Below, in pieces: positions 1 to 64,000 of a stretch of 64,000 nucleotides of DNA (the first letter of the stretch is position 1; each line of letters opens with the position of its first letter). This stretch comes from Verrucomicrobiia bacterium (GTDB taxonomy: Bacteria; Verrucomicrobiota; Verrucomicrobiia; Limisphaerales; UBA1319). Where the stretch lies: the NCBI GenBank assembly GCA_963664225.1, contig OY760937.1:864001-928000 (forward strand), written 5' to 3'. The notes below the pieces were generated by a model, which had not been told where the DNA came from, did no database searches, and saw only the letters and a list, made by a program, of their open reading frames with translations. The translations under genes were made by a program, and so were the position numbers.

Positions 1-142
1 TGCCTTCAAATTTGGCCTGCGACCAATGCCGTGCCTGAGCCATTTCTTCCTGGGAGGCATGGATGGATTGCCCTGAAGCGATTCCAATCGCGCCGAGTGG
101 CAGAAATAATAAACCCGCAAAAAACCCGAGAGGAAATTTCAT
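1..142 (-). CDS. 5' end of a secreted protein truncated by the window edge; start resembles PVC alpha-galactosidase/NPCBM-type glycoside hydrolases
   Basis: Manual translation from ATG at 142: MKFPLGFFAGLLFLPLGAIGIASGQSIHASQEEMAQARHWSQAKFEG, open to position 1, with a signal-peptide-like N-terminus. Family guess is from recollection only. Confidence 0.55.
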   Translation of the reverse strand, partial: MKFPLGFFAGLLFLPLGAIGIASGQSIHASQEEMAQARHWSQAKFEG

Positions 143-397
143 GTGATAAAGTGTTATGCCCTGAATAAATAACACGAACGAACCCATGTGGCTATAGGAA
201 ACTGAATATTTAAGGCATGTCAATTTGTCTGGTTAACCTGTTTTATTGTGGCGACACGGCGGTGGATACCGCAGTTGCCTCTGGGGGATGCCGTTTAACG
301 GCCGTCAAAGCGAATCAGAATTGTCAGGAGTGCGATGCGAACAGGGAAATACAATACACGCAAAAGGAAAAAACGAGGAAATCCGCCACTTAAAAAG

Positions 398-473
398 TGG
401 TGGAGCCGAGGGGATTCGAACCCCTGACCCCCACAATGCCATTGTGGTGCTCTACCAACTGAGCTACGACCCC
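398..473 (-). tRNA. tRNA-Ala(GGC)
   Basis: Reverse complement GGGGTCGTAGCTCAGTTGGTAGAGCACCACAATGGCATTGTGGGGGTCAGGGGTTCGAATCCCCTCGGCTCCACCA: cloverleaf, anticodon GGC, encoded CCA. Confidence 0.97.
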
Positions 474-603
474 GACCAAGCGGAACACAATCTAAAGAGA
501 TCGGCGGGGATGTCAAAACTTTTTGGACCCGATGTTTTGGATTTTTTTGTGTATCGCGGTCGCCCGCCGGAGTTAAGATCGGTCAATAATGGAAGACGGG
601 CAG

Positions 604-1005
604 ATGGATTTGGAGATTGTGACTCCGCAGGGCTCTTTATTGCAGGGCGCGGTGGATATGGTGGAGTTTCCCAGTCAGGCGGGGGATATGGGAATTTATC
701 CCGGGCATGTGCCATTGCTGGTGGATTTGGCGGCAGGCACGCTGCGAGTCCACAAGGGCGGGCAGGAGGAGCTTTTTGCGGTGGCCGGCGGCTATGTGCA
801 GATCTACGGCGGATTGGTGCGTGTGGTTGCGACGTTTGCCATCACCGATGAAGAGGCGGCGGCGGTGGACGAAGCGTGTCAGCGGGCAAAAAACGCATTG
901 GAAACGACCCAGGCAGAACCACCCGCAAAAATTGCCGAGGAGTTGGAAATGCTGAAGACCGAATTGCTATTCCTGAGAGAGCATAAAGCGCGACGCAACA
1001 AGTGA
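604..1005 (+). CDS. atpC: F0F1 ATP synthase epsilon subunit (stand-alone copy)
   Basis: MDLEIVTPQG...GDMGIYPGHVPLL...FAVAGGYVQI beta-sandwich motifs plus C-terminal helices. Confidence 0.88.
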   Translation: MDLEIVTPQGSLLQGAVDMVEFPSQAGDMGIYPGHVPLLVDLAAGTLRVHKGGQEELFAVAGGYVQIYGGLVRVVATFAITDEEAAAVDEACQRAKNALETTQAEPPAKIAEELEMLKTELLFLREHKARRNK

Positions 1006-1015
1006 TCCGGCCTTT

Positions 1016-2587
1016 TTATGAAGCTGTGGAGTTCGAATTCCCGTTTATGCCGGGCAGTGTGAGCAACTCCGCAGATTGAATAGTGCGTGCGGTTTTCTCG
1101 ATGACCTCAACTGGTTCGATATCTTTTTCCGAACCCGCGCCGAGTTCCTTAAACTTGCGGGCGGTGATCAACACCCGACTTTCCAGCGAGCCAGCGGCTC
1201 TATTGTAGGCCTCCACGGCGCCATCAAGTTTGCTGCCAACAGAGGCAAAATGCTCCGCGAGAACCCGCATTCTGTCATATAACTCGCGTCCAAGGTCGCT
1301 GATCGCCTGAGCGTTCTCGGCGATGTGTTCCTGCCGCCAGCCATAGGATACAGCCCGCAAGAGGGCGATCAGGGTGGTGGGCGTGGCCAGAATGACTTTT
1401 TGTTCAACCCCGGATTCGATGAGGCCGGGGTCTTGCTCGAGGGCGGCGCTGAAGAAAGTCTCGCCTGGAAGGAACAGGACGACAAATTCGGGCGCTGGTT
1501 TGAATTGGTCCCAATATCCTTTTGCGCTCAGCTTGGCGATGTGATCCGCGACTTGCCTGGCGTGCCGCTTAAGCTGAGCGAGGCGGCTTGGCTCGTCGGG
1601 AGCTGATAGAGCTTCCAGGTAAGCCTGCAAAGGGCATTTGGCATCCACCACGACATTTTTGCCGCCGGGAAGCTTCACGATGAGGTCTGGGCGCAAGCGG
1701 CCGTCCTCAGTGGTCACGGATTCCTGTTGAAGAAAATCGCAATGATCGATCATTCCGGCCATCTCGACGACCCGCTTGAGCTGGATTTCACCCCAGCGAC
1801 CACGAACTTGTGGCGCCCGGAGCGCCTTGACAAGATTGGCCGTCTCGGTTTGAAGCTGCACCTGCGTTGTCGCCAGGGACTTGACCTGCTCGGTAAGGGA
1901 TGAATATGCGGATGTGCGCTCCTTTTCAAGGGTTGCGATCTTGCCGTCCACTTTTTCGAGGGAATCCTTCAGCGGCCTGACCAATTCATCAATCGCTTTC
2001 TGGCGGGCTGTCAGGTCGGTCTGGGCCCCTTCCTGAAATTTTTCAAGGGCGGTTTTGGCCAGTTCCAGAAACGACTGATTGTTGCTCTTCAACGCGTCGG
2101 ACGAGAGCGCTTTGAAGGCATCGCCGAGCTTTTGTTGGGCGTTGTTGAGCAGCGTGAGTTTTTCCTCGGCCGCTTTGCGCTCCTCTTGAATCGTCGCGGT
2201 GAGAGTGGCTTGCGCCTCCTTGAGTTGAGTGAGTTCGGCGTTTAGGTTTGCGAGCTGCGTCTCCTTGTCAATTAATTCAGCTTCAAGGGTCGGAATGCGG
2301 GTGTTTTTTTCTTCGGCGGCAGCCAGCCTGGATGATGCTGAAATGAGGTCAGACTGCAGCCGGGTATTTTCTCCATTGGACTTTTCCAGAGTGGCGTTGA
2401 GACCTTGAATTTGAGAATCCCTGGCCTGGAGCGTGGCGTTTAAGCCCGCCCGCTCGGCATCAGCCCCCGCCTTTGCGCTGTCAGCGGATGCTTGAATCCT
2501 CCCTTTGAGTATGAGCCAGCCCAGCGCTGCCCCAAGGACAAGGCCGATAATAAGGCCCAAGACGAGGAGGAGTGTGGGATTGTTCAT
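1016..2587 (-). CDS. rmuC: DNA recombination protein RmuC
   Basis: N-terminal TM, long coiled coil, [47 protein letters not shown]. Confidence 0.93.
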
Positions 2588-2723
2588 AATGGATGGAAAG
2601 GGTGGCTCTTTGGAGCGGACCCGTCAATACCATCGTCGCAAATCGCTAGGGGAATTGAATCGGGATCGGTCGCAGGACAAAAAACTTCTGGAGCAAATAC
2701 GGTGTTTCAAAGCCCAAATTGAG

Positions 2724-2772
2724 CCCCTCTCTCCAACTCTCTCCCCACTCGTGCCTCGCGGGGCGAGAGAGT
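2724..2772. repeat. REP-like imperfect palindrome (CCCTCTC...CTCTCTCCCC...GGGG.GAGAGAG type)
   Basis: Intergenic ACTCTCTCCCCAC...GCGGGGCGAGAGAGT hairpin between ridA and rmuC. Confidence 0.5.
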
Positions 2773-2890
2773 GGAATGGCGCGTTCGGTGCATTTAGTTG
2801 GGTAGCGCAGGCCTCCACATAGGCTTTCATGGCATTCCAAAGAGTACTTCTGCGAATGGAAGGTTCTTGTCCTGTGCCCATCGGGATCGG

Positions 2891-3286
2891 TTAATTACCG
2901 TAAACGGCGACCACTTCAATTTCCACGCTGGCACCTTTTGGCAGGGCGGCGACCTGGACCGTGGACCGGGCGGGGGCGTCTTTTGTGAAAAAACGGCCAT
3001 AGACCTCATTCAAGACGGCAAAATCGGCCAGGTTGGTGAGGAAAACAGTGGTTTTGACGACATTCGCCAGGGAAAGGTGTTCGTGTTCGAGGATGTTCTG
3101 AATGTTGCGCATGACCTGTTCCGTTTGGGCGGCGATGCTCATCTCGCTTATGACCTGGGCTGGATTGGAAGGATCCAGAGGGATTTGGCCCGAGCAGAAC
3201 AAGAAATTTCCGGCGCGAACGGCATGGCTGTATGGGCCAACGGGTGCGGGCGCGTTTTGGGGCTGTATGATTTTTTTAGAGTTCAT
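2891..3286 (-). CDS. ridA: RidA/YjgF family enamine/imine deaminase
   Basis: APAPVGPYSHAV, SGQIPLDP, VVKTTVFL, PARSTVQVAALPKGASVEIE. Confidence 0.93.
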   Translation of the reverse strand: MNSKKIIQPQNAPAPVGPYSHAVRAGNFLFCSGQIPLDPSNPAQVISEMSIAAQTEQVMRNIQNILEHEHLSLANVVKTTVFLTNLADFAVLNEVYGRFFTKDAPARSTVQVAALPKGASVEIEVVAVYGN

Positions 3287-3300
3287 GGGATGTGATGCGG

Positions 3301-3501
3301 TTATTTCTTTTCGTCAAGCCAGGTCATTTGAATGCGTTCGAGGATGCGCTCGTTGGAAGAATCCGGATCATCCGCAAAATCGGGCAATTCGACGATCATC
3401 TGGCGGAGTTTTGGGAAGCTCAGGCGCAAGGGATCCTGGTCCGGGTATTGATCCAACAACGCCCAGGCGATTTCCTCAGGACTATTCCAATTCAAATTCA
3501 T
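3301..3501 (-). CDS. iscX: Fe-S cluster assembly protein IscX
   Basis: 66 aa; W..PEEIA..L...YPDQDP..LSF..L..MIVELPDFADDP..SNERILERIQMTWLDE. Confidence 0.88.
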   Translation of the reverse strand: MNLNWNSPEEIAWALLDQYPDQDPLRLSFPKLRQMIVELPDFADDPDSSNERILERIQMTWLDEKK

Positions 3502-3723
3502 ACAAAAATATCCGGCGGGAGGGTTTAAACTGCGCGCCGCGCGCGGTCAAGCAGGCGTTGCATGGCTGACGATATTTCAAAAATGCATGAAGAACGCGAA
3601 AAATCAAAAGGTGTTGCAGTGGGGGGTGCGATTTGCCACAGTTTTTGCATCGGCAGAATGATGTGCGGCAGAGGGATCCGCAGTGGGAATGCGGATTTGA
3701 AAGTGCAAGGCATAAAATAGATC

Positions 3724-4497
3724 ATGAAAGTTGTCATCTTATGTGGTGGATTGGGCACGCGGTTGCGTGAGGAGACCGAGTATCGTCCCAAGCCGATGGT
3801 GCCCGTTGGAGGGCGCCCGATATTGTGGCATATCATGAAGACGTATGCGCATTACGGGCATAAGGAGTTCATTTTGTGCCTCGGCTACAAAGGGGAGATC
3901 ATCAAAGATTATTTTCGGAATTATCAGTGGAACACGAGCGATGTGACGCTGCGTCTGGGGCGGGTGCCGCAAATCAAGTATCACACCCAGCATGACGAGG
4001 AGGACTGGACGGTGACGCTGCTGGATACCGGACAGGAAACCCAGACGGGCGGACGCCTGCAGCGGGCGCTGAAATTCATCGATGGAGACGATTTTTTGTT
4101 CACTTATGGCGATGGACTCATCAACAGCGACATCAATAAAAGCATCGAATTTCACAAGGCTCATGGGGCGCTGACGACTGTGACTGCGGTGAAGCCGAGC
4201 GGGCGTTTCGGGGAACTGGCGCTGGACGATCAGACCATTACGGGATTCTGTGAGAAGCCGGCGCAGGAGAACTATTTCATCAATGGCGGATATTTCGTGA
4301 TGAACCGGCAGGTGGAAAAATATCTGGATGGGGATGCCTGTGTGCTGGAACAGAAGCCCATGGAGCAAATGGCGCGAGAACGGCAGTTGAAAGCCTATTT
4401 CCATACGGGATTCTGGCAATGCATGGACACGTTTCGCGAGCAGGAGCTGCTTAATAAAATCTGGAAAGGCGGCCAGGCGCCGTGGAAAGTGTGGTAG
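3724..4497 (+). CDS. rfbF: Glucose-1-phosphate cytidylyltransferase
   Basis: MKVVILCGGLGTRLREETEYRPKPMV, TYGDG, INGGYFV, GFWQCMDT, APWKVW. Confidence 0.95.
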   Translation: MKVVILCGGLGTRLREETEYRPKPMVPVGGRPILWHIMKTYAHYGHKEFILCLGYKGEIIKDYFRNYQWNTSDVTLRLGRVPQIKYHTQHDEEDWTVTLLDTGQETQTGGRLQRALKFIDGDDFLFTYGDGLINSDINKSIEFHKAHGALTTVTAVKPSGRFGELALDDQTITGFCEKPAQENYFINGGYFVMNRQVEKYLDGDACVLEQKPMEQMARERQLKAYFHTGFWQCMDTFREQELLNKIWKGGQAPWKVW

Positions 4498-4499
4498 GG

Positions 4500-5597
4500 A
4501 TGTTTGGCGGATTTTACACAGGCAAACGGGTATTGGTCACAGGGCACACCGGATTCAAGGGAGGGTGGCTGTCCTTGTGGCTGCACAGCCTGGGGGCGGA
4601 AGTCAGTGGCTATAGCCTGCCGGCGCCCACGAATCCAAATTTCCATGAAGTGATTCAGGAGGGGGTGTTTTCAAGGGAGTTTGTCGGGGACGTGCGCGAT
4701 TTGAACAGTTTGCGCGGCGCCATCGAGCAGGTCCGGCCGGAAGTCATTTTCCATCTTGCCGCGCAGGCATTGGTGCGCCTTTCCTATCGGGAGCCGCTGG
4801 AGACGCTTTCGAGCAATGTCATGGGCACGGCCAATCTGCTGGAGGCCGTGCGTCAAACGGAGTGTGGAGCGGCGGTGGTCCTGGTGACCAGTGACAAATG
4901 CTATGAAAACCGCCAGTGGGTGCATGGTTATCGGGAAAACGATGCGATGGGCGGCCATGATGTGTATTCCATGAGCAAGGGTGCGGCGGAATTGGTGGCG
5001 CAGAGCTGGCGCCGCAGTTTTTTTGCTCCGAATGCGAAGCTAGGCAATGTGGCGACGGCGCGCGCCGGCAATGTGATTGGAGGCGGGGATTATGCTCCTG
5101 ACCGCCTGGTGCCGGATTGCATCCGGGCCTTGCTGGAGCATCAGTCGATCGCCATTCGCAATCCATCCGCCACAAGGCCTTGGCAGCATGTGTTGGATTG
5201 TTTGAGCGGTTATTTGTGGCTGGGAGCGCAATTGGCGCGCGCGGAAAAGAACTCGCCGATGGCGGATGCGTTCAATTTCGGTCCGGGCGTGCAGGCGGGG
5301 ATGCCCGTGATGGAATTGGTGGAGATTTTCCTAAAGCAATGGCCGGGGAAGTATCATCTGGCGGTGGATGCCAATGCGCCGCACGAGGCGCGTCAGTTGA
5401 ATCTGGCCATCGATAAGGCCGCGCATGAATTGGGCTGGCATCCGACCTGGAGTGTGGATATGGCGTTGAAAAGCACGGCTGAGTGGTATCGACGCCGGCA
5501 TCTGGATGGAGAGAAGGAGATGGCCCGCTTCACGCTTGCCCAGATCGGCCAATTTGCGGAGGATGCCCGTTCCAAAAATATATTGTGGACCAAATGA
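4500..5597 (+). CDS. rfbG: CDP-glucose 4,6-dehydratase
   Basis: VTGHTGFKGGWL, FHLAAQALV, TSDKCYEN, YSMSK, RAGNVIGGGD, RPWQHVLD. Confidence 0.95.
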   Translation: MFGGFYTGKRVLVTGHTGFKGGWLSLWLHSLGAEVSGYSLPAPTNPNFHEVIQEGVFSREFVGDVRDLNSLRGAIEQVRPEVIFHLAAQALVRLSYREPLETLSSNVMGTANLLEAVRQTECGAAVVLVTSDKCYENRQWVHGYRENDAMGGHDVYSMSKGAAELVAQSWRRSFFAPNAKLGNVATARAGNVIGGGDYAPDRLVPDCIRALLEHQSIAIRNPSATRPWQHVLDCLSGYLWLGAQLARAEKNSPMADAFNFGPGVQAGMPVMELVEIFLKQWPGKYHLAVDANAPHEARQLNLAIDKAAHELGWHPTWSVDMALKSTAEWYRRRHLDGEKEMARFTLAQIGQFAEDARSKNILWTK

Positions 5598-6826
5598 GCG
5601 ATTATTTGCAATGCCGTGCGTGTGGTTCGAGCCATGGACGTCTTGTGTTGGATCTGGGAATCCAGCCTCTGGCGAATAATTTGCTGAAGCCGACCGATCT
5701 TTCGCAGCCGGAACCGAAATTTCCGTTGCGGCTTTTTGTGTGCGGGGAGTGCCGGTTGCTGCAAATCGCGGATGAGGTGGCGCCAGTGAAATTGTTTGGT
5801 GAGTATCTCTATTTTTCCTCGTTTTCAGATCTCATGCTGCGTCACGCCCGTGAGGCCGCCGAACGCTATATCAGTGACTTTGGGTTGGGGCCGAAGAACA
5901 GGGTGGTGGAAATTGCCAGCAATGACGGGTATTTGCTGAAGAATTTTGTGCAGGCGGGCATTCCATGCCTCGGGATCGAGCCGGCGGCGAACATTGCCCG
6001 CGAAGCGGTGAGCAGGGGGATTCCAACGCGGGTGGAATTTTTCGGGAGCGCGCTGGCGAAGACACTCGTGGCGGAGAATCAAGGCGCGGATCTGATCCTG
6101 GGAAACAACGTGTTTGCGCACGCTCCCGCGATCAATGATTTCGTGGAGGGGCTGAAAATACTGCTCAAACCAGGGGGGCGTGTGATTCTGGAGTTTCCGT
6201 ATGCCCTGGATTTGATTGAGAAGATCGAATTCGACACGATCTATCATGAGCATGTTTTTTACTTCACCCTAAGCGCGTTGCAGCCCGTTTTTGAACGACA
6301 CGGGCTGGTGATACATCATGTGGAAAAGCTGCCCATTCACGGCGGATCGCTGCGGTTGTTTGCGACGCACGCAGAAAATGGGGCGCCGGACGCGACGGTG
6401 GATGCCTTTCTGAGGGAGGAGAATCGCCGTGGAGTGAAGGCCGATGGGTATTATCAGGGATTCTCCGAGCGCGTGATGGGACTAAAGACGGATTTGAACC
6501 GTCTGCTGGGCCGCTTGAAAGCGGAGGGGAAGAGCGTGGCCGCGTACGGGGCGTCGGCCAAAGGCAGCACCTTGCTGAATTTTTTCGGACTGGGGACAGA
6601 TTATCTGGATTTCGTGGTGGACCGCAGTTCTTACAAGCAGGGACGGCTGACGCCCGGGACGCATATTCCGATCCTGCCGCCCGAGCAATTGCTGGCGAGG
6701 CAACCTGATTACACCCTGCTTCTGACCTGGAATTTTGCCGATGAAATTCTGGAGCAGCAGCAGGAGTATCGCCAGCGCGGCGGCCAATTCATCATTCCGA
6801 TTCCCGAGGTGAAAATCGTCGAATGA
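5594..6826 (+). CDS. NDP-hexose C-methyltransferase (Zn-binding N-terminus; TcaB9/EryBIII/NovU-like)
   Basis: CRACGS...LDLGIQPLANN...CGECRLLQ, EIASNDGYLL, FDTIYHEH, HGGSLR, YGASAKGSTLLN, LLLTWNF; ATG overlaps rfbG stop. Confidence 0.9.
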   Translation: MSDYLQCRACGSSHGRLVLDLGIQPLANNLLKPTDLSQPEPKFPLRLFVCGECRLLQIADEVAPVKLFGEYLYFSSFSDLMLRHAREAAERYISDFGLGPKNRVVEIASNDGYLLKNFVQAGIPCLGIEPAANIAREAVSRGIPTRVEFFGSALAKTLVAENQGADLILGNNVFAHAPAINDFVEGLKILLKPGGRVILEFPYALDLIEKIEFDTIYHEHVFYFTLSALQPVFERHGLVIHHVEKLPIHGGSLRLFATHAENGAPDATVDAFLREENRRGVKADGYYQGFSERVMGLKTDLNRLLGRLKAEGKSVAAYGASAKGSTLLNFFGLGTDYLDFVVDRSSYKQGRLTPGTHIPILPPEQLLARQPDYTLLLTWNFADEILEQQQEYRQRGGQFIIPIPEVKIVE

Positions 6827-7350
6827 AATTTCTCCCCACAACGCTAGACGGGGTCTGGTTGATTGAGTTGGAACCGCGCCAGGATGAGCGCGGCTTCCTG
6901 GCTCGCACCTATTGTGAAAAGGAGTTTTCGAACCACGGATTAAACACGGCCTGGCCGCAGTGCAACTGGACGTTGACCCGGCACAAGGGGATGATTCGAG
7001 GGTTGCATTATCAGTTGCCGCCTCGCGCCGAGATTAAACTGATCCGCTGCATCTCCGGGAGCATTTTTGACGTGTTGGTGGATACCCGGAAGGATTCTCC
7101 GAGCCATGGTCGTTGGGAGGCGTTCGAATTGAGCGGGACGTCCTTTCGCCAGCTTTATGTGCCGGGCGGGCTGGCTCACGGTTTTCAGTGTCTGACCGAG
7201 GATTGCCAGGTGTTTTACCAGATGTCGGAATTCTTCGACGCCGATCTGGCGCGGGGGATTCGGTGGAATAGTCCGGCGCTCAAAATTGCCTGGCCCCTAT
7301 CCAATGCGGTGCTTTCGGATCGCGACCAAAACCTGCCCGTTTTCGAATAA
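6823..7350 (+). CDS. rfbC: NDP-4-keto-6-deoxyhexose 3,5-epimerase (RmlC/RfbC family)
   Basis: DERGFLAR, RGLHYQ, KLIRCISGSIFDVLVD, LYVPGGLAHGFQ. Confidence 0.92.
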   Translation: MKFLPTTLDGVWLIELEPRQDERGFLARTYCEKEFSNHGLNTAWPQCNWTLTRHKGMIRGLHYQLPPRAEIKLIRCISGSIFDVLVDTRKDSPSHGRWEAFELSGTSFRQLYVPGGLAHGFQCLTEDCQVFYQMSEFFDADLARGIRWNSPALKIAWPLSNAVLSDRDQNLPVFE

Positions 7351-7353
7351 TCC

Positions 7354-8337
7354 GTGAATTTACTTTTAACAGGCGCCACAGGATTTATTGGAGCCGCGTG
7401 CGCGCGTCTGGCGTTGGAGCGTGGCGATCATGTGGGAGCCATCGTTCTTCCGGGGGAGGAGCGGAAATTGCCGCGGCACGAAAACCTCGTCCCCATGACA
7501 GGCAGTCTGGCCGATCCTCCTTACGCGGCGATTGCCGGTTTTGCGCCCGAGGTTTGCCTGCACACCGCCTGGGTGACGGCTCCGGGCGTGTATCTCGAAT
7601 CTCCGGATAATGATTTGTTTTTGGAATGGAGCCGGGAATTCATCAAAGGGATCACAGACCGGGGTGTGGGGCATGTCATGGTGTTGGGGACATGCATCGA
7701 GTATCAGGTCAATAACGCGCCGCTTTCGGAAGATAAGACTCCTGTGGTGCCGACCACGCGATACGCAAGGTGCAAGAATGCGTTGCGCGAGTATCTGGCG
7801 AACGGCGGCGGGACGGGACGCGGAAGCTGGTGCTGGGGGCGTGTGTTTTATCCCTACGGGGTGGGGGAGCATCCTTCTCGGTTATGCAGCGCGATCATCA
7901 ACAAGCTGCGAGCCGGGGAGCCGATCTGTCTGAAGACGCCGTCGAGCGTGAAGGATTACATTCACATAGGCGATCTGGCGGCGGCGATTTTGCTGTGCCT
8001 TGGGCGGCGACAACAGGGGGCGATTAATCTGGGCACAGGTGTTGGGGTATCCGTGGGGGAGATGGCTGGAGCGATCGGACATTTGATGGATCGGTCTGGC
8101 TTAATAACACATGCGGAACCGCCGGCGATGGATCCGCAGGGGCATGTGGTGGCGGATGCGACACGATTGCGCGCGTTGGGATGGGCGCCGCGCGTGACCA
8201 TGGAAACGGGATTGAGAGGACTTATCAAGCATTTGACCTGCGACGCGCCCGAGGGAACGATTGGGATTGGGGGGGCAGGCGTCCCAGGCGAAATCCGAGG
8301 AGAAAACTCCGCCAACGCTCAAGGGAAAAAGGGCTAG
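7354..8337 (+). CDS. NAD-dependent epimerase/dehydratase family, probable NDP-sugar 4-ketoreductase
   Basis: TGATGFIG Rossmann motif, GTCIEY, YARCK (YxxxK), RVFYPYG, DYIHIGD. Confidence 0.85.
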   Translation: MNLLLTGATGFIGAACARLALERGDHVGAIVLPGEERKLPRHENLVPMTGSLADPPYAAIAGFAPEVCLHTAWVTAPGVYLESPDNDLFLEWSREFIKGITDRGVGHVMVLGTCIEYQVNNAPLSEDKTPVVPTTRYARCKNALREYLANGGGTGRGSWCWGRVFYPYGVGEHPSRLCSAIINKLRAGEPICLKTPSSVKDYIHIGDLAAAILLCLGRRQQGAINLGTGVGVSVGEMAGAIGHLMDRSGLITHAEPPAMDPQGHVVADATRLRALGWAPRVTMETGLRGLIKHLTCDAPEGTIGIGGAGVPGEIRGENSANAQGKKG

Positions 8338-8354
8338 TCCAACGTCACCTTAAC

Positions 8355-9338
8355 ATGGCTTTTGTCACATCGGTCATACCGGTATTTAACGGCGCGAGGT
8401 TTTTGCCGGAGGCGCTTGAAATGTTTGCCGGGCAGTCCCGGCGGCCGGACCGGTTGGTGGTGTTGGATAATTGCTCCACAGACGCAACACCTGAAATTGC
8501 ACGGGGATTCAAAGGGATGCCCTGCGAATGGCGACGCAACGAAACCAATATCGGGCTGCTGGGCAATTTGAATCGCGCGCTGGCTTTCTCGAGCGAAACG
8601 GAATATCTGCACATTCTGCCGGTCGATGATCGGATCAAACCCACCTTTTTCGAGCGTATGCTTCCGCTTCTCAAAGATGCAGAGGGATTGGCGCTGGCTT
8701 ACAGCCTGGTTGAAATTATTGACGGGGAAGGGAATCTGACCGGGCCAGCATCGGGCCAGGGTGTGGGAGCGCGGGAGGTGCCCAAGAAGCAGTATTTGGG
8801 AGCTTTGGCGGAGTTGAAGACGATTTTGATGCCTGGCATCCTAATGAAGACGTGTTATCAGCCTTCGCCGGTTCAATTTCCGCTGGATATGCCGCAGGTC
8901 GGGGATTGTCTGTTTTACGCTTGTCTGGGGGCGCATTGCTCGAAGCTCATGGAGATGTCCGACCCGTTGTGCCAGCACCGCCGGCATGCGGCGAGCACGA
9001 CGGATCGGAATATATTCAATCTCGACGCGTGGGTGCGTGACGAGTGGCGAAATATGACAATGGTGATGGGGTTGATCGAGGAAGGGGCGTTCGGCCACTG
9101 GCTGAGATGGCAGAAATTGAAGTGCTTGTTTGCGGCACGGAGTCGAATTAAGATCGACATGGTTGCGGAAAGCCGGGCGAACTATGCGGTGGAAATACGC
9201 AAGGCCACATTGGAAAAAATTTCGCCGGTTCATTGGTGGCTTGGCAATGCCGCAGTATGGATGCGGGATGCATTATATGGGAAGTCCCGGCCTCGCATTG
9301 CGGATGGGAAACAGGGGCAGGGTGTTCCGAGAACTTAA
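8355..9338 (+). CDS. Glycosyltransferase family 2
   Basis: VIPVFNG, VLDNCSTD, NIGLLGNLN, ILPVDD. Confidence 0.88.
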   Translation: MAFVTSVIPVFNGARFLPEALEMFAGQSRRPDRLVVLDNCSTDATPEIARGFKGMPCEWRRNETNIGLLGNLNRALAFSSETEYLHILPVDDRIKPTFFERMLPLLKDAEGLALAYSLVEIIDGEGNLTGPASGQGVGAREVPKKQYLGALAELKTILMPGILMKTCYQPSPVQFPLDMPQVGDCLFYACLGAHCSKLMEMSDPLCQHRRHAASTTDRNIFNLDAWVRDEWRNMTMVMGLIEEGAFGHWLRWQKLKCLFAARSRIKIDMVAESRANYAVEIRKATLEKISPVHWWLGNAAVWMRDALYGKSRPRIADGKQGQGVPRT

Positions 9339-9343
9339 ACTGA

Positions 9344-11956
9344 ATGAAAAGCGCAACGGATAATCAATTGAGGAGGCATCCCTTGTTGGGACTGCCGGGC
9401 GCGTTGGCCATTTTGGTCGTTCCATTGATCTGGCTTTTCCACACGAGTTTCGCATCGGATCAGGTGCTGTTCTCCAACGACGGTCCGCTGGGTGTGCTGG
9501 TGGCGGCGGCGCAGGATGGGTTTTCATCGTTCAAGGGAGTCTGGCTGGGCTTGAACTGGCTGGGCATTCAACAGCCGAGCGCCTTGCCTGATTTCACGCA
9601 GGCCATTTACGGGCTCCTGGGGCCGGGGATTTTTGGTGACGCGGGTCCGATTAATTTTGCCAAATTTTACGCCCCTCTCTCTTTGTTGATTCTCGGAGGA
9701 TGCGCCTGGTTTTATTTTCGAACACTTGGTTTTGCGTCCGCAGTCTGTGTGTTAGGAGGACTGGCGGCGGCATTGAATTCCAATTTCTTCTCGAACGCCT
9801 GCTGGGGCCTTCCCACACGCGCATTGACGCTCGCGAATGTCTTTCTGGCGCTGGCAGCCATCGACGGGATGAAATCGGGGCGTCCATATTTAAAAGCAGC
9901 GCTGGCGGGTGTGGCCATTGGACTTTCCCTGATGGAGGGCTATGACGTGGCCGCGATATTCAGTGTGTATGTGGCCGCATATTGCCTGTTGGTTGCCTTA
10001 AACGAGTCCGGAACGGCGGGCAGGCGGTGGGCGTCTGGAGTGGCGCGCATTGCGGTGATGGCCGTGTTTGCCGCGATTGTAGCGGCTCAGGCACTCAGCA
10101 CGCTGGTGGGCACGCAGGTCAAAGGCATCGTTCAAACCAATCAATCCGCCAAATCGAGCGAGGCCAACTGGAGTTGGGCCACTCAGTGGAGTCTGCCGAA
10201 GTTGGAGGCGCTCCGGGTGGTGATTCCGGGATTGTATGGGTATCGCATGGAAACACCTGACGGGGGCAAGTATTGGGGAACCGTGGGGCGGCAACCGGGG
10301 TGGGAAGAGCATCATCAGGGATTTTCGCGGTATTCCGGGGCGGGTGAATATGCGGGCGTTTTTGTGGTTCTGATTGCGATGTGGGCGGTGGCGCAGGCGG
10401 CCCGGCGCCGAGGCGGTCCATTTGACCGGGCCGGAAGGCGAGTCATTCTGTTTTGGGCGGTTGCGGGCGTTGTTTCAATGCTGATCGCTTTCGGCCGGCA
10501 TGCCCCGTTCTACAGTGTGCTCTATGCTCTGCCATTTTCCTCGTTGATTCGCGGGCCATTGAAATTCATGCATATTTTTCATCTGGGTTTGATGATTTTA
10601 TTTGCCCACGGACTTAACGATTTATTCCGGCGGTACTTTGCCGGGGGATCGGCGACGAGCTTACTTGTCACCGACCATGTGAAGAAGTGGTGGTCGGGGG
10701 TGGACGGGTTCGACCGGAAGTGGGTTTATGGGTGTTTCGGGGCCATTTTGTTGAGTCTGGCTGGATTGTTGGTGTATGCCTCATCGGGGCCTGGAGTGGA
10801 GCGCTATTTGATATCAGGAGGATTCTCGCCTGAGGATGCAAAGCTCATTATTCGCCACAGCATCAGCGAGGTTGTATTATTTTGCGCTCTTCTCATCATG
10901 GCAGTTGTTGCGGTTGTGGTCATTCTAAGTGGCTATTTGAAGGGAACCCGCGCACGTTGGGGGTTGGTAATGCTGGGAGTGTTGCTGGTCGGTGATCTGG
11001 TTCACGCGAATACACCATGGGTGATCTATTATGATTACAAGGCCAAATATGCCACAAATCCGGTGATCGATGTTCTTCGCGCAAAGCCATGGGAACAACG
11101 AGTCAGCGCGCCGCCATTTCTTTCCAGTCCGCAGGCTCCCTATTTTCCCGCCATTTGCAATGATTGGTTGCAGCAGCATTTCCAATATTACCGCATCCAA
11201 TCTCTCGATGTGAGCCAGATGGCGCGGGAGCCGGTGGATCACAAGGCGTATATGGCGTTGTTCGACGAGGCATCGAAGATGCCGAGACTCTGGGAATTAA
11301 CGAATACGCGTTATCTGCTGGGCATGGCTGGATTCGCCGAGGTGTTAAATGCGCAATTGGATCCGGGGAAGAAGAGATTTCGCGTGCATACCGCATTTGA
11401 GTTTGCCCAGGGAGCCGATGGCGCGATCAGCACCGTGATCAAGCCTGATGGCAACTTCGCCATTCTTGAGTTTATGGGAGCGCTTCCGCGGGTAAAACTG
11501 TACCGGCATTGGCAGGTCACGACGAATGATGAGGCCACGCTTTCCGCGCTCGTGAAACCGGAGTTCGATCCTGCGGGCGTGGTGCTGGTGGCCGACGAAG
11601 TTGCCGAAAAGAGCCCCGCCGCGCAGGAGGGCGATGCAGGGACCATTGAAATCAAGGATTATAAATCCAAACGGGTGGAGGTGTCGGCAAATGCGGTTGC
11701 GTCCTCGGTGTTGCTGCTCAACGACCGTTATGATGCGAATTGGAAAGTGTCGGTGGACGGCCAGCCGGAGAAGGTTTTGAGATGCAATTATCTCATGCGG
11801 GGTGTTTTTCTGAAGCCCGGACAGCACACCGTTGTGTTTCAGTTCGACCCTTCTTTGAATGCCTTGTATGTGAGCATTGCGGGCCTGTGCGCAGGTTTGC
11901 TCATGTGCGGCATTCTTTTGATTTCCCCGCGACGATCAGCACCCGGCAATCAATAA
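9344..11956 (+). CDS. Polytopic membrane protein, YfhO-like / GT-C glycosyltransferase superfamily
   Basis: Many hydrophobic segments, conserved-looking FSNDGPLG loop after TM1, C-terminal LLLNDRYDANWKVSVDG...NYLMRGVFL.PGQHTVVF typical of YfhO C-termini. Confidence 0.72.
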   Translation: MKSATDNQLRRHPLLGLPGALAILVVPLIWLFHTSFASDQVLFSNDGPLGVLVAAAQDGFSSFKGVWLGLNWLGIQQPSALPDFTQAIYGLLGPGIFGDAGPINFAKFYAPLSLLILGGCAWFYFRTLGFASAVCVLGGLAAALNSNFFSNACWGLPTRALTLANVFLALAAIDGMKSGRPYLKAALAGVAIGLSLMEGYDVAAIFSVYVAAYCLLVALNESGTAGRRWASGVARIAVMAVFAAIVAAQALSTLVGTQVKGIVQTNQSAKSSEANWSWATQWSLPKLEALRVVIPGLYGYRMETPDGGKYWGTVGRQPGWEEHHQGFSRYSGAGEYAGVFVVLIAMWAVAQAARRRGGPFDRAGRRVILFWAVAGVVSMLIAFGRHAPFYSVLYALPFSSLIRGPLKFMHIFHLGLMILFAHGLNDLFRRYFAGGSATSLLVTDHVKKWWSGVDGFDRKWVYGCFGAILLSLAGLLVYASSGPGVERYLISGGFSPEDAKLIIRHSISEVVLFCALLIMAVVAVVVILSGYLKGTRARWGLVMLGVLLVGDLVHANTPWVIYYDYKAKYATNPVIDVLRAKPWEQRVSAPPFLSSPQAPYFPAICNDWLQQHFQYYRIQSLDVSQMAREPVDHKAYMALFDEASKMPRLWELTNTRYLLGMAGFAEVLNAQLDPGKKRFRVHTAFEFAQGADGAISTVIKPDGNFAILEFMGALPRVKLYRHWQVTTNDEATLSALVKPEFDPAGVVLVADEVAEKSPAAQEGDAGTIEIKDYKSKRVEVSANAVASSVLLLNDRYDANWKVSVDGQPEKVLRCNYLMRGVFLKPGQHTVVFQFDPSLNALYVSIAGLCAGLLMCGILLISPRRSAPGNQ

Positions 11957-11966
11957 ACAGCAAGTC

Positions 11967-12725
11967 ATGGGACATCAGGAGACATACCGGCAAAACGAGG
12001 ATTACGCGAAGTTTCTCTCTGGGTGGGAGGAGGGATTTTACGCGAAGTACGCCGATTATTTACAGCCATCCAACCCGGGGGCCAGTGTGCTGGATGTGGG
12101 GTGCGGGGTGGGGCAGGTTGTGGCCCGATTGGAGAGGAAGGGATTCGAGGCCTACGGTGTGGATGTCTCCGAACCCAATGTTAAAAGGGCGAGGGAGGCA
12201 TGCCCGCGCTGTCAGCTTTACGATGGGAAGAAGTTGCCTTTTCCTGATGGCCATTTCGCAAGCGCGGGGGCGTTTAATGTCCTGGAACATGTGGAGCAAC
12301 CGGAGGCGTTCATTTCGGAATTGGTGCGCGTGGTGGTTCCGGGAGGGAAGGTGTTGATATCGAGCCCGAATTTTTTCCGGGTTGTTGGTTTTCGGGACTA
12401 TCATCCACGTATGCGCGGATTGGCCAATAAATGGCGCAACGGTTTACGCTTGCGTGAAAAATGGAGGCAGATGACTGCTGCGGCTGACGAGGTGCGTTTT
12501 GACCATATGCCGCCCATTGTGCGAACGCCGTTTAATCCGGATGATGATGCGATCATTGCCACAAATGGCCTGGAAATCAGGTTTTTTTTGGAGCGCGCGG
12601 GATGTCGGGTGGAACATGTTTTTTGCACGGACCGGTATGTTTCGAAGCCACTGGATTTGTTGCTGAACGCGACCGCATTGCGTCATGTCATGTTCAACGC
12701 GTTTGTGGTTGCCCGGAAGAAATGA
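11967..12725 (+). CDS. Class I SAM-dependent methyltransferase
   Basis: VLDVGCGVG, GVDVS, LPFPDGHF, NVLEHV. Confidence 0.9.
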   Translation: MGHQETYRQNEDYAKFLSGWEEGFYAKYADYLQPSNPGASVLDVGCGVGQVVARLERKGFEAYGVDVSEPNVKRAREACPRCQLYDGKKLPFPDGHFASAGAFNVLEHVEQPEAFISELVRVVVPGGKVLISSPNFFRVVGFRDYHPRMRGLANKWRNGLRLREKWRQMTAAADEVRFDHMPPIVRTPFNPDDDAIIATNGLEIRFFLERAGCRVEHVFCTDRYVSKPLDLLLNATALRHVMFNAFVVARKK

Positions 12726-12747
12726 GATTTCCGCGGATTTCTGAGCC

Positions 12748-13320
12748 ATGAAGCGCCGCTGGAATATTGTGCTGGCCGGAATGCTGGTTCTGGATATCGG
12801 GATTGGCTGTTGGTGGTGGCATCGATGGAAGGAGCATCGATATGACAAGGTGATTTATGCGGCCGCCGTTCAATATGGCATCGCACCTGAGCTGGTCAAG
12901 GCGGTGGTTTGGAAGGAGAGTCGGTTTAACGCCCAGGCGCGGGGGCGCGCGGGGGAATATGGACTGATGCAGATCCGTGACGCCGCAGCCAACGAATGGG
13001 CTGCTGCTGAACACCTGAGCGTTTTTCACCCAGTGCTATTGCTGGATCCCGGGACCAACACAAGAGCGGGCGCGTGGTATTTGCGCAAACTTCTGCGGCG
13101 ATATACCAATTCCGATAATGCGGTGGTTTATGCGCTGGCGGATTATAATGCGGGTCGCGGCAATGTCCTGCGCTGGTATAAAGGCCAGGCCGTTACGAAC
13201 AGCAGCGCGTTTTTGGAATTGATGGATTTTTCCACCACCGCTCAATACATTAACGAGATTCTCAGAAAACAAGTGGAGTATCAGGGCAGCTTTCCTGCCA
13301 CGCGGTCCAGCAAACCATAG
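12748..13320 (+). CDS. Soluble lytic transglycosylase (SLT) domain protein, membrane anchored
   Basis: KAVVWKESRFN (catalytic Glu), GLMQI, ALADYNAGRGNV, N-terminal TM. Confidence 0.9.
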   Translation: MKRRWNIVLAGMLVLDIGIGCWWWHRWKEHRYDKVIYAAAVQYGIAPELVKAVVWKESRFNAQARGRAGEYGLMQIRDAAANEWAAAEHLSVFHPVLLLDPGTNTRAGAWYLRKLLRRYTNSDNAVVYALADYNAGRGNVLRWYKGQAVTNSSAFLELMDFSTTAQYINEILRKQVEYQGSFPATRSSKP

Positions 13321-13510
13321 GTTTTAAGGCAGATCAAGGTGTGCAAGTTAACTGGCGCAGAGGGTGGCAAAAGCGCGGCAGTGACGCTGATTCAGCCGGA
13401 TTACGAGTGTGTAATGGGCCGTCTCTAAAAAGGGAAGGCGCCGAAAAATCGAATCGTGAAATCTGTGGTTGCATTGCTCAGTGGAATCGAATAGATAAAT
13501 TACGTTCGTT

Positions 13511-13584
13511 GCGGGTGTGGTCCAATGGTAGAATGCGGGCTTCCCAAGCCTGAGACGAGGGTTCGATTCCCTTCACCCGCTCCA
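13511..13584 (+). tRNA. tRNA-Gly(CCC)
   Basis: GCGGGTGTGGTCCAATGGTAGAATGCGGGCTTCCCAAGCCTGAGACGAGGGTTCGATTCCCTTCACCCGCTCCA; anticodon CCC, CCA end. Confidence 0.96.
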
Positions 13585-13663
13585 ATTTTTAAAGAGATTG
13601 GATCCCTCAGCCACAACAAGTTACAACGATTTTCCATTTATACACATACGTCCCATCGCTCCG

Positions 13664-13681
13664 TGTGACAAAAATGTGACA
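13664..13681 (+). promoter_or_regulatory. TGTGACA-AAAA-TGTGACA direct repeat, candidate integrase arm-type binding site
   Basis: Perfect 7-bp direct repeat at 11-bp period between tRNA-Gly and the integrase start. Confidence 0.45.
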
Positions 13682-13725
13682 GAAGGAATCTCCCAAAGCT
13701 CAAAAAAGTCTTTTCTGGAGGTCGC

Positions 13726-14997
13726 ATGAAAAAAAATGCGATCACTGAACCAGAGGAGTTTCCGGTGTATGTCACCGGCGATCCCACAAACATCACCATT
13801 TACAAAGAAACCCACGACGGGGAATGCCGTTACATGGTTTCTTATTATGACGCCGCGTGCAGCCGTCATCGGCGGCGGTGCTCCACTTATGCGACAGCAG
13901 ATGCCTGTGCCGCAAAACTTAAAAAGGAGATCAAAGCAGGCGGCTGGGATTTGCTGACCCTCCGGGGCGCTGAAAAGCATTCGTATGAGCGTGCCTGGGA
14001 ACTTTTGCGTCCGTGCTCCACACCGCTGGATTTGGCCATCCATGAATACATGGAGGCGAGCAAAGTCCTCAACGGTTTCGGCCTGATGGAAGCCGCGAGG
14101 GCTTTTATCCAGCGCCAGGCGGATAAAGTGACGCCCAAACTTGTGGTCGAGATCGTGCCGGAACTCATTGACGATCTAAAACGGAAGGGCCGTTCAAAAT
14201 TTTATCTGCGCGATTTAAGGACGCGGCTGGGACGGTTTCGAGAGAAGTACTCCTGTCCGCTGTCCTCAATATCCACAGCGGAGATCGACAATTACATCCA
14301 CAATCTTGGGGGCAAGGAACGATACAGGAACAATGTGCTGCAAGCGATTGGCGCCCTGTTCACTTTCGGAAGGAAGCGAGGATACGCTGCTCGTGACCAC
14401 CGGGGTGTCAGCGAAGTCACGCGATACGAGATCAGAGGCAAAGAAATCGAAGTCTTAACTCCGGCGGAATTGGAAAAAATGCTCCTGAAGGCCAATCCGC
14501 AGGTGCAACTTGCGTTGGCGCTGACCTGTTTTGCAGGAGTCCGTGGTTCTGAATTGGGACGACTGGATTGGAAGGACGTCAATTTCGAGGCTGGTTTTAT
14601 CCGCGTCAAGGCTGCCAGCTCCAAAACCGGAATGCGCCGCGTCCCTCCGATCCCAGACAACCTGCGCGCTTGGTTGATGCTCCACCGCAAGGAGTCAGGG
14701 CCGATTGTCCCTTATAAAAATATTTACAATCAATATCCCAAAGTCGCCAGCAAGGCTGGAATCCAATGGAAACGCAATGGTCACCGGCACGGATTTGCAT
14801 CCTATAGATCGGCCTTAATCAAGAACCTTGAGCAGGTTGCGATCGAAGCCGGCCACAGCAAGCAAATGCTCCTGTCGAATTATTTCCAGGTGGTCTCCGA
14901 GCAGGATGCCAAGGCTTGGTTTTCGATATTTCCACCAGGACATCCAAAGCCCATGCCGCCACAACTGGCCACGCTGGAGCCGTCACCGACACATTAA
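13726..14997 (+). CDS. Tyrosine recombinase / phage-type integrase
   Basis: Catalytic set visible: AGVRGSEL (R), SSKTG (K), NGHRHGFASY (R), EAGHS (H), SNYFQ (Y). Confidence 0.9.
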   Translation: MKKNAITEPEEFPVYVTGDPTNITIYKETHDGECRYMVSYYDAACSRHRRRCSTYATADACAAKLKKEIKAGGWDLLTLRGAEKHSYERAWELLRPCSTPLDLAIHEYMEASKVLNGFGLMEAARAFIQRQADKVTPKLVVEIVPELIDDLKRKGRSKFYLRDLRTRLGRFREKYSCPLSSISTAEIDNYIHNLGGKERYRNNVLQAIGALFTFGRKRGYAARDHRGVSEVTRYEIRGKEIEVLTPAELEKMLLKANPQVQLALALTCFAGVRGSELGRLDWKDVNFEAGFIRVKAASSKTGMRRVPPIPDNLRAWLMLHRKESGPIVPYKNIYNQYPKVASKAGIQWKRNGHRHGFASYRSALIKNLEQVAIEAGHSKQMLLSNYFQVVSEQDAKAWFSIFPPGHPKPMPPQLATLEPSPTH

Positions 14998-15025
14998 GCG
15001 GCTATTCGCTTAAAAGCAGGCCTAA

Positions 15026-15064
15026 AATCCCAGTCATCCGTCAAGGTGACTGGGATTCATTTTT
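15026..15064 (+). terminator. Intrinsic terminator after integrase
   Basis: AATCCCAGTCA...TGACTGGGATT stem followed by CATTTTT. Confidence 0.7.
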
Positions 15065-15100
15065 GGGCGCGAGGTTAAAAAAAACCGGTCCTTACGAGGC

Positions 15101-15559
15101 ATGGATAATAATTGTGCCTTGGAACCAGCGGTGGTCGCACCTGTCACGGATGGAAGAGAGCGTGATTGCGCCATTACGAAGTCGGGTGAGATTCGCCTTA
15201 GAACACGACTCGAAGCGGCGGATTTCCTGAAAATCAGCCTGAATACGATCGATCGCCTTCGATACCAGCGTAAACTGGCGTTTTACCAGATCGGTGGTTC
15301 CATCAGGTTTGGCGACTGGGATTTGATGGAGTTCGTGACAGATAATCTGATAATGCCGGAACAGCTTTTCCATGACCAAAACCGCATCCTGAACAAGGCG
15401 GACCTTGCTCGGTTTTTAAACCTGTCCACGCGCAGCGTAGAGCACCTGGTGCTCGATAAACGCCTGTGGCACCGTAAAACAGGCCGGATAGTGCGATTTC
15501 ATCTCGGCGATGTGCTGAGACAGTTGGCGAACAATTTCCGTGTAGCGGCGCAATCTTGA
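15101..15559 (+). CDS. Excisionase-like protein with two tandem helix-turn-helix (HTH_17/MerR-like) domains
   Basis: TRLEAADFLKISLNTIDRLRYQRKLAFYQIGGSIRF and NKADLARFLNLSTRSVEHLVLDKRLWHRKTGRIVRF. Confidence 0.78.
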   Translation: MDNNCALEPAVVAPVTDGRERDCAITKSGEIRLRTRLEAADFLKISLNTIDRLRYQRKLAFYQIGGSIRFGDWDLMEFVTDNLIMPEQLFHDQNRILNKADLARFLNLSTRSVEHLVLDKRLWHRKTGRIVRFHLGDVLRQLANNFRVAAQS

Positions 15560-15770
15560 GGCTAAAACAGGCAAGAGACATCCCACATTTGTTTTTCATA
15601 AAAACGCCGGAGGCTAATGATCGATTAGCCTGCCATGTAGTGCATGCAATTTCACAGCCGATGGCGTGGGTTTAAGACTAAAACTCGAGCAGTATTCCCT
15701 CAGCGAGGACCAAGGTGAGAGAGTGAAAAAATGCCTGTTCAAGTAAACAGAAATTAAAGAGATTCGAAGG

Positions 15771-16667
15771 ATGCCAATTCCAGAATTCAACGAGATCAAA
15801 GCACCGGCTCTTCAGTTTTTTGCCGACGACAGTCAGCACAAGGTATCAGAGGTGTACCAGATTCTCGCGAAGCAATTTAACCTTACGGAAGACGAACAGA
15901 ACGAGATGCTCCCCAGTGGAACTCAGCGCCGTTGGCACAATCGCGCCAATTGGGCCTGCTATGACCTTTTCCGTGCTGGCCTGCTCGATCTCCCAAAGAG
16001 GGGATACTATGCAATCACAGAAATTGGACGAAAGCTTGCTGAGCAAAAGCCAAAGTACATTGACCGGGAATTCTTGATGCAATTTCCGCAGTTCGCCCAA
16101 TTCTCACAGACAACTGGCACAAAGAGGCCGACTCCTGAGGGCAAAAGCAAGACCCCGGAGGAGTTGATCGATTCGGCGTATCAAATGCTCCAAGACACCT
16201 TGAAAAAGGATGTTTTGGATCTTGTGAAGAAGATGGACCCTTACCGTTTTGAGCAACTTGTTCTCGATTTGCTGGTAGCCATGGGTTACGGCGGATCAAG
16301 AGAGGAGGCCGCACATGTGACCAAAGCATCGAACGACGAAGGGATTGATGGAGTCATAAATGAGGATCGACTCGGTCTGGATGTCATTTACCTTCAGGCG
16401 AAACGCTGGGCACAACCTGTGGGGCGCAAAGAAATTCAGAGCTTTGTAGGGGCGCTGGCAGGTCAGCAGGCGCACAAGGGCGTGTTCATTACCACCAGCG
16501 ATTTCGCAGATACTGCGACTGAGTATGCAAAAAAAGTGTCGCAAAAGGTCATCTTGATTGGTGGCGACAGGTTGGCGGACCTCATGATTCAACATGATAT
16601 TGGTGTTTCCAGTGCTCATGTATACGCGATCAAACATGTTGATAGTGATTATTTCGAGCAAGAATGA
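15771..16667 (+). CDS. mrr: Mrr family type IV restriction endonuclease
   Basis: Mrr_N (MPIPEF...LPSG...NRANWA...L.RAGL) plus catalytic FEQLVLDLLVAMGYGG, DEGIDGVI.EDRLGLD.IYLQAKRW, GVFITTS. Confidence 0.93.
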   Translation: MPIPEFNEIKAPALQFFADDSQHKVSEVYQILAKQFNLTEDEQNEMLPSGTQRRWHNRANWACYDLFRAGLLDLPKRGYYAITEIGRKLAEQKPKYIDREFLMQFPQFAQFSQTTGTKRPTPEGKSKTPEELIDSAYQMLQDTLKKDVLDLVKKMDPYRFEQLVLDLLVAMGYGGSREEAAHVTKASNDEGIDGVINEDRLGLDVIYLQAKRWAQPVGRKEIQSFVGALAGQQAHKGVFITTSDFADTATEYAKKVSQKVILIGGDRLADLMIQHDIGVSSAHVYAIKHVDSDYFEQE

Positions 16668-16694
16668 TTAGAAGTCGAATCATCCGCCGTTTCT

Positions 16695-18731
16695 CTATTT
16701 CAGCGCAAGGCCGTCGAGCCAGATTCGCAGGGGTGGAGCGCCCCAGGAGTCGAAGCCAAGGGTCAGGTAGTTGAGGGTTTGAAGTTCCGTGCCTTCGCGT
16801 TGCCACTGGTTGTCACCGGCCAGAGGGACGACAATGTAGGTCCATCCCTCGCGCGCTTCGTTGTAGGGCGGCTGGGACAGGAGATCGGTTTTTGCGGTGA
16901 GTCTTGCGAATCTGGTCTCTGATTCATGCAGGGTTACAACCGGGTTGGGGCCTTGCCACGAAGGCACGTTTTCATTGATTGTCTTCAGCCAGAAAACGAG
17001 GTGCTTTTTTCCTGCAAGCGATAAGCCGGCTCGTCTGGATTTTGGGAAAAGGAGGCTTACCCGCTCGCCGCCATACGGCTGCACCATGGCAAACAGCGCG
17101 GTGCGGCCGCTGATCTTTGTCTGGCGGTCGTCGCTGAACTTCACGGTCGATTGCGGATCGATCCAATCCCACTGGCTGGCTTCTGCTTCGGTGCCGAGTT
17201 CGTCGATGTTCTCAACGACATAGAAATCGCGCCAGGCCAGATCGGATAACAGTCCGTTGTTCACGGTCAGGCCCACGCGGTAGAATCCGGGTTGTTTGAA
17301 GGCATGGGTGATTCGCGGCTGAGTCAGGATGGTTCCGTCACCCAAATCCCATCTGAACCGAAGTTGGTGTGCGGAGGGGTCAGTGCTTTTGGAGGCATCC
17401 AGCTCCACATTTCGGCCCACTTTTGCCATGGAGGGGCCGACCAGTATCGCCTTTGGCGCGAGGGTAATGCCGGAAACATCGGGTGCAACGATCAGATTAG
17501 TCACGCCCCCGGCGTTCTGGACATTGCCGTCCTGGTTGGATTTGAAGACATTGGCCCCGAGGTTAATCCAGTCGGAATACTGGATGTAGAGGCCCCAGCG
17601 GTTGGATGCGAGTGTGTTTTGCTCGATGATCCAGTGTTGGGCCTTCCACTTCGCGCCCTGGGTTTCGATATCGCCAATCAGCGCGATGCCGGCACCGTTG
17701 TTGCCGACGCATTTGTTGCCGCGGGCGATGGTGTGACTCGATGGCCCGAACATGAACACGATTCCCGCGTGTCCCTTGCCGGGCAGGTGAGGCGAATTGT
17801 GCATGCCGTCCGGGAGTCCGTTGTAGGAGGCCTCGTTGTCGATGAGCACTGTTTTATCCGAGGCGCCCAGCCAGAAGCCGTAGCTGCCGTGGCTGGCCTT
17901 GTTGCGGATGTAAGTGTTGTTTGGGGACCAGGCTTCGATGCAGTTGTTGTTGGCGTAGGAGCAGTCGTTGTTTTCAAAGAGGTTGCCTGTGCTGACCCAG
18001 CCGTTGAGGACCCGCACGAAGATGCCGTCACCGCCGTGGCTGCAGTCGTTGCCGGTCATGCGGTTGTCGTTGGATCCACTCTCGATCAGCACGCTGGTGG
18101 AATCGCGGGCATGGACTTCGCCGGGTTTGATGCGGATACCGTAACTGAGGTTGTTATTTGTGATGCGGTTTCGGCAGGAGTTCCAGAGTTTCAGGCAGGT
18201 GTCGGAAGTGTGGGAAAAGTCGTTGTTTTCGATGGTGTTGTCATTGGAATCCACGATGACGCAGGCATCCCAGACGCGGTTGGCCTTGCAGTTGCGAATC
18301 ACCGTGTGGCGGGCGTTGGTCAGAACGATGCCGCCGCGTCGGCCGTTCTCGCCCCAGCCGAATTCTGGATCGGTGAAATTGTCGGAGAAGTCGCAATGCT
18401 CGATCACCCACTCGGACACATTCTTGAGGGCCAGACCGGTCTCCCAGCCTTTGGCGTTCAGGTTTTTGAGCACGACGTTGGTCACGCCTTGAGCCTGGAT
18501 TCCCACGCCGGTGAACGATGCGGGGTTGCCCTGTGTGACTCCAATCACCCATGCGCCCCGGCCGTCGATTTTGACATTCGAGGATTTGATGACGAGCGGG
18601 CCGTAGGTTCTGTTCGGATCGAGGATGGTGTCTTTCGTGATCTCCAGAATGTTGGTGTCCGCCGCGGCGGTCGGGTGCATTCCCAGGAGTAGGATGAACA
18701 GGGCCAGCAGTTCTGCTGTAGCGCGGGACAT
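16695..18731 (-). CDS. Secreted right-handed parallel beta-helix protein with PKD domain (probable polysaccharide-active enzyme)
   Basis: Signal peptide from ATG 18731; repeated N-rich beta-helix coils (NDNTIENND, NRITNNN, NLFENND); PKD motif LDASKSTDP...WDLGDG...H.F..PG.Y.V.LTV. Confidence 0.8.
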   Translation of the reverse strand: MSRATAELLALFILLLGMHPTAAADTNILEITKDTILDPNRTYGPLVIKSSNVKIDGRGAWVIGVTQGNPASFTGVGIQAQGVTNVVLKNLNAKGWETGLALKNVSEWVIEHCDFSDNFTDPEFGWGENGRRGGIVLTNARHTVIRNCKANRVWDACVIVDSNDNTIENNDFSHTSDTCLKLWNSCRNRITNNNLSYGIRIKPGEVHARDSTSVLIESGSNDNRMTGNDCSHGGDGIFVRVLNGWVSTGNLFENNDCSYANNNCIEAWSPNNTYIRNKASHGSYGFWLGASDKTVLIDNEASYNGLPDGMHNSPHLPGKGHAGIVFMFGPSSHTIARGNKCVGNNGAGIALIGDIETQGAKWKAQHWIIEQNTLASNRWGLYIQYSDWINLGANVFKSNQDGNVQNAGGVTNLIVAPDVSGITLAPKAILVGPSMAKVGRNVELDASKSTDPSAHQLRFRWDLGDGTILTQPRITHAFKQPGFYRVGLTVNNGLLSDLAWRDFYVVENIDELGTEAEASQWDWIDPQSTVKFSDDRQTKISGRTALFAMVQPYGGERVSLLFPKSRRAGLSLAGKKHLVFWLKTINENVPSWQGPNPVVTLHESETRFARLTAKTDLLSQPPYNEAREGWTYIVVPLAGDNQWQREGTELQTLNYLTLGFDSWGAPPLRIWLDGLALK

Positions 18732-18898
18732 GATTCTTCCAACCGCCAACAAAGACGGCGTTTTAAGGGGCCTTTCAGCGAACAGAAGGATATTGGCCTG
18801 CAGCTGTTCCGCTGGGAGATGCGTTGGAGTCAGCCGGATCAAGCGGTCGAATGTTTTGCTCGTCGTCATGGGATTCGTAACGTTGTGCCAGATAGGGA

Positions 18899-19082
18899 GC
18901 ACAAAGACCACAAAGAAACCACGAAGGTGGGGAAGGGAAAACCGCGAATGGACACGAAGAAATAGACAGGATGACAGGATAAAAAAGGATGGGGAGTGGA
19001 TAAGCCGGGGAAATCCGCAGATGCCGTAGAGGGACGCAGATGGGATAGGGAGAACCGCTAATTGGCACTGATAACCGCCAAT
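18899..19082 (+). repeat. Cluster of short purine-rich 8-11-nt-period repeats upstream of tRNA-Arg
   Basis: CACAAAGACCACAAAGAAACCACGAAG; ACCGCGAATGGACACGAAG; GACAGGATGACAGGAT; CCGCAGATGCCGTAGAGGGACGCAGAT; ACCGCTAATTGGCACTGATAACCGCCAAT. Confidence 0.7.
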
Positions 19083-19177
19083 ACGGATGGGAATTTTGTC
19101 CTGTGGCGAGCGAGAAAAGGGGCGTGGGAAAGGCTTGCGAAGGAGCGTGGAATGGGGTTGAATTATCAGGGTCGATT

Positions 19178-19253
19178 GGTCCCGTAGCTCAAATGGATAG
19201 AGCAACGGTTTCCTAAACCGTGGATTCCGGTTCAATTCCGGACGGGGCTACCA
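19178..19253 (+). tRNA. tRNA-Arg(CCT)
   Basis: GGTCCCGTAGCTCAAATGGATAGAGCAACGGTTTCCTAAACCGTGGATTCCGGTTCAATTCCGGACGGGGCTACCA; anticodon CCT. Confidence 0.94.
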
Positions 19254-19308
19254 TTTCCAGGTCGGCCAATTAAGCAAGACTTCCGCAAAATCTTGGGGGA
19301 AAAGAATC

Positions 19309-19382
19309 AACCACAAACGAACCATGAATAAATACGAAGATGGGGATGGGAGAACCGCTAATTGGCACTAATCGGCGCTAAT
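19309..19382 (+). repeat. Second cluster of the same short-period repeats, between tRNA-Arg and IS3
   Basis: AACCACAAACGAACCATGAATAAATACGAAG and AACCGCTAATTGGCACTAATCGGCGCTAAT. Confidence 0.65.
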
Positions 19383-19439
19383 GAACAGAAATTGTGAGGT
19401 TGCTTCGATTTGACGGACACAGGAGCGGAGCGAAACTTA

Positions 19440-19793
19440 ATGAAAAACCGTATGAAGCAATCTGTGATTCCCGATTCCAAGACTCATCCGAAGTATGATT
19501 CTGCATTTAAGCAGGAAGCCGTGAACCTCTGGAAATCCAGCGGGAAATCGGCAGCCACGGTGGCGGCTGAGTTGGGGATAAAAATGGAGCGGCTCTATGC
19601 CTGGCGCGCAAAATATGTGCCGCTGCCAACAGGGGAAGGAGCCGAAACAAAGACCCGTGAGCAGTTGCTGGCCGACAATGCCGCTTTGTTGCGCGAACTG
19701 GACTATGTGCGCCAGCAGCGGGAGATTCTAAAAAAAACGTTGGGAATTCTTTCGGACCCCCAGAGCAACGCTATCAACGGGTTGAAGCGATGA
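19440..19793 (+). CDS. IS3 transposase OrfA (HTH)
   Basis: KYDSAFKQEAV...VAAELGI...LYAW...REILKK; A8C slippery run at 19730-19738. Confidence 0.92.
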   Translation: MKNRMKQSVIPDSKTHPKYDSAFKQEAVNLWKSSGKSAATVAAELGIKMERLYAWRAKYVPLPTGEGAETKTREQLLADNAALLRELDYVRQQREILKKTLGILSDPQSNAINGLKR

Positions 19794-20632
19794 AAGTCGA
19801 TCATCCCATCCGCCTGCTCTGTGAGGCCTTTGATGTGTCTTTTAGCGGCTACTATGATTGGTGCCGACGGCAAATCCAGCCTTCGTTGCGTGCCCGTCAG
19901 GACGCCGTATTGAAAGGGACCATCACAACGATTTTCAATGGCAGCCGCAAAACCTATGGCAGCCCGCGCATCCAGATCGCCTTGAAGCACCAGGGGCACT
20001 GCCATGGTCGCAACCACATCGCCCGTTTAATGCGCCAGGAAGGCCTGCAGGCGCGTTCTAAAAAGCGTTTCAAGGTCCGAACCACCGACAGCAATCATGA
20101 TCAGCCCATTGCCCCCAACCGGCTGGCTCAAGCCGCGCCACCGGACCAACGCAATCAGACTTGGGTCGGGGACATCACCTACATTGCCACCGATGAAGGC
20201 TGGCTCTATCTGGCGGGAATTGAAGACCTCTACAGCCGCCGCATCGTGGGTTGGAGCATGAGCGAACATATTGACGCCGAACTGGTTCTGGCGGCCTGGA
20301 ACATGGCCTGCATTCAGCGACAACCCGAACCCGGATTGCTCTTTCATTCAGATCGGGGAGTCCAGTATGCCAGTCAGGATTATCGCCGGGCGATGGAAAC
20401 CTCCGGTGCCCTGGCGAGCATGAGCCGCAGTGGCAACTGCTATGACAACGCGGCCATGGAATCCTTTTGGAGCACCCTTAAACAAGAACTGGTTTATCGC
20501 CGGGTCTTTGCGACCCGAGCCCAGGCCCGACAGGCCATCTTTGATTACATCGAGACCTTCTATAATCGACAGCGTTTACACAGCACACTCAATTACATGT
20601 CTCCTGTTGACTTTGAAAATATATCCAAATAA
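19790..20632 (+). CDS. IS3 transposase OrfB (DDE integrase core), in -1 frame relative to OrfA
   Basis: YGSPRI, WVGDITYI, DLYSRRIVGW, HSDRGVQY, CYDNAAMESFWSTLKQE, YNRQRLHS. Confidence 0.95.
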   Translation: MKVDHPIRLLCEAFDVSFSGYYDWCRRQIQPSLRARQDAVLKGTITTIFNGSRKTYGSPRIQIALKHQGHCHGRNHIARLMRQEGLQARSKKRFKVRTTDSNHDQPIAPNRLAQAAPPDQRNQTWVGDITYIATDEGWLYLAGIEDLYSRRIVGWSMSEHIDAELVLAAWNMACIQRQPEPGLLFHSDRGVQYASQDYRRAMETSGALASMSRSGNCYDNAAMESFWSTLKQELVYRRVFATRAQARQAIFDYIETFYNRQRLHSTLNYMSPVDFENISK

Positions 20633-20714
20633 CCTATATGTGTCTTCTGTGTCCGATTTATCGAAGCAAGCCCAGGCGTTGGGAAGCAGCCGTCAAAATA
20701 AATCAGCCAGAGGG

Positions 20715-21803
20715 CTACTTTGATTTGTTGATCGCGAGCAAGGGGAATTTTGTCAATAAATCAGCCGTGGTCTTTGTAGCTGCGGCCGCAAAGTTGGCCT
20801 GGTCTTTGATTTCAAAACGCATGACTTCGTGTGAATCCGATGCGTTGCTCTTGTTCACGGTGCCATTGTTGTTCAAGGATACCGTCGTCCTGGAAAAACC
20901 GCAGACCTCGTGTCCCTCGTGTCGAAGGTGACGGCCAGCCACCATGCCCAGGACGGCCGCACACCAGAGATTGCGTTCTCCATCCATCAGCCACTGACGA
21001 TCGGCAGAGTTCATGGGCTGGCTCAGATATTCAATGGGATCGGCGGTTTCCTTGTGCAGCATGTATAGAAAATATCTCTGGAGTGGCAGCGGGGCCTTCT
21101 CCAGCACCTGACCCTGACGAATTTTCCAAAATGAGGCGTGCCCCTTGTTTTGCCAAAGCCCTCCATCAAAGCACGGCACCCAGAAGACGGGGAGGTCTGA
21201 GCGCATCAGGCCCAGATAGGCCTGGGTATCCAGCGCGACATTATACTCGATATAGGCGGGATCCGAGGCCTCGCCAATGAAGGAGTAAATGCCGCGCACT
21301 TTTTCGCGAAAAAGTTTTGGTTCCCGGTTGAACGCGACCACGGTATCGCGCACGCTGCCCAATGTGATAATCGCCATTTTCTCCCGGCTGTCCTGGAGCG
21401 TTTGGAGGATCAAATTGACTCCAAATTGATGTTCAGCCGGTTGATCCAGGGCACGATCCCCGGGTGATTTGAGCAGCCGATTCAATCCAATGGCTGCCGA
21501 CACATGACGGCCCGTGAGGTAGTTCATCTGCCAAACGGGTTTGTAACCCGGACGTTGGGCCTGGAGCGCGCCATTGTCCAGGATGATGGCCCGCACATCG
21601 ACTTCGGGAATGGAATAAATGCAAGCCAGGTCAAAATGATCGTCGGGATCAACGTGCGGATGCGTCAGATCCGTGCTGTAGATGATCGGCACGCGATGCG
21701 GCGACGGCGCGGCCTGTGAGGCGACCGGTGCTCCACCGAGAATCGCGCCCGGGAGGGCGATTCCAGCGGCCGCCAAAAAGTTCCTTCGCGTCAGTGGTCT
21801 CAT
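20715..21803 (-). CDS. Tat-exported nucleoside hydrolase-like protein
   Basis: Twin-arginine signal TRRNFL; Asp-rich STDLTHPHVDPDDHFD motif; EYNVALD. Confidence 0.65.
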   Translation of the reverse strand: MRPLTRRNFLAAAGIALPGAILGGAPVASQAAPSPHRVPIIYSTDLTHPHVDPDDHFDLACIYSIPEVDVRAIILDNGALQAQRPGYKPVWQMNYLTGRHVSAAIGLNRLLKSPGDRALDQPAEHQFGVNLILQTLQDSREKMAIITLGSVRDTVVAFNREPKLFREKVRGIYSFIGEASDPAYIEYNVALDTQAYLGLMRSDLPVFWVPCFDGGLWQNKGHASFWKIRQGQVLEKAPLPLQRYFLYMLHKETADPIEYLSQPMNSADRQWLMDGERNLWCAAVLGMVAGRHLRHEGHEVCGFSRTTVSLNNNGTVNKSNASDSHEVMRFEIKDQANFAAAATKTTADLLTKFPLLAINKSK

Positions 21804-21929
21804 TGATTTCCATTCCTAATCGTATTTAATTGAAAAGCAATGGAATATATCAGACAGACAGGATTTCTTAACCACGGATAGGACGGATGCCACGGATAGG
21901 GAAATTAATTTCGAGGTCGCAGGAGGGAC

Positions 21930-22370
21930 TCAGGCTGCGACCATGACCATCCATGAGACGCCGAAGCGGTCGGCAGTCATGCCGAAACGGGGCGAATAAA
22001 AGGTTTTGGCCAGTGGCATCTGCACCTGTCCGCCATCGGCCAGGGCGTTGAAAAGGCGTTCCGCCTCAGCCTCGGTCGGCACGGAAAGTGTGAGGGAGAA
22101 GCCCTGGAAGGATGGCTTCCCGGAACAGCAGCCATCGGAGGCCATGATGGTGGTCTCGCCGATGCGTATGTTGGAGTGCATGATCTTGTTTTCGGAGTTG
22201 GGCGGACACCGACCGGGTTGCGGAGGCTCCGGGCTGTCCTTAAAGCGCATCATCATCGTGATCTCGGCGCCCAGCGTGCGGCGGTAGAACTCAAGCGCTT
22301 CCTCGCAACGACCGTCGAAGAAGAGGTAGGGTTCGATTTTTGAAGGGTGATTGCTATGTGTAGTGCTCAT
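21930..22370 (-). CDS. VOC/glyoxalase superfamily, PhnB-like protein
   Basis: PYLFFDGRCEEALEFY, IMHSNIRIG, IMASD, LADGGQVQMPL, FGMTADRFGVSWMV. Confidence 0.92.
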   Translation of the reverse strand: MSTTHSNHPSKIEPYLFFDGRCEEALEFYRRTLGAEITMMMRFKDSPEPPQPGRCPPNSENKIMHSNIRIGETTIMASDGCCSGKPSFQGFSLTLSVPTEAEAERLFNALADGGQVQMPLAKTFYSPRFGMTADRFGVSWMVMVAA

Positions 22371-22469
22371 AAGATTGCCAATTTGTGTTTCGATTCGTGA
22401 TGTTGTATTGGAAGAAATTAATCCGGTATTTTCATGGGTGGTTCATTGGTGTGCTTGAAGGCGCAGGGT

Positions 22470-22766
22470 TCAGCCTCCGGCCATGGCGCCGACGATGAGG
22501 AAAGGTTCCGCACCGCACACGACGGCCTCGGGCAATGGGGTTTCCGGCGGTTCACCAGAGAGGTCTTCCTTGCAGGCGAAGAATCTGACGAAGGGCCGGC
22601 GCTTCAATGTGCCGTGGTCGCGAATGGTGCCGCGCAGGGCCGGATGGGCTGCTTCGAGGGCGTCGAGAACCGATCGCAGGGTGGGTGGATTGCCAACTTC
22701 AAGCTGCACTTCGCCGTCCACACGCGCGAGCGTTCGTAAATGATAGGGGAGGACAACGCGTATCAT
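22470..22766 (-). CDS. MoaD/ThiS ubiquitin-like protein
   Basis: [11 protein letters not shown]...[11 protein letters not shown]...C-terminal GAMAGG. Confidence 0.88.
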
Positions 22767-23923
22767 GGCAGGGTCTGGACCTCAACGGACAGGACGGCCG
22801 GCAGGTCGCGAAGGATTGGATTCCAATCATTGCCACTGTTGGCGGAGGCGTAAACCTGGCCACCGGTGGTGCCGAAATAGACGCCGCATGGTTCAAGGGA
22901 GTCAACGGCCATGGAGTCGCGCAGGACGTTGACATAACAATTCTCCTGCGGCAGGCCGTGCGTGAGCGGTTCCCATTCGTTGCCGCCCGTGCGGCTGCGA
23001 TAGACCCGCAGCTTGCCGTCCGGCGGGAAATGTTCGGAATCGTTCTTGATGGGGACGACGTAAATGGTTTCGGGTTCGTGCGCGTGAACTTCAATTGGGA
23101 AACCAAAGTCACTGGGCAGGTTTCCGCTCACCTCGGTCCACTGTTCGCCCGCGTTGTCGGTGCGCATGACATCCCAGTGCTTCTGCATGAACAATACGTT
23201 CGGTCGGGACGGATGCATGGCGATGCGGTGAACGCAGTGGCCGACTTCGGCGTCCGGATCGGGGAGTTCGTAGTTGGATTTGAGCCCGCGATTGATGGGA
23301 CGCCAGGTCATGCCGCCGTCGTCGGTACGGAAAGCGCCCGCCGCCGAGATGGCGACGTAAATGCGGTTCGGGTTCTTCGGATCGAGGAGAATCGTATGCA
23401 GGCACATGCCGCCCGCGCCGGGTTGCCAGAGGTGTCCCTTGGCGGCGCGCAATCCGGGCAGTTCCTTCCATGTGACGCCGCCGTCCGAAGTCTTGAAAAT
23501 CGCGGCGTCCTCGGCGCCGGCGTAAACGGTGTTGGGGTCGGTAAGCGAAGGTTCGAGATGCCAGATGCGTTTGAACTCCCAAGGATGCTGGGTGCCGTCG
23601 TACCATTTGTGGGTGCCTGCCTCGCCCTCATAGAGGAACTTGTTGCTTTCACCGGCGGGGAATGCGCCGGGCGTTGGTATGGGCGAGCCATCAGGTGTCG
23701 CCCAGGTTTTGCCGCCGTCCTCCGAGCGCTGGATGACCTGGCCGAACCAACTGCTTGTCTGCGAGGCGAAGATGCGGTTGGGCTCGGCGGGCGAGCCTTT
23801 AAGATGATACATCTCCCAACCCGCGAAGTGCGGGCCGCTAACTTCCCAGTTCCGGCGCCTGCCATCGGCTGTCAGGATGAACGCGCCTTTTTTTGTGCCG
23901 ACCAATACTCGCACGCTACTCAT
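22763..23923 (-). CDS. BNR/Asp-box beta-propeller protein (sialidase/Ycf48-like fold), no signal peptide
   Basis: Repeated S/T-x-D-G-G-x-T-W boxes ([32 protein letters not shown]); ATGA overlap with MoaD gene. Confidence 0.85.
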
Positions 23924-24131
23924 TTTAGTCCCCCATTATTTATCGGGTTTTGCCTGATGTTTTCGTTCATTCAAGTCCAGGACGAGTGAACGATCGCCTT
24001 CGAAATGGTAACGGTCACTACTCTTAACCATTATCAGTGCGAATGCGCATGTGCGCTCAATCTATACTAAAATCCACCAAAACGCAGGCGAAAATTGCTG
24101 AAAAAAGAAGCCGAATGGAACTGGGATATTG

Positions 24132-24270
24132 GGCGAAGGCGCGAAGGAAGAGGAGAAAATATGACAGGATGGACAGGATGAGCAGGATGGTGGGGAATAA
24201 CCGCGATGAGTGCAGAGGGCGCAAAGGAACCGTGAAAGGGGAAGGGAAATATGACAGGATGGGCAGGATG
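24132..24270 (+). repeat. Cluster of GACAGGAT-type short-period repeats
   Basis: GACAGGATGGACAGGATGAGCAGGAT and GACAGGATGGGCAGGAT; AAATATGACAGGATGG occurs twice. Confidence 0.7.
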
Positions 24271-24315
24271 GGGAATGACAATGGGTTTCAGTCTGCCGTG
24301 GAATCAAACGGGATA

Positions 24316-25365
24316 TCAGAGGACGTAGTCTTTGGAGGCGTCGGGATGGAGCCTCTGGAGTGCGGCGGCCACGACGGTGTTGGGGTTTATGTTTTGCAGG
24401 CAGGCGAGGGGCTGCGGGTTGGAGCACTGGGGTTTCATGCAGGGTACGCAGGGCAGGGGGTGCTGCAAGGCGTTCTCCAGTTGATGGTAGGGTCCGGTGC
24501 GATGGGGTTCGGTGGGGCCAAAGAGGGCGATCAAGGGCTTTTTCATGGCGGCGGCCACATGCATGGGACCCGTATCGTTGGTGATCATGAGATCGGCCAG
24601 ACGGATCCATTCGATCATTTCTGGAAGGGAGGTTTGACCGGTGAGGTTCAGGCAACGCCCAGGCAGAGATTGAGCGATGATTTTGCCGAGGTCCATATCG
24701 CTGCCGCCACCGAGAATGGCAAAACGCATTTCAGGCTCGGATTGGCCCAGGCGGGCGACGGTTTCCGCGTAGTATTCGATGGGCCAGCGCTTATTTGTCC
24801 AGCGCGCGCCGGGATGCACGACGATCCAGCGCGAGTTTTCGACCGCCCATTTGTTACGAAGATCGGCGACAATATTGTGGCGGGGTGGAAACCATGTAAA
24901 ATTTTGATCCACGGGCACTTTTAAAGCGCGCAGGACATCAAGATACCAGTCGGCCGCATGGGTCAGATAGGATTGGCGAGGAACGGCGATATCGTAAAAG
25001 GCCTCGGCGCCTTCACGGGGATCGTCCAGGCCGATGGTTAACGAGCCGCGCGCAAGCCAGGAAATGGCGGCACTACGGGCGAGGCTTTGGAGGTCGATCA
25101 CCCAGTCGAAGGAAAGCTTGCGGATCTGGCGCAGGGTGCGGGCGAGCCGGAGCCAGTAGAAGGGGGAGCGCCAGCCTTTGCGGTAGAATGGGAACAAACC
25201 GGCCAGATCGGGATCGCCCTCCAGAAGCGGGGTCAACTCGGCGGCCAGCCACCAATAAACCTGGTTCGCCGGATCGTGTTTCTTGAGGAGCCGCAAAACG
25301 GGCAGGGCCTGAACGACATCCCCCAACGAACTGGGTTTGACGATGAGGATTTTCACCGGAGGCAA
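24316..25365 (-). CDS. LPS heptosyltransferase (GT9; WaaF/WaaC-like)
   Basis: KILIVKPSSLGDVV, DWVIDLQ, HPGARWTNKRWP, TNDTGPMHVAAA, LFGPT. Confidence 0.9.
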   Translation of the reverse strand: MPPVKILIVKPSSLGDVVQALPVLRLLKKHDPANQVYWWLAAELTPLLEGDPDLAGLFPFYRKGWRSPFYWLRLARTLRQIRKLSFDWVIDLQSLARSAAISWLARGSLTIGLDDPREGAEAFYDIAVPRQSYLTHAADWYLDVLRALKVPVDQNFTWFPPRHNIVADLRNKWAVENSRWIVVHPGARWTNKRWPIEYYAETVARLGQSEPEMRFAILGGGSDMDLGKIIAQSLPGRCLNLTGQTSLPEMIEWIRLADLMITNDTGPMHVAAAMKKPLIALFGPTEPHRTGPYHQLENALQHPLPCVPCMKPQCSNPQPLACLQNINPNTVVAAALQRLHPDASKDYVL

Positions 25366-25499
25366 GTCCGGCGGCCCTGGAAAGGTTGATGGAAGAGCGG
25401 GAGGCGCAACGAAATATCCTGCGGCGCGGGAGTGTCCGACACCGCATTTTCCTGAATATTCGTTGCTGCAATCATGGGACCGCGCGCCTTGGGTTGCGG

Positions 25500-26222
25500 T
25501 TATTTACCGAATTCGAGGCGTTCGGCGAGACGTTCGGGTAGGCCGGCGGCGCGAATTTTGGCCTGAGTTGTGGGAATGTCGTAATCCAGGCGGCGCAATT
25601 CGATGGTGCCTTCATCAAGGTCATAGACGCCATAGGTGGCCTTGGCCACGCCGTCGCGGGATTGACCGACGCTGCCGATGTTGACGAAATATTTTTTACC
25701 GGGCTCGGTTTTGAACTTCGAGTAGGTGCCGCCCCGCACGACGCTGTCGCGGATGAAGGCGACAGGGACATGGGTATGCCCGAAGAAGCAGACGCTGGTG
25801 TTTTGGTAGGTGAAGCTGGCGGCTGCGGCGAGCTTATCGAAGACATAGCCCCAGCGTTGGGGGCCGTCCAGAGTCGCATGAACGAGGGAAAAACTGGCGA
25901 TCAGGCGGATGTATTTAAGTTCACGGAGCCATTGGCGGTCTTCCAATGAAAGCTGTTCGCGCGTCCAGTTGATGGCTTCCTTGGCGTGGGGGTTGAAGCC
26001 TTCCAGTTCGCCGTCCATGGAGCAATACTCGTCATGATTGCCTTTGACGCAAGGCATGCCCATGTTGCGAACGATATCGAGGCACTCCTTTGGATTGGCG
26101 TTGTACCCGACGACGTCGCCGAGGCAGGCATAGTGGGTGCATTTGAGGTTTTTGGCATCTTCCAGCACCACTTGCAACGCTTCCAAATTGGAATGTATAT
26201 CGGCTAAAATTGCGTACTTCAT
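25500..26222 (-). CDS. Calcineurin-like metallophosphoesterase
   Basis: DIHSN, LGDVVGY, GNHD, GHTH, NIGSVGQSRDG. Confidence 0.92.
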   Translation of the reverse strand: MKYAILADIHSNLEALQVVLEDAKNLKCTHYACLGDVVGYNANPKECLDIVRNMGMPCVKGNHDEYCSMDGELEGFNPHAKEAINWTREQLSLEDRQWLRELKYIRLIASFSLVHATLDGPQRWGYVFDKLAAAASFTYQNTSVCFFGHTHVPVAFIRDSVVRGGTYSKFKTEPGKKYFVNIGSVGQSRDGVAKATYGVYDLDEGTIELRRLDYDIPTTQAKIRAAGLPERLAERLEFGK

Positions 26223-26239
26223 TTCGTTACGAGCCCAAT

Positions 26240-26518
26240 TTATCTGATAATCTCAAATCCACGAAATCCGCCTTTGGCTGGAGACCAGCTTTCGCGCGTT
26301 TCACGGATCATCGGCCCGAGGCCTGACTCTAAAATCGCTGTTTTAAATTCTTCCAATTCCGCTTTTTCACCTTCCGCCAGTAATTCGACACTGCCATCGG
26401 GCAGGTTGCGGATGGTTCCTGCCACTTCAAAACCTGTCACGACGGACTTGACTGCATATCGAAACCCAACGCCCTGAACATGCCCCAAGTAAACGACGCT
26501 TAATCGAAACCGGTCCAT
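26240..26518 (-). CDS. acyP: Acylphosphatase
   Basis: GHVQGVGFR, G.IRNLPDGSVE. Confidence 0.92.
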   Translation of the reverse strand: MDRFRLSVVYLGHVQGVGFRYAVKSVVTGFEVAGTIRNLPDGSVELLAEGEKAELEEFKTAILESGLGPMIRETRESWSPAKGGFRGFEIIR

Positions 26519-26734
26519 AGGTGGTTAAAGCCCCCGGTCGATCGTTGCCATTTGATTGCGCGTTCGATTATCCGCGAATCGCTGCTGTTTAACAGCTAAA
26601 TCCATGCCATGATAAAGCCACAACTTGTCCGGTGCTGGCAACGATATAATTGGCGGCGCAATATTGATTTTGATGCCCTGGCAGATAACGCATGTGCGGA
26701 TGTTGCTGATGCCCAGCAGGTATGGTATTGGAGA

Positions 26735-27142
26735 TCAACGCGGACTCTGGTGCGTTCGCAACGGAGGAAGCGCGGATGTCGATCCCTGGTTGGAGTCCTT
26801 GAATGCCGTTTTGGCTGCGGCAACGGTGATGTTGAGCAATTCGCCGGCTTCTGTGAGCAAGGGGCGTGCGGCTTCGGCCGGGACTTTGCCGCTTTCCAGG
26901 AGGACTTCCATGAGAAAGATGGAGGCGTCAATTTCGTCCTCGACGGCATCGAGTTTGGCCACGAATTCGGTGGGGGTTTTTGCGCGGCACGCGGCCCTGT
27001 AATGGGCGGCCACGGAGGTTCCCGCCTGAAGGAGGGAAGGGCCGAGGATGTCACCAGCGCCGCTTCCAGGGATATTCTCGACGAGCTTGATGATTCCGAG
27101 GGCGAACTGCTTGGTGCGATTTTTTAAATTTTCGGTGCTCAT
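26735..27142 (-). CDS. Four-helix-bundle protein (23S rRNA IVP / Avd-like family)
   Basis: LKNRTKQFAL.II, LLQAGTSVAAHYRAACRAK, FVAKL..VEDE.D.S, LLTEAGEL. Confidence 0.82.
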   Translation of the reverse strand: MSTENLKNRTKQFALGIIKLVENIPGSGAGDILGPSLLQAGTSVAAHYRAACRAKTPTEFVAKLDAVEDEIDASIFLMEVLLESGKVPAEAARPLLTEAGELLNITVAAAKTAFKDSNQGSTSALPPLRTHQSPR

Positions 27143-27268
27143 AAAAACTCTGCGGAGGAGGGTGTTTGCGCCGGGTTCAAGTTGGCTGTCTGACGACCAT
27201 GATCCCACCAATATGGTTCGAAATGCGCGAAGAAGCGAGGGCAAAAAGCGGAACTTCGGGCGGTTGTT

Positions 27269-27766
27269 TCATTCCAATTCGGCCAGGCGAACCTTTTTTT
27301 GATCGCGGCAGGCTTCGACGCTGGTGCGGAGTTGTTCGCTTAACGATTTCATGTCGGGTATGGCGTTGAGGATGATGATATGATCGCTGACGTCGTTGGT
27401 GGTCAGTTCGATGCGGCCCAAGCCCAGGATACGCTGGTAAAAGGGCTGAACGAGGGTGATATCCTTGACGCGATAGAGCTCAAGTTCTGTGGTTCGCGTG
27501 GAAAACACGCCAACGGTTGTTTTTAGACGCTGAGTGGTGATCTCGTAAACACGGGTGCGGTTTACGAGGTATTTCCAGAGCGCGAAGGCGACCGGAACGA
27601 TCAGCAAGAGAAGTATATATGCGGCCATGGAGGACGCGTCTGGCATCTTCGATAACAGCATGTACGCCACGATGACGAGCAGGGCTGAGATGGCGCAGAG
27701 ACCAAATGGGCGCGCATTGATTAACTGGGAGGAGGAGCCTTTCCAGATTGTTTTTTCCTCATTCAT
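27269..27766 (-). CDS. Membrane protein with bacterial PH domain
   Basis: EKTIWKG.SSQ, two TMs, YEITTQRL...GVFS...ELELYRVKDI...QPFYQRILGLG.I. Confidence 0.82.
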   Translation of the reverse strand: MNEEKTIWKGSSSQLINARPFGLCAISALLVIVAYMLLSKMPDASSMAAYILLLLIVPVAFALWKYLVNRTRVYEITTQRLKTTVGVFSTRTTELELYRVKDITLVQPFYQRILGLGRIELTTNDVSDHIIILNAIPDMKSLSEQLRTSVEACRDQKKVRLAELE

Positions 27767-27870
27767 GGAATGTGCAAATTGATTTTGACAAACGATACGC
27801 GTTATTCCATGAGGGGTCAATCTGATGTTTCTCGCAGGTTTTGAACGAGCAGGTGTGTGTGAGCGGCGGA

Positions 27871-28857
27871 TTATTGGGCGATTGCCTCGTAAAAGGCGTC
27901 GATATTGGCCAACGGGGTTCCCGGGGGGACATCGCATCCCGAGGAGAGGATGAAATTGGGATGGGAGCTGGTGGATGCGAGCAGTCCGGCCACGGAGGCG
28001 CGGACATCGGCGGGTTGGGAGCGCAGGAAAATGGCGGCGGGATCGAGATTCCCGGCGACGAGGGTGTCCTTGGGCATTTGGGCCAGGGCGGCTGGAATAT
28101 CCATGGGGGCGCCGAAGTGATAGGCGCTGGCACCGGCGGCGAGCAATGCGGGCAAATGAAGCGATTTTGCGGCGCAATTGTGGACCATGATCGTGAATTG
28201 CGGTTCGGACACGGCTGTTATGATTTCTTTTATGTACCGGGAGGAGAATTTCTCCATGCCTCGTGGGGAAAGGAGGCCCGCAGTGGGTTCCGCCATGATG
28301 ATGCCATCTGCCCCGGCCTTTTTGAAGGCTTGCGCGTAGGCGGTCAGAAAGCGGGTGCTTTTTTCCAGGAGCAGATTTGTCAGATCGGGGTCTTCGAGGG
28401 TGAGTCCCAGGGCTTCGCTAACGCCGAAAATGCGTCCGGCGAGTGAGAAGGGACCGATCATGCCGGCCAGAACCCATGGATGCCCGGGAAAATTTGCCAG
28501 TTTGTTCACGGTATCGAGGTAAACGCTGGTGCGTGCGTCGCCTGGTTGGGGGATGCCCAGTTTTTGTGCGGTTTCGCGTGAGGTGACATGGCGGCCAATC
28601 ACGGTGGGAATCTCGTGGTCGGACATTTTAATTTCGCAACCGAAGGCCTCGGATTCGACGCTTAGATCCATGGCGGACAGGACGACCGGCGTTTTATAGC
28701 GTTCGTGCAAGGCGGCTTGCACATCGGCCTGGATGGAGGCGCTGGTCACCATGTCGCGGACGGTGGCGTGGCGCAGGGGCGCGCCGGGGTAGGTCACAAT
28801 GGGCAAACCCAACGGGCGGCTGGCATTGAGGACGAATTGGGGGAATGAACGAATCAT
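27871..28857 (-). CDS. Uroporphyrinogen decarboxylase superfamily, MtaA/CmuA-like methyltransferase
   Basis: DLSVESEAFG, GPFSLA, MAEPTA, VHNC (HxC), GNLDP, ILSSGCDVPPGTP. Confidence 0.82.
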   Translation of the reverse strand: MIRSFPQFVLNASRPLGLPIVTYPGAPLRHATVRDMVTSASIQADVQAALHERYKTPVVLSAMDLSVESEAFGCEIKMSDHEIPTVIGRHVTSRETAQKLGIPQPGDARTSVYLDTVNKLANFPGHPWVLAGMIGPFSLAGRIFGVSEALGLTLEDPDLTNLLLEKSTRFLTAYAQAFKKAGADGIIMAEPTAGLLSPRGMEKFSSRYIKEIITAVSEPQFTIMVHNCAAKSLHLPALLAAGASAYHFGAPMDIPAALAQMPKDTLVAGNLDPAAIFLRSQPADVRASVAGLLASTSSHPNFILSSGCDVPPGTPLANIDAFYEAIAQ

Positions 28858-28927
28858 TGGGGCTTTCCAATAAAGAAAGCCCCAGAGTATTGCAAGATTT
28901 TAGTGGCTGTTAAGAAACAGCCGCAGG

Positions 28928-30166
28928 TTACCGTTTGCGACGGCGGACCGGGCCGCAATAGTAGCCGCCGGAAAGACGGACGCCCCGGGCGCGCTGGTCT
29001 TCACCGGCAGGTTGACCGGGTTTGTCGCGTTCGAACAAGGCGGTGTAGCGATAGTCGAATTTTTCGAGTTTCACGCGTTCGATCTTCAGGCCGATGAAAC
29101 GCTCGATGGCGCGCATGTGGGCGATGTCCTCGGCAACCATGAGTGTGAAGGCTTCACCCAGGGCCTGGGCCCGGCCTGTGCGGCCAATGCGATGAACGTA
29201 GTCCTCGGGGTGTTGCGGCACATCGAAGTTGATGACATGGCTGACATCGGTGATGTCCAAACCGCGGGCGGCGATGTCGGTGGCGACCAGGATTTCATAA
29301 CGGCCGTCGCGGAAGCCTTTGAGGGCCTGTTCGCGCTCGCGTTGCGTGCGGTTGGAGTGCAGGACGGTGACCGCGTGACTGTTTTGATGGAGGAATTTGG
29401 CGATCCGGTCCGCGCGATGCTTGGTGCGGCAGAAGATGATGACGGAGGAAAAGTCGATGCGACTCAGGATGGCTTTCAGGAGATCGGATTTCTGGTCGTC
29501 GGCGACGGGATAGACCGAGTGGGAGACGGTTTCGGCCGGGGAACGGCGAATGCCGATTTCCACGGTCTGAGGGGTTTTCATGGCCCAACGGATCAGGGAA
29601 CCGATCTCCGGGGGGACGGTTGCCGAGAAAAGCATGGTCTGACGCGTTTTGGGGCAGCGTTCGACGATGCGTTTGACATCGGGCAGGAATCCCATATCGA
29701 GCATGCGGTCGGCTTCGTCGAGGACGAGGTATTTGACGTAGTCGAGACGGACCGCACCCCGGCTGATATGATCGAGGAGGCGTCCGGGGGTTGCGGCAAG
29801 GATATCGACGCCGTTGCGCAATGCTTCGTTCTGTTTTCCATAGCCTACACCGCCATAAACGACGGCGGTGTGGAGTTTTGTGAAGCGGGCGAAATCGTGA
29901 ATGGCGGTTTCCACCTGCGCGGCAAGTTCCCGGGTCGGCTCGAGGATCAACACGCGGGGTCCCTGAGCGGGATCGCCCAGTTTGGAGATAATGGGGAGCG
30001 CGAACGCGGCCGTTTTGCCGGTACCTGTTTGCGCACTGCCGATCAAATCCTGACCGGCCATTAATAATGGTATTGCGCGCAATTGAATGGGGGTTGGTTC
30101 CACGTATCCCATTGCTTTGATACCTTGAACCACCGCCGCTGAAAGCCCTAATTTAGTAAATGGCAT
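28928..30166 (-). CDS. DEAD-box RNA helicase (RhlE-like)
   Basis: Q motif PTPIQ, AQTGTGKT, PTRELA, TPGRL, DEAD, SAT, ARGLD, HRIGRTGR. Confidence 0.95.
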   Translation of the reverse strand: MPFTKLGLSAAVVQGIKAMGYVEPTPIQLRAIPLLMAGQDLIGSAQTGTGKTAAFALPIISKLGDPAQGPRVLILEPTRELAAQVETAIHDFARFTKLHTAVVYGGVGYGKQNEALRNGVDILAATPGRLLDHISRGAVRLDYVKYLVLDEADRMLDMGFLPDVKRIVERCPKTRQTMLFSATVPPEIGSLIRWAMKTPQTVEIGIRRSPAETVSHSVYPVADDQKSDLLKAILSRIDFSSVIIFCRTKHRADRIAKFLHQNSHAVTVLHSNRTQREREQALKGFRDGRYEILVATDIAARGLDITDVSHVINFDVPQHPEDYVHRIGRTGRAQALGEAFTLMVAEDIAHMRAIERFIGLKIERVKLEKFDYRYTALFERDKPGQPAGEDQRARGVRLSGGYYCGPVRRRKR

Positions 30167-30314
30167 GGTTCAAACTACCAGTTGCAAGCGCGTTTGAAAA
30201 TAAATGTTTTTTTGGGATGGGTTTGTGAAGGCCAAAAAAGAGACCCGCCAGGCCGATGTTCAAACCCGCCTGGCGCGTCGAAAAACCGCTGTCCGGTCGC
30301 TCCGTTTTTCCGGA

Positions 30315-32831
30315 TTATTCGAGAAGCCGCCACTCCAGAATGCCACCGGACTGGCCCGGTTGGAGCCGGACTTCCAGACGGAGGGCGCTGACGGTAACCG
30401 GTTCGAAGTGAACCGTGTTGAATTGGTCTCTGGCCAATCCGTAGTCCTCTTTGGCGACCACAGGTTTCCATTGGTCGCCATCTTTGGAAAGGATGCGCCA
30501 GGAGGCGGGAACGCGGCAGCCGCCTCCGGGTGTGTCGTCAAACCAATAGACCTGGACACCGCCGATTTTTTTGGCGGCCGTTAAATCGTATTGCACCCAT
30601 TCGGTGGTGCCCTTGTGATCCCACCATGTGAAACGGGGGATGGCGCCGTCGTTGGAACCGGCCACGGGAAGGTCGTCCTCGAGGGCCTCCACGGTGTCCG
30701 TGTCGTTCACATGCGAAGCGCTGGCCTTGTAAAGGGCCGGTTTGGGCACGGGCGGGGCGATCCATTCGTGCGCGTCGGGTCCCTTGCCAATGACCGGGAA
30801 GGAGGTGATTCGCAGGCGGGCGGCCCCCATGGGAATGAGGGTGACGGTTTCGAGGGGTTCCGTCGAAAGCGCCGGGCTGGGTTGGAGCAAGCCGACCATG
30901 CCGAGTTTGTCCTGGGTCCAGGCGGGAATTTTACGGGCTATGGCGCGGATGGAGACGGGGATGTTCTCCGGGGTAAACGGCTGGGTGGCCAGCGGGCCCT
31001 TTTTCCTGATCACTTCAAACGATCCACGGCTGAGGTCCAATCCATAGTTCCATGGTGTGGTGGGATAGACTTCCAGTGTCGGCCAGGCGTCAGTGCCACC
31101 ATAGCGTTCCCAGCGTTCGCCGATCTTGAGGGAAAAGGTCAGGGGACCGTAATCGACCGAGAGGGCGTTTTTATTTTTAGCCCAGGTGCGCGTGGTGACC
31201 TTCATGGGCAGTTTCAAGGTGAGGACATCCCCGTTGGACCAGGTGCGGTTCAGGATGATGTAAGACAAGGGAGTCGCCTGGACCCGGACGGATTTGCCGT
31301 TGATTTTGACGGTGGGGTTGGTGGCCCAGCGTGGAACGCGCAGGTAAAGCGGGAAGGTGGCCTTGTCGGCTGTGGTAAGGGTCCATTGAATGGTGTCACT
31401 AAAAGGATAATCGGTTTCCCCGGTCAGGGTGACCTCGACGCCGGAGGCGACTTTGGCTTTGACTTGCGAGGGCGCGTAGAGGGAAGCACATAATCCGCCG
31501 TCGGCGGTTCCCAGATACAACTCCTCGGCGTAATAAGGCCAGCCGTGCGAGACGTTGTGCTGACAGCAGCGATAAGTCTCGAAGGGACTGTAGGAGAGCA
31601 TGGTGCCGCCGTTTTGGAGGTCGGGACTTTTGTTTTTGCTGTCCAGTTGAATCATGTTCGCGCCGGTCAGGTAATGGAGGCCCTTCATGTCCGGGGTCAG
31701 GGCCGCCGGGAAGGTGTTGAAGGCGATTTCCTCGGCGCGGTCGGACCAGATGGGGTTGCCGGAAATGCGGGAGAGCATTTCAAAGCTGTGCATGAACTCG
31801 ACGATGCCGCAGGTTTCGAATCCCTGGCGCGGATCGGTGAAGCCGGGTCGGCAGTTTTCGTCGCCGCCGAAGCCGCCTCCGGGGAACTGGCCGTAAAGGT
31901 CCATGACTTTCTGGTAATTCCGCTCGGCGGCGTTCAGGAATTTGATGTCCTTTGCCTGGGGATAAAACATCGCGGGGGCGCGGAATCCCTGGGCAATGTT
32001 GACGTTGTGCCAGTTGATGACGTCGTCGATCCATGGCGCCATGTTGTCCTGAATTTTTTGGGTCAATTCGAGAAGCCAGGCATCGCCGGTGCGATTATAA
32101 AGCCAGTGAATGGATTCGATGTTGTCGCCCGCGCGTATTTTGGGCCAGTAACCGGCGCCGAAATATTCCGGGGGAAGCTGGTTTTGCCAGCGGAAATAGC
32201 GCGTCATGAAGGGCAATACGCGGGCGTCATTGGAATACTCATAATAGGACTGGAGGACGTTGAGCATGACCATGTGGGGCCAGAGGTCTGGCTTGCCTTC
32301 GAGGGATTTCAGGAGTTCGCGGGGGCCGAACCAACCATCCTCGCGCTGGCTGGAGAGGACCGCCTCGATCCAGACGCGGGCTTCGCGAATGATTTCGGGA
32401 TCGTTGAGGACGTAACCGAGGTCGCCAAAGCCTTTGAGCCAGTAGGGGAGTTCCTCCCAGCCGCTGTGACCGGCGCCATCCTTGTTGGCCCAGGAATTGG
32501 AGTCGAACTTGAGCCATGGAGAGATTTCCTTGAGGCGCCCCGTCATTCCTTTGGCTTCGATTTCGAGCATGTGGCGCAACCAGCCCTCTGGACGAATGGA
32601 ACCGATGGGCAGTTTGACGAAGGGCGCCTGCAACAGCGGACTGCGATTGGTCACGTAAAGCGATTGGTTTCCGGTGGCCGCCGCAATGGGGACGACCTGG
32701 ATTTGCGGGGTTTTTGTCGGGGCAGAGCCGTTCATGGGTTCTTTGGCCTCCTGTGCGGCGGCGAGGCAGGGTTGGGAAAGGGCGCATACGCCAGCGAGCA
32801 CCGCCACGCCTGTGCAAATTCTTTGATTCAT
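30315..32831 (-). CDS. Secreted GH127/GH146-like beta-L-arabinofuranosidase with C-terminal F5/8-type (CBM32-like) domain
   Basis: LPIGSIRPEGWL, GWEELPYWL, HNVN, ETCGIVE, CCQHN, TDYPF, LRVPRW; signal peptide; start may be 32858. Confidence 0.82.
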   Translation of the reverse strand: MNQRICTGVAVLAGVCALSQPCLAAAQEAKEPMNGSAPTKTPQIQVVPIAAATGNQSLYVTNRSPLLQAPFVKLPIGSIRPEGWLRHMLEIEAKGMTGRLKEISPWLKFDSNSWANKDGAGHSGWEELPYWLKGFGDLGYVLNDPEIIREARVWIEAVLSSQREDGWFGPRELLKSLEGKPDLWPHMVMLNVLQSYYEYSNDARVLPFMTRYFRWQNQLPPEYFGAGYWPKIRAGDNIESIHWLYNRTGDAWLLELTQKIQDNMAPWIDDVINWHNVNIAQGFRAPAMFYPQAKDIKFLNAAERNYQKVMDLYGQFPGGGFGGDENCRPGFTDPRQGFETCGIVEFMHSFEMLSRISGNPIWSDRAEEIAFNTFPAALTPDMKGLHYLTGANMIQLDSKNKSPDLQNGGTMLSYSPFETYRCCQHNVSHGWPYYAEELYLGTADGGLCASLYAPSQVKAKVASGVEVTLTGETDYPFSDTIQWTLTTADKATFPLYLRVPRWATNPTVKINGKSVRVQATPLSYIILNRTWSNGDVLTLKLPMKVTTRTWAKNKNALSVDYGPLTFSLKIGERWERYGGTDAWPTLEVYPTTPWNYGLDLSRGSFEVIRKKGPLATQPFTPENIPVSIRAIARKIPAWTQDKLGMVGLLQPSPALSTEPLETVTLIPMGAARLRITSFPVIGKGPDAHEWIAPPVPKPALYKASASHVNDTDTVEALEDDLPVAGSNDGAIPRFTWWDHKGTTEWVQYDLTAAKKIGGVQVYWFDDTPGGGCRVPASWRILSKDGDQWKPVVAKEDYGLARDQFNTVHFEPVTVSALRLEVRLQPGQSGGILEWRLLE

Positions 32832-33023
32832 GGATAGTCTGGGTCTTTGTGTGGGCATGATTGAATTAAACACTAGCTCTTTATGATCGTCCGCCAAGAA
32901 AAAACGATGGAACAAAGGTGGAGGGCAGGATGGATAATTGACAATGGATCAGCAGCTGATTAGCACAGATAAACAGATTTGGGAAGGACAGGATTAATAG
33001 GATTATTGGAGAAAAGATGAAAT

Positions 33024-33061
33024 TAACCCTATGGGCAAGACTGGGCTTGCCCATAGGGTTA
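33024..33061 (-). terminator. Strong hairpin / probable terminator of the LVIVD protein gene
   Basis: Perfect 16-bp stem TAACCCTATGGGCAAG-N6-CTTGCCCATAGGGTTA just past the stop at 33085. Confidence 0.65.
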
Positions 33062-33084
33062 TGTGCTGAAAGCCGTATTCAGGA

Positions 33085-36000
33085 TCACGGTTTTTCGAGC
33101 CGGAAATACTCCTGCGGCAGGCCGTTGGTGGGTAGAAGGATGCGGCGCATGCCGTTGCTGGTGATGATTTCGGTTTGCACCGGCTGCCAGGATACCGGCG
33201 GGACGAGGTTTGTCGCGGATTTCAATTGGCAATCTCCCAACGCTTCCGGCCAGGCCAGCGTCCACTGTCCCTGAACCGCTTCCATGCCCAGGATCAAGGG
33301 ATGAGGCATTACCTGAAAAGTGCGCTCGACCGGAGCGGCGGCGGCAGTGACAGAGTTGCCTTCCTGGGTCGCCCGGACTGTGATGGTCCCGAGATTGGTC
33401 CAGGTGAACAGGTTGCTAATGACTGTGGCTGGCCCGCTGACCAGGGTGAAGGTCACCGGCAAGCCGCTAGTGGAGGTGGCCTGTAACGCGATTGATCCAT
33501 CGGTGCCATGCTGGTTGGTAACGGCGTCGAAGGTAATGGTTTGAGGGAACCAAATCTCGGAGGGAAAGATCATCAGGCCGTTGGTGCCGGAGGCGACATA
33601 GACATAATTGCCCGCCACAGTGACGTCCTGGGCCTGACCGCCGGTGTCATAACCACCCACGCGTTGCGGAGCGGTCGGGCTGCTGACGTCGATGATTTGC
33701 AAACCATTAGTGTCTTCCGCGATATAGGCATAATTGCCAGACACGGCAACACCCGAAACAATGCTGCTGGTGTTGTATGTGCCCACAAGCGTAAGACTGG
33801 CCGGATTGCGGATATCGACGATCTTGAGGCCGCCGTGGGCGTTCGCCAAATAGATATAGTTCCCATGCAGGGCAAAATTCGAAATCATAAGGCCCGCAGA
33901 ATATCCACCGGGAACTGATACAGGCATGAATGGATTGGTAATGTCCATTGCATATAGAGTGTTGGGCGACAAGCTGCATTCAAAGGCGTAATGCCCGGAC
34001 ACAGCGACGCGCCTGCCATTATACGTTGTTGGATTAACTTTGCTTGCGAGCTTCGGTGCGGCTGGATTTCGAATGTCGATTACGAGCAGCGGACCTGTTG
34101 GAGGTAAATAAAAGCCATACGCCACATAGGCATAATTTCCGACCACCGTAACATCATTGAGGGAGTTATTTGTGGAAGTATAGGTACCCACGACCTGAAG
34201 CGTGCTTGGATCGTGTGCATCGATGATCTTTAGAACGTCGCGTCCATCCACCAAATACAAATAGTTTCCAGCTACTGCAAGGCGCTGAGACTGGCCGGTT
34301 GTGGCAATTCCACCCACACGCACCGGCGCGGCGGGTTTGTGAATGTCCAGGACAACGAGACCCGCCTTTCCCGCGCCCACATAGGCATAATCTCCAGACA
34401 CCACCACCGATTGTGCGGAACCTAGTCCCACGTCCTTCCATGCACCCACCTGACCCAAACGGGCGGTGGTGTCGAACAACACTTGGTATAAAGTTTCGGG
34501 ATCATAGACGCCGTTGCCCGGTTGTTCCGCCCGAACGGTGACTGGCCCTGAATTGGTCAGCAACAACGAACCATTCTCGATTGTCGCCGGGCCGTTGACC
34601 ACTTCAATAAGCACGGGCAAACCGGCGCTGGAGTGGGCGGATATGGGCAGAGGTTGATTCAATATCGGTGCGCTGGGCAGGATATCGAATGCGAGCCTCT
34701 GCGTGAGCATGCGGACTTGAAAGCTGCGTTCGACCGGCGCGGCGGCGGCATAGATGTCGTTGCCAGCCTGAGTCGCCATGACTGTGATGGTTCCGGTGTT
34801 GGTCCAGGTGAGAATGTTGTTTGAAATGGTCGCTGGTCCGCTGACCAGGGTCAAGGTCACCGGCAAGCCGCTGGTGGCGGTCGCTTCCAAGACGACGGGG
34901 GCATTTGAGATGATCTGGTCGGCAATGGCGTTGAAGGTCAGGGTTTGGAAGGTTCGTATATCGGATTTAAGGATGTGCAAACCCTGGTTGGCCTCCGTCA
35001 TATACAAATAGCCATTTGTTCCAACAAGCCCCACAGCCACTCCACTTCCAAAACCGCCAAGGCTTACGGGCGTCATTGGGTTGCTGATGTCGATCACCTG
35101 CACCCCATTTGTGCCGTTCGCGATATAGGCGCGATTGCCGGAGACGGAAACGCCAGTGATGGAATTGGTGGTGACATAGCCGCCGGTGAATGCTGGGGCC
35201 ACGGGGTTGGCGATGTCGATGATTTGAAGGCCATTTGTGCCATCCGCCACATAAGCATAATGGTCTGCCACTGCGAGATCGTAAGCGGTGCCGGGAGTGC
35301 CCAATCCACCCACCACTTGAAGCGCGGTGCGATCGCTGACGTCGATGATTTGCAAACCGTTTGTGCCATCGGCCACATAAGCATAATGGCCTGCGACAGC
35401 GACATTGTAAGCGGTTCCGGGGGTATCCAATCCGCCCACACGGAGCGGGGTGGTGGGGTCGCTGATGTCGATGATCTGGAATCCAGAGTCACCGTCAGCC
35501 ACATACGCATCTGTGCCCGCCACGCAAACGCGTCTGGCATCGCCGGGGGTATCCAATCCGCCGATACGAATCGGAGCGGATGGAATACTGATATCAATGA
35601 TCTGCAATCCGGCGGAGCCATCGGCGACATAGGCATTACTACCGTTCACGGCAACATCCCGCGCGGTCCCACTGGTGTCATAACTGCCGACAAGCTTGGG
35701 CGCGTCCGGGTTGGTGATATCGACTGCCTGCAATCCGGCTGCACCTTCCGCCAAAAAGACCATGTTTGTTCCAATGGCCATGCCACCGGCTGATCTGACG
35801 GTCGCGTACCCACCCGCGTGTTGGGGTGATTTCGGATTGCTGATGTCCACCACTTCCAGACCGCCATTGTCCAATGCGATAAAAGAGTACCCCCCCGACA
35901 CCGCAGTCCCTTGAGCGTATCCAAGTGTCTTATAGCCGCCGGAAAGCGTAGGGGCAGTCGGATCGGTGATGTCAATAATTTTAAGCCCCAAGTCACTACA

Positions 36001-36876
36001 AGCAGCTAAGACGTAATTCCCGGCAACAGAAAACCGAGCCATGCTAAAGGTGGACTTGAAGCCACCCAGGCGCACCGGTGTGGCTGGATTGCTCATGTCG
36101 AAGATTTCGAGAGCTCCAGCTGAAGTGCCAATGAAAAGCTTATTATCGGCACCTTTGAGACTGGCAATACCTCCGGTAACAGGCGCACTCCCCAATCGTT
36201 GAGGCTCGGCAGGATTGCTGACATCCAAGACGTCAAAACCACCACTGGCATTAGCAATGCAAATATTCTGCCCAACCACGGCGAGACCCCAATTCCCGAT
36301 TGGTTTGTACCAGGATAAGAACTCGGGAGCTTCGGGAGTGCTAATGTCAATTACTGTTACGGCACCGTTATCGTTCATCAAATATGCATTATTTCCGATT
36401 ATACCGACATCCTCGGCTGATCCGCTCCCTTTATATCCGCCGATTAATTTGGGGGCGGAAGGATTGCTGACATCGACAATCTCAAAACAGTTTCCCCGCC
36501 CAGACAATGATAAGTAAACACGCTGACCAATCACAGTTATACCAGTCACATTAATCAAATCGGCTTTTGGCTGGTAGCTTCCCACGGCTGATGGCGTGAG
36601 TGGGTTGCTGATATCCACGACAATAAAGCCGCCGGTATGTGAAGTGACCAAATAGTCCTGGTAAATTATATATGCATAGTTGCCTGAAATGACCAAATCG
36701 CTGGTTACGGCGCTTTTATGCCCGGGCCAGACGCCATTTGAGACAAAGACATTGGTCAGTTCGGCCTGGACGGTGAGGCTGGCGCAGAGGGCCAGACAAA
36801 GACAGAGCGCGAGAGACCGGAAACCGTACAGAATTCGAGTGGGAAACAACTCAGTAATGATCGCCATGGTATTCAT
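33085..36876 (-). CDS. Large secreted LVIVD-repeat beta-propeller protein with three small Ig-like modules and a C-terminal module
   Basis: Many V.V.G.YAYVADG..GLQIIDIS.P..P..VG repeats; QT.TF...ATSGLPV...VSGPAT modules; signal peptide. Confidence 0.88.
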   Translation of the reverse strand: MNTMAIITELFPTRILYGFRSLALCLCLALCASLTVQAELTNVFVSNGVWPGHKSAVTSDLVISGNYAYIIYQDYLVTSHTGGFIVVDISNPLTPSAVGSYQPKADLINVTGITVIGQRVYLSLSGRGNCFEIVDVSNPSAPKLIGGYKGSGSAEDVGIIGNNAYLMNDNGAVTVIDISTPEAPEFLSWYKPIGNWGLAVVGQNICIANASGGFDVLDVSNPAEPQRLGSAPVTGGIASLKGADNKLFIGTSAGALEIFDMSNPATPVRLGGFKSTFSMARFSVAGNYVLAACSDLGLKIIDITDPTAPTLSGGYKTLGYAQGTAVSGGYSFIALDNGGLEVVDISNPKSPQHAGGYATVRSAGGMAIGTNMVFLAEGAAGLQAVDITNPDAPKLVGSYDTSGTARDVAVNGSNAYVADGSAGLQIIDISIPSAPIRIGGLDTPGDARRVCVAGTDAYVADGDSGFQIIDISDPTTPLRVGGLDTPGTAYNVAVAGHYAYVADGTNGLQIIDVSDRTALQVVGGLGTPGTAYDLAVADHYAYVADGTNGLQIIDIANPVAPAFTGGYVTTNSITGVSVSGNRAYIANGTNGVQVIDISNPMTPVSLGGFGSGVAVGLVGTNGYLYMTEANQGLHILKSDIRTFQTLTFNAIADQIISNAPVVLEATATSGLPVTLTLVSGPATISNNILTWTNTGTITVMATQAGNDIYAAAAPVERSFQVRMLTQRLAFDILPSAPILNQPLPISAHSSAGLPVLIEVVNGPATIENGSLLLTNSGPVTVRAEQPGNGVYDPETLYQVLFDTTARLGQVGAWKDVGLGSAQSVVVSGDYAYVGAGKAGLVVLDIHKPAAPVRVGGIATTGQSQRLAVAGNYLYLVDGRDVLKIIDAHDPSTLQVVGTYTSTNNSLNDVTVVGNYAYVAYGFYLPPTGPLLVIDIRNPAAPKLASKVNPTTYNGRRVAVSGHYAFECSLSPNTLYAMDITNPFMPVSVPGGYSAGLMISNFALHGNYIYLANAHGGLKIVDIRNPASLTLVGTYNTSSIVSGVAVSGNYAYIAEDTNGLQIIDVSSPTAPQRVGGYDTGGQAQDVTVAGNYVYVASGTNGLMIFPSEIWFPQTITFDAVTNQHGTDGSIALQATSTSGLPVTFTLVSGPATVISNLFTWTNLGTITVRATQEGNSVTAAAAPVERTFQVMPHPLILGMEAVQGQWTLAWPEALGDCQLKSATNLVPPVSWQPVQTEIITSNGMRRILLPTNGLPQEYFRLEKP

Positions 36877-37240
36877 AATTTGAATGCTTCGATTATTTTT
36901 AGCGACGATCGTTACAGCGACGAGTTCGTGTGGCTAATGGGATCGTTTATAAATCTCATCGCACAAGAATAGCAATAAAATAATAGGACCTTTGGTGGCC
37001 AGAGGATGAAAGAGTTCTGGCCTGGTGTTCCGATCCGCCAGCTCGGGGGGGGATTTCGCTTTCAGAAGCCTCACGCGAAGCCGCGAAGGAGGAAAGGAAA
37101 GTGTTTAGGGAATGGCCTCATCCTGGCGCTCTGATACGGCTTTTACAGGTTATCAAGCGTTGGCGAGGACCAGGCTCCTGGGGGGGACGATTCCGTTCAA
37201 ACTGAGGAGTTTTGTGGTGTGCCCCGCGTTTTTTTCAATC

Positions 37241-37342
37241 GTCGCTACGCGACTGATGGGGCTGACGGGAACAGAGATCGCGTTTGAATTCCCAACCGCG
37301 GGTTAAAAACTCACGGCTACCATCGTGCCGTCGCTCCGCGAC
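37241..37342. repeat. REP-like composite palindromic element
   Basis: GTCGCTACGCGAC (37241-53) and GTCGCTCCGCGAC (37330-42) mini-hairpins flanking imperfect CCGCGGGTT-AAA-AACTCACGG. Confidence 0.6.
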
Positions 37343-37423
37343 GAGGCCCTAAGACAGGATTAACAGGATGGACAGGATTGGAAAAAGGGCGGGAGGAAAT
37401 GGATAATTGACCACAAGAAAGTG

Positions 37424-37591
37424 AAGAGCCAAGAGCCAAGAGCGAAGAGCCAAGAGCCAAGAGCCAAGAGCGAAGAGCCAAGAGCCAAGAGCCAAGAGCC
37501 AAGAGCCAAGAGCCAAGAGCCAAGAGCCAAGAGCCAAGAGCCAAGAGCCAAGAGCCAAGAGCCAAGAGCCAAGAGCCAAGAGCCAAGAGCC
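37424..37591 (+). repeat. Heptamer tandem array (AAGAGCC)x24, units 3 and 7 = AAGAGCG
   Basis: 168 bp read directly. Confidence 0.97.
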
Positions 37592-37646
37592 AAGGGCAGA
37601 GGGCTTGGGCAATGGGGAGATCGCATGGAACAAGGGTCGGGGGGAG

Positions 37647-37703
37647 TTGACAACAAGACTGATGGGATTAGACTGGAAACCATAAAAACCGATGGGGTTT
37701 CCA
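37647..37703 (+). promoter_or_regulatory. Sigma70-type promoter with overlapping inverted repeat (candidate TetR operator)
   Basis: TTGACA(37647)-N16-TAGACT(37669); TGGAAACC-N14-GGTTTCCA at 37674-37703 running into the tetR ATG. Confidence 0.65.
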
Positions 37704-38452
37704 TGGAGCTAAAAACGAAAATAAATGTTGACCGTTCCAAGGGCCGCAGTGCCGCGCGCAGGCCCCGGGTGATGGACGCCACGCCGAGTTTTGGTGTGAC
37801 GAGTGTGAGCGCGCCGGGCTTTGCGCCAGCGGTGCGGATGGAGCCGGTCGATCCTGTGCGGGCGCGCATATTAAAAGCGGCGGAGGATCAGTTTTTGACC
37901 AACGGATTCAGCACAGTCACCATGGAAGACATGGCGGTTGGCCTGGGCATGAGCAAAAAGACCATGTACCGGCATTTCCGCAGCAAGGAGCAGTTGGTCA
38001 AGATGATGCTTTTGAGCCGGCTCAACAGGATTCATCGACATCTGGAGGGGATTCACAGCGATCCGACGCTGGATGTGGTCACCCGCATGAAACAAATCCT
38101 GGAGTTTCTCACATTGCGACTTGGAGAGGTCAAACAGCCGTTTTTCCGCGATCTTCAGCGACATGCGCCGGAAATTCTTAAGCTGGTGGATAATTACCGC
38201 ATGCGGGCCATCCCGGCCATTTTCGGAAAGGTGTTCGAGGAAGGGCAGCGGATGGGGTTGATGCGTGAAGACATGCCAAAGGAACTGGTGATCGAGATGC
38301 TGCGGGTGTGCGTGCAAAACATCATCAATCCCGAGGTTCTGACCCGGCTGGACCTGCCCTTGCGAAAGGCTTTTGAGATGATATTGGACATGCTATTTAA
38401 CGGAATCATGACCGCCGATGGAAAAATTGCGTATGAAAAAATCCGGTCTTAA
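37703..38452 (+). CDS. TetR/AcrR family transcriptional regulator
   Basis: RILKAAEDQFLTNGFSTVTMEDMAVGLGMSKKTMYRHFRSKEQL HTH; start uncertain. Confidence 0.9.
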   Translation: MELKTKINVDRSKGRSAARRPRVMDATPSFGVTSVSAPGFAPAVRMEPVDPVRARILKAAEDQFLTNGFSTVTMEDMAVGLGMSKKTMYRHFRSKEQLVKMMLLSRLNRIHRHLEGIHSDPTLDVVTRMKQILEFLTLRLGEVKQPFFRDLQRHAPEILKLVDNYRMRAIPAIFGKVFEEGQRMGLMREDMPKELVIEMLRVCVQNIINPEVLTRLDLPLRKAFEMILDMLFNGIMTADGKIAYEKIRS

Positions 38453-39419
38453 TTATTTGAATCAGTGGGGGGCAGTCTTGGTGCTGGCCGTGTTTGGGGT
38501 TTTGCTGAGCGGATGCTCGGACTCAAACAAAGCTCAATGGCAGGGATACATCGAGGGGGAATATGTGCTGGTGGCCTCGCCAATCGGGGGCGCGCTGGAG
38601 CACTTGAACGTGAAGCGGGGGGATCAGGTCAAGGCGGGGGAAGTCTTGTTTGGCCTGGAGCACGCAACGGAAGAGGCGGCACGCAACGAGGCGGCGGCCC
38701 GTTTGGGCCAAGCCAGGGCGCGTCTGGAAAACATCACCAAGGGCAAACGTCCGACTGAGATTGCGAGCATCGAGGCGCGACTGGCTCAGGCGCAGTCGAG
38801 TCTGGAACTATCCAAGGCGGAATTCAGCCGGTGGGAAAAGCTCAAGTCAGACGGGGTGGCTTCACAATCGGAGTTCGATCGCGTTCGCGCGTCTTATGAA
38901 CGGGATCAGAGGCTTGTGGCGGAGTGGAATTCCGAGCTGGCCACGGCGAAGCTGGGAGGTCGAACGGATGAGGTGCAGGCGGCGGAGGCTGAAGTGGCGT
39001 CCATGACGGCAGCGCTGGCGCGCACGGAGTGGAACCTGAGCCAGAAGAAGCAAAGCGCGCCGACCAATGGTTTGGTGTTCGACACGCTCTATCGGTCCGG
39101 GGAATGGGTTCCTGCGGGAATGCCGGTGGTTTCGATATTGCCTCCGGGCAACGTAAAGACGCGTTTCTTTGTGCAACAAACAAGGCTGGGGGCAATGAAG
39201 GTCGGCCAAAAACTCCTGATCAAAGCGGATGGCGCGCCCGGGAGTTATCCCGCGAAGGTTACATATATTGCGCCGCAGGCCGAATACACGCCGCCTGTCA
39301 TTTACAGCCGGGACAACCGGGCGAAATTGGTGTTCATGGTGGAGGCCGCGTTTGACGCGCCTGATCCGGCAATTCTGCATCCGGGGCAGCCGGTGGATGT
39401 GCAGTTGGCCACAGAATAA
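38433..39419 (+). CDS. HlyD-family membrane fusion lipoprotein (YbhG-like)
   Basis: Lipobox LLSGC, QGYIEGEYVLVASP.GG, coiled-coil hairpin, AEYTPPVIYS, LHPGQPVDV. Confidence 0.9.
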   Translation: MKKSGLNYLNQWGAVLVLAVFGVLLSGCSDSNKAQWQGYIEGEYVLVASPIGGALEHLNVKRGDQVKAGEVLFGLEHATEEAARNEAAARLGQARARLENITKGKRPTEIASIEARLAQAQSSLELSKAEFSRWEKLKSDGVASQSEFDRVRASYERDQRLVAEWNSELATAKLGGRTDEVQAAEAEVASMTAALARTEWNLSQKKQSAPTNGLVFDTLYRSGEWVPAGMPVVSILPPGNVKTRFFVQQTRLGAMKVGQKLLIKADGAPGSYPAKVTYIAPQAEYTPPVIYSRDNRAKLVFMVEAAFDAPDPAILHPGQPVDVQLATE

Positions 39420-39423
39420 CGCG

Positions 39424-40347
39424 ATGAACGGGGAACTGGTCATTGACGTGGAAGGGATCACCAAGCGCTACGGCGGAAGGCCTGTGGTGAACCAGATTGG
39501 AATGAAGGTTCGGCGCGGAGAGATTTACGGTTTTCTTGGCCCCAACGGGAGCGGCAAGACCACATTTTTACGGATGCTTTGCGGGTTGCTCACGCCGGAT
39601 GAAGGAAAGGGAACATGCCTTGGCTTCGATATTCTTTCCGAGTCCGGGGAGATCAAGAAGCATGTGGGCTACATGACGCAGCGATTCAGCTATTATGAGG
39701 ATCTGAGCATTGAGGAGAACCTTGATTTTGTGGCGCGGATTTTCGGGGTGAAAGACCGGCGGCGGGCGGTGGATCACAGTCTGGAACAGCTTGGGCTGAC
39801 AGAACGGCGGCGGCAACTGGCCGGGGTGTTATCTGGCGGGTGGAAACAGCGTCTGGCATTGGCGGCGAGCCTGATTCACGATCCGCAGCTCCTGCTTTTG
39901 GACGAGCCCACGGCAGGGGTGGATCCCAAGGCGCGACGGGATTTTTGGGAGGAAATTCACCGGCTGGCGGCGCAGGGTTTGACGGTGTTGATCACGACCC
40001 ACTACATGGATGAGGCCGAGCGATGTCATCGGCTGGCGTATATCGCCTACGGCAACCTTCTGACGCGAGGCACGGTGCAGGAAGTGATCCAGGCGGCGGG
40101 TTTGACAACGTGGTCCGTCACTGGAGAAAGCCTTTATCAATTGGAGGAACAGTTGCGCAAGCTGCCTGGGGTGGAAGAAGTGGTGGCGTTCGGAAACACC
40201 TTGCACGTCAGCGGACGGGATGCCGGATTGCTGCAGACAAGCCTGGCGCCATTTCTGGCGGGGCCGCACAAATGGCAGCCGATTCAACCTGGTTTGGAGG
40301 ATGTGTTCATCAGCCTGATGGAAAACGCGAAGGACAACTTTTCATGA
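39424..40347 (+). CDS. ABC transporter ATP-binding protein (YbhF-like)
   Basis: GPNGSGKTT, LSGGWKQR, LLLDEPT, TTHY. Confidence 0.94.
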   Translation: MNGELVIDVEGITKRYGGRPVVNQIGMKVRRGEIYGFLGPNGSGKTTFLRMLCGLLTPDEGKGTCLGFDILSESGEIKKHVGYMTQRFSYYEDLSIEENLDFVARIFGVKDRRRAVDHSLEQLGLTERRRQLAGVLSGGWKQRLALAASLIHDPQLLLLDEPTAGVDPKARRDFWEEIHRLAAQGLTVLITTHYMDEAERCHRLAYIAYGNLLTRGTVQEVIQAAGLTTWSVTGESLYQLEEQLRKLPGVEEVVAFGNTLHVSGRDAGLLQTSLAPFLAGPHKWQPIQPGLEDVFISLMENAKDNFS

Positions 40348-41483
40348 AGGCGTACGAATTTTCCCTCCGCCGTTTCTGGGCCCTGGTGATCAAGGAATTC
40401 ATCCAGATGCGACGGGACCGGTTGACGTTTGGGATGATGATCGGCATCCCGGTGATGCAGTTGATCCTGTTTGGATTTGCCATCAATGCGGATCCGAAAC
40501 ATCTGCCGACGGCCATATTATGCGCGGATAATAGCGTGTTTTCGCGAACGCTGGTGCAGGCCCTGAAGAACAGCGATTATTTCGATGTTTTGACCGTGGC
40601 CACCAACGAGGTGCAGGCGCAGCGTTTGCTGGATCTGGGAGATGTGCAGTTTGTTTTCAACATTCCCGAGGATTTTGGCAGGAAATTGATGCGGGGGGAG
40701 AGGCCCAAGGTGCTGCTGGAGGCGGACGCCACGGATCCGGTGGCGACCGGGAACGCCTTTTCGGCGATTAATAACTTGATGACCACCGCGCTGGACCGTG
40801 ATTACAAGGGGCCGTTGGTGAAACTCAGAGCGACGCCGTCCGCGGTCGAACTGCGCATTCACCGCAAGTACAATCCCGATGCGATCACGCGCTATAACAT
40901 TGTGCCCGCGCTGATGGGAGTGGTGCTGACGATGACGATGGTGGTGATCACGGCACTGGCGGTCACGCGGGAAAGAGAGCGCGGAACGATGGAGAATCTG
41001 CTATCGACGCCCGCGCATCCGGCGGAGGTGATGATTGGCAAGATCGTTCCCTACATCGTGGTGGGATATATTCAGGTGTTGCTCATCATGTTTGTGGCGG
41101 GATTTTTGTTCCAGGTGCCCATATTGGGAAATCCAATTCTGTTGCTGGCGGTGGCGCTGGTGTTTATTGCGGCCAATTTGTCGGTCGGAATCACGTTTTC
41201 CACACTGGCGAAAAACCAATTGCAGGCGATGCAGATGTCGTTCTTTTTCTTTCTGCCATCGATCCTGCTATCGGGCTTCATGTTTCCGTTTCGCGGGATG
41301 CCCCAATGGGCGCAGGCGGTGGGGTCCGTATTGCCGCTGACCCATTTTATTCGGATCGTGCGGGGCATACTTTTGAAAAACAACGGAATCACGGAAACCT
41401 TGCCACATTTGTGGCCCATCGTGCTGTTCATGGTGGTGGTGCTTTCGATTGGATTGAAGCGCTATCAGCGAACGCTGGATTGA
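40344..41483 (+). CDS. ABC-2 type permease (YbhS/YbhR-like)
   Basis: KEFIQMRRD, RERERGTMENLL, LLSGFMFP, PLTHF; ATGA overlap. Confidence 0.92.
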   Translation: MKAYEFSLRRFWALVIKEFIQMRRDRLTFGMMIGIPVMQLILFGFAINADPKHLPTAILCADNSVFSRTLVQALKNSDYFDVLTVATNEVQAQRLLDLGDVQFVFNIPEDFGRKLMRGERPKVLLEADATDPVATGNAFSAINNLMTTALDRDYKGPLVKLRATPSAVELRIHRKYNPDAITRYNIVPALMGVVLTMTMVVITALAVTRERERGTMENLLSTPAHPAEVMIGKIVPYIVVGYIQVLLIMFVAGFLFQVPILGNPILLLAVALVFIAANLSVGITFSTLAKNQLQAMQMSFFFFLPSILLSGFMFPFRGMPQWAQAVGSVLPLTHFIRIVRGILLKNNGITETLPHLWPIVLFMVVVLSIGLKRYQRTLD

Positions 41484-41776
41484 TGGGCCTGGCGCAGGGC
41501 AACATTCCCTTCCTTTTAGCGTCAAATTTCCCGCCCATTAGCGGTTACAATCCATCCCGCGCCAGCCCCATGCGTCAACCACGCTCCAAACCATCCAATC
41601 GTTCAAGAACCCGTCCAATATTCCTTTTGACAACACGCCCATCTCAAATCAACATTCTTTTCACGACCAAATTGCTATTGCGCATGAATGTCTCCAAGCC
41701 ATACGACAAGTCCTGCCAACGGACTTCAATCCACTCAGTGCCGACGCGCATCCGCCAAAGTCCCCTATCCATTGGC

Positions 41777-41873
41777 CATGAGCATGACGCAACCAACCGG
41801 CCCAGGTGTGTGCCCCGCCACCCCGGTTCCGGCTCACTCTATGAATACGATGCCCGTCGGCCGGAGATTGGCA
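41777..41873 (+). pseudogene. Possible degenerate RHS/YD-repeat fragment
   Basis: HEHDATNR...GS..YEYDA, then with a 1-nt shift at 41855 VGRRLA, giving two YD-like repeats. Confidence 0.3.
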
Positions 41874-41958
41874 AATCGGCCCCCCGGTTGGATAAGAGTA
41901 ATTGATTCTCACCATCTTACATCATTCCTAAAACTGCCGCGGCAATGGTGAACACCTC

Positions 41959-42303
41959 ATGGCACCAATAAAACACCTGCAAATTGACCCGGAAAAAATG
42001 ATATGCCCGGTATGCCACCAAATCTATGGTGCCAAGAAAAAAGTGAGCATCGAAGTCAGCAGCACGAATATCGTTGTTTCGATTCTATTGTCGTTGGCCA
42101 TACTTGTATTTGAGTCATATTACCGGCTGTCCCCTAAGGAACCGCTGTATTCCTGGTTGGCACGAGAGTCGGAGGATCCGTCAACAGACTGGACCGCTTT
42201 TATTGTGGCGGTCGCAATTCTTTCAATCGCAATCAGCTTTGTCGGAACAATCCTCAAATCTTTTCGGAAATGTGCGTATTGCCATGCTGCGCTTAACTCA
42301 TAG
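41959..42303 (+). CDS. Small hypothetical membrane protein, CxxC - 2 TM - CxxC
   Basis: CPVC near N-terminus, CAYC at C-terminus, two hydrophobic stretches; AT-richer than flanks. Confidence 0.6.
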   Translation: MAPIKHLQIDPEKMICPVCHQIYGAKKKVSIEVSSTNIVVSILLSLAILVFESYYRLSPKEPLYSWLARESEDPSTDWTAFIVAVAILSIAISFVGTILKSFRKCAYCHAALNS

Positions 42304-42511
42304 TGCTAAAAAGTCTATAATAAAAAGATTGAGTCAAAATCGGTCAAACCATGGTATGGTTCGCTTTTGAATGCTTGAATAAATCGAACCATCCGGCCCC
42401 TTGCGCAAGCCATCCGCACGGCATCCATTTTTAACCAAACCCGCTCTGGCAGGTAGCCAGAACCCGGCCTTAATTCTCCGCCGAATGTGGTCCTCTGCGC
42501 GCCGCCCATCC

Positions 42512-42566
42512 TCCGGGCAACCCGGAACGGGCTGCGTTCCCAAAAATTCCAACGCTGTAGGCGTTG
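42512..42566. repeat. REP-like paired mini-hairpins
   Basis: TCCGGG-CAA-CCCGGA and CAACGC-TGTAG-GCGTTG in the intergenic region upstream of gatC. Confidence 0.45.
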
Positions 42567-42709
42567 AATCAAATTCCATTCCCAATCCCGCTCATCCATG
42601 TTTGTTCTGCACGTTTTTCGCTTGCCGAGGAATTTTATCATGCGCCCGACTGGCGGATGTTGGCAATAATCGGCTTGCGACGGGGGGCGGGGTTGGTCAA
42701 AGTGGAGGC

Positions 42710-42997
42710 ATGGCAGATACAGGCATGGACGTTAAATACGTGGCTCACCTCGCGCGTTTGGAACTGACGCCCGGGGAGGAGCAGAAATTCGGCGCGCAGC
42801 TCGGGCAAATCCTGGGTTACATCGAGAAGCTTAATCAACTCGATGTGACGGGCATTGAGCCGACCGCTCACGCTGTTCCAATGGTCAATGTGACACGGGC
42901 GGATGAGGTGAAGACTTCGCTGCCCACGGAGCGTGCCTTGATGAACGCGCCGGCCCAGGCCAATGGGTTGTTTATTGTTCCAAAAATCGTCGAGTAA
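42710..42997 (+). CDS. gatC: Asp/Glu-tRNA amidotransferase subunit C
   Basis: DVKYVAHLARLEL, ILGYIEKLNQLD..GIEPT, NAP....FIVPKIVE; GGAGG RBS. Confidence 0.93.
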   Translation: MADTGMDVKYVAHLARLELTPGEEQKFGAQLGQILGYIEKLNQLDVTGIEPTAHAVPMVNVTRADEVKTSLPTERALMNAPAQANGLFIVPKIVE

Positions 42998-43029
42998 TCG
43001 CCCCCTGAACAGAAGCCAGGATCATTTTC

Positions 43030-44487
43030 ATGCTTAATCAACTGACCATCTCGGAAGTTCAAAACAAACTGGCGCGTCGGGAGGTTTCGGCGCGCGAAGT
43101 CACCCAGGCCTGCCTGGACCGCATTCAGAATGTCGATGGGCGCGTTCACGCTTTTTTGAGCGTGGATGCCGCCGATGCGCTGGTGCAGGCGGATCGCGCC
43201 GATGCCCAGCGGAAGGCGGGAGCGACGGACAAACCGTTGCTGGGAATCCCCATTGGAATCAAAGATGTGATCGCGGTGAAGGATCAGCCGTTGAACTGCG
43301 CGTCGAAGATTCTGGGGAAATATGTCTCGCCTTATGACGCCACGGTGATCGAAAAGCTCAAAGCTGCCGGGGCGATTGTTTTTGGCCGGCTCAACATGGA
43401 TGAATTTGCGATGGGCAGCTCGACGGAGAATTCGGCCTTTGTCACGACGCGCAATCCGTGGGATGTGACGCGGATTCCGGGAGGGTCCTCGGGTGGTTCG
43501 GCCGCCGCCGTGGCCTCGGACGAGTGCCTCTGCGCGCTGGGATCGGACACGGGAGGTTCCATCCGCCAACCCGCGGCGCTGTGCGGCGTGGTGGGGTTGA
43601 AACCGACTTATGGCCGGGTGTCGCGTTTCGGTCTGGTCGCATTCGCCTCTTCACTGGATCAAATCGGGCCGATGACCCGCAGCGTGTCGGATGCGGCGCG
43701 TGTTTTGAGCGCGATCAGCGGCAAGGATGAGCGCGATTCGACGAGCGTGTCCGAGCCGGTGCCGGATTACGCGGCGGGGCTGACGGGGAATATTCGCGGG
43801 CTCAAGCTGGGAGTGGCCAGGGAATTCATGCTGGGAGGACTGGACCCGGAGATCAACCAGGCGATGCAGAACGCGATCAAGAAATATCAGGAGCTTGGGG
43901 CTGAAGTGGTGGAAGTGTCGTTGCCGCATTCGGAATATGCGGTGGCCACGTATTATATTATTGCCACAGCGGAGGCCAGCGCGAATCTCGCCCGGTTCGA
44001 TGGCGTTCGTTACGGGGCGCGAGTCGATGGAAAAGACCCGATCGAGATGTATTCCAAGACGCGCGGGGCTGGATTTGGGCCGGAGGTCAAGCGGCGCATC
44101 ATTCTGGGGACCTACGTGCTGAGCAGCGGCTATTACGATGCGTTTTATCTGCGAGCGCAGAAGGTGCGCACGCTGATCCGGCAGGATTTTCTCAAGGCCT
44201 TCGAGAAGGTGGATGCGATCATATCGCCGACCACACCCACACCGGCGTTCAAGATCGGTGAGAAATCCGAGGATCCGCTGCAGATGTATTTGTCGGATAT
44301 TTTCACGATTTCCTGCAATCTGGCGGGGATTTGCGGATTGAGCATGCCGTGTGGATTTTCCAGCAATCCCAAGCTGCCGATCGGGCTGCAACTGCTTGGG
44401 AAACCTTTTGGTGAAGCCACCTTGTTGAACCTGGCACATGCTTATGAACAGGCGACCACCTGGCATATAGAGAAACCCGCTCTTTGA
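43030..44487 (+). CDS. gatA: Asp/Glu-tRNA amidotransferase subunit A
   Basis: [57 protein letters not shown]. Confidence 0.96.
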
Positions 44488-45212
44488 TGATTGTGAGCGG
44501 CCCTGACCAAACAATGATCGCAGCCGGGGAAACAGCGCATACTTTTCGGCGGCGATCAGGCCAAGAGTATTCCGGACAATATCTGGTTCAGACTCCTCAG
44601 GATTTTGAATCTGGAGGAAATCGACGATGGCCGTTGATCCTGTTTTTGCACGGGCTGGGCGAGCGCGGAACGTGCATCGAGATGGTCAAAAAGCATGGTC
44701 CGCCGAAAATCGCCGCAAGCAGGCCGGAGTTCCCGTTTATCGTGGTTTCGCCGCAATGTCCGGAGGGACAATGGTGGCGGACGGAATGGCTGGGAGCACT
44801 GGTGGACGAGGTTTGCGAGAAACTGCCGGTCGATGCGTCCCGGATTTACCTGACGGGCTTGAGCATGGGAGGATTCGGAACGTGGAATCTGGCCATGGCT
44901 TATCCTGAACGATTCGCCGCCATTGCGCCGATTTGCGGGGGAGGGGATCCTTACCCGCCGTATGGTTATGATGAGAGGCGGGGGCAGGCATTAAAGGCTC
45001 TGCCGATCCGTACTTTTCACGGGGCGATGGACACGGTTGTGAAAATGGAGGAAACGGAGCGGATGGTCCGGATTTTACGCCACTTCGGATGCAGCATTGA
45101 GTTTACAGTTTATCCCGAGGCCGGGCACGATTGCTGGACGCAGACGTATGAGGATCCCAAGCTTTACGAATGGTTTTTGAGCCAGCGGAAGGCTGGGGCG
45201 GCGCTGCGCTGA
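44487..45212 (+). CDS. Alpha/beta hydrolase (phospholipase/carboxylesterase, prolyl oligopeptidase-like)
   Basis: PLILFLHGLGERG, GLSMGG nucleophile, FHGAMD, AGHDCW; overlaps gatA stop (TGATG). Confidence 0.88.
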   Translation: MIVSGPDQTMIAAGETAHTFRRRSGQEYSGQYLVQTPQDFESGGNRRWPLILFLHGLGERGTCIEMVKKHGPPKIAASRPEFPFIVVSPQCPEGQWWRTEWLGALVDEVCEKLPVDASRIYLTGLSMGGFGTWNLAMAYPERFAAIAPICGGGDPYPPYGYDERRGQALKALPIRTFHGAMDTVVKMEETERMVRILRHFGCSIEFTVYPEAGHDCWTQTYEDPKLYEWFLSQRKAGAALR

Positions 45213-45218
45213 AGAGGG

Positions 45219-46307
45219 TTATCGAGTTGTCGGCGGATCGGACTTTTCCATTGATGAGAGATGAGTCTGGAGGTAACTGCGGACCTGGTCGCATTCTGCG
45301 CTGACTGAATCCACGCTGGCCAGGGCATCGGCGGTTGCGTGTGTCTGTATCAAGTTTTGTAGTTTTTCGAATGCCATTCCGATGGATTTCATGCCGCAAA
45401 ACTCGCTGACGCTGGCGCCCATTTTCACCCACCCGACGGCCTTCGATCTGGAACCTTCGGTCAGGGCCGCCTTGATTTCATCAATGCGCATGCGAGTTTG
45501 CTCCAGATAAAGCAAGGCCATCTCGTGCATATGCTGCGCGTCACCGTTTGCGCATGCCAGAAGCGCCTGCATGTCCACGGGGCCTGTCTTATCCAAAAAG
45601 AGGGCTCTTAATTCGTCGGGTATCCCAGGTGGGAGATGCGAAAGCGGGTCGGGAGGGACTTCCGATACCGGGCGACCAGTTTGAGTGGAAGAATCCGGGG
45701 TGTTGGAATCGGATGCCTGGCTCACACATGCGGCGCTTTGAACCGCTGTGGACGAGGGTCCCTGGACGGGCGGCATGCGTTCCAACCGCGGCGCGCGTTT
45801 TGCGGGTTTATCGGGTTGGGGGCCCATGGAGGAGAACCATTCCTGCAGGGCGACCGGGCAACCGAGCGAGGATATCCGATGGCGGAAGAGGAATGCGCCG
45901 GTGGATAGCATGCCCATGCAGAAAATAAAACGCAGCGCCTTGCTTGAACGGTTGTGGCTTTCCTGAATGGCCAATTTTTCCAATTCACTTTCCCTTTCGA
46001 TCGCGTTTTTGCGGGCGACGGCTTCGATGCGCAGGCCTTCAACCAGACGGCTTTTGTATTGCATGCGCATCTGGAGGCGTTGGCGGCCCATTTCCTCCTG
46101 TTGGCGGATGGAATCGCGCGCGCGCTGGTCTTGAATGGCTTTTTTCTGGGCTGGAGAGGCCTGTTCCATGCCGGGAATCACTGTATCCATCGCAGCAAAC
46201 AGACTCGCGAAGAAAACGGTGGCGAAAAGAAGCACGAGGCTGATTAGCGCCATCGATTTCCGGGTTCTGAGGGTTGTGTCCTGCATTGTAAACAAAGAAA
46301 GGGGCAT
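45219..46307 (-). CDS. Membrane protein: exported coiled coil, TM, Pro/Ser linker, C-terminal Hpt-like helical domain
   Basis: Two hydrophobic segments; C-terminal D..ALL....GD...M.EM..LYLEQ....I.EI..AL..G pattern typical of Hpt domains. Start uncertain. Confidence 0.6.
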   Translation of the reverse strand: MPLSLFTMQDTTLRTRKSMALISLVLLFATVFFASLFAAMDTVIPGMEQASPAQKKAIQDQRARDSIRQQEEMGRQRLQMRMQYKSRLVEGLRIEAVARKNAIERESELEKLAIQESHNRSSKALRFIFCMGMLSTGAFLFRHRISSLGCPVALQEWFSSMGPQPDKPAKRAPRLERMPPVQGPSSTAVQSAACVSQASDSNTPDSSTQTGRPVSEVPPDPLSHLPPGIPDELRALFLDKTGPVDMQALLACANGDAQHMHEMALLYLEQTRMRIDEIKAALTEGSRSKAVGWVKMGASVSEFCGMKSIGMAFEKLQNLIQTHATADALASVDSVSAECDQVRSYLQTHLSSMEKSDPPTTR

Positions 46308-46319
46308 TGTTTTTTGGTG

Positions 46320-48020
46320 TCAGGTGCCAAACCCTTCATGGGGCGTCAATTCCTCGATGTGGCGCACCAGGACACGATTGGCGATGGGCAGTCCGAGGTC
46401 GATATAGCGGTTGGGATCGTCGCTGTAGCGGCTGTGAACACGGGGATCATAAGTGAATCGGAGGGAAGAGTTAAAGACGATGGCCTCGTTGCGGCAGATC
46501 ACGCTGCCGAAGAATTGGGAGTTGGCACCCGCCAGACGCATTGCGATGGCATGATTGCAATAATACACGCCATGAACGGTGTTCATGTTGTTGCTTGAGA
46601 TGTCGTCAAAACTCAGGCGCGAGCCATCGCCATTGGTTGGATAATAGGCGATGGCCGCAGCGCGCGCATCTGAGAATTGAATGTCGCTGGCGTAGTTGTA
46701 GGCGCCATCGATGGCGCCATTGCCATCGGCGTCATACCAGGCGCTGTCGGGAGTCCCATTGTTATCGGTGTCCAGATAGGGGGTGTTGTCATCAGGCGTA
46801 TGGGCAATGCCGTCTTTTCCAAGTTGCGATTCGTCGCCCACATTTTTTAAACCATAGGAGGCATTGTCATAGCAATAGCCCTTCCAATCCGCTGAATTGG
46901 GATTGCCACCGAAAATGGATTCGCGCACGGCAAATGCGACAAGGTCCTTCTGGTTGTTGACGGCAGATTTAACCCACGCATCGCGGTTGGTGGCGGACAT
47001 GCCTGTGGGAGGAGTGCTGAAATCCGGGCCGTTTTTGTATATCACGTCCCCAGCGATATAGAGATTCCTGCCCACATACAGGGTGCCCACACCTGTGACG
47101 ACGCCCTTGATAATGACATCACCCGGGATGAGCACCGGGCCGACGACATTGATGGGCGCGTTCGAGGTTCCCACGAGGTAAAGTCCGGATTTGGTGTTGT
47201 TGTGCCAGGCATCGACAACCAAATTCGTTCCGACATAAAGTTTGCCCTGTGCGTTTAGCGCCTTGGTTTTGTAATAACTCATGTCCAGGAGATTGGGCAT
47301 GGGAAGACGAGGCGCACCGCTGTGCACAAAGAGGGTTGGATCGGTTCCGGCAATTCCGTGAAAAGGAGGGTTTCCAGCCAGGGGGTCAATTGGATTGCCG
47401 TTGGATTGGATTTCCCCGTTGGCCACGAGACTGCCATTGACGGTGGGATAATCGCGGAAATCGAAATCCCAATTGGCCCGGTTGTCGCCATTTCCAGTGA
47501 TGGTATTGCCCCACCACCAGCCCCAATTGTTTAAGAAGTATTCGTAATCGAAGACCTGGCTGGGCGGATTCTTCTGAATGGTCATTTGAAGAGTGCGCAC
47601 CTTGACCCCCACTTTGGAGGAAGCGGTGACCAGGTAGTAATTGGCAATGCCGTTGGGATGGTTGTTAATGGTCAGCCAAGCGCTTTGGAACATGGAGTCC
47701 GGGCTGCCGGTGAGGCTTGCTAAATAGGGGAGGTCGATGGATCCGCCCAAGGTGGAGTATTCTCCCAGGAATGGGGCGTTCGTGCCGCCCTGGTCGGCGT
47801 CCGCAATTTTTTGCGCGGCCCAGTTGAGGACGTTTTCCGAGTGATAATAGGCCTCGGTCCATTGGGAACGCTGGTAGGCTGAACGCAGGCGGAAGGTGCT
47901 GACCTGGAGCAAGGAAGCGGCTGAGATGGCCAGGATTGCACCCAAGACAATGGTAATGGCCAGCGCGGAACCGCAGGTCTGTCTGGGAGCGCCGGGGTAT
48001 TTAATGAAAATGCCTTTCAT
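46320..48020 (-). CDS. PilX/GspK-like minor pilin with large C-terminal domain
   Basis: G|SALAITIVLGAILAI prepilin-like start lacking Glu5, AYYHSE motif, YYLVTASSKVG..VRTL; DxDxNG loops. Confidence 0.7.
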   Translation of the reverse strand: MKGIFIKYPGAPRQTCGSALAITIVLGAILAISAASLLQVSTFRLRSAYQRSQWTEAYYHSENVLNWAAQKIADADQGGTNAPFLGEYSTLGGSIDLPYLASLTGSPDSMFQSAWLTINNHPNGIANYYLVTASSKVGVKVRTLQMTIQKNPPSQVFDYEYFLNNWGWWWGNTITGNGDNRANWDFDFRDYPTVNGSLVANGEIQSNGNPIDPLAGNPPFHGIAGTDPTLFVHSGAPRLPMPNLLDMSYYKTKALNAQGKLYVGTNLVVDAWHNNTKSGLYLVGTSNAPINVVGPVLIPGDVIIKGVVTGVGTLYVGRNLYIAGDVIYKNGPDFSTPPTGMSATNRDAWVKSAVNNQKDLVAFAVRESIFGGNPNSADWKGYCYDNASYGLKNVGDESQLGKDGIAHTPDDNTPYLDTDNNGTPDSAWYDADGNGAIDGAYNYASDIQFSDARAAAIAYYPTNGDGSRLSFDDISSNNMNTVHGVYYCNHAIAMRLAGANSQFFGSVICRNEAIVFNSSLRFTYDPRVHSRYSDDPNRYIDLGLPIANRVLVRHIEELTPHEGFGT

Positions 48021-48026
48021 GACATG

Positions 48027-48629
48027 TCAGGGATTTCGCATTTTGACCGTGAAAGTCCGGAGAATGGTGTTCGTTTTGAATCCATTACCGAGCCGGCGTC
48101 CCGAGGAGCCGCAATCGTCCATTTCCAACCAGATATTTAAAGTCGAGCTGTCGGGCACGCCTCCAGATTTCAGACTTGGATAAAAAAAGAGTTTGCGCAC
48201 GGCGACCACGGCGTTTGTTTTGAAGTAGTAGGTGATGTCCCCGGGAACGGCGCGGTCAGGGTCGTAAAGGACGTTTTTTTGAGTGGAATTAAAGGCAATT
48301 TCTTCGCGGGGGTAATCAGGGGCCTGGCCTTTGGCGACAATGATTTTTCGATAAACATCGGCTCCGTTCTCGGCGGTCTTATCTCCGAAAATGACGCTCT
48401 CGTTTTCGCTCATGTCCCGGATGGCGCGTGTGAGTTGGTCCTGCAGATTTCCGGCGGCCTGTTGGAGGGTGGCGTCGGCAAGGGTTTTGCGTTGTTCCTT
48501 GACGACTTCGAGCATCAGCATCATAAGCCCGCCGATGGCGCCGACACCAATGGCGCTCGCAATGAGAACTTCCACCAGGGTCATTCCCGCGCGGAGGTTT
48601 TCTCTGAGATTGGAGCGTGGGAGGAGCAT
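48027..48629 (-). CDS. PilW/GspJ-like prepilin-type protein
   Basis: RAG|MTLVEVLIASAIG N-methylation motif. Confidence 0.8.
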   Translation of the reverse strand: MLLPRSNLRENLRAGMTLVEVLIASAIGVGAIGGLMMLMLEVVKEQRKTLADATLQQAAGNLQDQLTRAIRDMSENESVIFGDKTAENGADVYRKIIVAKGQAPDYPREEIAFNSTQKNVLYDPDRAVPGDITYYFKTNAVVAVRKLFFYPSLKSGGVPDSSTLNIWLEMDDCGSSGRRLGNGFKTNTILRTFTVKMRNP

Positions 48630-48640
48630 GGCATCAAGGA

Positions 48641-49174
48641 TCAAAGGTCTTTTACGCGGACCATGTCCATGCGGAGGGTTTGTTTGTTGCCGAGATTCAT
48701 GGGGGCATTCCACTGGAGCAAGAGCTGGATATGTTTGTCATGGGGGATGCCGACGACCGCCCTGGTTTCCAGTAAAACGGACATTTGGGGATTGCGCGGA
48801 CTTAACCAGACCAGGTCGGGATGGAAGGATTGAAAGTCGATGCTGTCAATGGCGAACCAGTTGGTGCTTATGGGAATGGTAATCCTTGTGCCTCCCGAGG
48901 CGCCATCGTAGAGGGCGTTAATGGGGGCGCCGCCATTGATTTCGGCAAAGGGCAAGCCTTTTGCCAATTCGAGGTAGTGCGCGGCAAAGTCGAGCATGAT
49001 GCCTCGTTCATGGTCTTTAACGGTTTGTATCCTGCTGAAGCTTAGAATTGAGAAATTTGCCAGGACGAAGAGGCTTAGTATGACGACCGCGATCATGACT
49101 TCCGGCAAGGAAAAACCGTCGTTTTCGGAAAATTCCAATAACTCCCCTGATGAATTCTGCGGCTCCAAAATCAT
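48641..49174 (-). CDS. PilV/GspI-like prepilin-type protein
   Basis: DG|FSLPEVMIAVVIL N-methylation motif. Confidence 0.8.
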   Translation of the reverse strand: MILEPQNSSGELLEFSENDGFSLPEVMIAVVILSLFVLANFSILSFSRIQTVKDHERGIMLDFAAHYLELAKGLPFAEINGGAPINALYDGASGGTRITIPISTNWFAIDSIDFQSFHPDLVWLSPRNPQMSVLLETRAVVGIPHDKHIQLLLQWNAPMNLGNKQTLRMDMVRVKDL

Positions 49175-49593
49175 AATGCAAACCGTTGCTCCTTAGAAAC
49201 AAGCGTTAAAACGTTGTTTTAATAAACAATGCGATTCCGTCTGATCCGAACTGCGTTGTCAATGCAGTGTTTCCCTCCAGAATATTACAATCCTTAACAC
49301 AGTATCGACAAAAAATGAATAAAGGTAAAGGAAAAAAGTAATAATCTGAGGGGTAAAAGACAAAATTCGGGAAGACGGCAAAGTCCAGAACTGGGTAAAT
49401 ACATGGAAGATGCCCGGTGGGGCGCCGGGCCTGCAGTTTGGTGGGCCCACACGCGAGGTTCGGTGACCGGCCAATAACCGTTGTTTAAACATTGCTCAAG
49501 GCAAGAAGGAGCAACAGCCTGTTTGTGCTTCCAAAGGCGGATGAGTTCGCGATGTGGGAGGCTATCGGGATATGGATGACAAAAACGGGTGCG

Positions 49594-50772
49594 TCAGGGT
49601 TTCACGCCTGTGGCGCTTCCCTGGTAGAGGATGATCAGGACGTCGATGATGAAGAGCAGGACAATGGTGATTTCGAGTATCAGCATCCAGCGATTGTTCT
49701 CGTCGTGGTGCAGGAGTTGGTAAAGGTCATCGAGGGTGTTGAGCTTTTCATCGATGGTGCGATGCCAGTCGGCCAGATGGAACCGGGATGCGAGATTCTG
49801 GTAAATGCGGGCCATGTGCCAGTCTCCAAAGAATTTGGTGATGTTGGAAAGTTCATCGCTCAAGCGGGTCATATCGATGCGGATTTCGCGCAAGTCACCC
49901 AGGACGTTTCTGCGTTGATGCCATGCCGCCTCGCGCAGGTCGCGGTAGGCGCGATCCAAGGCATCGTCCAGGAGGCGGTCGTAAGCCTCGAGTTCGGCGA
50001 GTTGGAGGTTGGCCAGTTCCATGAGGTAAAGCGTTTCCTCGAAATTCTTCTTATCGTCCACGATGAGCGCGGCATCCCAGTCCACGACGACGACGTCCTG
50101 TTCGTAATAGGAGAGGTGGCGCATGGTCGATTCGTCGGATTCCTGACGGGACAGACTTTCAGGATTGCTCTCCTGTGTCAGGAGTGCGGCGATTTTTCTG
50201 CGGTTATTGTGCAACCAGGATTCGGCCGGGATGGTTTCACCGACTCCGTTGGACATGGGGGATTCGAGACAAAAAACGGTGTAGGCCTCCTCTTCGACGA
50301 GTTGAGGGACGGGGCGGATAAAATAGGAGGCCAGTTCTGTGCGGATGGTTTCGGCGAGTTGCCTGACTTCCGTGTTGAGAGGGCCGCTGGAAAATTGCAG
50401 GTCGTGATAACCCACGAGGTCCTCGATTGCGGAGACGGTGAAAGGCACATGGACGCTGATGCTGATGGCGCCTACGGGGAGGAGCTTGATGATGAATTGG
50501 ACACTGACGGGGCCCTGGGGGCCGACACGCTGCACGGGTTGCAGACGCACCATCTGCGGTTTGTAGAAGAAGAGTTGGCGGGGGCTGCGTTTGCTTGCGT
50601 CCACGGAGAATTGCGCGACGGGCTGTCCCAGGAGTTCCCGCAAAGGCGTGCGCGGCATTTCATAGGCGACGTCGAAGGCAAAGAGATAGACCACCTGGCC
50701 GGAATATCCGCGAACGGAGGGGCTGGAACTAATGGAGAGGGTCGTTTTGGTGGGATTATGATTTTCCAGCAT
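49594..50772 (-). CDS. Conserved hypothetical protein, RMD1/DUF155-like with C-terminal TM
   Basis: YLFAFDVAYE N-terminus; helical C-terminal half ending LEITIVLLFIIDV. Confidence 0.6.
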   Translation of the reverse strand: MLENHNPTKTTLSISSSPSVRGYSGQVVYLFAFDVAYEMPRTPLRELLGQPVAQFSVDASKRSPRQLFFYKPQMVRLQPVQRVGPQGPVSVQFIIKLLPVGAISISVHVPFTVSAIEDLVGYHDLQFSSGPLNTEVRQLAETIRTELASYFIRPVPQLVEEEAYTVFCLESPMSNGVGETIPAESWLHNNRRKIAALLTQESNPESLSRQESDESTMRHLSYYEQDVVVVDWDAALIVDDKKNFEETLYLMELANLQLAELEAYDRLLDDALDRAYRDLREAAWHQRRNVLGDLREIRIDMTRLSDELSNITKFFGDWHMARIYQNLASRFHLADWHRTIDEKLNTLDDLYQLLHHDENNRWMLILEITIVLLFIIDVLIILYQGSATGVKP

Positions 50773-50897
50773 AATATGAATGTAACATACACTTCCAAGG
50801 TTATTGGGTCCACGGGAGTTTGTGAAAACGAAGGAGTGGATGGGTGACGCGATATTTAAGTTTAAAAGTGTCAAAATTAGGATAGTTTGAAGACAGA

Positions 50898-51467
50898 ATG
50901 AAAGAATGGATAACGGATTATGTGCGTGGACAACAGGCGGCGCTGGAAGCGATTCCGGCGCAAGCTGTGGGGCAATTGATCGAACGCTTCAAGCAGGCGT
51001 TCAAGGAAGACCGGCAGATTTTTGTTTTTGGAAACGGGGGCAGCGCGTCGAATTGCTCTCATTTTGCAACGGACCTGGGCAAAGGCGCTTCTGACAAATT
51101 GGGGCGGCCATTTCGGGTGATTTCACTCAACGATAACGTCAGTTGGATGACGGCCCTGGGCAACGATTATGCCTATGAGGATATTTTTGTGCGGCAGTTG
51201 GCCAATTACGCGCGTCCGGGTGACCTGGTCATGGCGCTGAGTGTGAGCGGGAACTCGCCCAACGTGGTGAAGGCTTTGGATTGGGCGAACAAAAAGGGAT
51301 TGCACACGATCGCGCTGGTGGGGGCGAAACGCGGAAAGATGGCGGAGATCGCCAAGGATGTGGTGGTGGTGGATTCGCAGCACTACGGCAGGGTGGAAGA
51401 TGCCCAGATGACGATCTGTCACTTGATCTGTTACGCATTCATGGAGAATCCCCAGTGGGCGAATTGA
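50898..51467 (+). CDS. gmhA: SIS-domain phosphoheptose isomerase (GmhA-like)
   Basis: FGNGGSAS..SHFATD, TALGNDY, SVSGNSPNV, VED.Q...H. Confidence 0.8.
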   Translation: MKEWITDYVRGQQAALEAIPAQAVGQLIERFKQAFKEDRQIFVFGNGGSASNCSHFATDLGKGASDKLGRPFRVISLNDNVSWMTALGNDYAYEDIFVRQLANYARPGDLVMALSVSGNSPNVVKALDWANKKGLHTIALVGAKRGKMAEIAKDVVVVDSQHYGRVEDAQMTICHLICYAFMENPQWAN

Positions 51468-51514
51468 TCGCGCGGGGCGGAGCGGTCCCTGTGACCCTGG
51501 GGTAAGGTTGAGGC

Positions 51515-53026
51515 ATGCCTATCACGGATCCAATACGGAAGAAGCTTTCGGATTTGCCTCACAAGCCGGGCATCTATTTGATGAAGGACCGCTTTGGCAC
51601 TGTGATCTATGTGGGCAAAGCGCGCGATTTGCGGCGGCGGGTCAGCCAGTATTTTCATCCGTCGAGGCGGCAGGGATGGGACATCAAATTCAACGCCCTG
51701 GTGGATTCGATCTACGACCTGGATATTCACCAGGTCCGCAGCGAGCCTGAAGCCCTGCTTTTGGAGAGCAAGCTCATCAAGGAGTTTCACCCGCGTTACA
51801 ATGTCAGTTTAAGGGACGACAAGCGGTTTCTGCTCATCAAGATCAACCTGAACGATCCGATCCCGCGCTTCACTTTAACGCGGCTACAGCAGGAGGATGG
51901 GGCGCGGTATTTCGGGCCGTTTGTGCATTCGGCCGCAGCCCGGCGCACGCTGGAACTGGCGCGCAAACAATTCCTGGTTCGCGGCTGCCGGGTGCTGACG
52001 CCCGGACCGGCGGATTACAAGCATTGCATGTACGCCAACCTGAAGTTTTGCACGGCGCCGTGCATTGGCAATGTGACGCGCGAACAGTATCTGGCGCAGG
52101 TCACCGCCGCCTGTGATTTCATGGGAGGGCAATGTGAGACGCTGGTGGCCCAGCTTGAGGAGGATATGCGCAAGGCGTCCGCGAAGCTCGATTTCGAAGA
52201 GGCCGCCGAATTGAGGGACACGCTGGAGGATTTGAAGCGCACGACTGAAAAATCCGCGAAATTCTCGCGCCTGCCTTACACCCTCCCGCTGGCGGTCGAT
52301 CCACAACGCGATTTATCCGAGTTGGCGGCGGTGCTGGGATTATCGGGACCGCCCAAACGGATTGAAGGTTTCGATATATCGAACATCAGCGGGACTTTTG
52401 TGGTGGCCTCGCTGGTGGCCTTCAAGGACGGAAGACCGGATCGTTCGAATTACCGGCGTTTCAAGATGAAGTCGGTCGATGGCCAGAACGATTTTGCGTC
52501 GATGGCCGAAACGATTCGCCGACGCTACACCCGGGTGTTGCGGGAGGCCCGAGAGGAGGAGGCCGCCGGGACATCAAACGCGCGCGGGTTGCCGGATTTG
52601 ATTTTGATCGACGGTGGAAGGCCGCAGTTGGTGGCGGCGGCGGCGGAGTTGGAACGGTTGGGCTTGAGTCGGATTCCCATGATCGGGCTGGCGAAGGAGT
52701 TTGAGGAAATCCATCGTCTGGATCGGGCGGAACCGCTTCGGCTGAAGACCGATTCCGAAGCGTTGAAATTGCTTCAGCGCATTCGGGATGAGTCCCACCG
52801 GTTTGCGAATAATTTTAATGCTCAGTTGCGCTTGAAGAAAATATCCGAAAGCATTCTGGACGAATTTCCCGGCATCGGGGAGCAGCGCAAAGCGGCTCTG
52901 CTGCGAAAATTTGGCTCCGTGCAGCGGTTGCGCCTGGCCACCGAGGAGCAGATCGGCGCGGTGGCTGGTTTCGGCGGAAAAACAGCGGCAGAGCTCAAGG
53001 CATTCCTGGTGGCACGCACCGCTTGA
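51515..53026 (+). CDS. uvrC: Excinuclease ABC subunit C
   Basis: PGIYLMKD, YVGKA, LLESKLIK, YFGPF, UVR domain, IEGFDISN, LIDGG, QRIRDESHRFA, HhH. Confidence 0.95.
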   Translation: MPITDPIRKKLSDLPHKPGIYLMKDRFGTVIYVGKARDLRRRVSQYFHPSRRQGWDIKFNALVDSIYDLDIHQVRSEPEALLLESKLIKEFHPRYNVSLRDDKRFLLIKINLNDPIPRFTLTRLQQEDGARYFGPFVHSAAARRTLELARKQFLVRGCRVLTPGPADYKHCMYANLKFCTAPCIGNVTREQYLAQVTAACDFMGGQCETLVAQLEEDMRKASAKLDFEEAAELRDTLEDLKRTTEKSAKFSRLPYTLPLAVDPQRDLSELAAVLGLSGPPKRIEGFDISNISGTFVVASLVAFKDGRPDRSNYRRFKMKSVDGQNDFASMAETIRRRYTRVLREAREEEAAGTSNARGLPDLILIDGGRPQLVAAAAELERLGLSRIPMIGLAKEFEEIHRLDRAEPLRLKTDSEALKLLQRIRDESHRFANNFNAQLRLKKISESILDEFPGIGEQRKAALLRKFGSVQRLRLATEEQIGAVAGFGGKTAAELKAFLVARTA

Positions 53027-53040
53027 GCAGTTGTGCCGTT

Positions 53041-55533
53041 TCAGTGCCGCCTGAGGATCAGGCGGTGATCGACGCGGCGGGTCTGGTGGAACTCCAGCGG
53101 GGGCAGATCGGTCAGGGTGGGGGATTCCGTCTCGTGGAGGGTTTCCCTGGCCAGCACTTGAAAGGCGCGCCACCGCGGCCATTCCATGTCGGGCGCATGC
53201 ACGATCTGGCGCAGAAGACTCCGCCACTCAATAATGATGCGGTCAATGTCGCCCACACCCGCCATGGGAGTGGTCCAGGCATGTTTGGATGCGGGATTGC
53301 GGGAGACCGCCGCGACGACCTGTTCCGCGCCCGCACCGTATTTGGGCGGAATACCATTTTCCAGATAACCGGGCGCGGAATGTGACTTGTAAACCTGCTG
53401 GCAGGTGATGGCCAGGCGCCCGCTCCATCGGCTTTGGTCGTCGCCGCAGAATCGGAAACTGGCGTCCAGATTCGCAATGTCGTAAAGCAGTTCGCTCAAA
53501 GGATAGGATTCGTCTTCGAGCGCGGCGGCAATGGCCAGGCCGTCGCCCTGCGAAAAAAAGGCCAGGACGCGACCGCGACGCGTGGGCACGCCCGAGGCAT
53601 CGATGAGGCCCAAGCGACGCCACAAAAGGGCGGTTCCAGTGGCGGTGGAGAGTTCCAGACAGGTGGGACGCAACGCGCAAGTGGCGCAGTCCCCGGGCAT
53701 GACTTCGCGTTCGAATGGGTGCCATAGAGCAACGCCAAAGGCATCGACGGGCACGCGCAAAGGCATTTCTTCGAGACTGATGTCAGCGTAGATTTTATCG
53801 GGATCCAAAACAAACTGATCCACGAGGAGCTTTTGTTGAGAAAACGTGCTTTGGATTGCGGGCGCGATTTTTTGGGACCAAAGAGCCATCGGATGCTGGC
53901 GTCCATGCCAATGAATCAAGCGCTGAATCCATTTAACGAGAACCAAGTGGTCGCCGTTTATGCGGTCGGCAATGGTGATGCGGCGGCCCAGGATTTTCAC
54001 GCCATCCTGTTCGCGAAGGATTTTGATAGGACCTGCGCCGACTTTTTCGATGGCGGCCTGAAGGGAAAGGGCGGGCCGCAAAACAACCCCCGAGGCTTCG
54101 GTGGGCATGGGTTCCGCCATCACGCGAATATCCTTGAGGGGGACTTCCATGATTTTGGGATACGGCTGCCATTGGGCCTGGCTGTTGAGTATCTGAAGGA
54201 TTTTCCTGCGCGTGTGCCGGGCCCGTTCGGCGTCCGTGCGCAGGCCGCAGGGAACCTCCGGATTCTTCATGGACTCCTCAACACCCAAGGTGATGGGTTT
54301 GACCGTGAACAGGCGCTTTTGAACGCGAACGGCCTCCGTGAGGGGATCCAGGTTGTTTTGATGCGCAGCGTCCATCAGGTTGAGCAGTGTGTTCCAGTCC
54401 ACCTGATTTGTGCGGGTGACATGAATGGGATGGCTGTCGCGGATGCGGATTTGGTTGGCCGTCACGAGGGCGTAGCCGATTTCATCGATGCCACGACGCC
54501 CTGCGCGGCCGAACATTTGCAGGATTTCGTCGGCGCGCAAAGGGTGCTCCAATTCATCGCGCCGGTAGGATTCACCCGCGAGGGCGACGCTGCGGAGGGA
54601 GAAGTTGATTCCAGCGGCGAGTCCCATGGTGGCCACGACCACGCGGAGCTGGCCGGCCTTGGCCAGAGGTTCCACCACGCCCGCCCGCGCGCCGTAACTC
54701 AGACCGCTGTGGTGATAGGCGATGCGGCATTTCAGAAGACGCGTGAGGTGGTCGCCCGCGAGAGCTTTTTGCTCCGGACTTAGCGAGAGCGGATTGGGTG
54801 TGGGCAGGTAACGGGCCAGTTCGGCAGCCAGAGCCTCGGTGGCCTGACGGCGGGGTGCGAAGATGAGGATGGGTCCCAGATCCTCGGCGAGGGCCTTGGC
54901 AATTGCGCGGGGCCAGTAGCCGCGAATGTCACTTGGAACATGGAAACTGAGTTGATCGACATCGACTTCCTCCAAGGGCACGGGGCGAATCTCGTGTTTG
55001 ATGAGGGTGGCGTTTCGACCCAGTCGATGCAGCCATTGAACCAGATCCTGGGGATTGGCCACGCTACCGCTCATGAGGAGCAGTTGGGTCTGCGGCGGGG
55101 CCAGTGCCAGAGCGAGTTCGTAATTGAGACCGCGATCGGGGTCGCCGATCATCTGGTATTCATCAATGACGAGCAGCACGGGTCCCTCACCGCGTATCAG
55201 GCGGTTTTTCTGAGTCTCCAGCGTGGCGACCAACACGGGGGCATCGAGGTTTTCCGCCAGATCGCCCGTGGCAATGCCGGCATTCCAACCGCGCGCGCGC
55301 CACTCGGCCAGTTTGTCATTGGCCAGGGCGCGAGTGGGCACGGTGTAGATGGCCTGGCCGCGATTTTTGCCCTGATGCGACCATAGCTCGAATATCAATG
55401 TCTTTCCCGCGCCTGTGGGGGCCTGGACCACCACATCCTGACCTGAACGCAACGCGGCAACGGCCTGCTGCTGCCAGAGGTCAGGGATGACGACCTGGTT
55501 AAAGGTTGGCGCATTCGCGAGTTGTTCAGCCAT
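53041..55533 (-). CDS. Ski2/HelY-like SF2 helicase
   Basis: APTGAGKT, YTVPTRALANDK, IDEYQ, MSGS, YHHSGL, VVATMGLAAGIN, QMFGRAGRRG. Confidence 0.88.
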   Translation of the reverse strand: MAEQLANAPTFNQVVIPDLWQQQAVAALRSGQDVVVQAPTGAGKTLIFELWSHQGKNRGQAIYTVPTRALANDKLAEWRARGWNAGIATGDLAENLDAPVLVATLETQKNRLIRGEGPVLLVIDEYQMIGDPDRGLNYELALALAPPQTQLLLMSGSVANPQDLVQWLHRLGRNATLIKHEIRPVPLEEVDVDQLSFHVPSDIRGYWPRAIAKALAEDLGPILIFAPRRQATEALAAELARYLPTPNPLSLSPEQKALAGDHLTRLLKCRIAYHHSGLSYGARAGVVEPLAKAGQLRVVVATMGLAAGINFSLRSVALAGESYRRDELEHPLRADEILQMFGRAGRRGIDEIGYALVTANQIRIRDSHPIHVTRTNQVDWNTLLNLMDAAHQNNLDPLTEAVRVQKRLFTVKPITLGVEESMKNPEVPCGLRTDAERARHTRRKILQILNSQAQWQPYPKIMEVPLKDIRVMAEPMPTEASGVVLRPALSLQAAIEKVGAGPIKILREQDGVKILGRRITIADRINGDHLVLVKWIQRLIHWHGRQHPMALWSQKIAPAIQSTFSQQKLLVDQFVLDPDKIYADISLEEMPLRVPVDAFGVALWHPFEREVMPGDCATCALRPTCLELSTATGTALLWRRLGLIDASGVPTRRGRVLAFFSQGDGLAIAAALEDESYPLSELLYDIANLDASFRFCGDDQSRWSGRLAITCQQVYKSHSAPGYLENGIPPKYGAGAEQVVAAVSRNPASKHAWTTPMAGVGDIDRIIIEWRSLLRQIVHAPDMEWPRWRAFQVLARETLHETESPTLTDLPPLEFHQTRRVDHRLILRRH

Positions 55534-55748
55534 TGAAAGCACGGCACAAAGATAGATGATTTTGTAAAAACGCCAATCGTGAATCGCTTAGAAAACACAG
55601 AAAAATGGTTTTAAGAGATTGTTACAGGACAATCTGTGAAAGCGACAATCCACCTTTTAAATCCGCGATGCGCCATGAGCGATTGGATTTGGAATTGGAA
55701 TTGAATCCAATGGAGTCACAGGTCCCGCCGTCTCAAGGCGGGGGCACG

Positions 55749-56324
55749 TTACTTTGCTTTCATTTTTGCGATGGCCTCCTGCATTTCACTTAAGTGAACC
55801 GATGCCGAGTTGGTATCCGTGATGTGCGCGATTTTACCATCTTTGGCGATGAGGAAACTGACACGCCGCGCCATGGTTGCTTCGGGAGCTTTTCGCGCGC
55901 CGTAAAGATCCGCCAGTTTGCCATCGGTGTCCACCAGCAGCGGGAAATTCAATTCGTTCGAAGCCCGGAACTTTTTATGGCTTTCCGCGGAATCAAAACT
56001 GACTCCCAGCACCTGAACGTCATCGGCACTCAACTGGCTCATGCGATCCCGAAGCCCACAGGCCTCGGCGGTGCATCCGGGTGTGCCGTCCTTGGGATAG
56101 AAATAGAGCAGGACGGTCTTTTTGCCGGACAGGTCGGCAAGCTTCCAATGCGTGCCATCCTGATCGACGGCCTCGAAGGGTGGGGCGATTTGACCGACCT
56201 TTGGCTTTTCCGGGGTGCCAGCAGCGGCGGTGTCCGCATGAAGAGAGTTCAGCCAAAACACAGTTGCCAGCAGACCGACTGCTGCGGCCCTGGCGACGTT
56301 CCATGGAATATATCGAGCCATCAT
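55749..56324 (-). CDS. bcp: Exported BCP/PrxQ-type peroxiredoxin
   Basis: LYFYPKDGTPGCTAEAC, GVSFD, signal peptide. Confidence 0.88.
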   Translation of the reverse strand: MMARYIPWNVARAAAVGLLATVFWLNSLHADTAAAGTPEKPKVGQIAPPFEAVDQDGTHWKLADLSGKKTVLLYFYPKDGTPGCTAEACGLRDRMSQLSADDVQVLGVSFDSAESHKKFRASNELNFPLLVDTDGKLADLYGARKAPEATMARRVSFLIAKDGKIAHITDTNSASVHLSEMQEAIAKMKAK

Positions 56325-56500
56325 GGCCCAATTTCGCTCAAGTCGCACAGGATGCAACCGGCGGCGAGCCCCAGTTTGATTTTAATGAATTAGAGTTTTG
56401 TTGCGCTTAACGAAGCCCCGAAAGCATGGGTAATTATCGAATGAATTGCTTTTTAAAATGCTGCGTTGACAATTGTAACGATTAAGGAAACTCTGCGTAA

Positions 56501-59500
56501 ATGAGGCATGATTCAGGTTGTATTTTCGGGCTGTTTGCCGCTATTTCAATACTTAGTTGTTGCACGGTTCTGGCGCAACCTTCGAGCACCCCTGAGTTGA
56601 ATTTTCCAGTTGCTGACTCGACGGTTCTTACAGCGGTTGAAACCAACGGGATTCTTTACGTCGGCGGCTACTTTACTCAAATTGGGCCATCGACCGGAGC
56701 TTTTGCGGCCGTGTCTCCAACGTCCGGGGTTCCAGCGCGGCCATTTCCGTATTTTAGCGGCACCGTGTCGTGCAGCATACCTGACGGCAAAGGCGGGGTT
56801 TATGTGGGGGGCAGCTTTGTGACTATTGGAACCGTTGTGACGACAAACCTGGCGCACCTGGGTGCAGACCTGACCTTGGATCCGAGCTTTGCATTCGCCA
56901 TCGATGCCGGAGTGACCGCCTTGGCCGTTTATAACGACCAACTCCTGGTTGGCGGCAGTTTCAATGCGATCAACGGCCAGAGTCGATCCAATCTGGCCCA
57001 GGTCAATCTTGTCTCAAAACAGGCAGAGGCGTTTGGCCTGCCGATCGATGGTCCGGTGCAAGCGCTGGTGGTCAGCGGGGACCGGTTGTACTTGGGGGGT
57101 GTCTTTACTCACATTAATGATGTGACTCGCAATTACCTGGCATGCGTGGATCTTGCCCGTGGTGAACTAACCGCCTGGGATCCCGCGCCGGACTCGAATT
57201 TCAATCTGGGTGTCAATACACTGGTGGCCACGGACGGGCGCATCTATGTGGCTGGCGACTTTAATCGACTGGCCAGTACCGCGCGCGCTCAGGTGGCCGC
57301 GTTCGATGCGACAACAGGACAGTTGTTGGACTGGGACGCGCACGTCTATGTGCCGTACACCGCACAGACGGTTCAAGCGCTGGCCGTGTCGAGCAATGCC
57401 GTTTATATAGGGGGCAATTTTGCCAGTCTGGGAGGACAATCCCGCAGTCACCTCGGAGCTGTGGATACAATCACTGGCAGCGTATTGCCCTGGCAACCGG
57501 GCATCCCTTACAACGCGGTGCGGGCGTTGGCCGTGTCCGGCAATACCGTATATGTCGGCGGTGATTTTCCGGGAATTGGAATCGATGGTCCCCAATATCT
57601 GGCCGCAGTGAACGGGAGTTCCGGCGCGGTTTTACCATGGACGCCCGCGCCGGGTGGGACAGTGCTGAGCATCCTTCCCTTGAATAATCAGGTATTTGTT
57701 GGGGGGGCCTTTGGATCCATTGGCGGGATCAACCGCCAAGTGGTGGCGGCCATCGATTTGTCCACGGAAACGCCAACCAGTTGGGATGCTCATATGATGG
57801 CTAACGGCGCCACCGGAAGTTTTGTGAGTTCACTGGTTTTGAGCGGTGAGTCGCTCATTCTTAGCGGCTGGTTTTATGGCATTGGCGGTGAACTGCGCGA
57901 TTCGTATGGAGCTGTTCGTTTGGATGACGCGAGTGTTTTGCCAATTGACGGAAGCGTTCTTCCGCAGCCCGGCTATCCGCCAAGGTTATCGGGCCTTCTT
58001 TTCGCAGGGAACAATTTGATTATTGCAGCCACTTACGCCAATCCGGTGCCGGTTGTGTTCGATGCGGTTACCGGCCTGCAAGTGGACTGGGATTTCGGTG
58101 TGGATGGAGGCATCAGTTCATTTGCCGCCACAAGCAACACGCTCTATATCGGAGGAAGTTTTGCAATTGCTGGAGGACAACCACGCGCGAACCTGGCCGC
58201 GTTCGATATTGCCACCCGCCAATTGCTGCCATGGCATCCCATTGTGAATGGTTCAGTCGCAACGATATTGGCCCGGGATCAGACGATCATCGCCTATGGA
58301 AACTTCCTGACCGCCAACGGCCAGTCCCGAACGAATCTGGCCGTGTTTGACGCCGTCTCTGGCGATCTGGCCCTTGGGCCGACAGGCTTGGTTTTGGATG
58401 GCGAGATTCGCGATATAAACGCCACTCAAAATGCGTTGTATCTGGCTGGAAATTTTAACCATGTCAATCAAGAGACGAGGAGTTGCTTTGCGGCCGTTGA
58501 CCTTCTCACCGGACAGGTTCGGCCCTGGAACCCCGGGGTTCCCACCGTGTCGGTTAATTATGAGGCCAGAGGATGGAAGACCCTGATTGCAGCCGACAAG
58601 CTCATTATCGCTGGAAGTTTTTCCGCGATTGGCGGTAATCCGAGGACAGGGCTGGCCGCCTTTGCTTTGACCAACCTGCCACCAAAAGTCCAGATACTCA
58701 TTCCCACGAACAATACGGTTTTGCATGCCCCGGCACAAATTCCGCTCGAAATTCAAGCCAGCTCTCCTTCCAACGCGATTGCGCGCGTGGAGGTTTATTG
58801 CAGAACCAACCTCATCGCAAGCACCACGAATGGATCGTTTGCGACCAACTGGGTCGTGCCCAGGCATGTGGGCGACTACCTGGTGACCGCCGTAGGCTAT
58901 GACCGATACGGCGAGTCCGCGTTTTCGCCTGCCGCACGGATTACCGTTAATTTACCAACCGATTATATTCCTCCGACGGTCAGCATCACATTTCCCCAGA
59001 GCAACGCTGTCTATGCTCCATTCAGCACGATCCCTGTGCAGACTGAAGTGAATGCGCCGAAAAGTTCCGTTGAGAAATTGCAGGTTTTATTGGGGACAAA
59101 TGTGTTGGCCACATTCACCAATGCTCCCTACACATTTTCACTGACCAACATGTCACCCGGAACGTATTCCGTCACAGCGCTGGTGGAGGACGAATTTGGA
59201 ATAACTGCAACGAACGGACCGGTGGCGTTCAGAATCAACAGCCCGCCTCACGTCTTCCTGGTAAATGCCCTCTATGGAATCGTTATGGGTTCGCACACTA
59301 ACTTGCAGCTTACAGCTCCGGCCACCGATGCGGATGGTTTTATCAGCAATGTGACCATTTACAATGACGGTGACGTTATCGCTTCCTTCACAAATGCCCC
59401 GTTCACTTTTAATTGGACCAATCCTCCGGCCGGGTATTACGCCTTTACAGCGGTTGCGACGGACGATTTCGGGTCGAAGGCCACGAGTTCTGTAATGAAG

Positions 59501-60406
59501 GTCACGGTTTACCCGGGACCGAAATATCTTCAGGTGTTGGATAATAAGGACACCAATGTGACATTCGCAGGTTCCTGGAATACTGGCCCGGATGGTTACC
59601 TCGGGAGTTATCGATTTGCTTACGGTTCAACTGAAGCGGCCACAGCCACGGCCACATGTCGCCCGCACATCCCCGCAAGCGGGCCTTACGACGTTTACAT
59701 TTATTACATGAGAAGAATCATTGCATCCACCAGTTCTCAATGGCAAATCTCTTACAATGGAGGGGTCACAAACATTATCGTTGACCAAGCTTACCGGGGA
59801 GGAGCCGGCAAATGGTCTCTGCTTGCATCAGGTATAAACTTTATGGAAGGGACCAACGGATTTATTGCCTTATCCAACCTGGGGGACACCAATCAGATTG
59901 TGATTATAGACGCCGTTCGCGTGGTCTCCTCAACGGTGCCATTTGTGGTCAGTCAACCACTCAGCCAGTCGGTTAAAATTGGGAAATCGGCCACTTTGTC
60001 TGTAAGCGCCACGGGAAGCCCGCCGCTTTCCTATCAATGGAAATTCAATGGGACCGATATTACGAATGCCACGAGCACCAACCTGGTGGTTGCCAATGTC
60101 CAGCCTGACAAAGCGGGGGCTTATTCTGTCGTGGTCAGCAATTTTCTGTCTTCGGCGATTAGTACCAGTGCCATATTAACCCTGGCCGCACCGTCGGCTC
60201 CGAGACTATCAGCGATCTGGACCCCCAGCGAGGGCGTGATTCAATTATTGCTGAACAGCGATCCTGGGGTAGCGTTCACCATTGAAACTTCCACCAATAT
60301 GGTGGAGTGGACGACCTTTATGCAGATTCCAAGTGGGACTGGAACGAATGCGTTCAGCGACACCGTTACAAGCGATGTTCGGCGCTTCTATCGCGCCAGG
60401 TGGTAA
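56501..60406 (+). CDS. Large secreted surface protein: beta-propeller repeats, three bacterial Ig-like domains, golvesin/CBM-like domain, Ig domain, C-terminal module
   Basis: Repeated LYVGG.F......R..LA..D..TG....W.P; PP.V.I..P / Y..TA.A.D..G modules; QPLSQSV..G.SATLSV.ATGSPPLSYQW; signal peptide. Confidence 0.85.
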   Translation: MRHDSGCIFGLFAAISILSCCTVLAQPSSTPELNFPVADSTVLTAVETNGILYVGGYFTQIGPSTGAFAAVSPTSGVPARPFPYFSGTVSCSIPDGKGGVYVGGSFVTIGTVVTTNLAHLGADLTLDPSFAFAIDAGVTALAVYNDQLLVGGSFNAINGQSRSNLAQVNLVSKQAEAFGLPIDGPVQALVVSGDRLYLGGVFTHINDVTRNYLACVDLARGELTAWDPAPDSNFNLGVNTLVATDGRIYVAGDFNRLASTARAQVAAFDATTGQLLDWDAHVYVPYTAQTVQALAVSSNAVYIGGNFASLGGQSRSHLGAVDTITGSVLPWQPGIPYNAVRALAVSGNTVYVGGDFPGIGIDGPQYLAAVNGSSGAVLPWTPAPGGTVLSILPLNNQVFVGGAFGSIGGINRQVVAAIDLSTETPTSWDAHMMANGATGSFVSSLVLSGESLILSGWFYGIGGELRDSYGAVRLDDASVLPIDGSVLPQPGYPPRLSGLLFAGNNLIIAATYANPVPVVFDAVTGLQVDWDFGVDGGISSFAATSNTLYIGGSFAIAGGQPRANLAAFDIATRQLLPWHPIVNGSVATILARDQTIIAYGNFLTANGQSRTNLAVFDAVSGDLALGPTGLVLDGEIRDINATQNALYLAGNFNHVNQETRSCFAAVDLLTGQVRPWNPGVPTVSVNYEARGWKTLIAADKLIIAGSFSAIGGNPRTGLAAFALTNLPPKVQILIPTNNTVLHAPAQIPLEIQASSPSNAIARVEVYCRTNLIASTTNGSFATNWVVPRHVGDYLVTAVGYDRYGESAFSPAARITVNLPTDYIPPTVSITFPQSNAVYAPFSTIPVQTEVNAPKSSVEKLQVLLGTNVLATFTNAPYTFSLTNMSPGTYSVTALVEDEFGITATNGPVAFRINSPPHVFLVNALYGIVMGSHTNLQLTAPATDADGFISNVTIYNDGDVIASFTNAPFTFNWTNPPAGYYAFTAVATDDFGSKATSSVMKVTVYPGPKYLQVLDNKDTNVTFAGSWNTGPDGYLGSYRFAYGSTEAATATATCRPHIPASGPYDVYIYYMRRIIASTSSQWQISYNGGVTNIIVDQAYRGGAGKWSLLASGINFMEGTNGFIALSNLGDTNQIVIIDAVRVVSSTVPFVVSQPLSQSVKIGKSATLSVSATGSPPLSYQWKFNGTDITNATSTNLVVANVQPDKAGAYSVVVSNFLSSAISTSAILTLAAPSAPRLSAIWTPSEGVIQLLLNSDPGVAFTIETSTNMVEWTTFMQIPSGTGTNAFSDTVTSDVRRFYRARW

Positions 60407-60499
60407 AATCCTTGAATGGCTGGAGTAAGCTTTCGATGCCCATTCCTGAATAATTCTCCTGCCGTTGACGGATTGGGAGACTCTGTTAGCCTTTTTGAC

Positions 60500-60937
60500 G
60501 TGAACACAGGCAAGAAAGAACCCGTAGTGCGTTTCAGCATCTCCCTCCCGGGAGCGCTGGCCAAACAACTGGATCAGATGGCCCATCAGAAGGGTTACGA
60601 CAACCGTTCGCTCGCAGTGGCGGACATGATTCGGGCGACTTTGGTGGAGCACCGGCAAAATTCAGGTGATGAGGAAATCGCGGGGACCGTGACGCTTGTC
60701 TATGATCACCACAAACAGCATGTTCAGGCCGCGCTCACGGATATTCAGCATGACCACCACGAAGTCATCGTATCCACGCTGCATGTGCATCTGGACCATT
60801 TCAATTGCCTGGAGGTGCTGGTGGTTCGAGGCAAGGCGGGTGTGATCAAAAAAATCGCCGACGAACTGATCGCCGCAAAAGGGGTAAAGCACGGAAAATT
60901 AACTGTGACCACCACTGGCAGGGATTTAACTGCATAA
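60500..60937 (+). CDS. nikR: Nickel-responsive regulator NikR
   Basis: VRFSISL, GYDNRS, LVYDHH, HVHLDHFNCLEV, GVKHGKL; GTG start inferred. Confidence 0.93.
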   Translation: MNTGKKEPVVRFSISLPGALAKQLDQMAHQKGYDNRSLAVADMIRATLVEHRQNSGDEEIAGTVTLVYDHHKQHVQAALTDIQHDHHEVIVSTLHVHLDHFNCLEVLVVRGKAGVIKKIADELIAAKGVKHGKLTVTTTGRDLTA

Positions 60938-60978
60938 TACAGGATTCCTGCCTTGGCGCAGAGTCCGTTGCGCGTGTG

Positions 60979-62379
60979 TTATTGAAGCTTGATGTGCCCG
61001 ACCTCGTATAATTCGTTTTTCTCGGGGACGTCGATGGCCAGCCGAAGCGGACTGTGGTTTCCCTTGGCATCCACGAGAGACACGGCCAGCGTGTATTCGC
61101 CTGGTTTCAGGTCCTTGGGCACAGGCAGGATTCCATTAACGTCGCGCTCGCCAGGCAACCATTCGTGCGCATCCGCAATGGACGCGGAGGTGAATGCGAC
61201 ATTGCCGTTGCCATCCAGAAGTGAACAGCGCAGTTCGAATGGTCGATAGAGTTTGCCCACGCCCACATTGGCCCATTTCATTTTTAATTTCAGGTTCGCG
61301 CCAAGTGGGGCCGTTTTCTCGCACTCGAGTTCGCGCAGGACGAACCGATAACCGGAAAGTCGGGCGAGCTTCTCCAGTGCCGGCATGGCTTCCGGCGGCA
61401 CGCGGCCCACTTTGTCGTTGATGAGGGTGACGTGGTTGTTGAGCATGAAATTCACGGCGGCATCGAAGGACCAGTTTTTTAATTTGAGATAGTTGTAATC
61501 GCCAAACCATTCGAAGACGACCGGCGTGTGCTTCCAAGTCTCTCCCATGTTCGGAACCCCGGCATATTTTTTCGAGCCAATCCAATTTTCCTCGTGCCAG
61601 GGCGACCCCACGCCATCGCGGCGAAACCCCGTGCCATGTTCCAAAGCGTAAGCCAGAACCTCGGCATCGTCAGACATGAAGACCAGCGGTGTGCGGGGAA
61701 AGGCGTGCAGATACATGTCCACGATTTGCTTGCGCACTTCTAGCGAGGACGGGTGGGTGGTGTGCCATTCGCCCCAGACGCCGTAGGAACCGATATCGAG
61801 AAATTCGATGTCGGGACGACCATCGTAACGCCTGCCTAGGGCTTCAATGAACGCCTTGTGTTTGGCCAGATAAATGGGATCGGAATAGACCGGTTCGATG
61901 CGCGGGATGCGCCGACCGCCGCTGGTGGGGTCATCGCCGCCGACCAGAAACTCGATGCCTTTGCAGCCAGCGTCGAAGAGCCATTTGGGCGAGGCGTAGT
62001 ATCCACCGCTGTGGGCGTTGCAGGTCATGATCCGGATCGATACCGCCGCGCCTAGGGATTTCCAGGCCTCCAGGACGTCATCGATCATTTTCCAATTGTA
62101 TTGCCCTTCGACCGGTTCGGCATCGGCCCAATCAAAACGGATATAAACGACCGAGCATGGGAAACGAGGTTCGTTTCGCGGGCTGCGCTGCTGGCTCATC
62201 CAACCCTGACCGGGATTCGCAAAAAGGGTGTCCACCTCGCGGAATTGCAGGTGCTGCAAGTTGTCCTCCGCAGCGGTGGCGAGAAAGGAAAGATGCAGAA
62301 GAAATGCCAGACCGAGAGCTTTTGTCCAGGAGAGGTATTGCAAGAGCAGCGGATTCCGGTTCAAGGATGTTGAGTGCAT
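60979..62379 (-). CDS. Secreted DUF4832-type / GH-A-like glycoside hydrolase
   Basis: ANPGQGW, YIRFDWADAEP.EG.Y.W, LGRRYDG, DIGSYGVWGEWH, GYRFVL, WANVGV, WLPG. Confidence 0.72.
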   Translation of the reverse strand: MHSTSLNRNPLLLQYLSWTKALGLAFLLHLSFLATAAEDNLQHLQFREVDTLFANPGQGWMSQQRSPRNEPRFPCSVVYIRFDWADAEPVEGQYNWKMIDDVLEAWKSLGAAVSIRIMTCNAHSGGYYASPKWLFDAGCKGIEFLVGGDDPTSGGRRIPRIEPVYSDPIYLAKHKAFIEALGRRYDGRPDIEFLDIGSYGVWGEWHTTHPSSLEVRKQIVDMYLHAFPRTPLVFMSDDAEVLAYALEHGTGFRRDGVGSPWHEENWIGSKKYAGVPNMGETWKHTPVVFEWFGDYNYLKLKNWSFDAAVNFMLNNHVTLINDKVGRVPPEAMPALEKLARLSGYRFVLRELECEKTAPLGANLKLKMKWANVGVGKLYRPFELRCSLLDGNGNVAFTSASIADAHEWLPGERDVNGILPVPKDLKPGEYTLAVSLVDAKGNHSPLRLAIDVPEKNELYEVGHIKLQ

Positions 62380-62468
62380 TTGATTTAACGCATCCTAAGC
62401 AAACAGAGGTCTGCTGACAATGGCCAGTATGGCATCCCTGTTGCAAATTGGACGTTCCTGTTTTTCGT

Positions 62469-64000
62469 TTACCATCGGAAGAAACGATACGGATCATCCC
62501 ACTCTTCCGGTTGATCGACATAGAAGCCACTGATCCAGCGCTTTTCAGATTTGGAGGTGTCCAACGGCTGGTGGAAACGTTCGAGCAGCGGTGTGGAGCC
62601 AGCCGCACCCATGTTGGCGAGCAAACGTGAAACCAGGAAGGAGGCCCGACGGTGCGTGCGGTTGAGATTCGACTGTTTCGGCGAATCGAATTGCCAGGGA
62701 ACAAGCTGACAGTACACCACATTTGCATTGTCCGCGTTTGCCAGAACGCCATTCCCCACGATCCGAGCCCCTGAAGTGATCAGAGGCATTTCGCGAGGAT
62801 CGCGATTATGCACATCCGCAGGGCCGATACCCTCAAACGGCGAATTCATCACAGGCGGATCGAAATAAGTCGAAATATGTTCCGCTTTCTTCATGGTAAC
62901 CGGACCCGAAAAAAGCGCGCGGGTTTCGTTCTGTTCGAGTCCCAACGCGAGCAGGTTCCCGCCGGCTTTGAGCCAGTCAGAAATGAACTGCGTGCGGTCC
63001 GACAGGTTTTTTGCGCCACCAGGTCCCACAACAAGTACCTGATCGGGAGAGAGCGGCTTATCGTCCAAAGACGTGACGGCCACACCGGTTGATTCCAGAT
63101 GGCTCTTACCATTGGAATCCCCCGCGTAAACGACGCTCCGGCGGGGAGCGGGCATCCAGGTCGAGACGTAACGAAGAAGATTGCGAACCAAAGTCTCAGC
63201 CGCCGGATCGCTTTCCGTGCGGCCCGTTACATCCATCTGGCAGAACAACACCATGCCCCGACCTTCGCGATATTCCAAGAGCGGGCTGTATTGGAGGCTG
63301 AAGCCGCCGTCGAGAATCGGCAGGAAATCGCCGCACGCGGGTTTTTCAATGAGCACGGAAGCCACATTGCCGAGATTGCCGCAGCGCCAAATGCGGGTCA
63401 CTGGCATGCCGCACCAGTTCACCGTTGGCGCACCATTGAATTTGGGATTGGCCTCCACTTTTACGCGGGGCGCAAGAATGGTGGCTGCACCGCGCCAGTC
63501 GCACAGATTCCCGGCGGTAATACCTGCCAGAATGGGATGATCCGCAATCCTCGGGAAGACTTGCCTCAACCCATACTCTTCAACACGAAATCCAAATCGC
63601 TGTTCCAACACTTCAGAGGTCTGCTCGAAAACGACGACCTTCAAACCGTCGCGCACGCGGGTTATGTTTGGAGCGGGTCCGCCGACCGTCAGCGCGGCTT
63701 TGCCCACGATAAGGATGTCGTATGCCGACAGGTCAGCGCCCGCGTCCACGGTTTCGCACGGAATCCCAAGCTTCTTCAACAAAGCGCGCGTTTCACCGGT
63801 TTCACCCTTCGGATCGAATACGGCGATTTTTCCCATCGCCGGAACCGCCGGAAGCGCGGGCAGGACATCGTAAGCGAATGTGTCACGCTGGATATCGCCT
63901 TTGCCGAATTGGACCCACGCCGAAAGCTCATACCGACCCGGGGCCATCGTGGCCGGAATGGGCAGGATTATCGGAATGCGTTCCTGCTGACCGGCGGCAA
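62469..64000 (-). CDS. C-terminal part of a large hypothetical (possibly carbohydrate-active) protein, truncated by the window edge
   Basis: Frame stays open from the window edge (AAGQQERIPIILPIPATMAPG...) to the stop after DDPYRFFRW. Confidence 0.7.
   Translation of the reverse strand, partial: AAGQQERIPIILPIPATMAPGRYELSAWVQFGKGDIQRDTFAYDVLPALPAVPAMGKIAVFDPKGETGETRALLKKLGIPCETVDAGADLSAYDILIVGKAALTVGGPAPNITRVRDGLKVVVFEQTSEVLEQRFGFRVEEYGLRQVFPRIADHPILAGITAGNLCDWRGAATILAPRVKVEANPKFNGAPTVNWCGMPVTRIWRCGNLGNVASVLIEKPACGDFLPILDGGFSLQYSPLLEYREGRGMVLFCQMDVTGRTESDPAAETLVRNLLRYVSTWMPAPRRSVVYAGDSNGKSHLESTGVAVTSLDDKPLSPDQVLVVGPGGAKNLSDRTQFISDWLKAGGNLLALGLEQNETRALFSGPVTMKKAEHISTYFDPPVMNSPFEGIGPADVHNRDPREMPLITSGARIVGNGVLANADNANVVYCQLVPWQFDSPKQSNLNRTHRRASFLVSRLLANMGAAGSTPLLERFHQPLDTSKSEKRWISGFYVDQPEEWDDPYRFFRW

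Follow-up and report, generated by a model that had tools for sequence, protein, structure and literature searches.

Thr-Asn excess in exported proteins of Limisphaerales-type Verrucomicrobiota: a candidate motif for Sec-coupled protein modification

Several exported proteins encoded in a 64,000-nucleotide stretch of DNA (the window) are conspicuously rich in the dipeptide Thr-Asn (TN), but not in its reverse, Asn-Thr (NT). The question raised by this locus is whether TN is a motif that is read outside the cytoplasm, possibly as the acceptor of a protein modification, or whether its abundance follows from composition, repeats or fold. The window belongs to a soil-type Verrucomicrobium, whose genome is referred to as G000.

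Thr-Asn counts in the window and in the genome

In the two large exported proteins of the window, the original prediction had counted 18 TN and 4 NT (LVIVD protein) and 23 TN and 5 NT (multidomain protein), numbers that were returned exactly by our recount (Table 1). About 20 of the latter sites had been assigned to the C-terminal half; indeed, 20 of the 23 reside in residues 701-1301 (4.3 expected), while the N-terminal propeller half has 3 versus 2.7 expected. Upon shuffling each protein 20000 times, the observed TN number was reached or exceeded once for the LVIVD protein and never for the multidomain protein. The sites are not all independent: in the LVIVD protein (Pfam LVIVD, 1.7e-164, 15 repeats) approximately seven TN are located in copies of one repeat, within the repeat core, and three further ones in a second repeated domain, an Ig-like unit, and the repeated Big_7 domains of the multidomain protein also bear TN. 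Repeats thus inflate the counts of both proteins. The proposed cytoplasmic controls GatA, UvrC, RhlE-like helicase and Mrr are devoid of TN, and the single TN ascribed to the Ski2-like helicase was found as such. The recurrence of the pair in smaller exported proteins was confirmed, although it carries little weight alone, as the non-cytoplasmic proteins of the window other than the two large ones together contain 26 TN and 19 NT with 19.3 TN expected, and GH127 has 2 TN and 2 NT with 2.2 expected. In agreement with the original prediction, most sites fall outside the sequon N-X-S/T, which is matched by only 1 of the 18 sites in the LVIVD protein and 6 of the 23 in the multidomain protein.

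Table 1. Positions of the features discussed, given in window coordinates unless G000 is indicated; "expected" refers to TN.
Feature	Position	Strand	Observation
Sugar-nucleotide and glycosyltransferase genes, directly upstream of the YfhO-like gene	3724..9338	+	
YfhO-like GT-C membrane protein, 870 aa, possible periplasmic sugar transferase	9344..11956	+	Pfam YfhO 1e-07, above cut-off
Exported SLT lytic transglycosylase	12748..13320	+	TN 3, NT 1, expected 0.4
Beta-helix/PKD protein	16695..19235	-	TN 6, NT 3, expected 4.4; weak alone
Exported LVIVD-repeat beta-propeller protein, 1263 aa	33085..36876	-	TN 18, NT 4, expected 6.2
GatA, cytoplasmic control	43030..44487	+	TN 0, expected 0.7
UvrC, cytoplasmic control, also used for organism placement	51515..53026	+	TN 0, expected 0.6
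Exported multidomain protein, 1301 aa: propeller, three Big_7, Golvesin_C, Ig, C-terminal domain	56501..60406	+	TN 23, NT 5, expected 6.9
TN-dense C-terminal half of the 1301-aa protein, residues 700-1301	58598..60403	+	TN 20, expected 4.3
Agl23/PMT-like gene	G000 3890598-3892211		NCBIfam TIGR03663, 196 bits, cut-off 126

Across the whole genome (5.78 Mb; 3982 genes from a custom gene caller, with expectations derived from the composition of each protein), TN ranks first of the 400 dipeptides, with 6015 observed versus 3999 expected (observed/expected ratio, O/E, 1.50; z 32), and NT stands at 0.87. With proteins sorted by this crude gene caller and by signal-peptide and topology rules rather than by SignalP, the O/E of TN is 1.74 in signal-peptide proteins (2918 versus 1678 expected; rank 2) and 1.63 in the membrane class (rank 1), compared to 1.02 in cytoplasmic proteins (rank 164), while NT, the composition-matched control, remains at 0.85-0.89 across the three main classes. 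TN outnumbers NT in 527 exported proteins and is outnumbered in 217, and the excess is present in every length bin of exported proteins (1.57-2.07). The earlier claim of an excess beyond composition is therefore borne out, the exported value staying at 1.74 with control for T and N in each protein. Paralogues or repeats do not account for the genome-wide excess: after all-against-all BLASTP had masked 52% of the residues, the exported residues without paralogue or internal repeat still yielded 1.83 (1247/682). A cause at the DNA level was rejected likewise, as every synonymous ACN-AAY codon pair contributes and cytoplasmic genes exhibit the same codon-pair pattern.

An origin of the signal in errors of gene calling or of class assignment, in composition or in paralogy would thus be very surprising. 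Genes and classes do derive from custom heuristics, and some helicases and nucleotidyltransferases of the window were miscalled as exported; however, such misassignment would only dilute the class contrast, the signal persists with per-protein expectation, the NT control and paralogue masking, and the identical pipeline returns no signal in Escherichia coli or in other orders. One irregularity concerns cytoplasmic proteins binned by helix-former content. Most of them fall into bins of 0.36 or above, with an O/E of 0.92-1.05, but the 13 and 62 proteins of the two lowest bins give 1.78 and 1.48, respectively; we read these as exported proteins missed by the classifier.

Compartment, export route and structural setting

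The TN excess is restricted to non-cytoplasmic proteins and to protein parts facing the periplasm. In 204 multi-pass membrane proteins, the O/E is 1.49 (124/83.1) in predicted outside loops and 0.91 (63/68.9) in inside loops. The export route matters as well: Sec-type proteins reach 1.77 and lipobox-type proteins 1.58, whereas 73 proteins with a Tat motif remain at 0.85-0.98, TatC being encoded in the genome. The contrast between Sec and Tat fits an activity on unfolded chains, with fold class as a confounder; it is indirect, and suggestive only, because O-mannosylation in Actinobacteria has been reported on Tat substrates as well (PMC11727336).

The same contrast would suit any factor that sees unfolded chains, and TN might accordingly be a non-covalent signal of recognition or avoidance: unfolded Sec substrates could, for example, present it to an export factor or to a chaperone in the periplasm, or it could confer resistance to the cell's own secreted proteases. 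The genome encodes large secreted subtilases which are TN-rich themselves, one of 2570 aa containing 66 TN versus 18 expected. We know of no chaperone or protease that recognises such a pair, however, and dozens of sites per protein, their free turnover and their location in loops suit a coat rather than a docking signal; we consider this explanation improbable.

The excess is also specific for the residues involved, since in exported proteins SN (0.86), TD (0.89), TQ (0.80) and NT (0.87) are not enriched. TN has uncharged surroundings: K, R, D and E drop to 0.3-0.5 at N+2, where T, V and P are enriched, and E two residues before the Thr is at 0.56. In relatives, too, T is raised at N+2 (1.85) and charged residues are depleted; for this comparison they were pooled as 'TN+' and 'TN-', a grouping that is circular for the TN value and was used for neighbour-residue specificity only.

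This context bears on the possibility that Asn is the modified residue, by N-glycosylation or otherwise, with the Thr at -1 as the determinant and an enzyme unrelated to STT3. Thr at N+2 occurs at 11.5% of TN sites compared to 8.0% of other Asn residues and 6.8% in the background, N-x-T stands slightly higher in exported (1.18) than in cytoplasmic proteins (1.05), and LTNIT, LTNVT and CTNLT are among the frequent hexamers. On the other hand, Ser at N+2 is not enriched (6.5% versus 6.6%), either residue occupies this position in just about 18% of the exported TN sites, and acidic residues are depleted around TN although bacterial PglB requires them at -2. Classical N-glycosylation was discarded since no STT3 was found: PF02516 (STT3/PglB/AglB) matched nothing in the 96%-complete G000, while the positive control matched in four archaea. 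Modification of the Asn is therefore, in our estimation, a poor candidate.

A more serious competitor is a structural habit of the lineage without any modification, in which Thr ends a beta-strand, Asn starts the turn, and the pair has become fixed in the consensus of beta-rich exported domains. In an AlphaFold2 model of the TN-dense C-terminal half of the multidomain protein (mean pLDDT 83.5), 17 of the 20 TN lie in loops (13) or at strand edges (4), many at strand-to-loop transitions and often right after a strand, and 3 lie inside strands; loops make up 33% of the residue pairs. TN is part of the consensus of the LVIVD repeat core, of Ig-like domains and of the BspA-type LRR ('C..LTNI', approximately 195 TN sites with C at -4). 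Across 120 homologues of the Ig-rich half, TN adds up to 3707 versus 1600 expected. Such a habit does not readily explain that the excess is equally strong among residues without paralogue or repeat, that it extends to disorder-like segments (1.58, compared to 1.79 in ordered ones) and to outside loops of membrane proteins, or that it amounts to 1.5-1.9 in each helix-former bin of exported proteins, including the helix-rich ones (1.64-1.75). Moreover, Ser does not stand in for Thr, nor Asp for Asn, as turn or capping propensities would usually allow; no preferential conservation of TN positions is seen, and the excess is missing in homologues from other lineages and in exported proteins of E. 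coli. A purely structural origin is thus regarded as unlikely.

Distribution among relatives

Sampled at just 100-200 kb each, with a smaller extra sample for two genomes (G048 and G038), the relatives reveal a trait that spans most of the order, that is, Limisphaerales-like Verrucomicrobiota. All four genus and family relatives display an excess in exported proteins (O/E 1.65, 2.41, 1.83 and 1.89); nine other families of the order range from 1.90, 1.86, 1.84, 1.50, 1.38 and 1.35 down to 1.09, 0.97 and 0.68, and three other orders of the class show none (0.45, 0.54 and 0.60). The status of two genomes is uncertain (G023, 30/17; G007, 23/5, with 18 of the 23 in one protein). In a 200-kb sample of E. 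coli K-12 the exported value is 0.64. When homologous proteins were compared as best-hit pairs with nine genomes showing little or no trait (sums by hand), G000 had 130 TN versus 101 expected and its partners 76 versus 86. Neither the composition control nor this homologue comparison refuted the predicted selection for a short motif outside the cytoplasm, which thus has good support.

Conservation of individual positions, by contrast, gave no indication of function and was dismissed as an argument. Among pairs of non-cytoplasmic orthologues from the same genus, TN was kept at 26 of 78 sites (0.33), compared to 0.31 expected from single-residue conservation and 0.35 for NT. TN sites thus turn over freely among relatives, and selection therefore seems to act on the number of sites and not on their position. 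A surface glycan coat would be expected to behave in this way, many sites mattering rather than given ones.

Candidate enzymes and relation to known systems

We regard it as somewhat more probable than not that TN marks exported proteins of this lineage for a modification linked to Sec export, the most plausible one being O-glycosylation of the Thr. TN would be recognised in chains that Sec translocates unfolded through the inner membrane, by a general, lineage-specific modification system on the periplasmic side; a membrane transferase of the GT-C type, the option favoured here, would transfer a sugar from a polyprenol-phosphate donor to the Thr, and the following Asn would be the specificity determinant. 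What our analysis shows is a statistical footprint that is specific for compartment, pathway, residue and lineage, with its sites in loops. That TN is modified at all, by a glycan, on the Thr and by a GT-C enzyme, is our inference from this footprint.

GT-C transferases such as PMT/GT39 of Actinobacteria and eukaryotes, TMTC and TMEM260 transfer sugars from polyprenol phosphate to Ser or Thr of proteins across the membrane. Judged by sequence, G000 encodes several candidate protein modifiers of this kind: one PMT, four PMT_2, two TMEM260-like genes with TPR, one YfhO-like and one Agl23-like gene. In addition, Wzy_C has seven matches above cut-off, a count that may pool O-antigen ligases, polymerases and PglL-like proteins. 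The YfhO-like gene lies in the window, downstream of genes for a nucleotidyltransferase, a 4,6-dehydratase, a C-methyltransferase, a 3,5-epimerase, a reductase and a GT2. It was rejected as the modifying enzyme, as full-length relatives occur in all 13 genomes of the same order, including those without TN excess; none was found in the three genomes of other orders. A TMEM260-like/TPR gene (G000 752895-755735) and one PMT_2 gene were set aside since they occur order-wide, trait-negative genomes included, and another PMT_2 gene (L224) since it was found in just 1 of 20 genomes.

The Agl23/PMT-like gene, in contrast, tracks the trait across the 20 Verrucomicrobiota genomes. It is present in all nine same-order genomes with a clear TN excess, and the three same-order genomes without a match have the three lowest exported TN values of 13, a ranking expected once in 286 by hand calculation if genomes were independent. 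Outside the phylum the candidate fails, since 31 Planctomycetota loci with a homologue of 37-45% identity have a non-cytoplasmic TN O/E of merely 1.17-1.19; in addition, two genomes without the gene encode single TN-rich proteins (G052, 28 versus 6.8 expected; G007, 18 versus 3.4). The bacterial gene is always paired with a gene for an exported discoidin-domain protein. A search of the Agl23-like protein sequence against solved structures gave no match at E <= 0.01. For Agl23 of the archaeon Haloarcula hispanica, a role as flippase has been put forward, with hexose-phosphate-dolichol, which donates the sugars of extracellular N- and O-glycans, as its cargo; in liposomes it moved a lipid-linked oligosaccharide (PMC11182771). 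Its role is in donor handling rather than in acceptor recognition.

Among known systems, the closest parallel is the general O-glycosylation of Bacteroidota, which acts at D-(S/T)-(A/I/L/V/M/T), a motif reported to be enriched in the proteomes of that phylum, and which is presented as the only known motif-driven bacterial O-glycosylation, with a transferase still unknown according to that source (PMC12871550). Both share a short motif in non-cytoplasmic proteins, a proteome-wide reach into soluble, periplasm-facing parts and a footprint limited to one lineage (PMC12871550). Here, however, the phylum is Verrucomicrobiota, the glycan is putative, TN is the enriched pair while DT (0.79) and DS (0.91) are not raised in exported proteins, the acceptor-like role falls to Thr alone, and the determinant comes after it rather than before. 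For human TMEM260, Thr has been reported as the usual acceptor within a sequence motif, a long Pro/Gly pattern (bioRxiv 10.64898/2026.09.21.753134). The presence of PMT-, PMT_2- and TMEM260-like genes in G000 is a further likeness to GT-C O-mannosylation, yet a TN motif has been described for none of PMT/GT39, TMTC or TMEM260. PglB/STT3 N-glycosylation, with the sequon D/E-X-N-X-S/T, and the S-layer O-glycosylation of the planctomycete Kuenenia, a member of the same superphylum as our organism, for which G-T/S-X was proposed (PMC5088730), resemble the putative TN system in acting at short motifs in the periplasm or at the surface; in G000, Gly directly before TN is raised only 1.23-fold. Our search of a limited literature collection found no paper on a Thr-Asn motif for bacterial glycosylation.

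In its most specific form, which we put forward tentatively as possible rather than probable, our proposal is that Limisphaerales-type Verrucomicrobiota coat their exported proteome by a Sec-coupled O-glycosylation with Thr-Asn as its sequon, a second motif-driven bacterial system, possibly with patchy outliers elsewhere in the phylum, and that the conserved pair of Agl23-like GT-C and exported discoidin-domain protein may form part of its machinery. The comparison of trait-positive with trait-negative relatives would offer a route to the missing enzyme. If the proposal is true, a second, different motif in a phylum abundant in soil and freshwater would point to more than one origin of proteome-wide sugar coats, a simple sequence rule would predict modified sites in thousands of uncultured genomes, and enzymes and adhesins of these bacteria produced in E. 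coli would be made without their modification.

Thr-Asn excess in exported proteins

Of all 400 dipeptides, Thr-Asn (TN) shows the strongest over-representation in the source genome (G000), a single contig of 5.78 Mb with about 55% G+C, with 6015 occurrences seen and 3999 expected (observed/expected ratio, O/E, 1.50; z 32), while the reversed pair NT, which served as composition-matched control, stands at 0.87. A self-written codon-usage ORF caller provided the gene set of 3982 genes, and the expectation was calculated for each protein, so that T- or N-rich proteins are unable to generate an excess. When proteins are sorted by crude rules of our own for signal peptides, lipoboxes, prepilins, transmembrane segments and Tat motifs, TN O/E is 1.02 in cytoplasmic proteins (rank 164), 1.74 in signal-peptide proteins (rank 2) and 1.63 in membrane proteins (rank 1). 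The original prediction that the preponderance of TN over NT exceeds the effect of composition is confirmed and extended to the whole genome. The excess is spread broadly over exported proteins: 527 of them have more TN than NT and 217 the reverse, O/E lies at 1.57-2.07 across all length bins, and the 71 top proteins are needed to make up half of the net excess. Among other pairs of this genome, CH reaches 1.91 in exported proteins, probably owing to CxxCH haem-binding sites, WM occurs about twice as often as MW (671 vs 334), and GP is strongly under-represented (0.75).

The window corresponds to G000:C1:864001-928000, and the hand counts for two of its large proteins were exactly reproduced, with 18 TN and 4 NT in the LVIVD protein (6.2 TN expected; the TN count was reached once in 20000 shuffles) and 23 TN and 5 NT in the 1301-aa protein (6.9 TN expected; 0 of 20000 shuffles). 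Part of these counts is inflated by repeats: in the LVIVD protein, about seven TN belong to copies of a single repeat core and three to an Ig-like unit that is itself repeated, and the 1301-aa protein contains three TN-bearing Big_7 domains. The clustering proposed for the C-terminal half of the latter was likewise recovered: the half composed of Ig, Big_7 and Golvesin domains holds 20 TN vs 4.3 expected, whereas the DUF5122-type propeller half is without excess (3 vs 2.7), which makes the motif domain-selective. A similar C-terminal module of about 70 aa, which has Trp-containing strands and an R-F-Y-R-like motif at its end, recurs in many unrelated exported proteins; it usually carries one to three TN of its own and may be a common domain for sorting or anchoring. 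Elsewhere in the window, an overlapping ORF pair looks, by its N-terminal sequences, like an IS3-type two-part transposase, and four consecutive genes encode prepilin-like or unannotated exported products, two of which (566 and 362 aa) gave zero Pfam matches at E <= 0.001.

Coordinates of features in the window and in the compared genomes
Feature	Position	Remark
YfhO-like gene	window 9344-11956(+)	GT-C membrane protein
Overlapping ORF pair	window 19440-20632(+)	117 + 280 aa
LVIVD protein	window 33085-36876(-)	1263 aa
Four consecutive genes	window 45219-49174(-)	
Second large protein	window 56501-60406(+)	1301 aa
Propeller half	window 56501-58600(+)	DUF5122-type
Ig, Big_7 and Golvesin half	window 58601-60403(+)	
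Shared C-terminal module	window 36876-33085(-), C-terminus; window 60150-60403(+); G000 3607145-3608365; G000 402132-403256	
Two-gene module	G000:C1:3889891-3892211 (locus L331:8891-11208); also loci L251-L330	discoidin + Agl23/PMT-like
Agl23/PMT-like gene	G000 3890598-3892211	
Agl23/PMT-like orthologue	G048:C1:141428-143020	one in-frame TGA

Topology, export route and site anatomy

Related pairs in exported proteins lie below expectation (SN 0.86, TD 0.89, TQ 0.80, NT 0.87), and all ACN-AAY codon pairs contribute to TN in proportions that match those of cytoplasmic genes. Masking of paralogues and internal repeats removed 52% of residues; in the remaining unique part, TN O/E is 1.83 (1247/682) for exported and 1.03 for cytoplasmic proteins. 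In 204 multi-pass proteins with loop sides assigned by the positive-inside rule, outside loops reach 1.49 (124/83.1) vs 0.91 (63/68.9) for inside loops. By export route, O/E is 1.77 for Sec-type and 1.58 for lipobox proteins and 0.85-0.98 for the 73 proteins with a twin-arginine motif; the genome encodes TatC.

The main rival explanation, by which TN would be a purely structural habit of the lineage, appears unlikely to us. Several observations bear on it. When residues 700-1301 of the 1301-aa protein are modelled with AlphaFold2 (mean pLDDT 83.5), 13 of 20 TN lie in loops, which make up 33% of residue pairs, four at strand edges and three inside strands. In exported proteins, O/E is 1.58 in low-hydrophobicity segments and 1.79 in the remainder, and it stays at 1.5-1.9 throughout the bins of helix-former content; in cytoplasmic proteins it is 1.04-1.05 for both kinds of segment and 0.92-1.05 in helix-former bins >= 0.36. 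The two lowest bins of the cytoplasmic class (13 and 62 proteins) show 1.78 and 1.48, which we ascribe to exported proteins overlooked by the classifier.

As had been proposed, most sites are non-canonical, with only about 18% of exported TN matching N-X-S/T, and Ser is not enriched at N+2. Charged residues are depleted around the sites (K, R, D and E at 0.3-0.5 at N+2), position N+1 prefers I, A, S or T, and position N+2 prefers T, V or P. A BspA-type LRR consensus, in which Cys stands at -4, accounts for about 195 sites; of the 6002 hexamer contexts, 4784 are unique. Between orthologues within the genus, TN is retained at 0.33, with 0.31 expected from single-residue conservation, and NT behaves alike; TN sites turn over.

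Distribution of the excess among relatives

With the identical pipeline and a sample of 100-200 kb per genome, exported TN O/E was 1.65 in a same-genus relative and 2.41, 1.83 and 1.89 in three further genera of the family. Nine further families of the order gave 1.90, 1.86, 1.84, 1.50, 1.38, 1.35, 1.09, 0.97 and 0.68, three further orders of the class 0.45, 0.54 and 0.60, and four genomes from outside the class 0.79, 0.52, 1.77 and 4.55, of which 4.55 is a single-protein effect; a 200-kb sample of E. coli K-12 gave 0.64. Cytoplasmic O/E was about 0.7-1.2 in E. coli and in 18 of the 20 genomes, the exceptions being G069 (1.85) and G052 (1.51). The strong depletion in non-cytoplasmic proteins of G054 (0.40) is mostly due to one exported repeat protein of 4112 aa in its sample (L201-L210), in which the bias is reversed (2 TN vs 44.9 expected, 28 NT). 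Homologues are not equally enriched: in best-hit non-cytoplasmic pairs with nine genomes that show little or no excess, TN is 130/101 in G000 vs 76/86 in the partners, and best-hit partners from three same-order genomes are TN-enriched too (2.39, 1.74 and 1.67). The 80 best relatives of UvrC (57-74% identity) are labelled nearly all as Verrucomicrobiota, Limisphaerales or Pedosphaera MAGs, about ten naming other groups, and the source organism is therefore a subdivision-3 Verrucomicrobium. Pedosphaera parvula Ellin514 and Limisphaera exist in culture.

Candidate enzymes and the nature of the motif

A search for STT3 in the source genome found none, and several GT-C candidates are encoded. The YfhO-like gene of the window, which lies downstream of sugar-nucleotide and GT2 genes, is non-discriminating, as full-length relatives occur in each of the 13 same-order genomes, those without the excess included; a TMEM260-like/TPR protein is distributed likewise. 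One of two PMT_2 genes extends throughout the order, and the other was found in just 1 of 20 genomes.

An Agl23/PMT-like gene (Pfam PMT, 8.9e-14; NCBIfam TIGR03663 'Agl23', 196 bits with a cut-off of 126) was recovered from all nine same-order genomes with clear TN excess, at 42-55% identity, and from G023, a member of another class, at 41% (exported TN 1.77). The orthologue of G048, whose excess is weak (1.38), has an in-frame TGA that may reflect a pseudogene, a sequencing error or a recoded stop. At E <= 1e-15 the gene was not found in G052, G054, G038, G001, G027, G006, G016 or G007, and G005 has only a relative 31% identical; of the 13 same-order genomes, the three that lack a match rank lowest in exported TN. 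Two observations count against a link between this gene and TN: Planctomycetota homologues at 37-45% identity (31 loci) occur where non-cytoplasmic TN is only 1.17-1.19, and G052 and G007 have single TN-rich proteins although no such gene was found there. We regard it as a tentative, rather doubtful lead toward the TN excess. The gene is translationally coupled to one for an exported discoidin (F5/8 type C) domain protein of 235 aa, and the module is conserved in Verrucomicrobiota and Planctomycetota, the discoidin gene being the immediate upstream neighbour, among loci with room upstream, at 38 of 44 from Verrucomicrobiota or others and at 28 of 28 from Planctomycetota; in G000 the module has a group II intron reverse transcriptase on one side and the nuo operon on the other. 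Haloarcula Agl23 is described, in the available text, as a putative flippase for hexose-phosphate-dolichol, the donor for extracellular glycans (PMC11182771).

According to the available text of a 2025 review, motif-driven O-glycosylation is known in bacteria solely for D-(S/T)-(A/I/L/V/M/T) of Bacteroidota; this motif is enriched in the proteomes of the phylum, and its transferase is undiscovered (PMC12871550). This enrichment is a direct precedent for taking a proteome footprint as a sequon. The motifs given for TMEM260 (bioRxiv 10.64898/2026.09.21.753134) and for Kuenenia S-layer glycosylation (PMC5088730), as far as the available texts go, differ from Thr-Asn, and a literature search of titles and abstracts found no published description of a Thr-Asn motif. 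The compartment, topology and lineage data support the selected extracytoplasmic motif of the original prediction; its role as a glycosylation acceptor we infer. Our analysis shows that, in one bacterial lineage, Thr-Asn is under selection in sequence that is exported by Sec and faces the periplasm, and we favour, with moderate confidence, the reading that it would be the sequon of a modification coupled to Sec, for which O-glycosylation of Thr is the most plausible kind.
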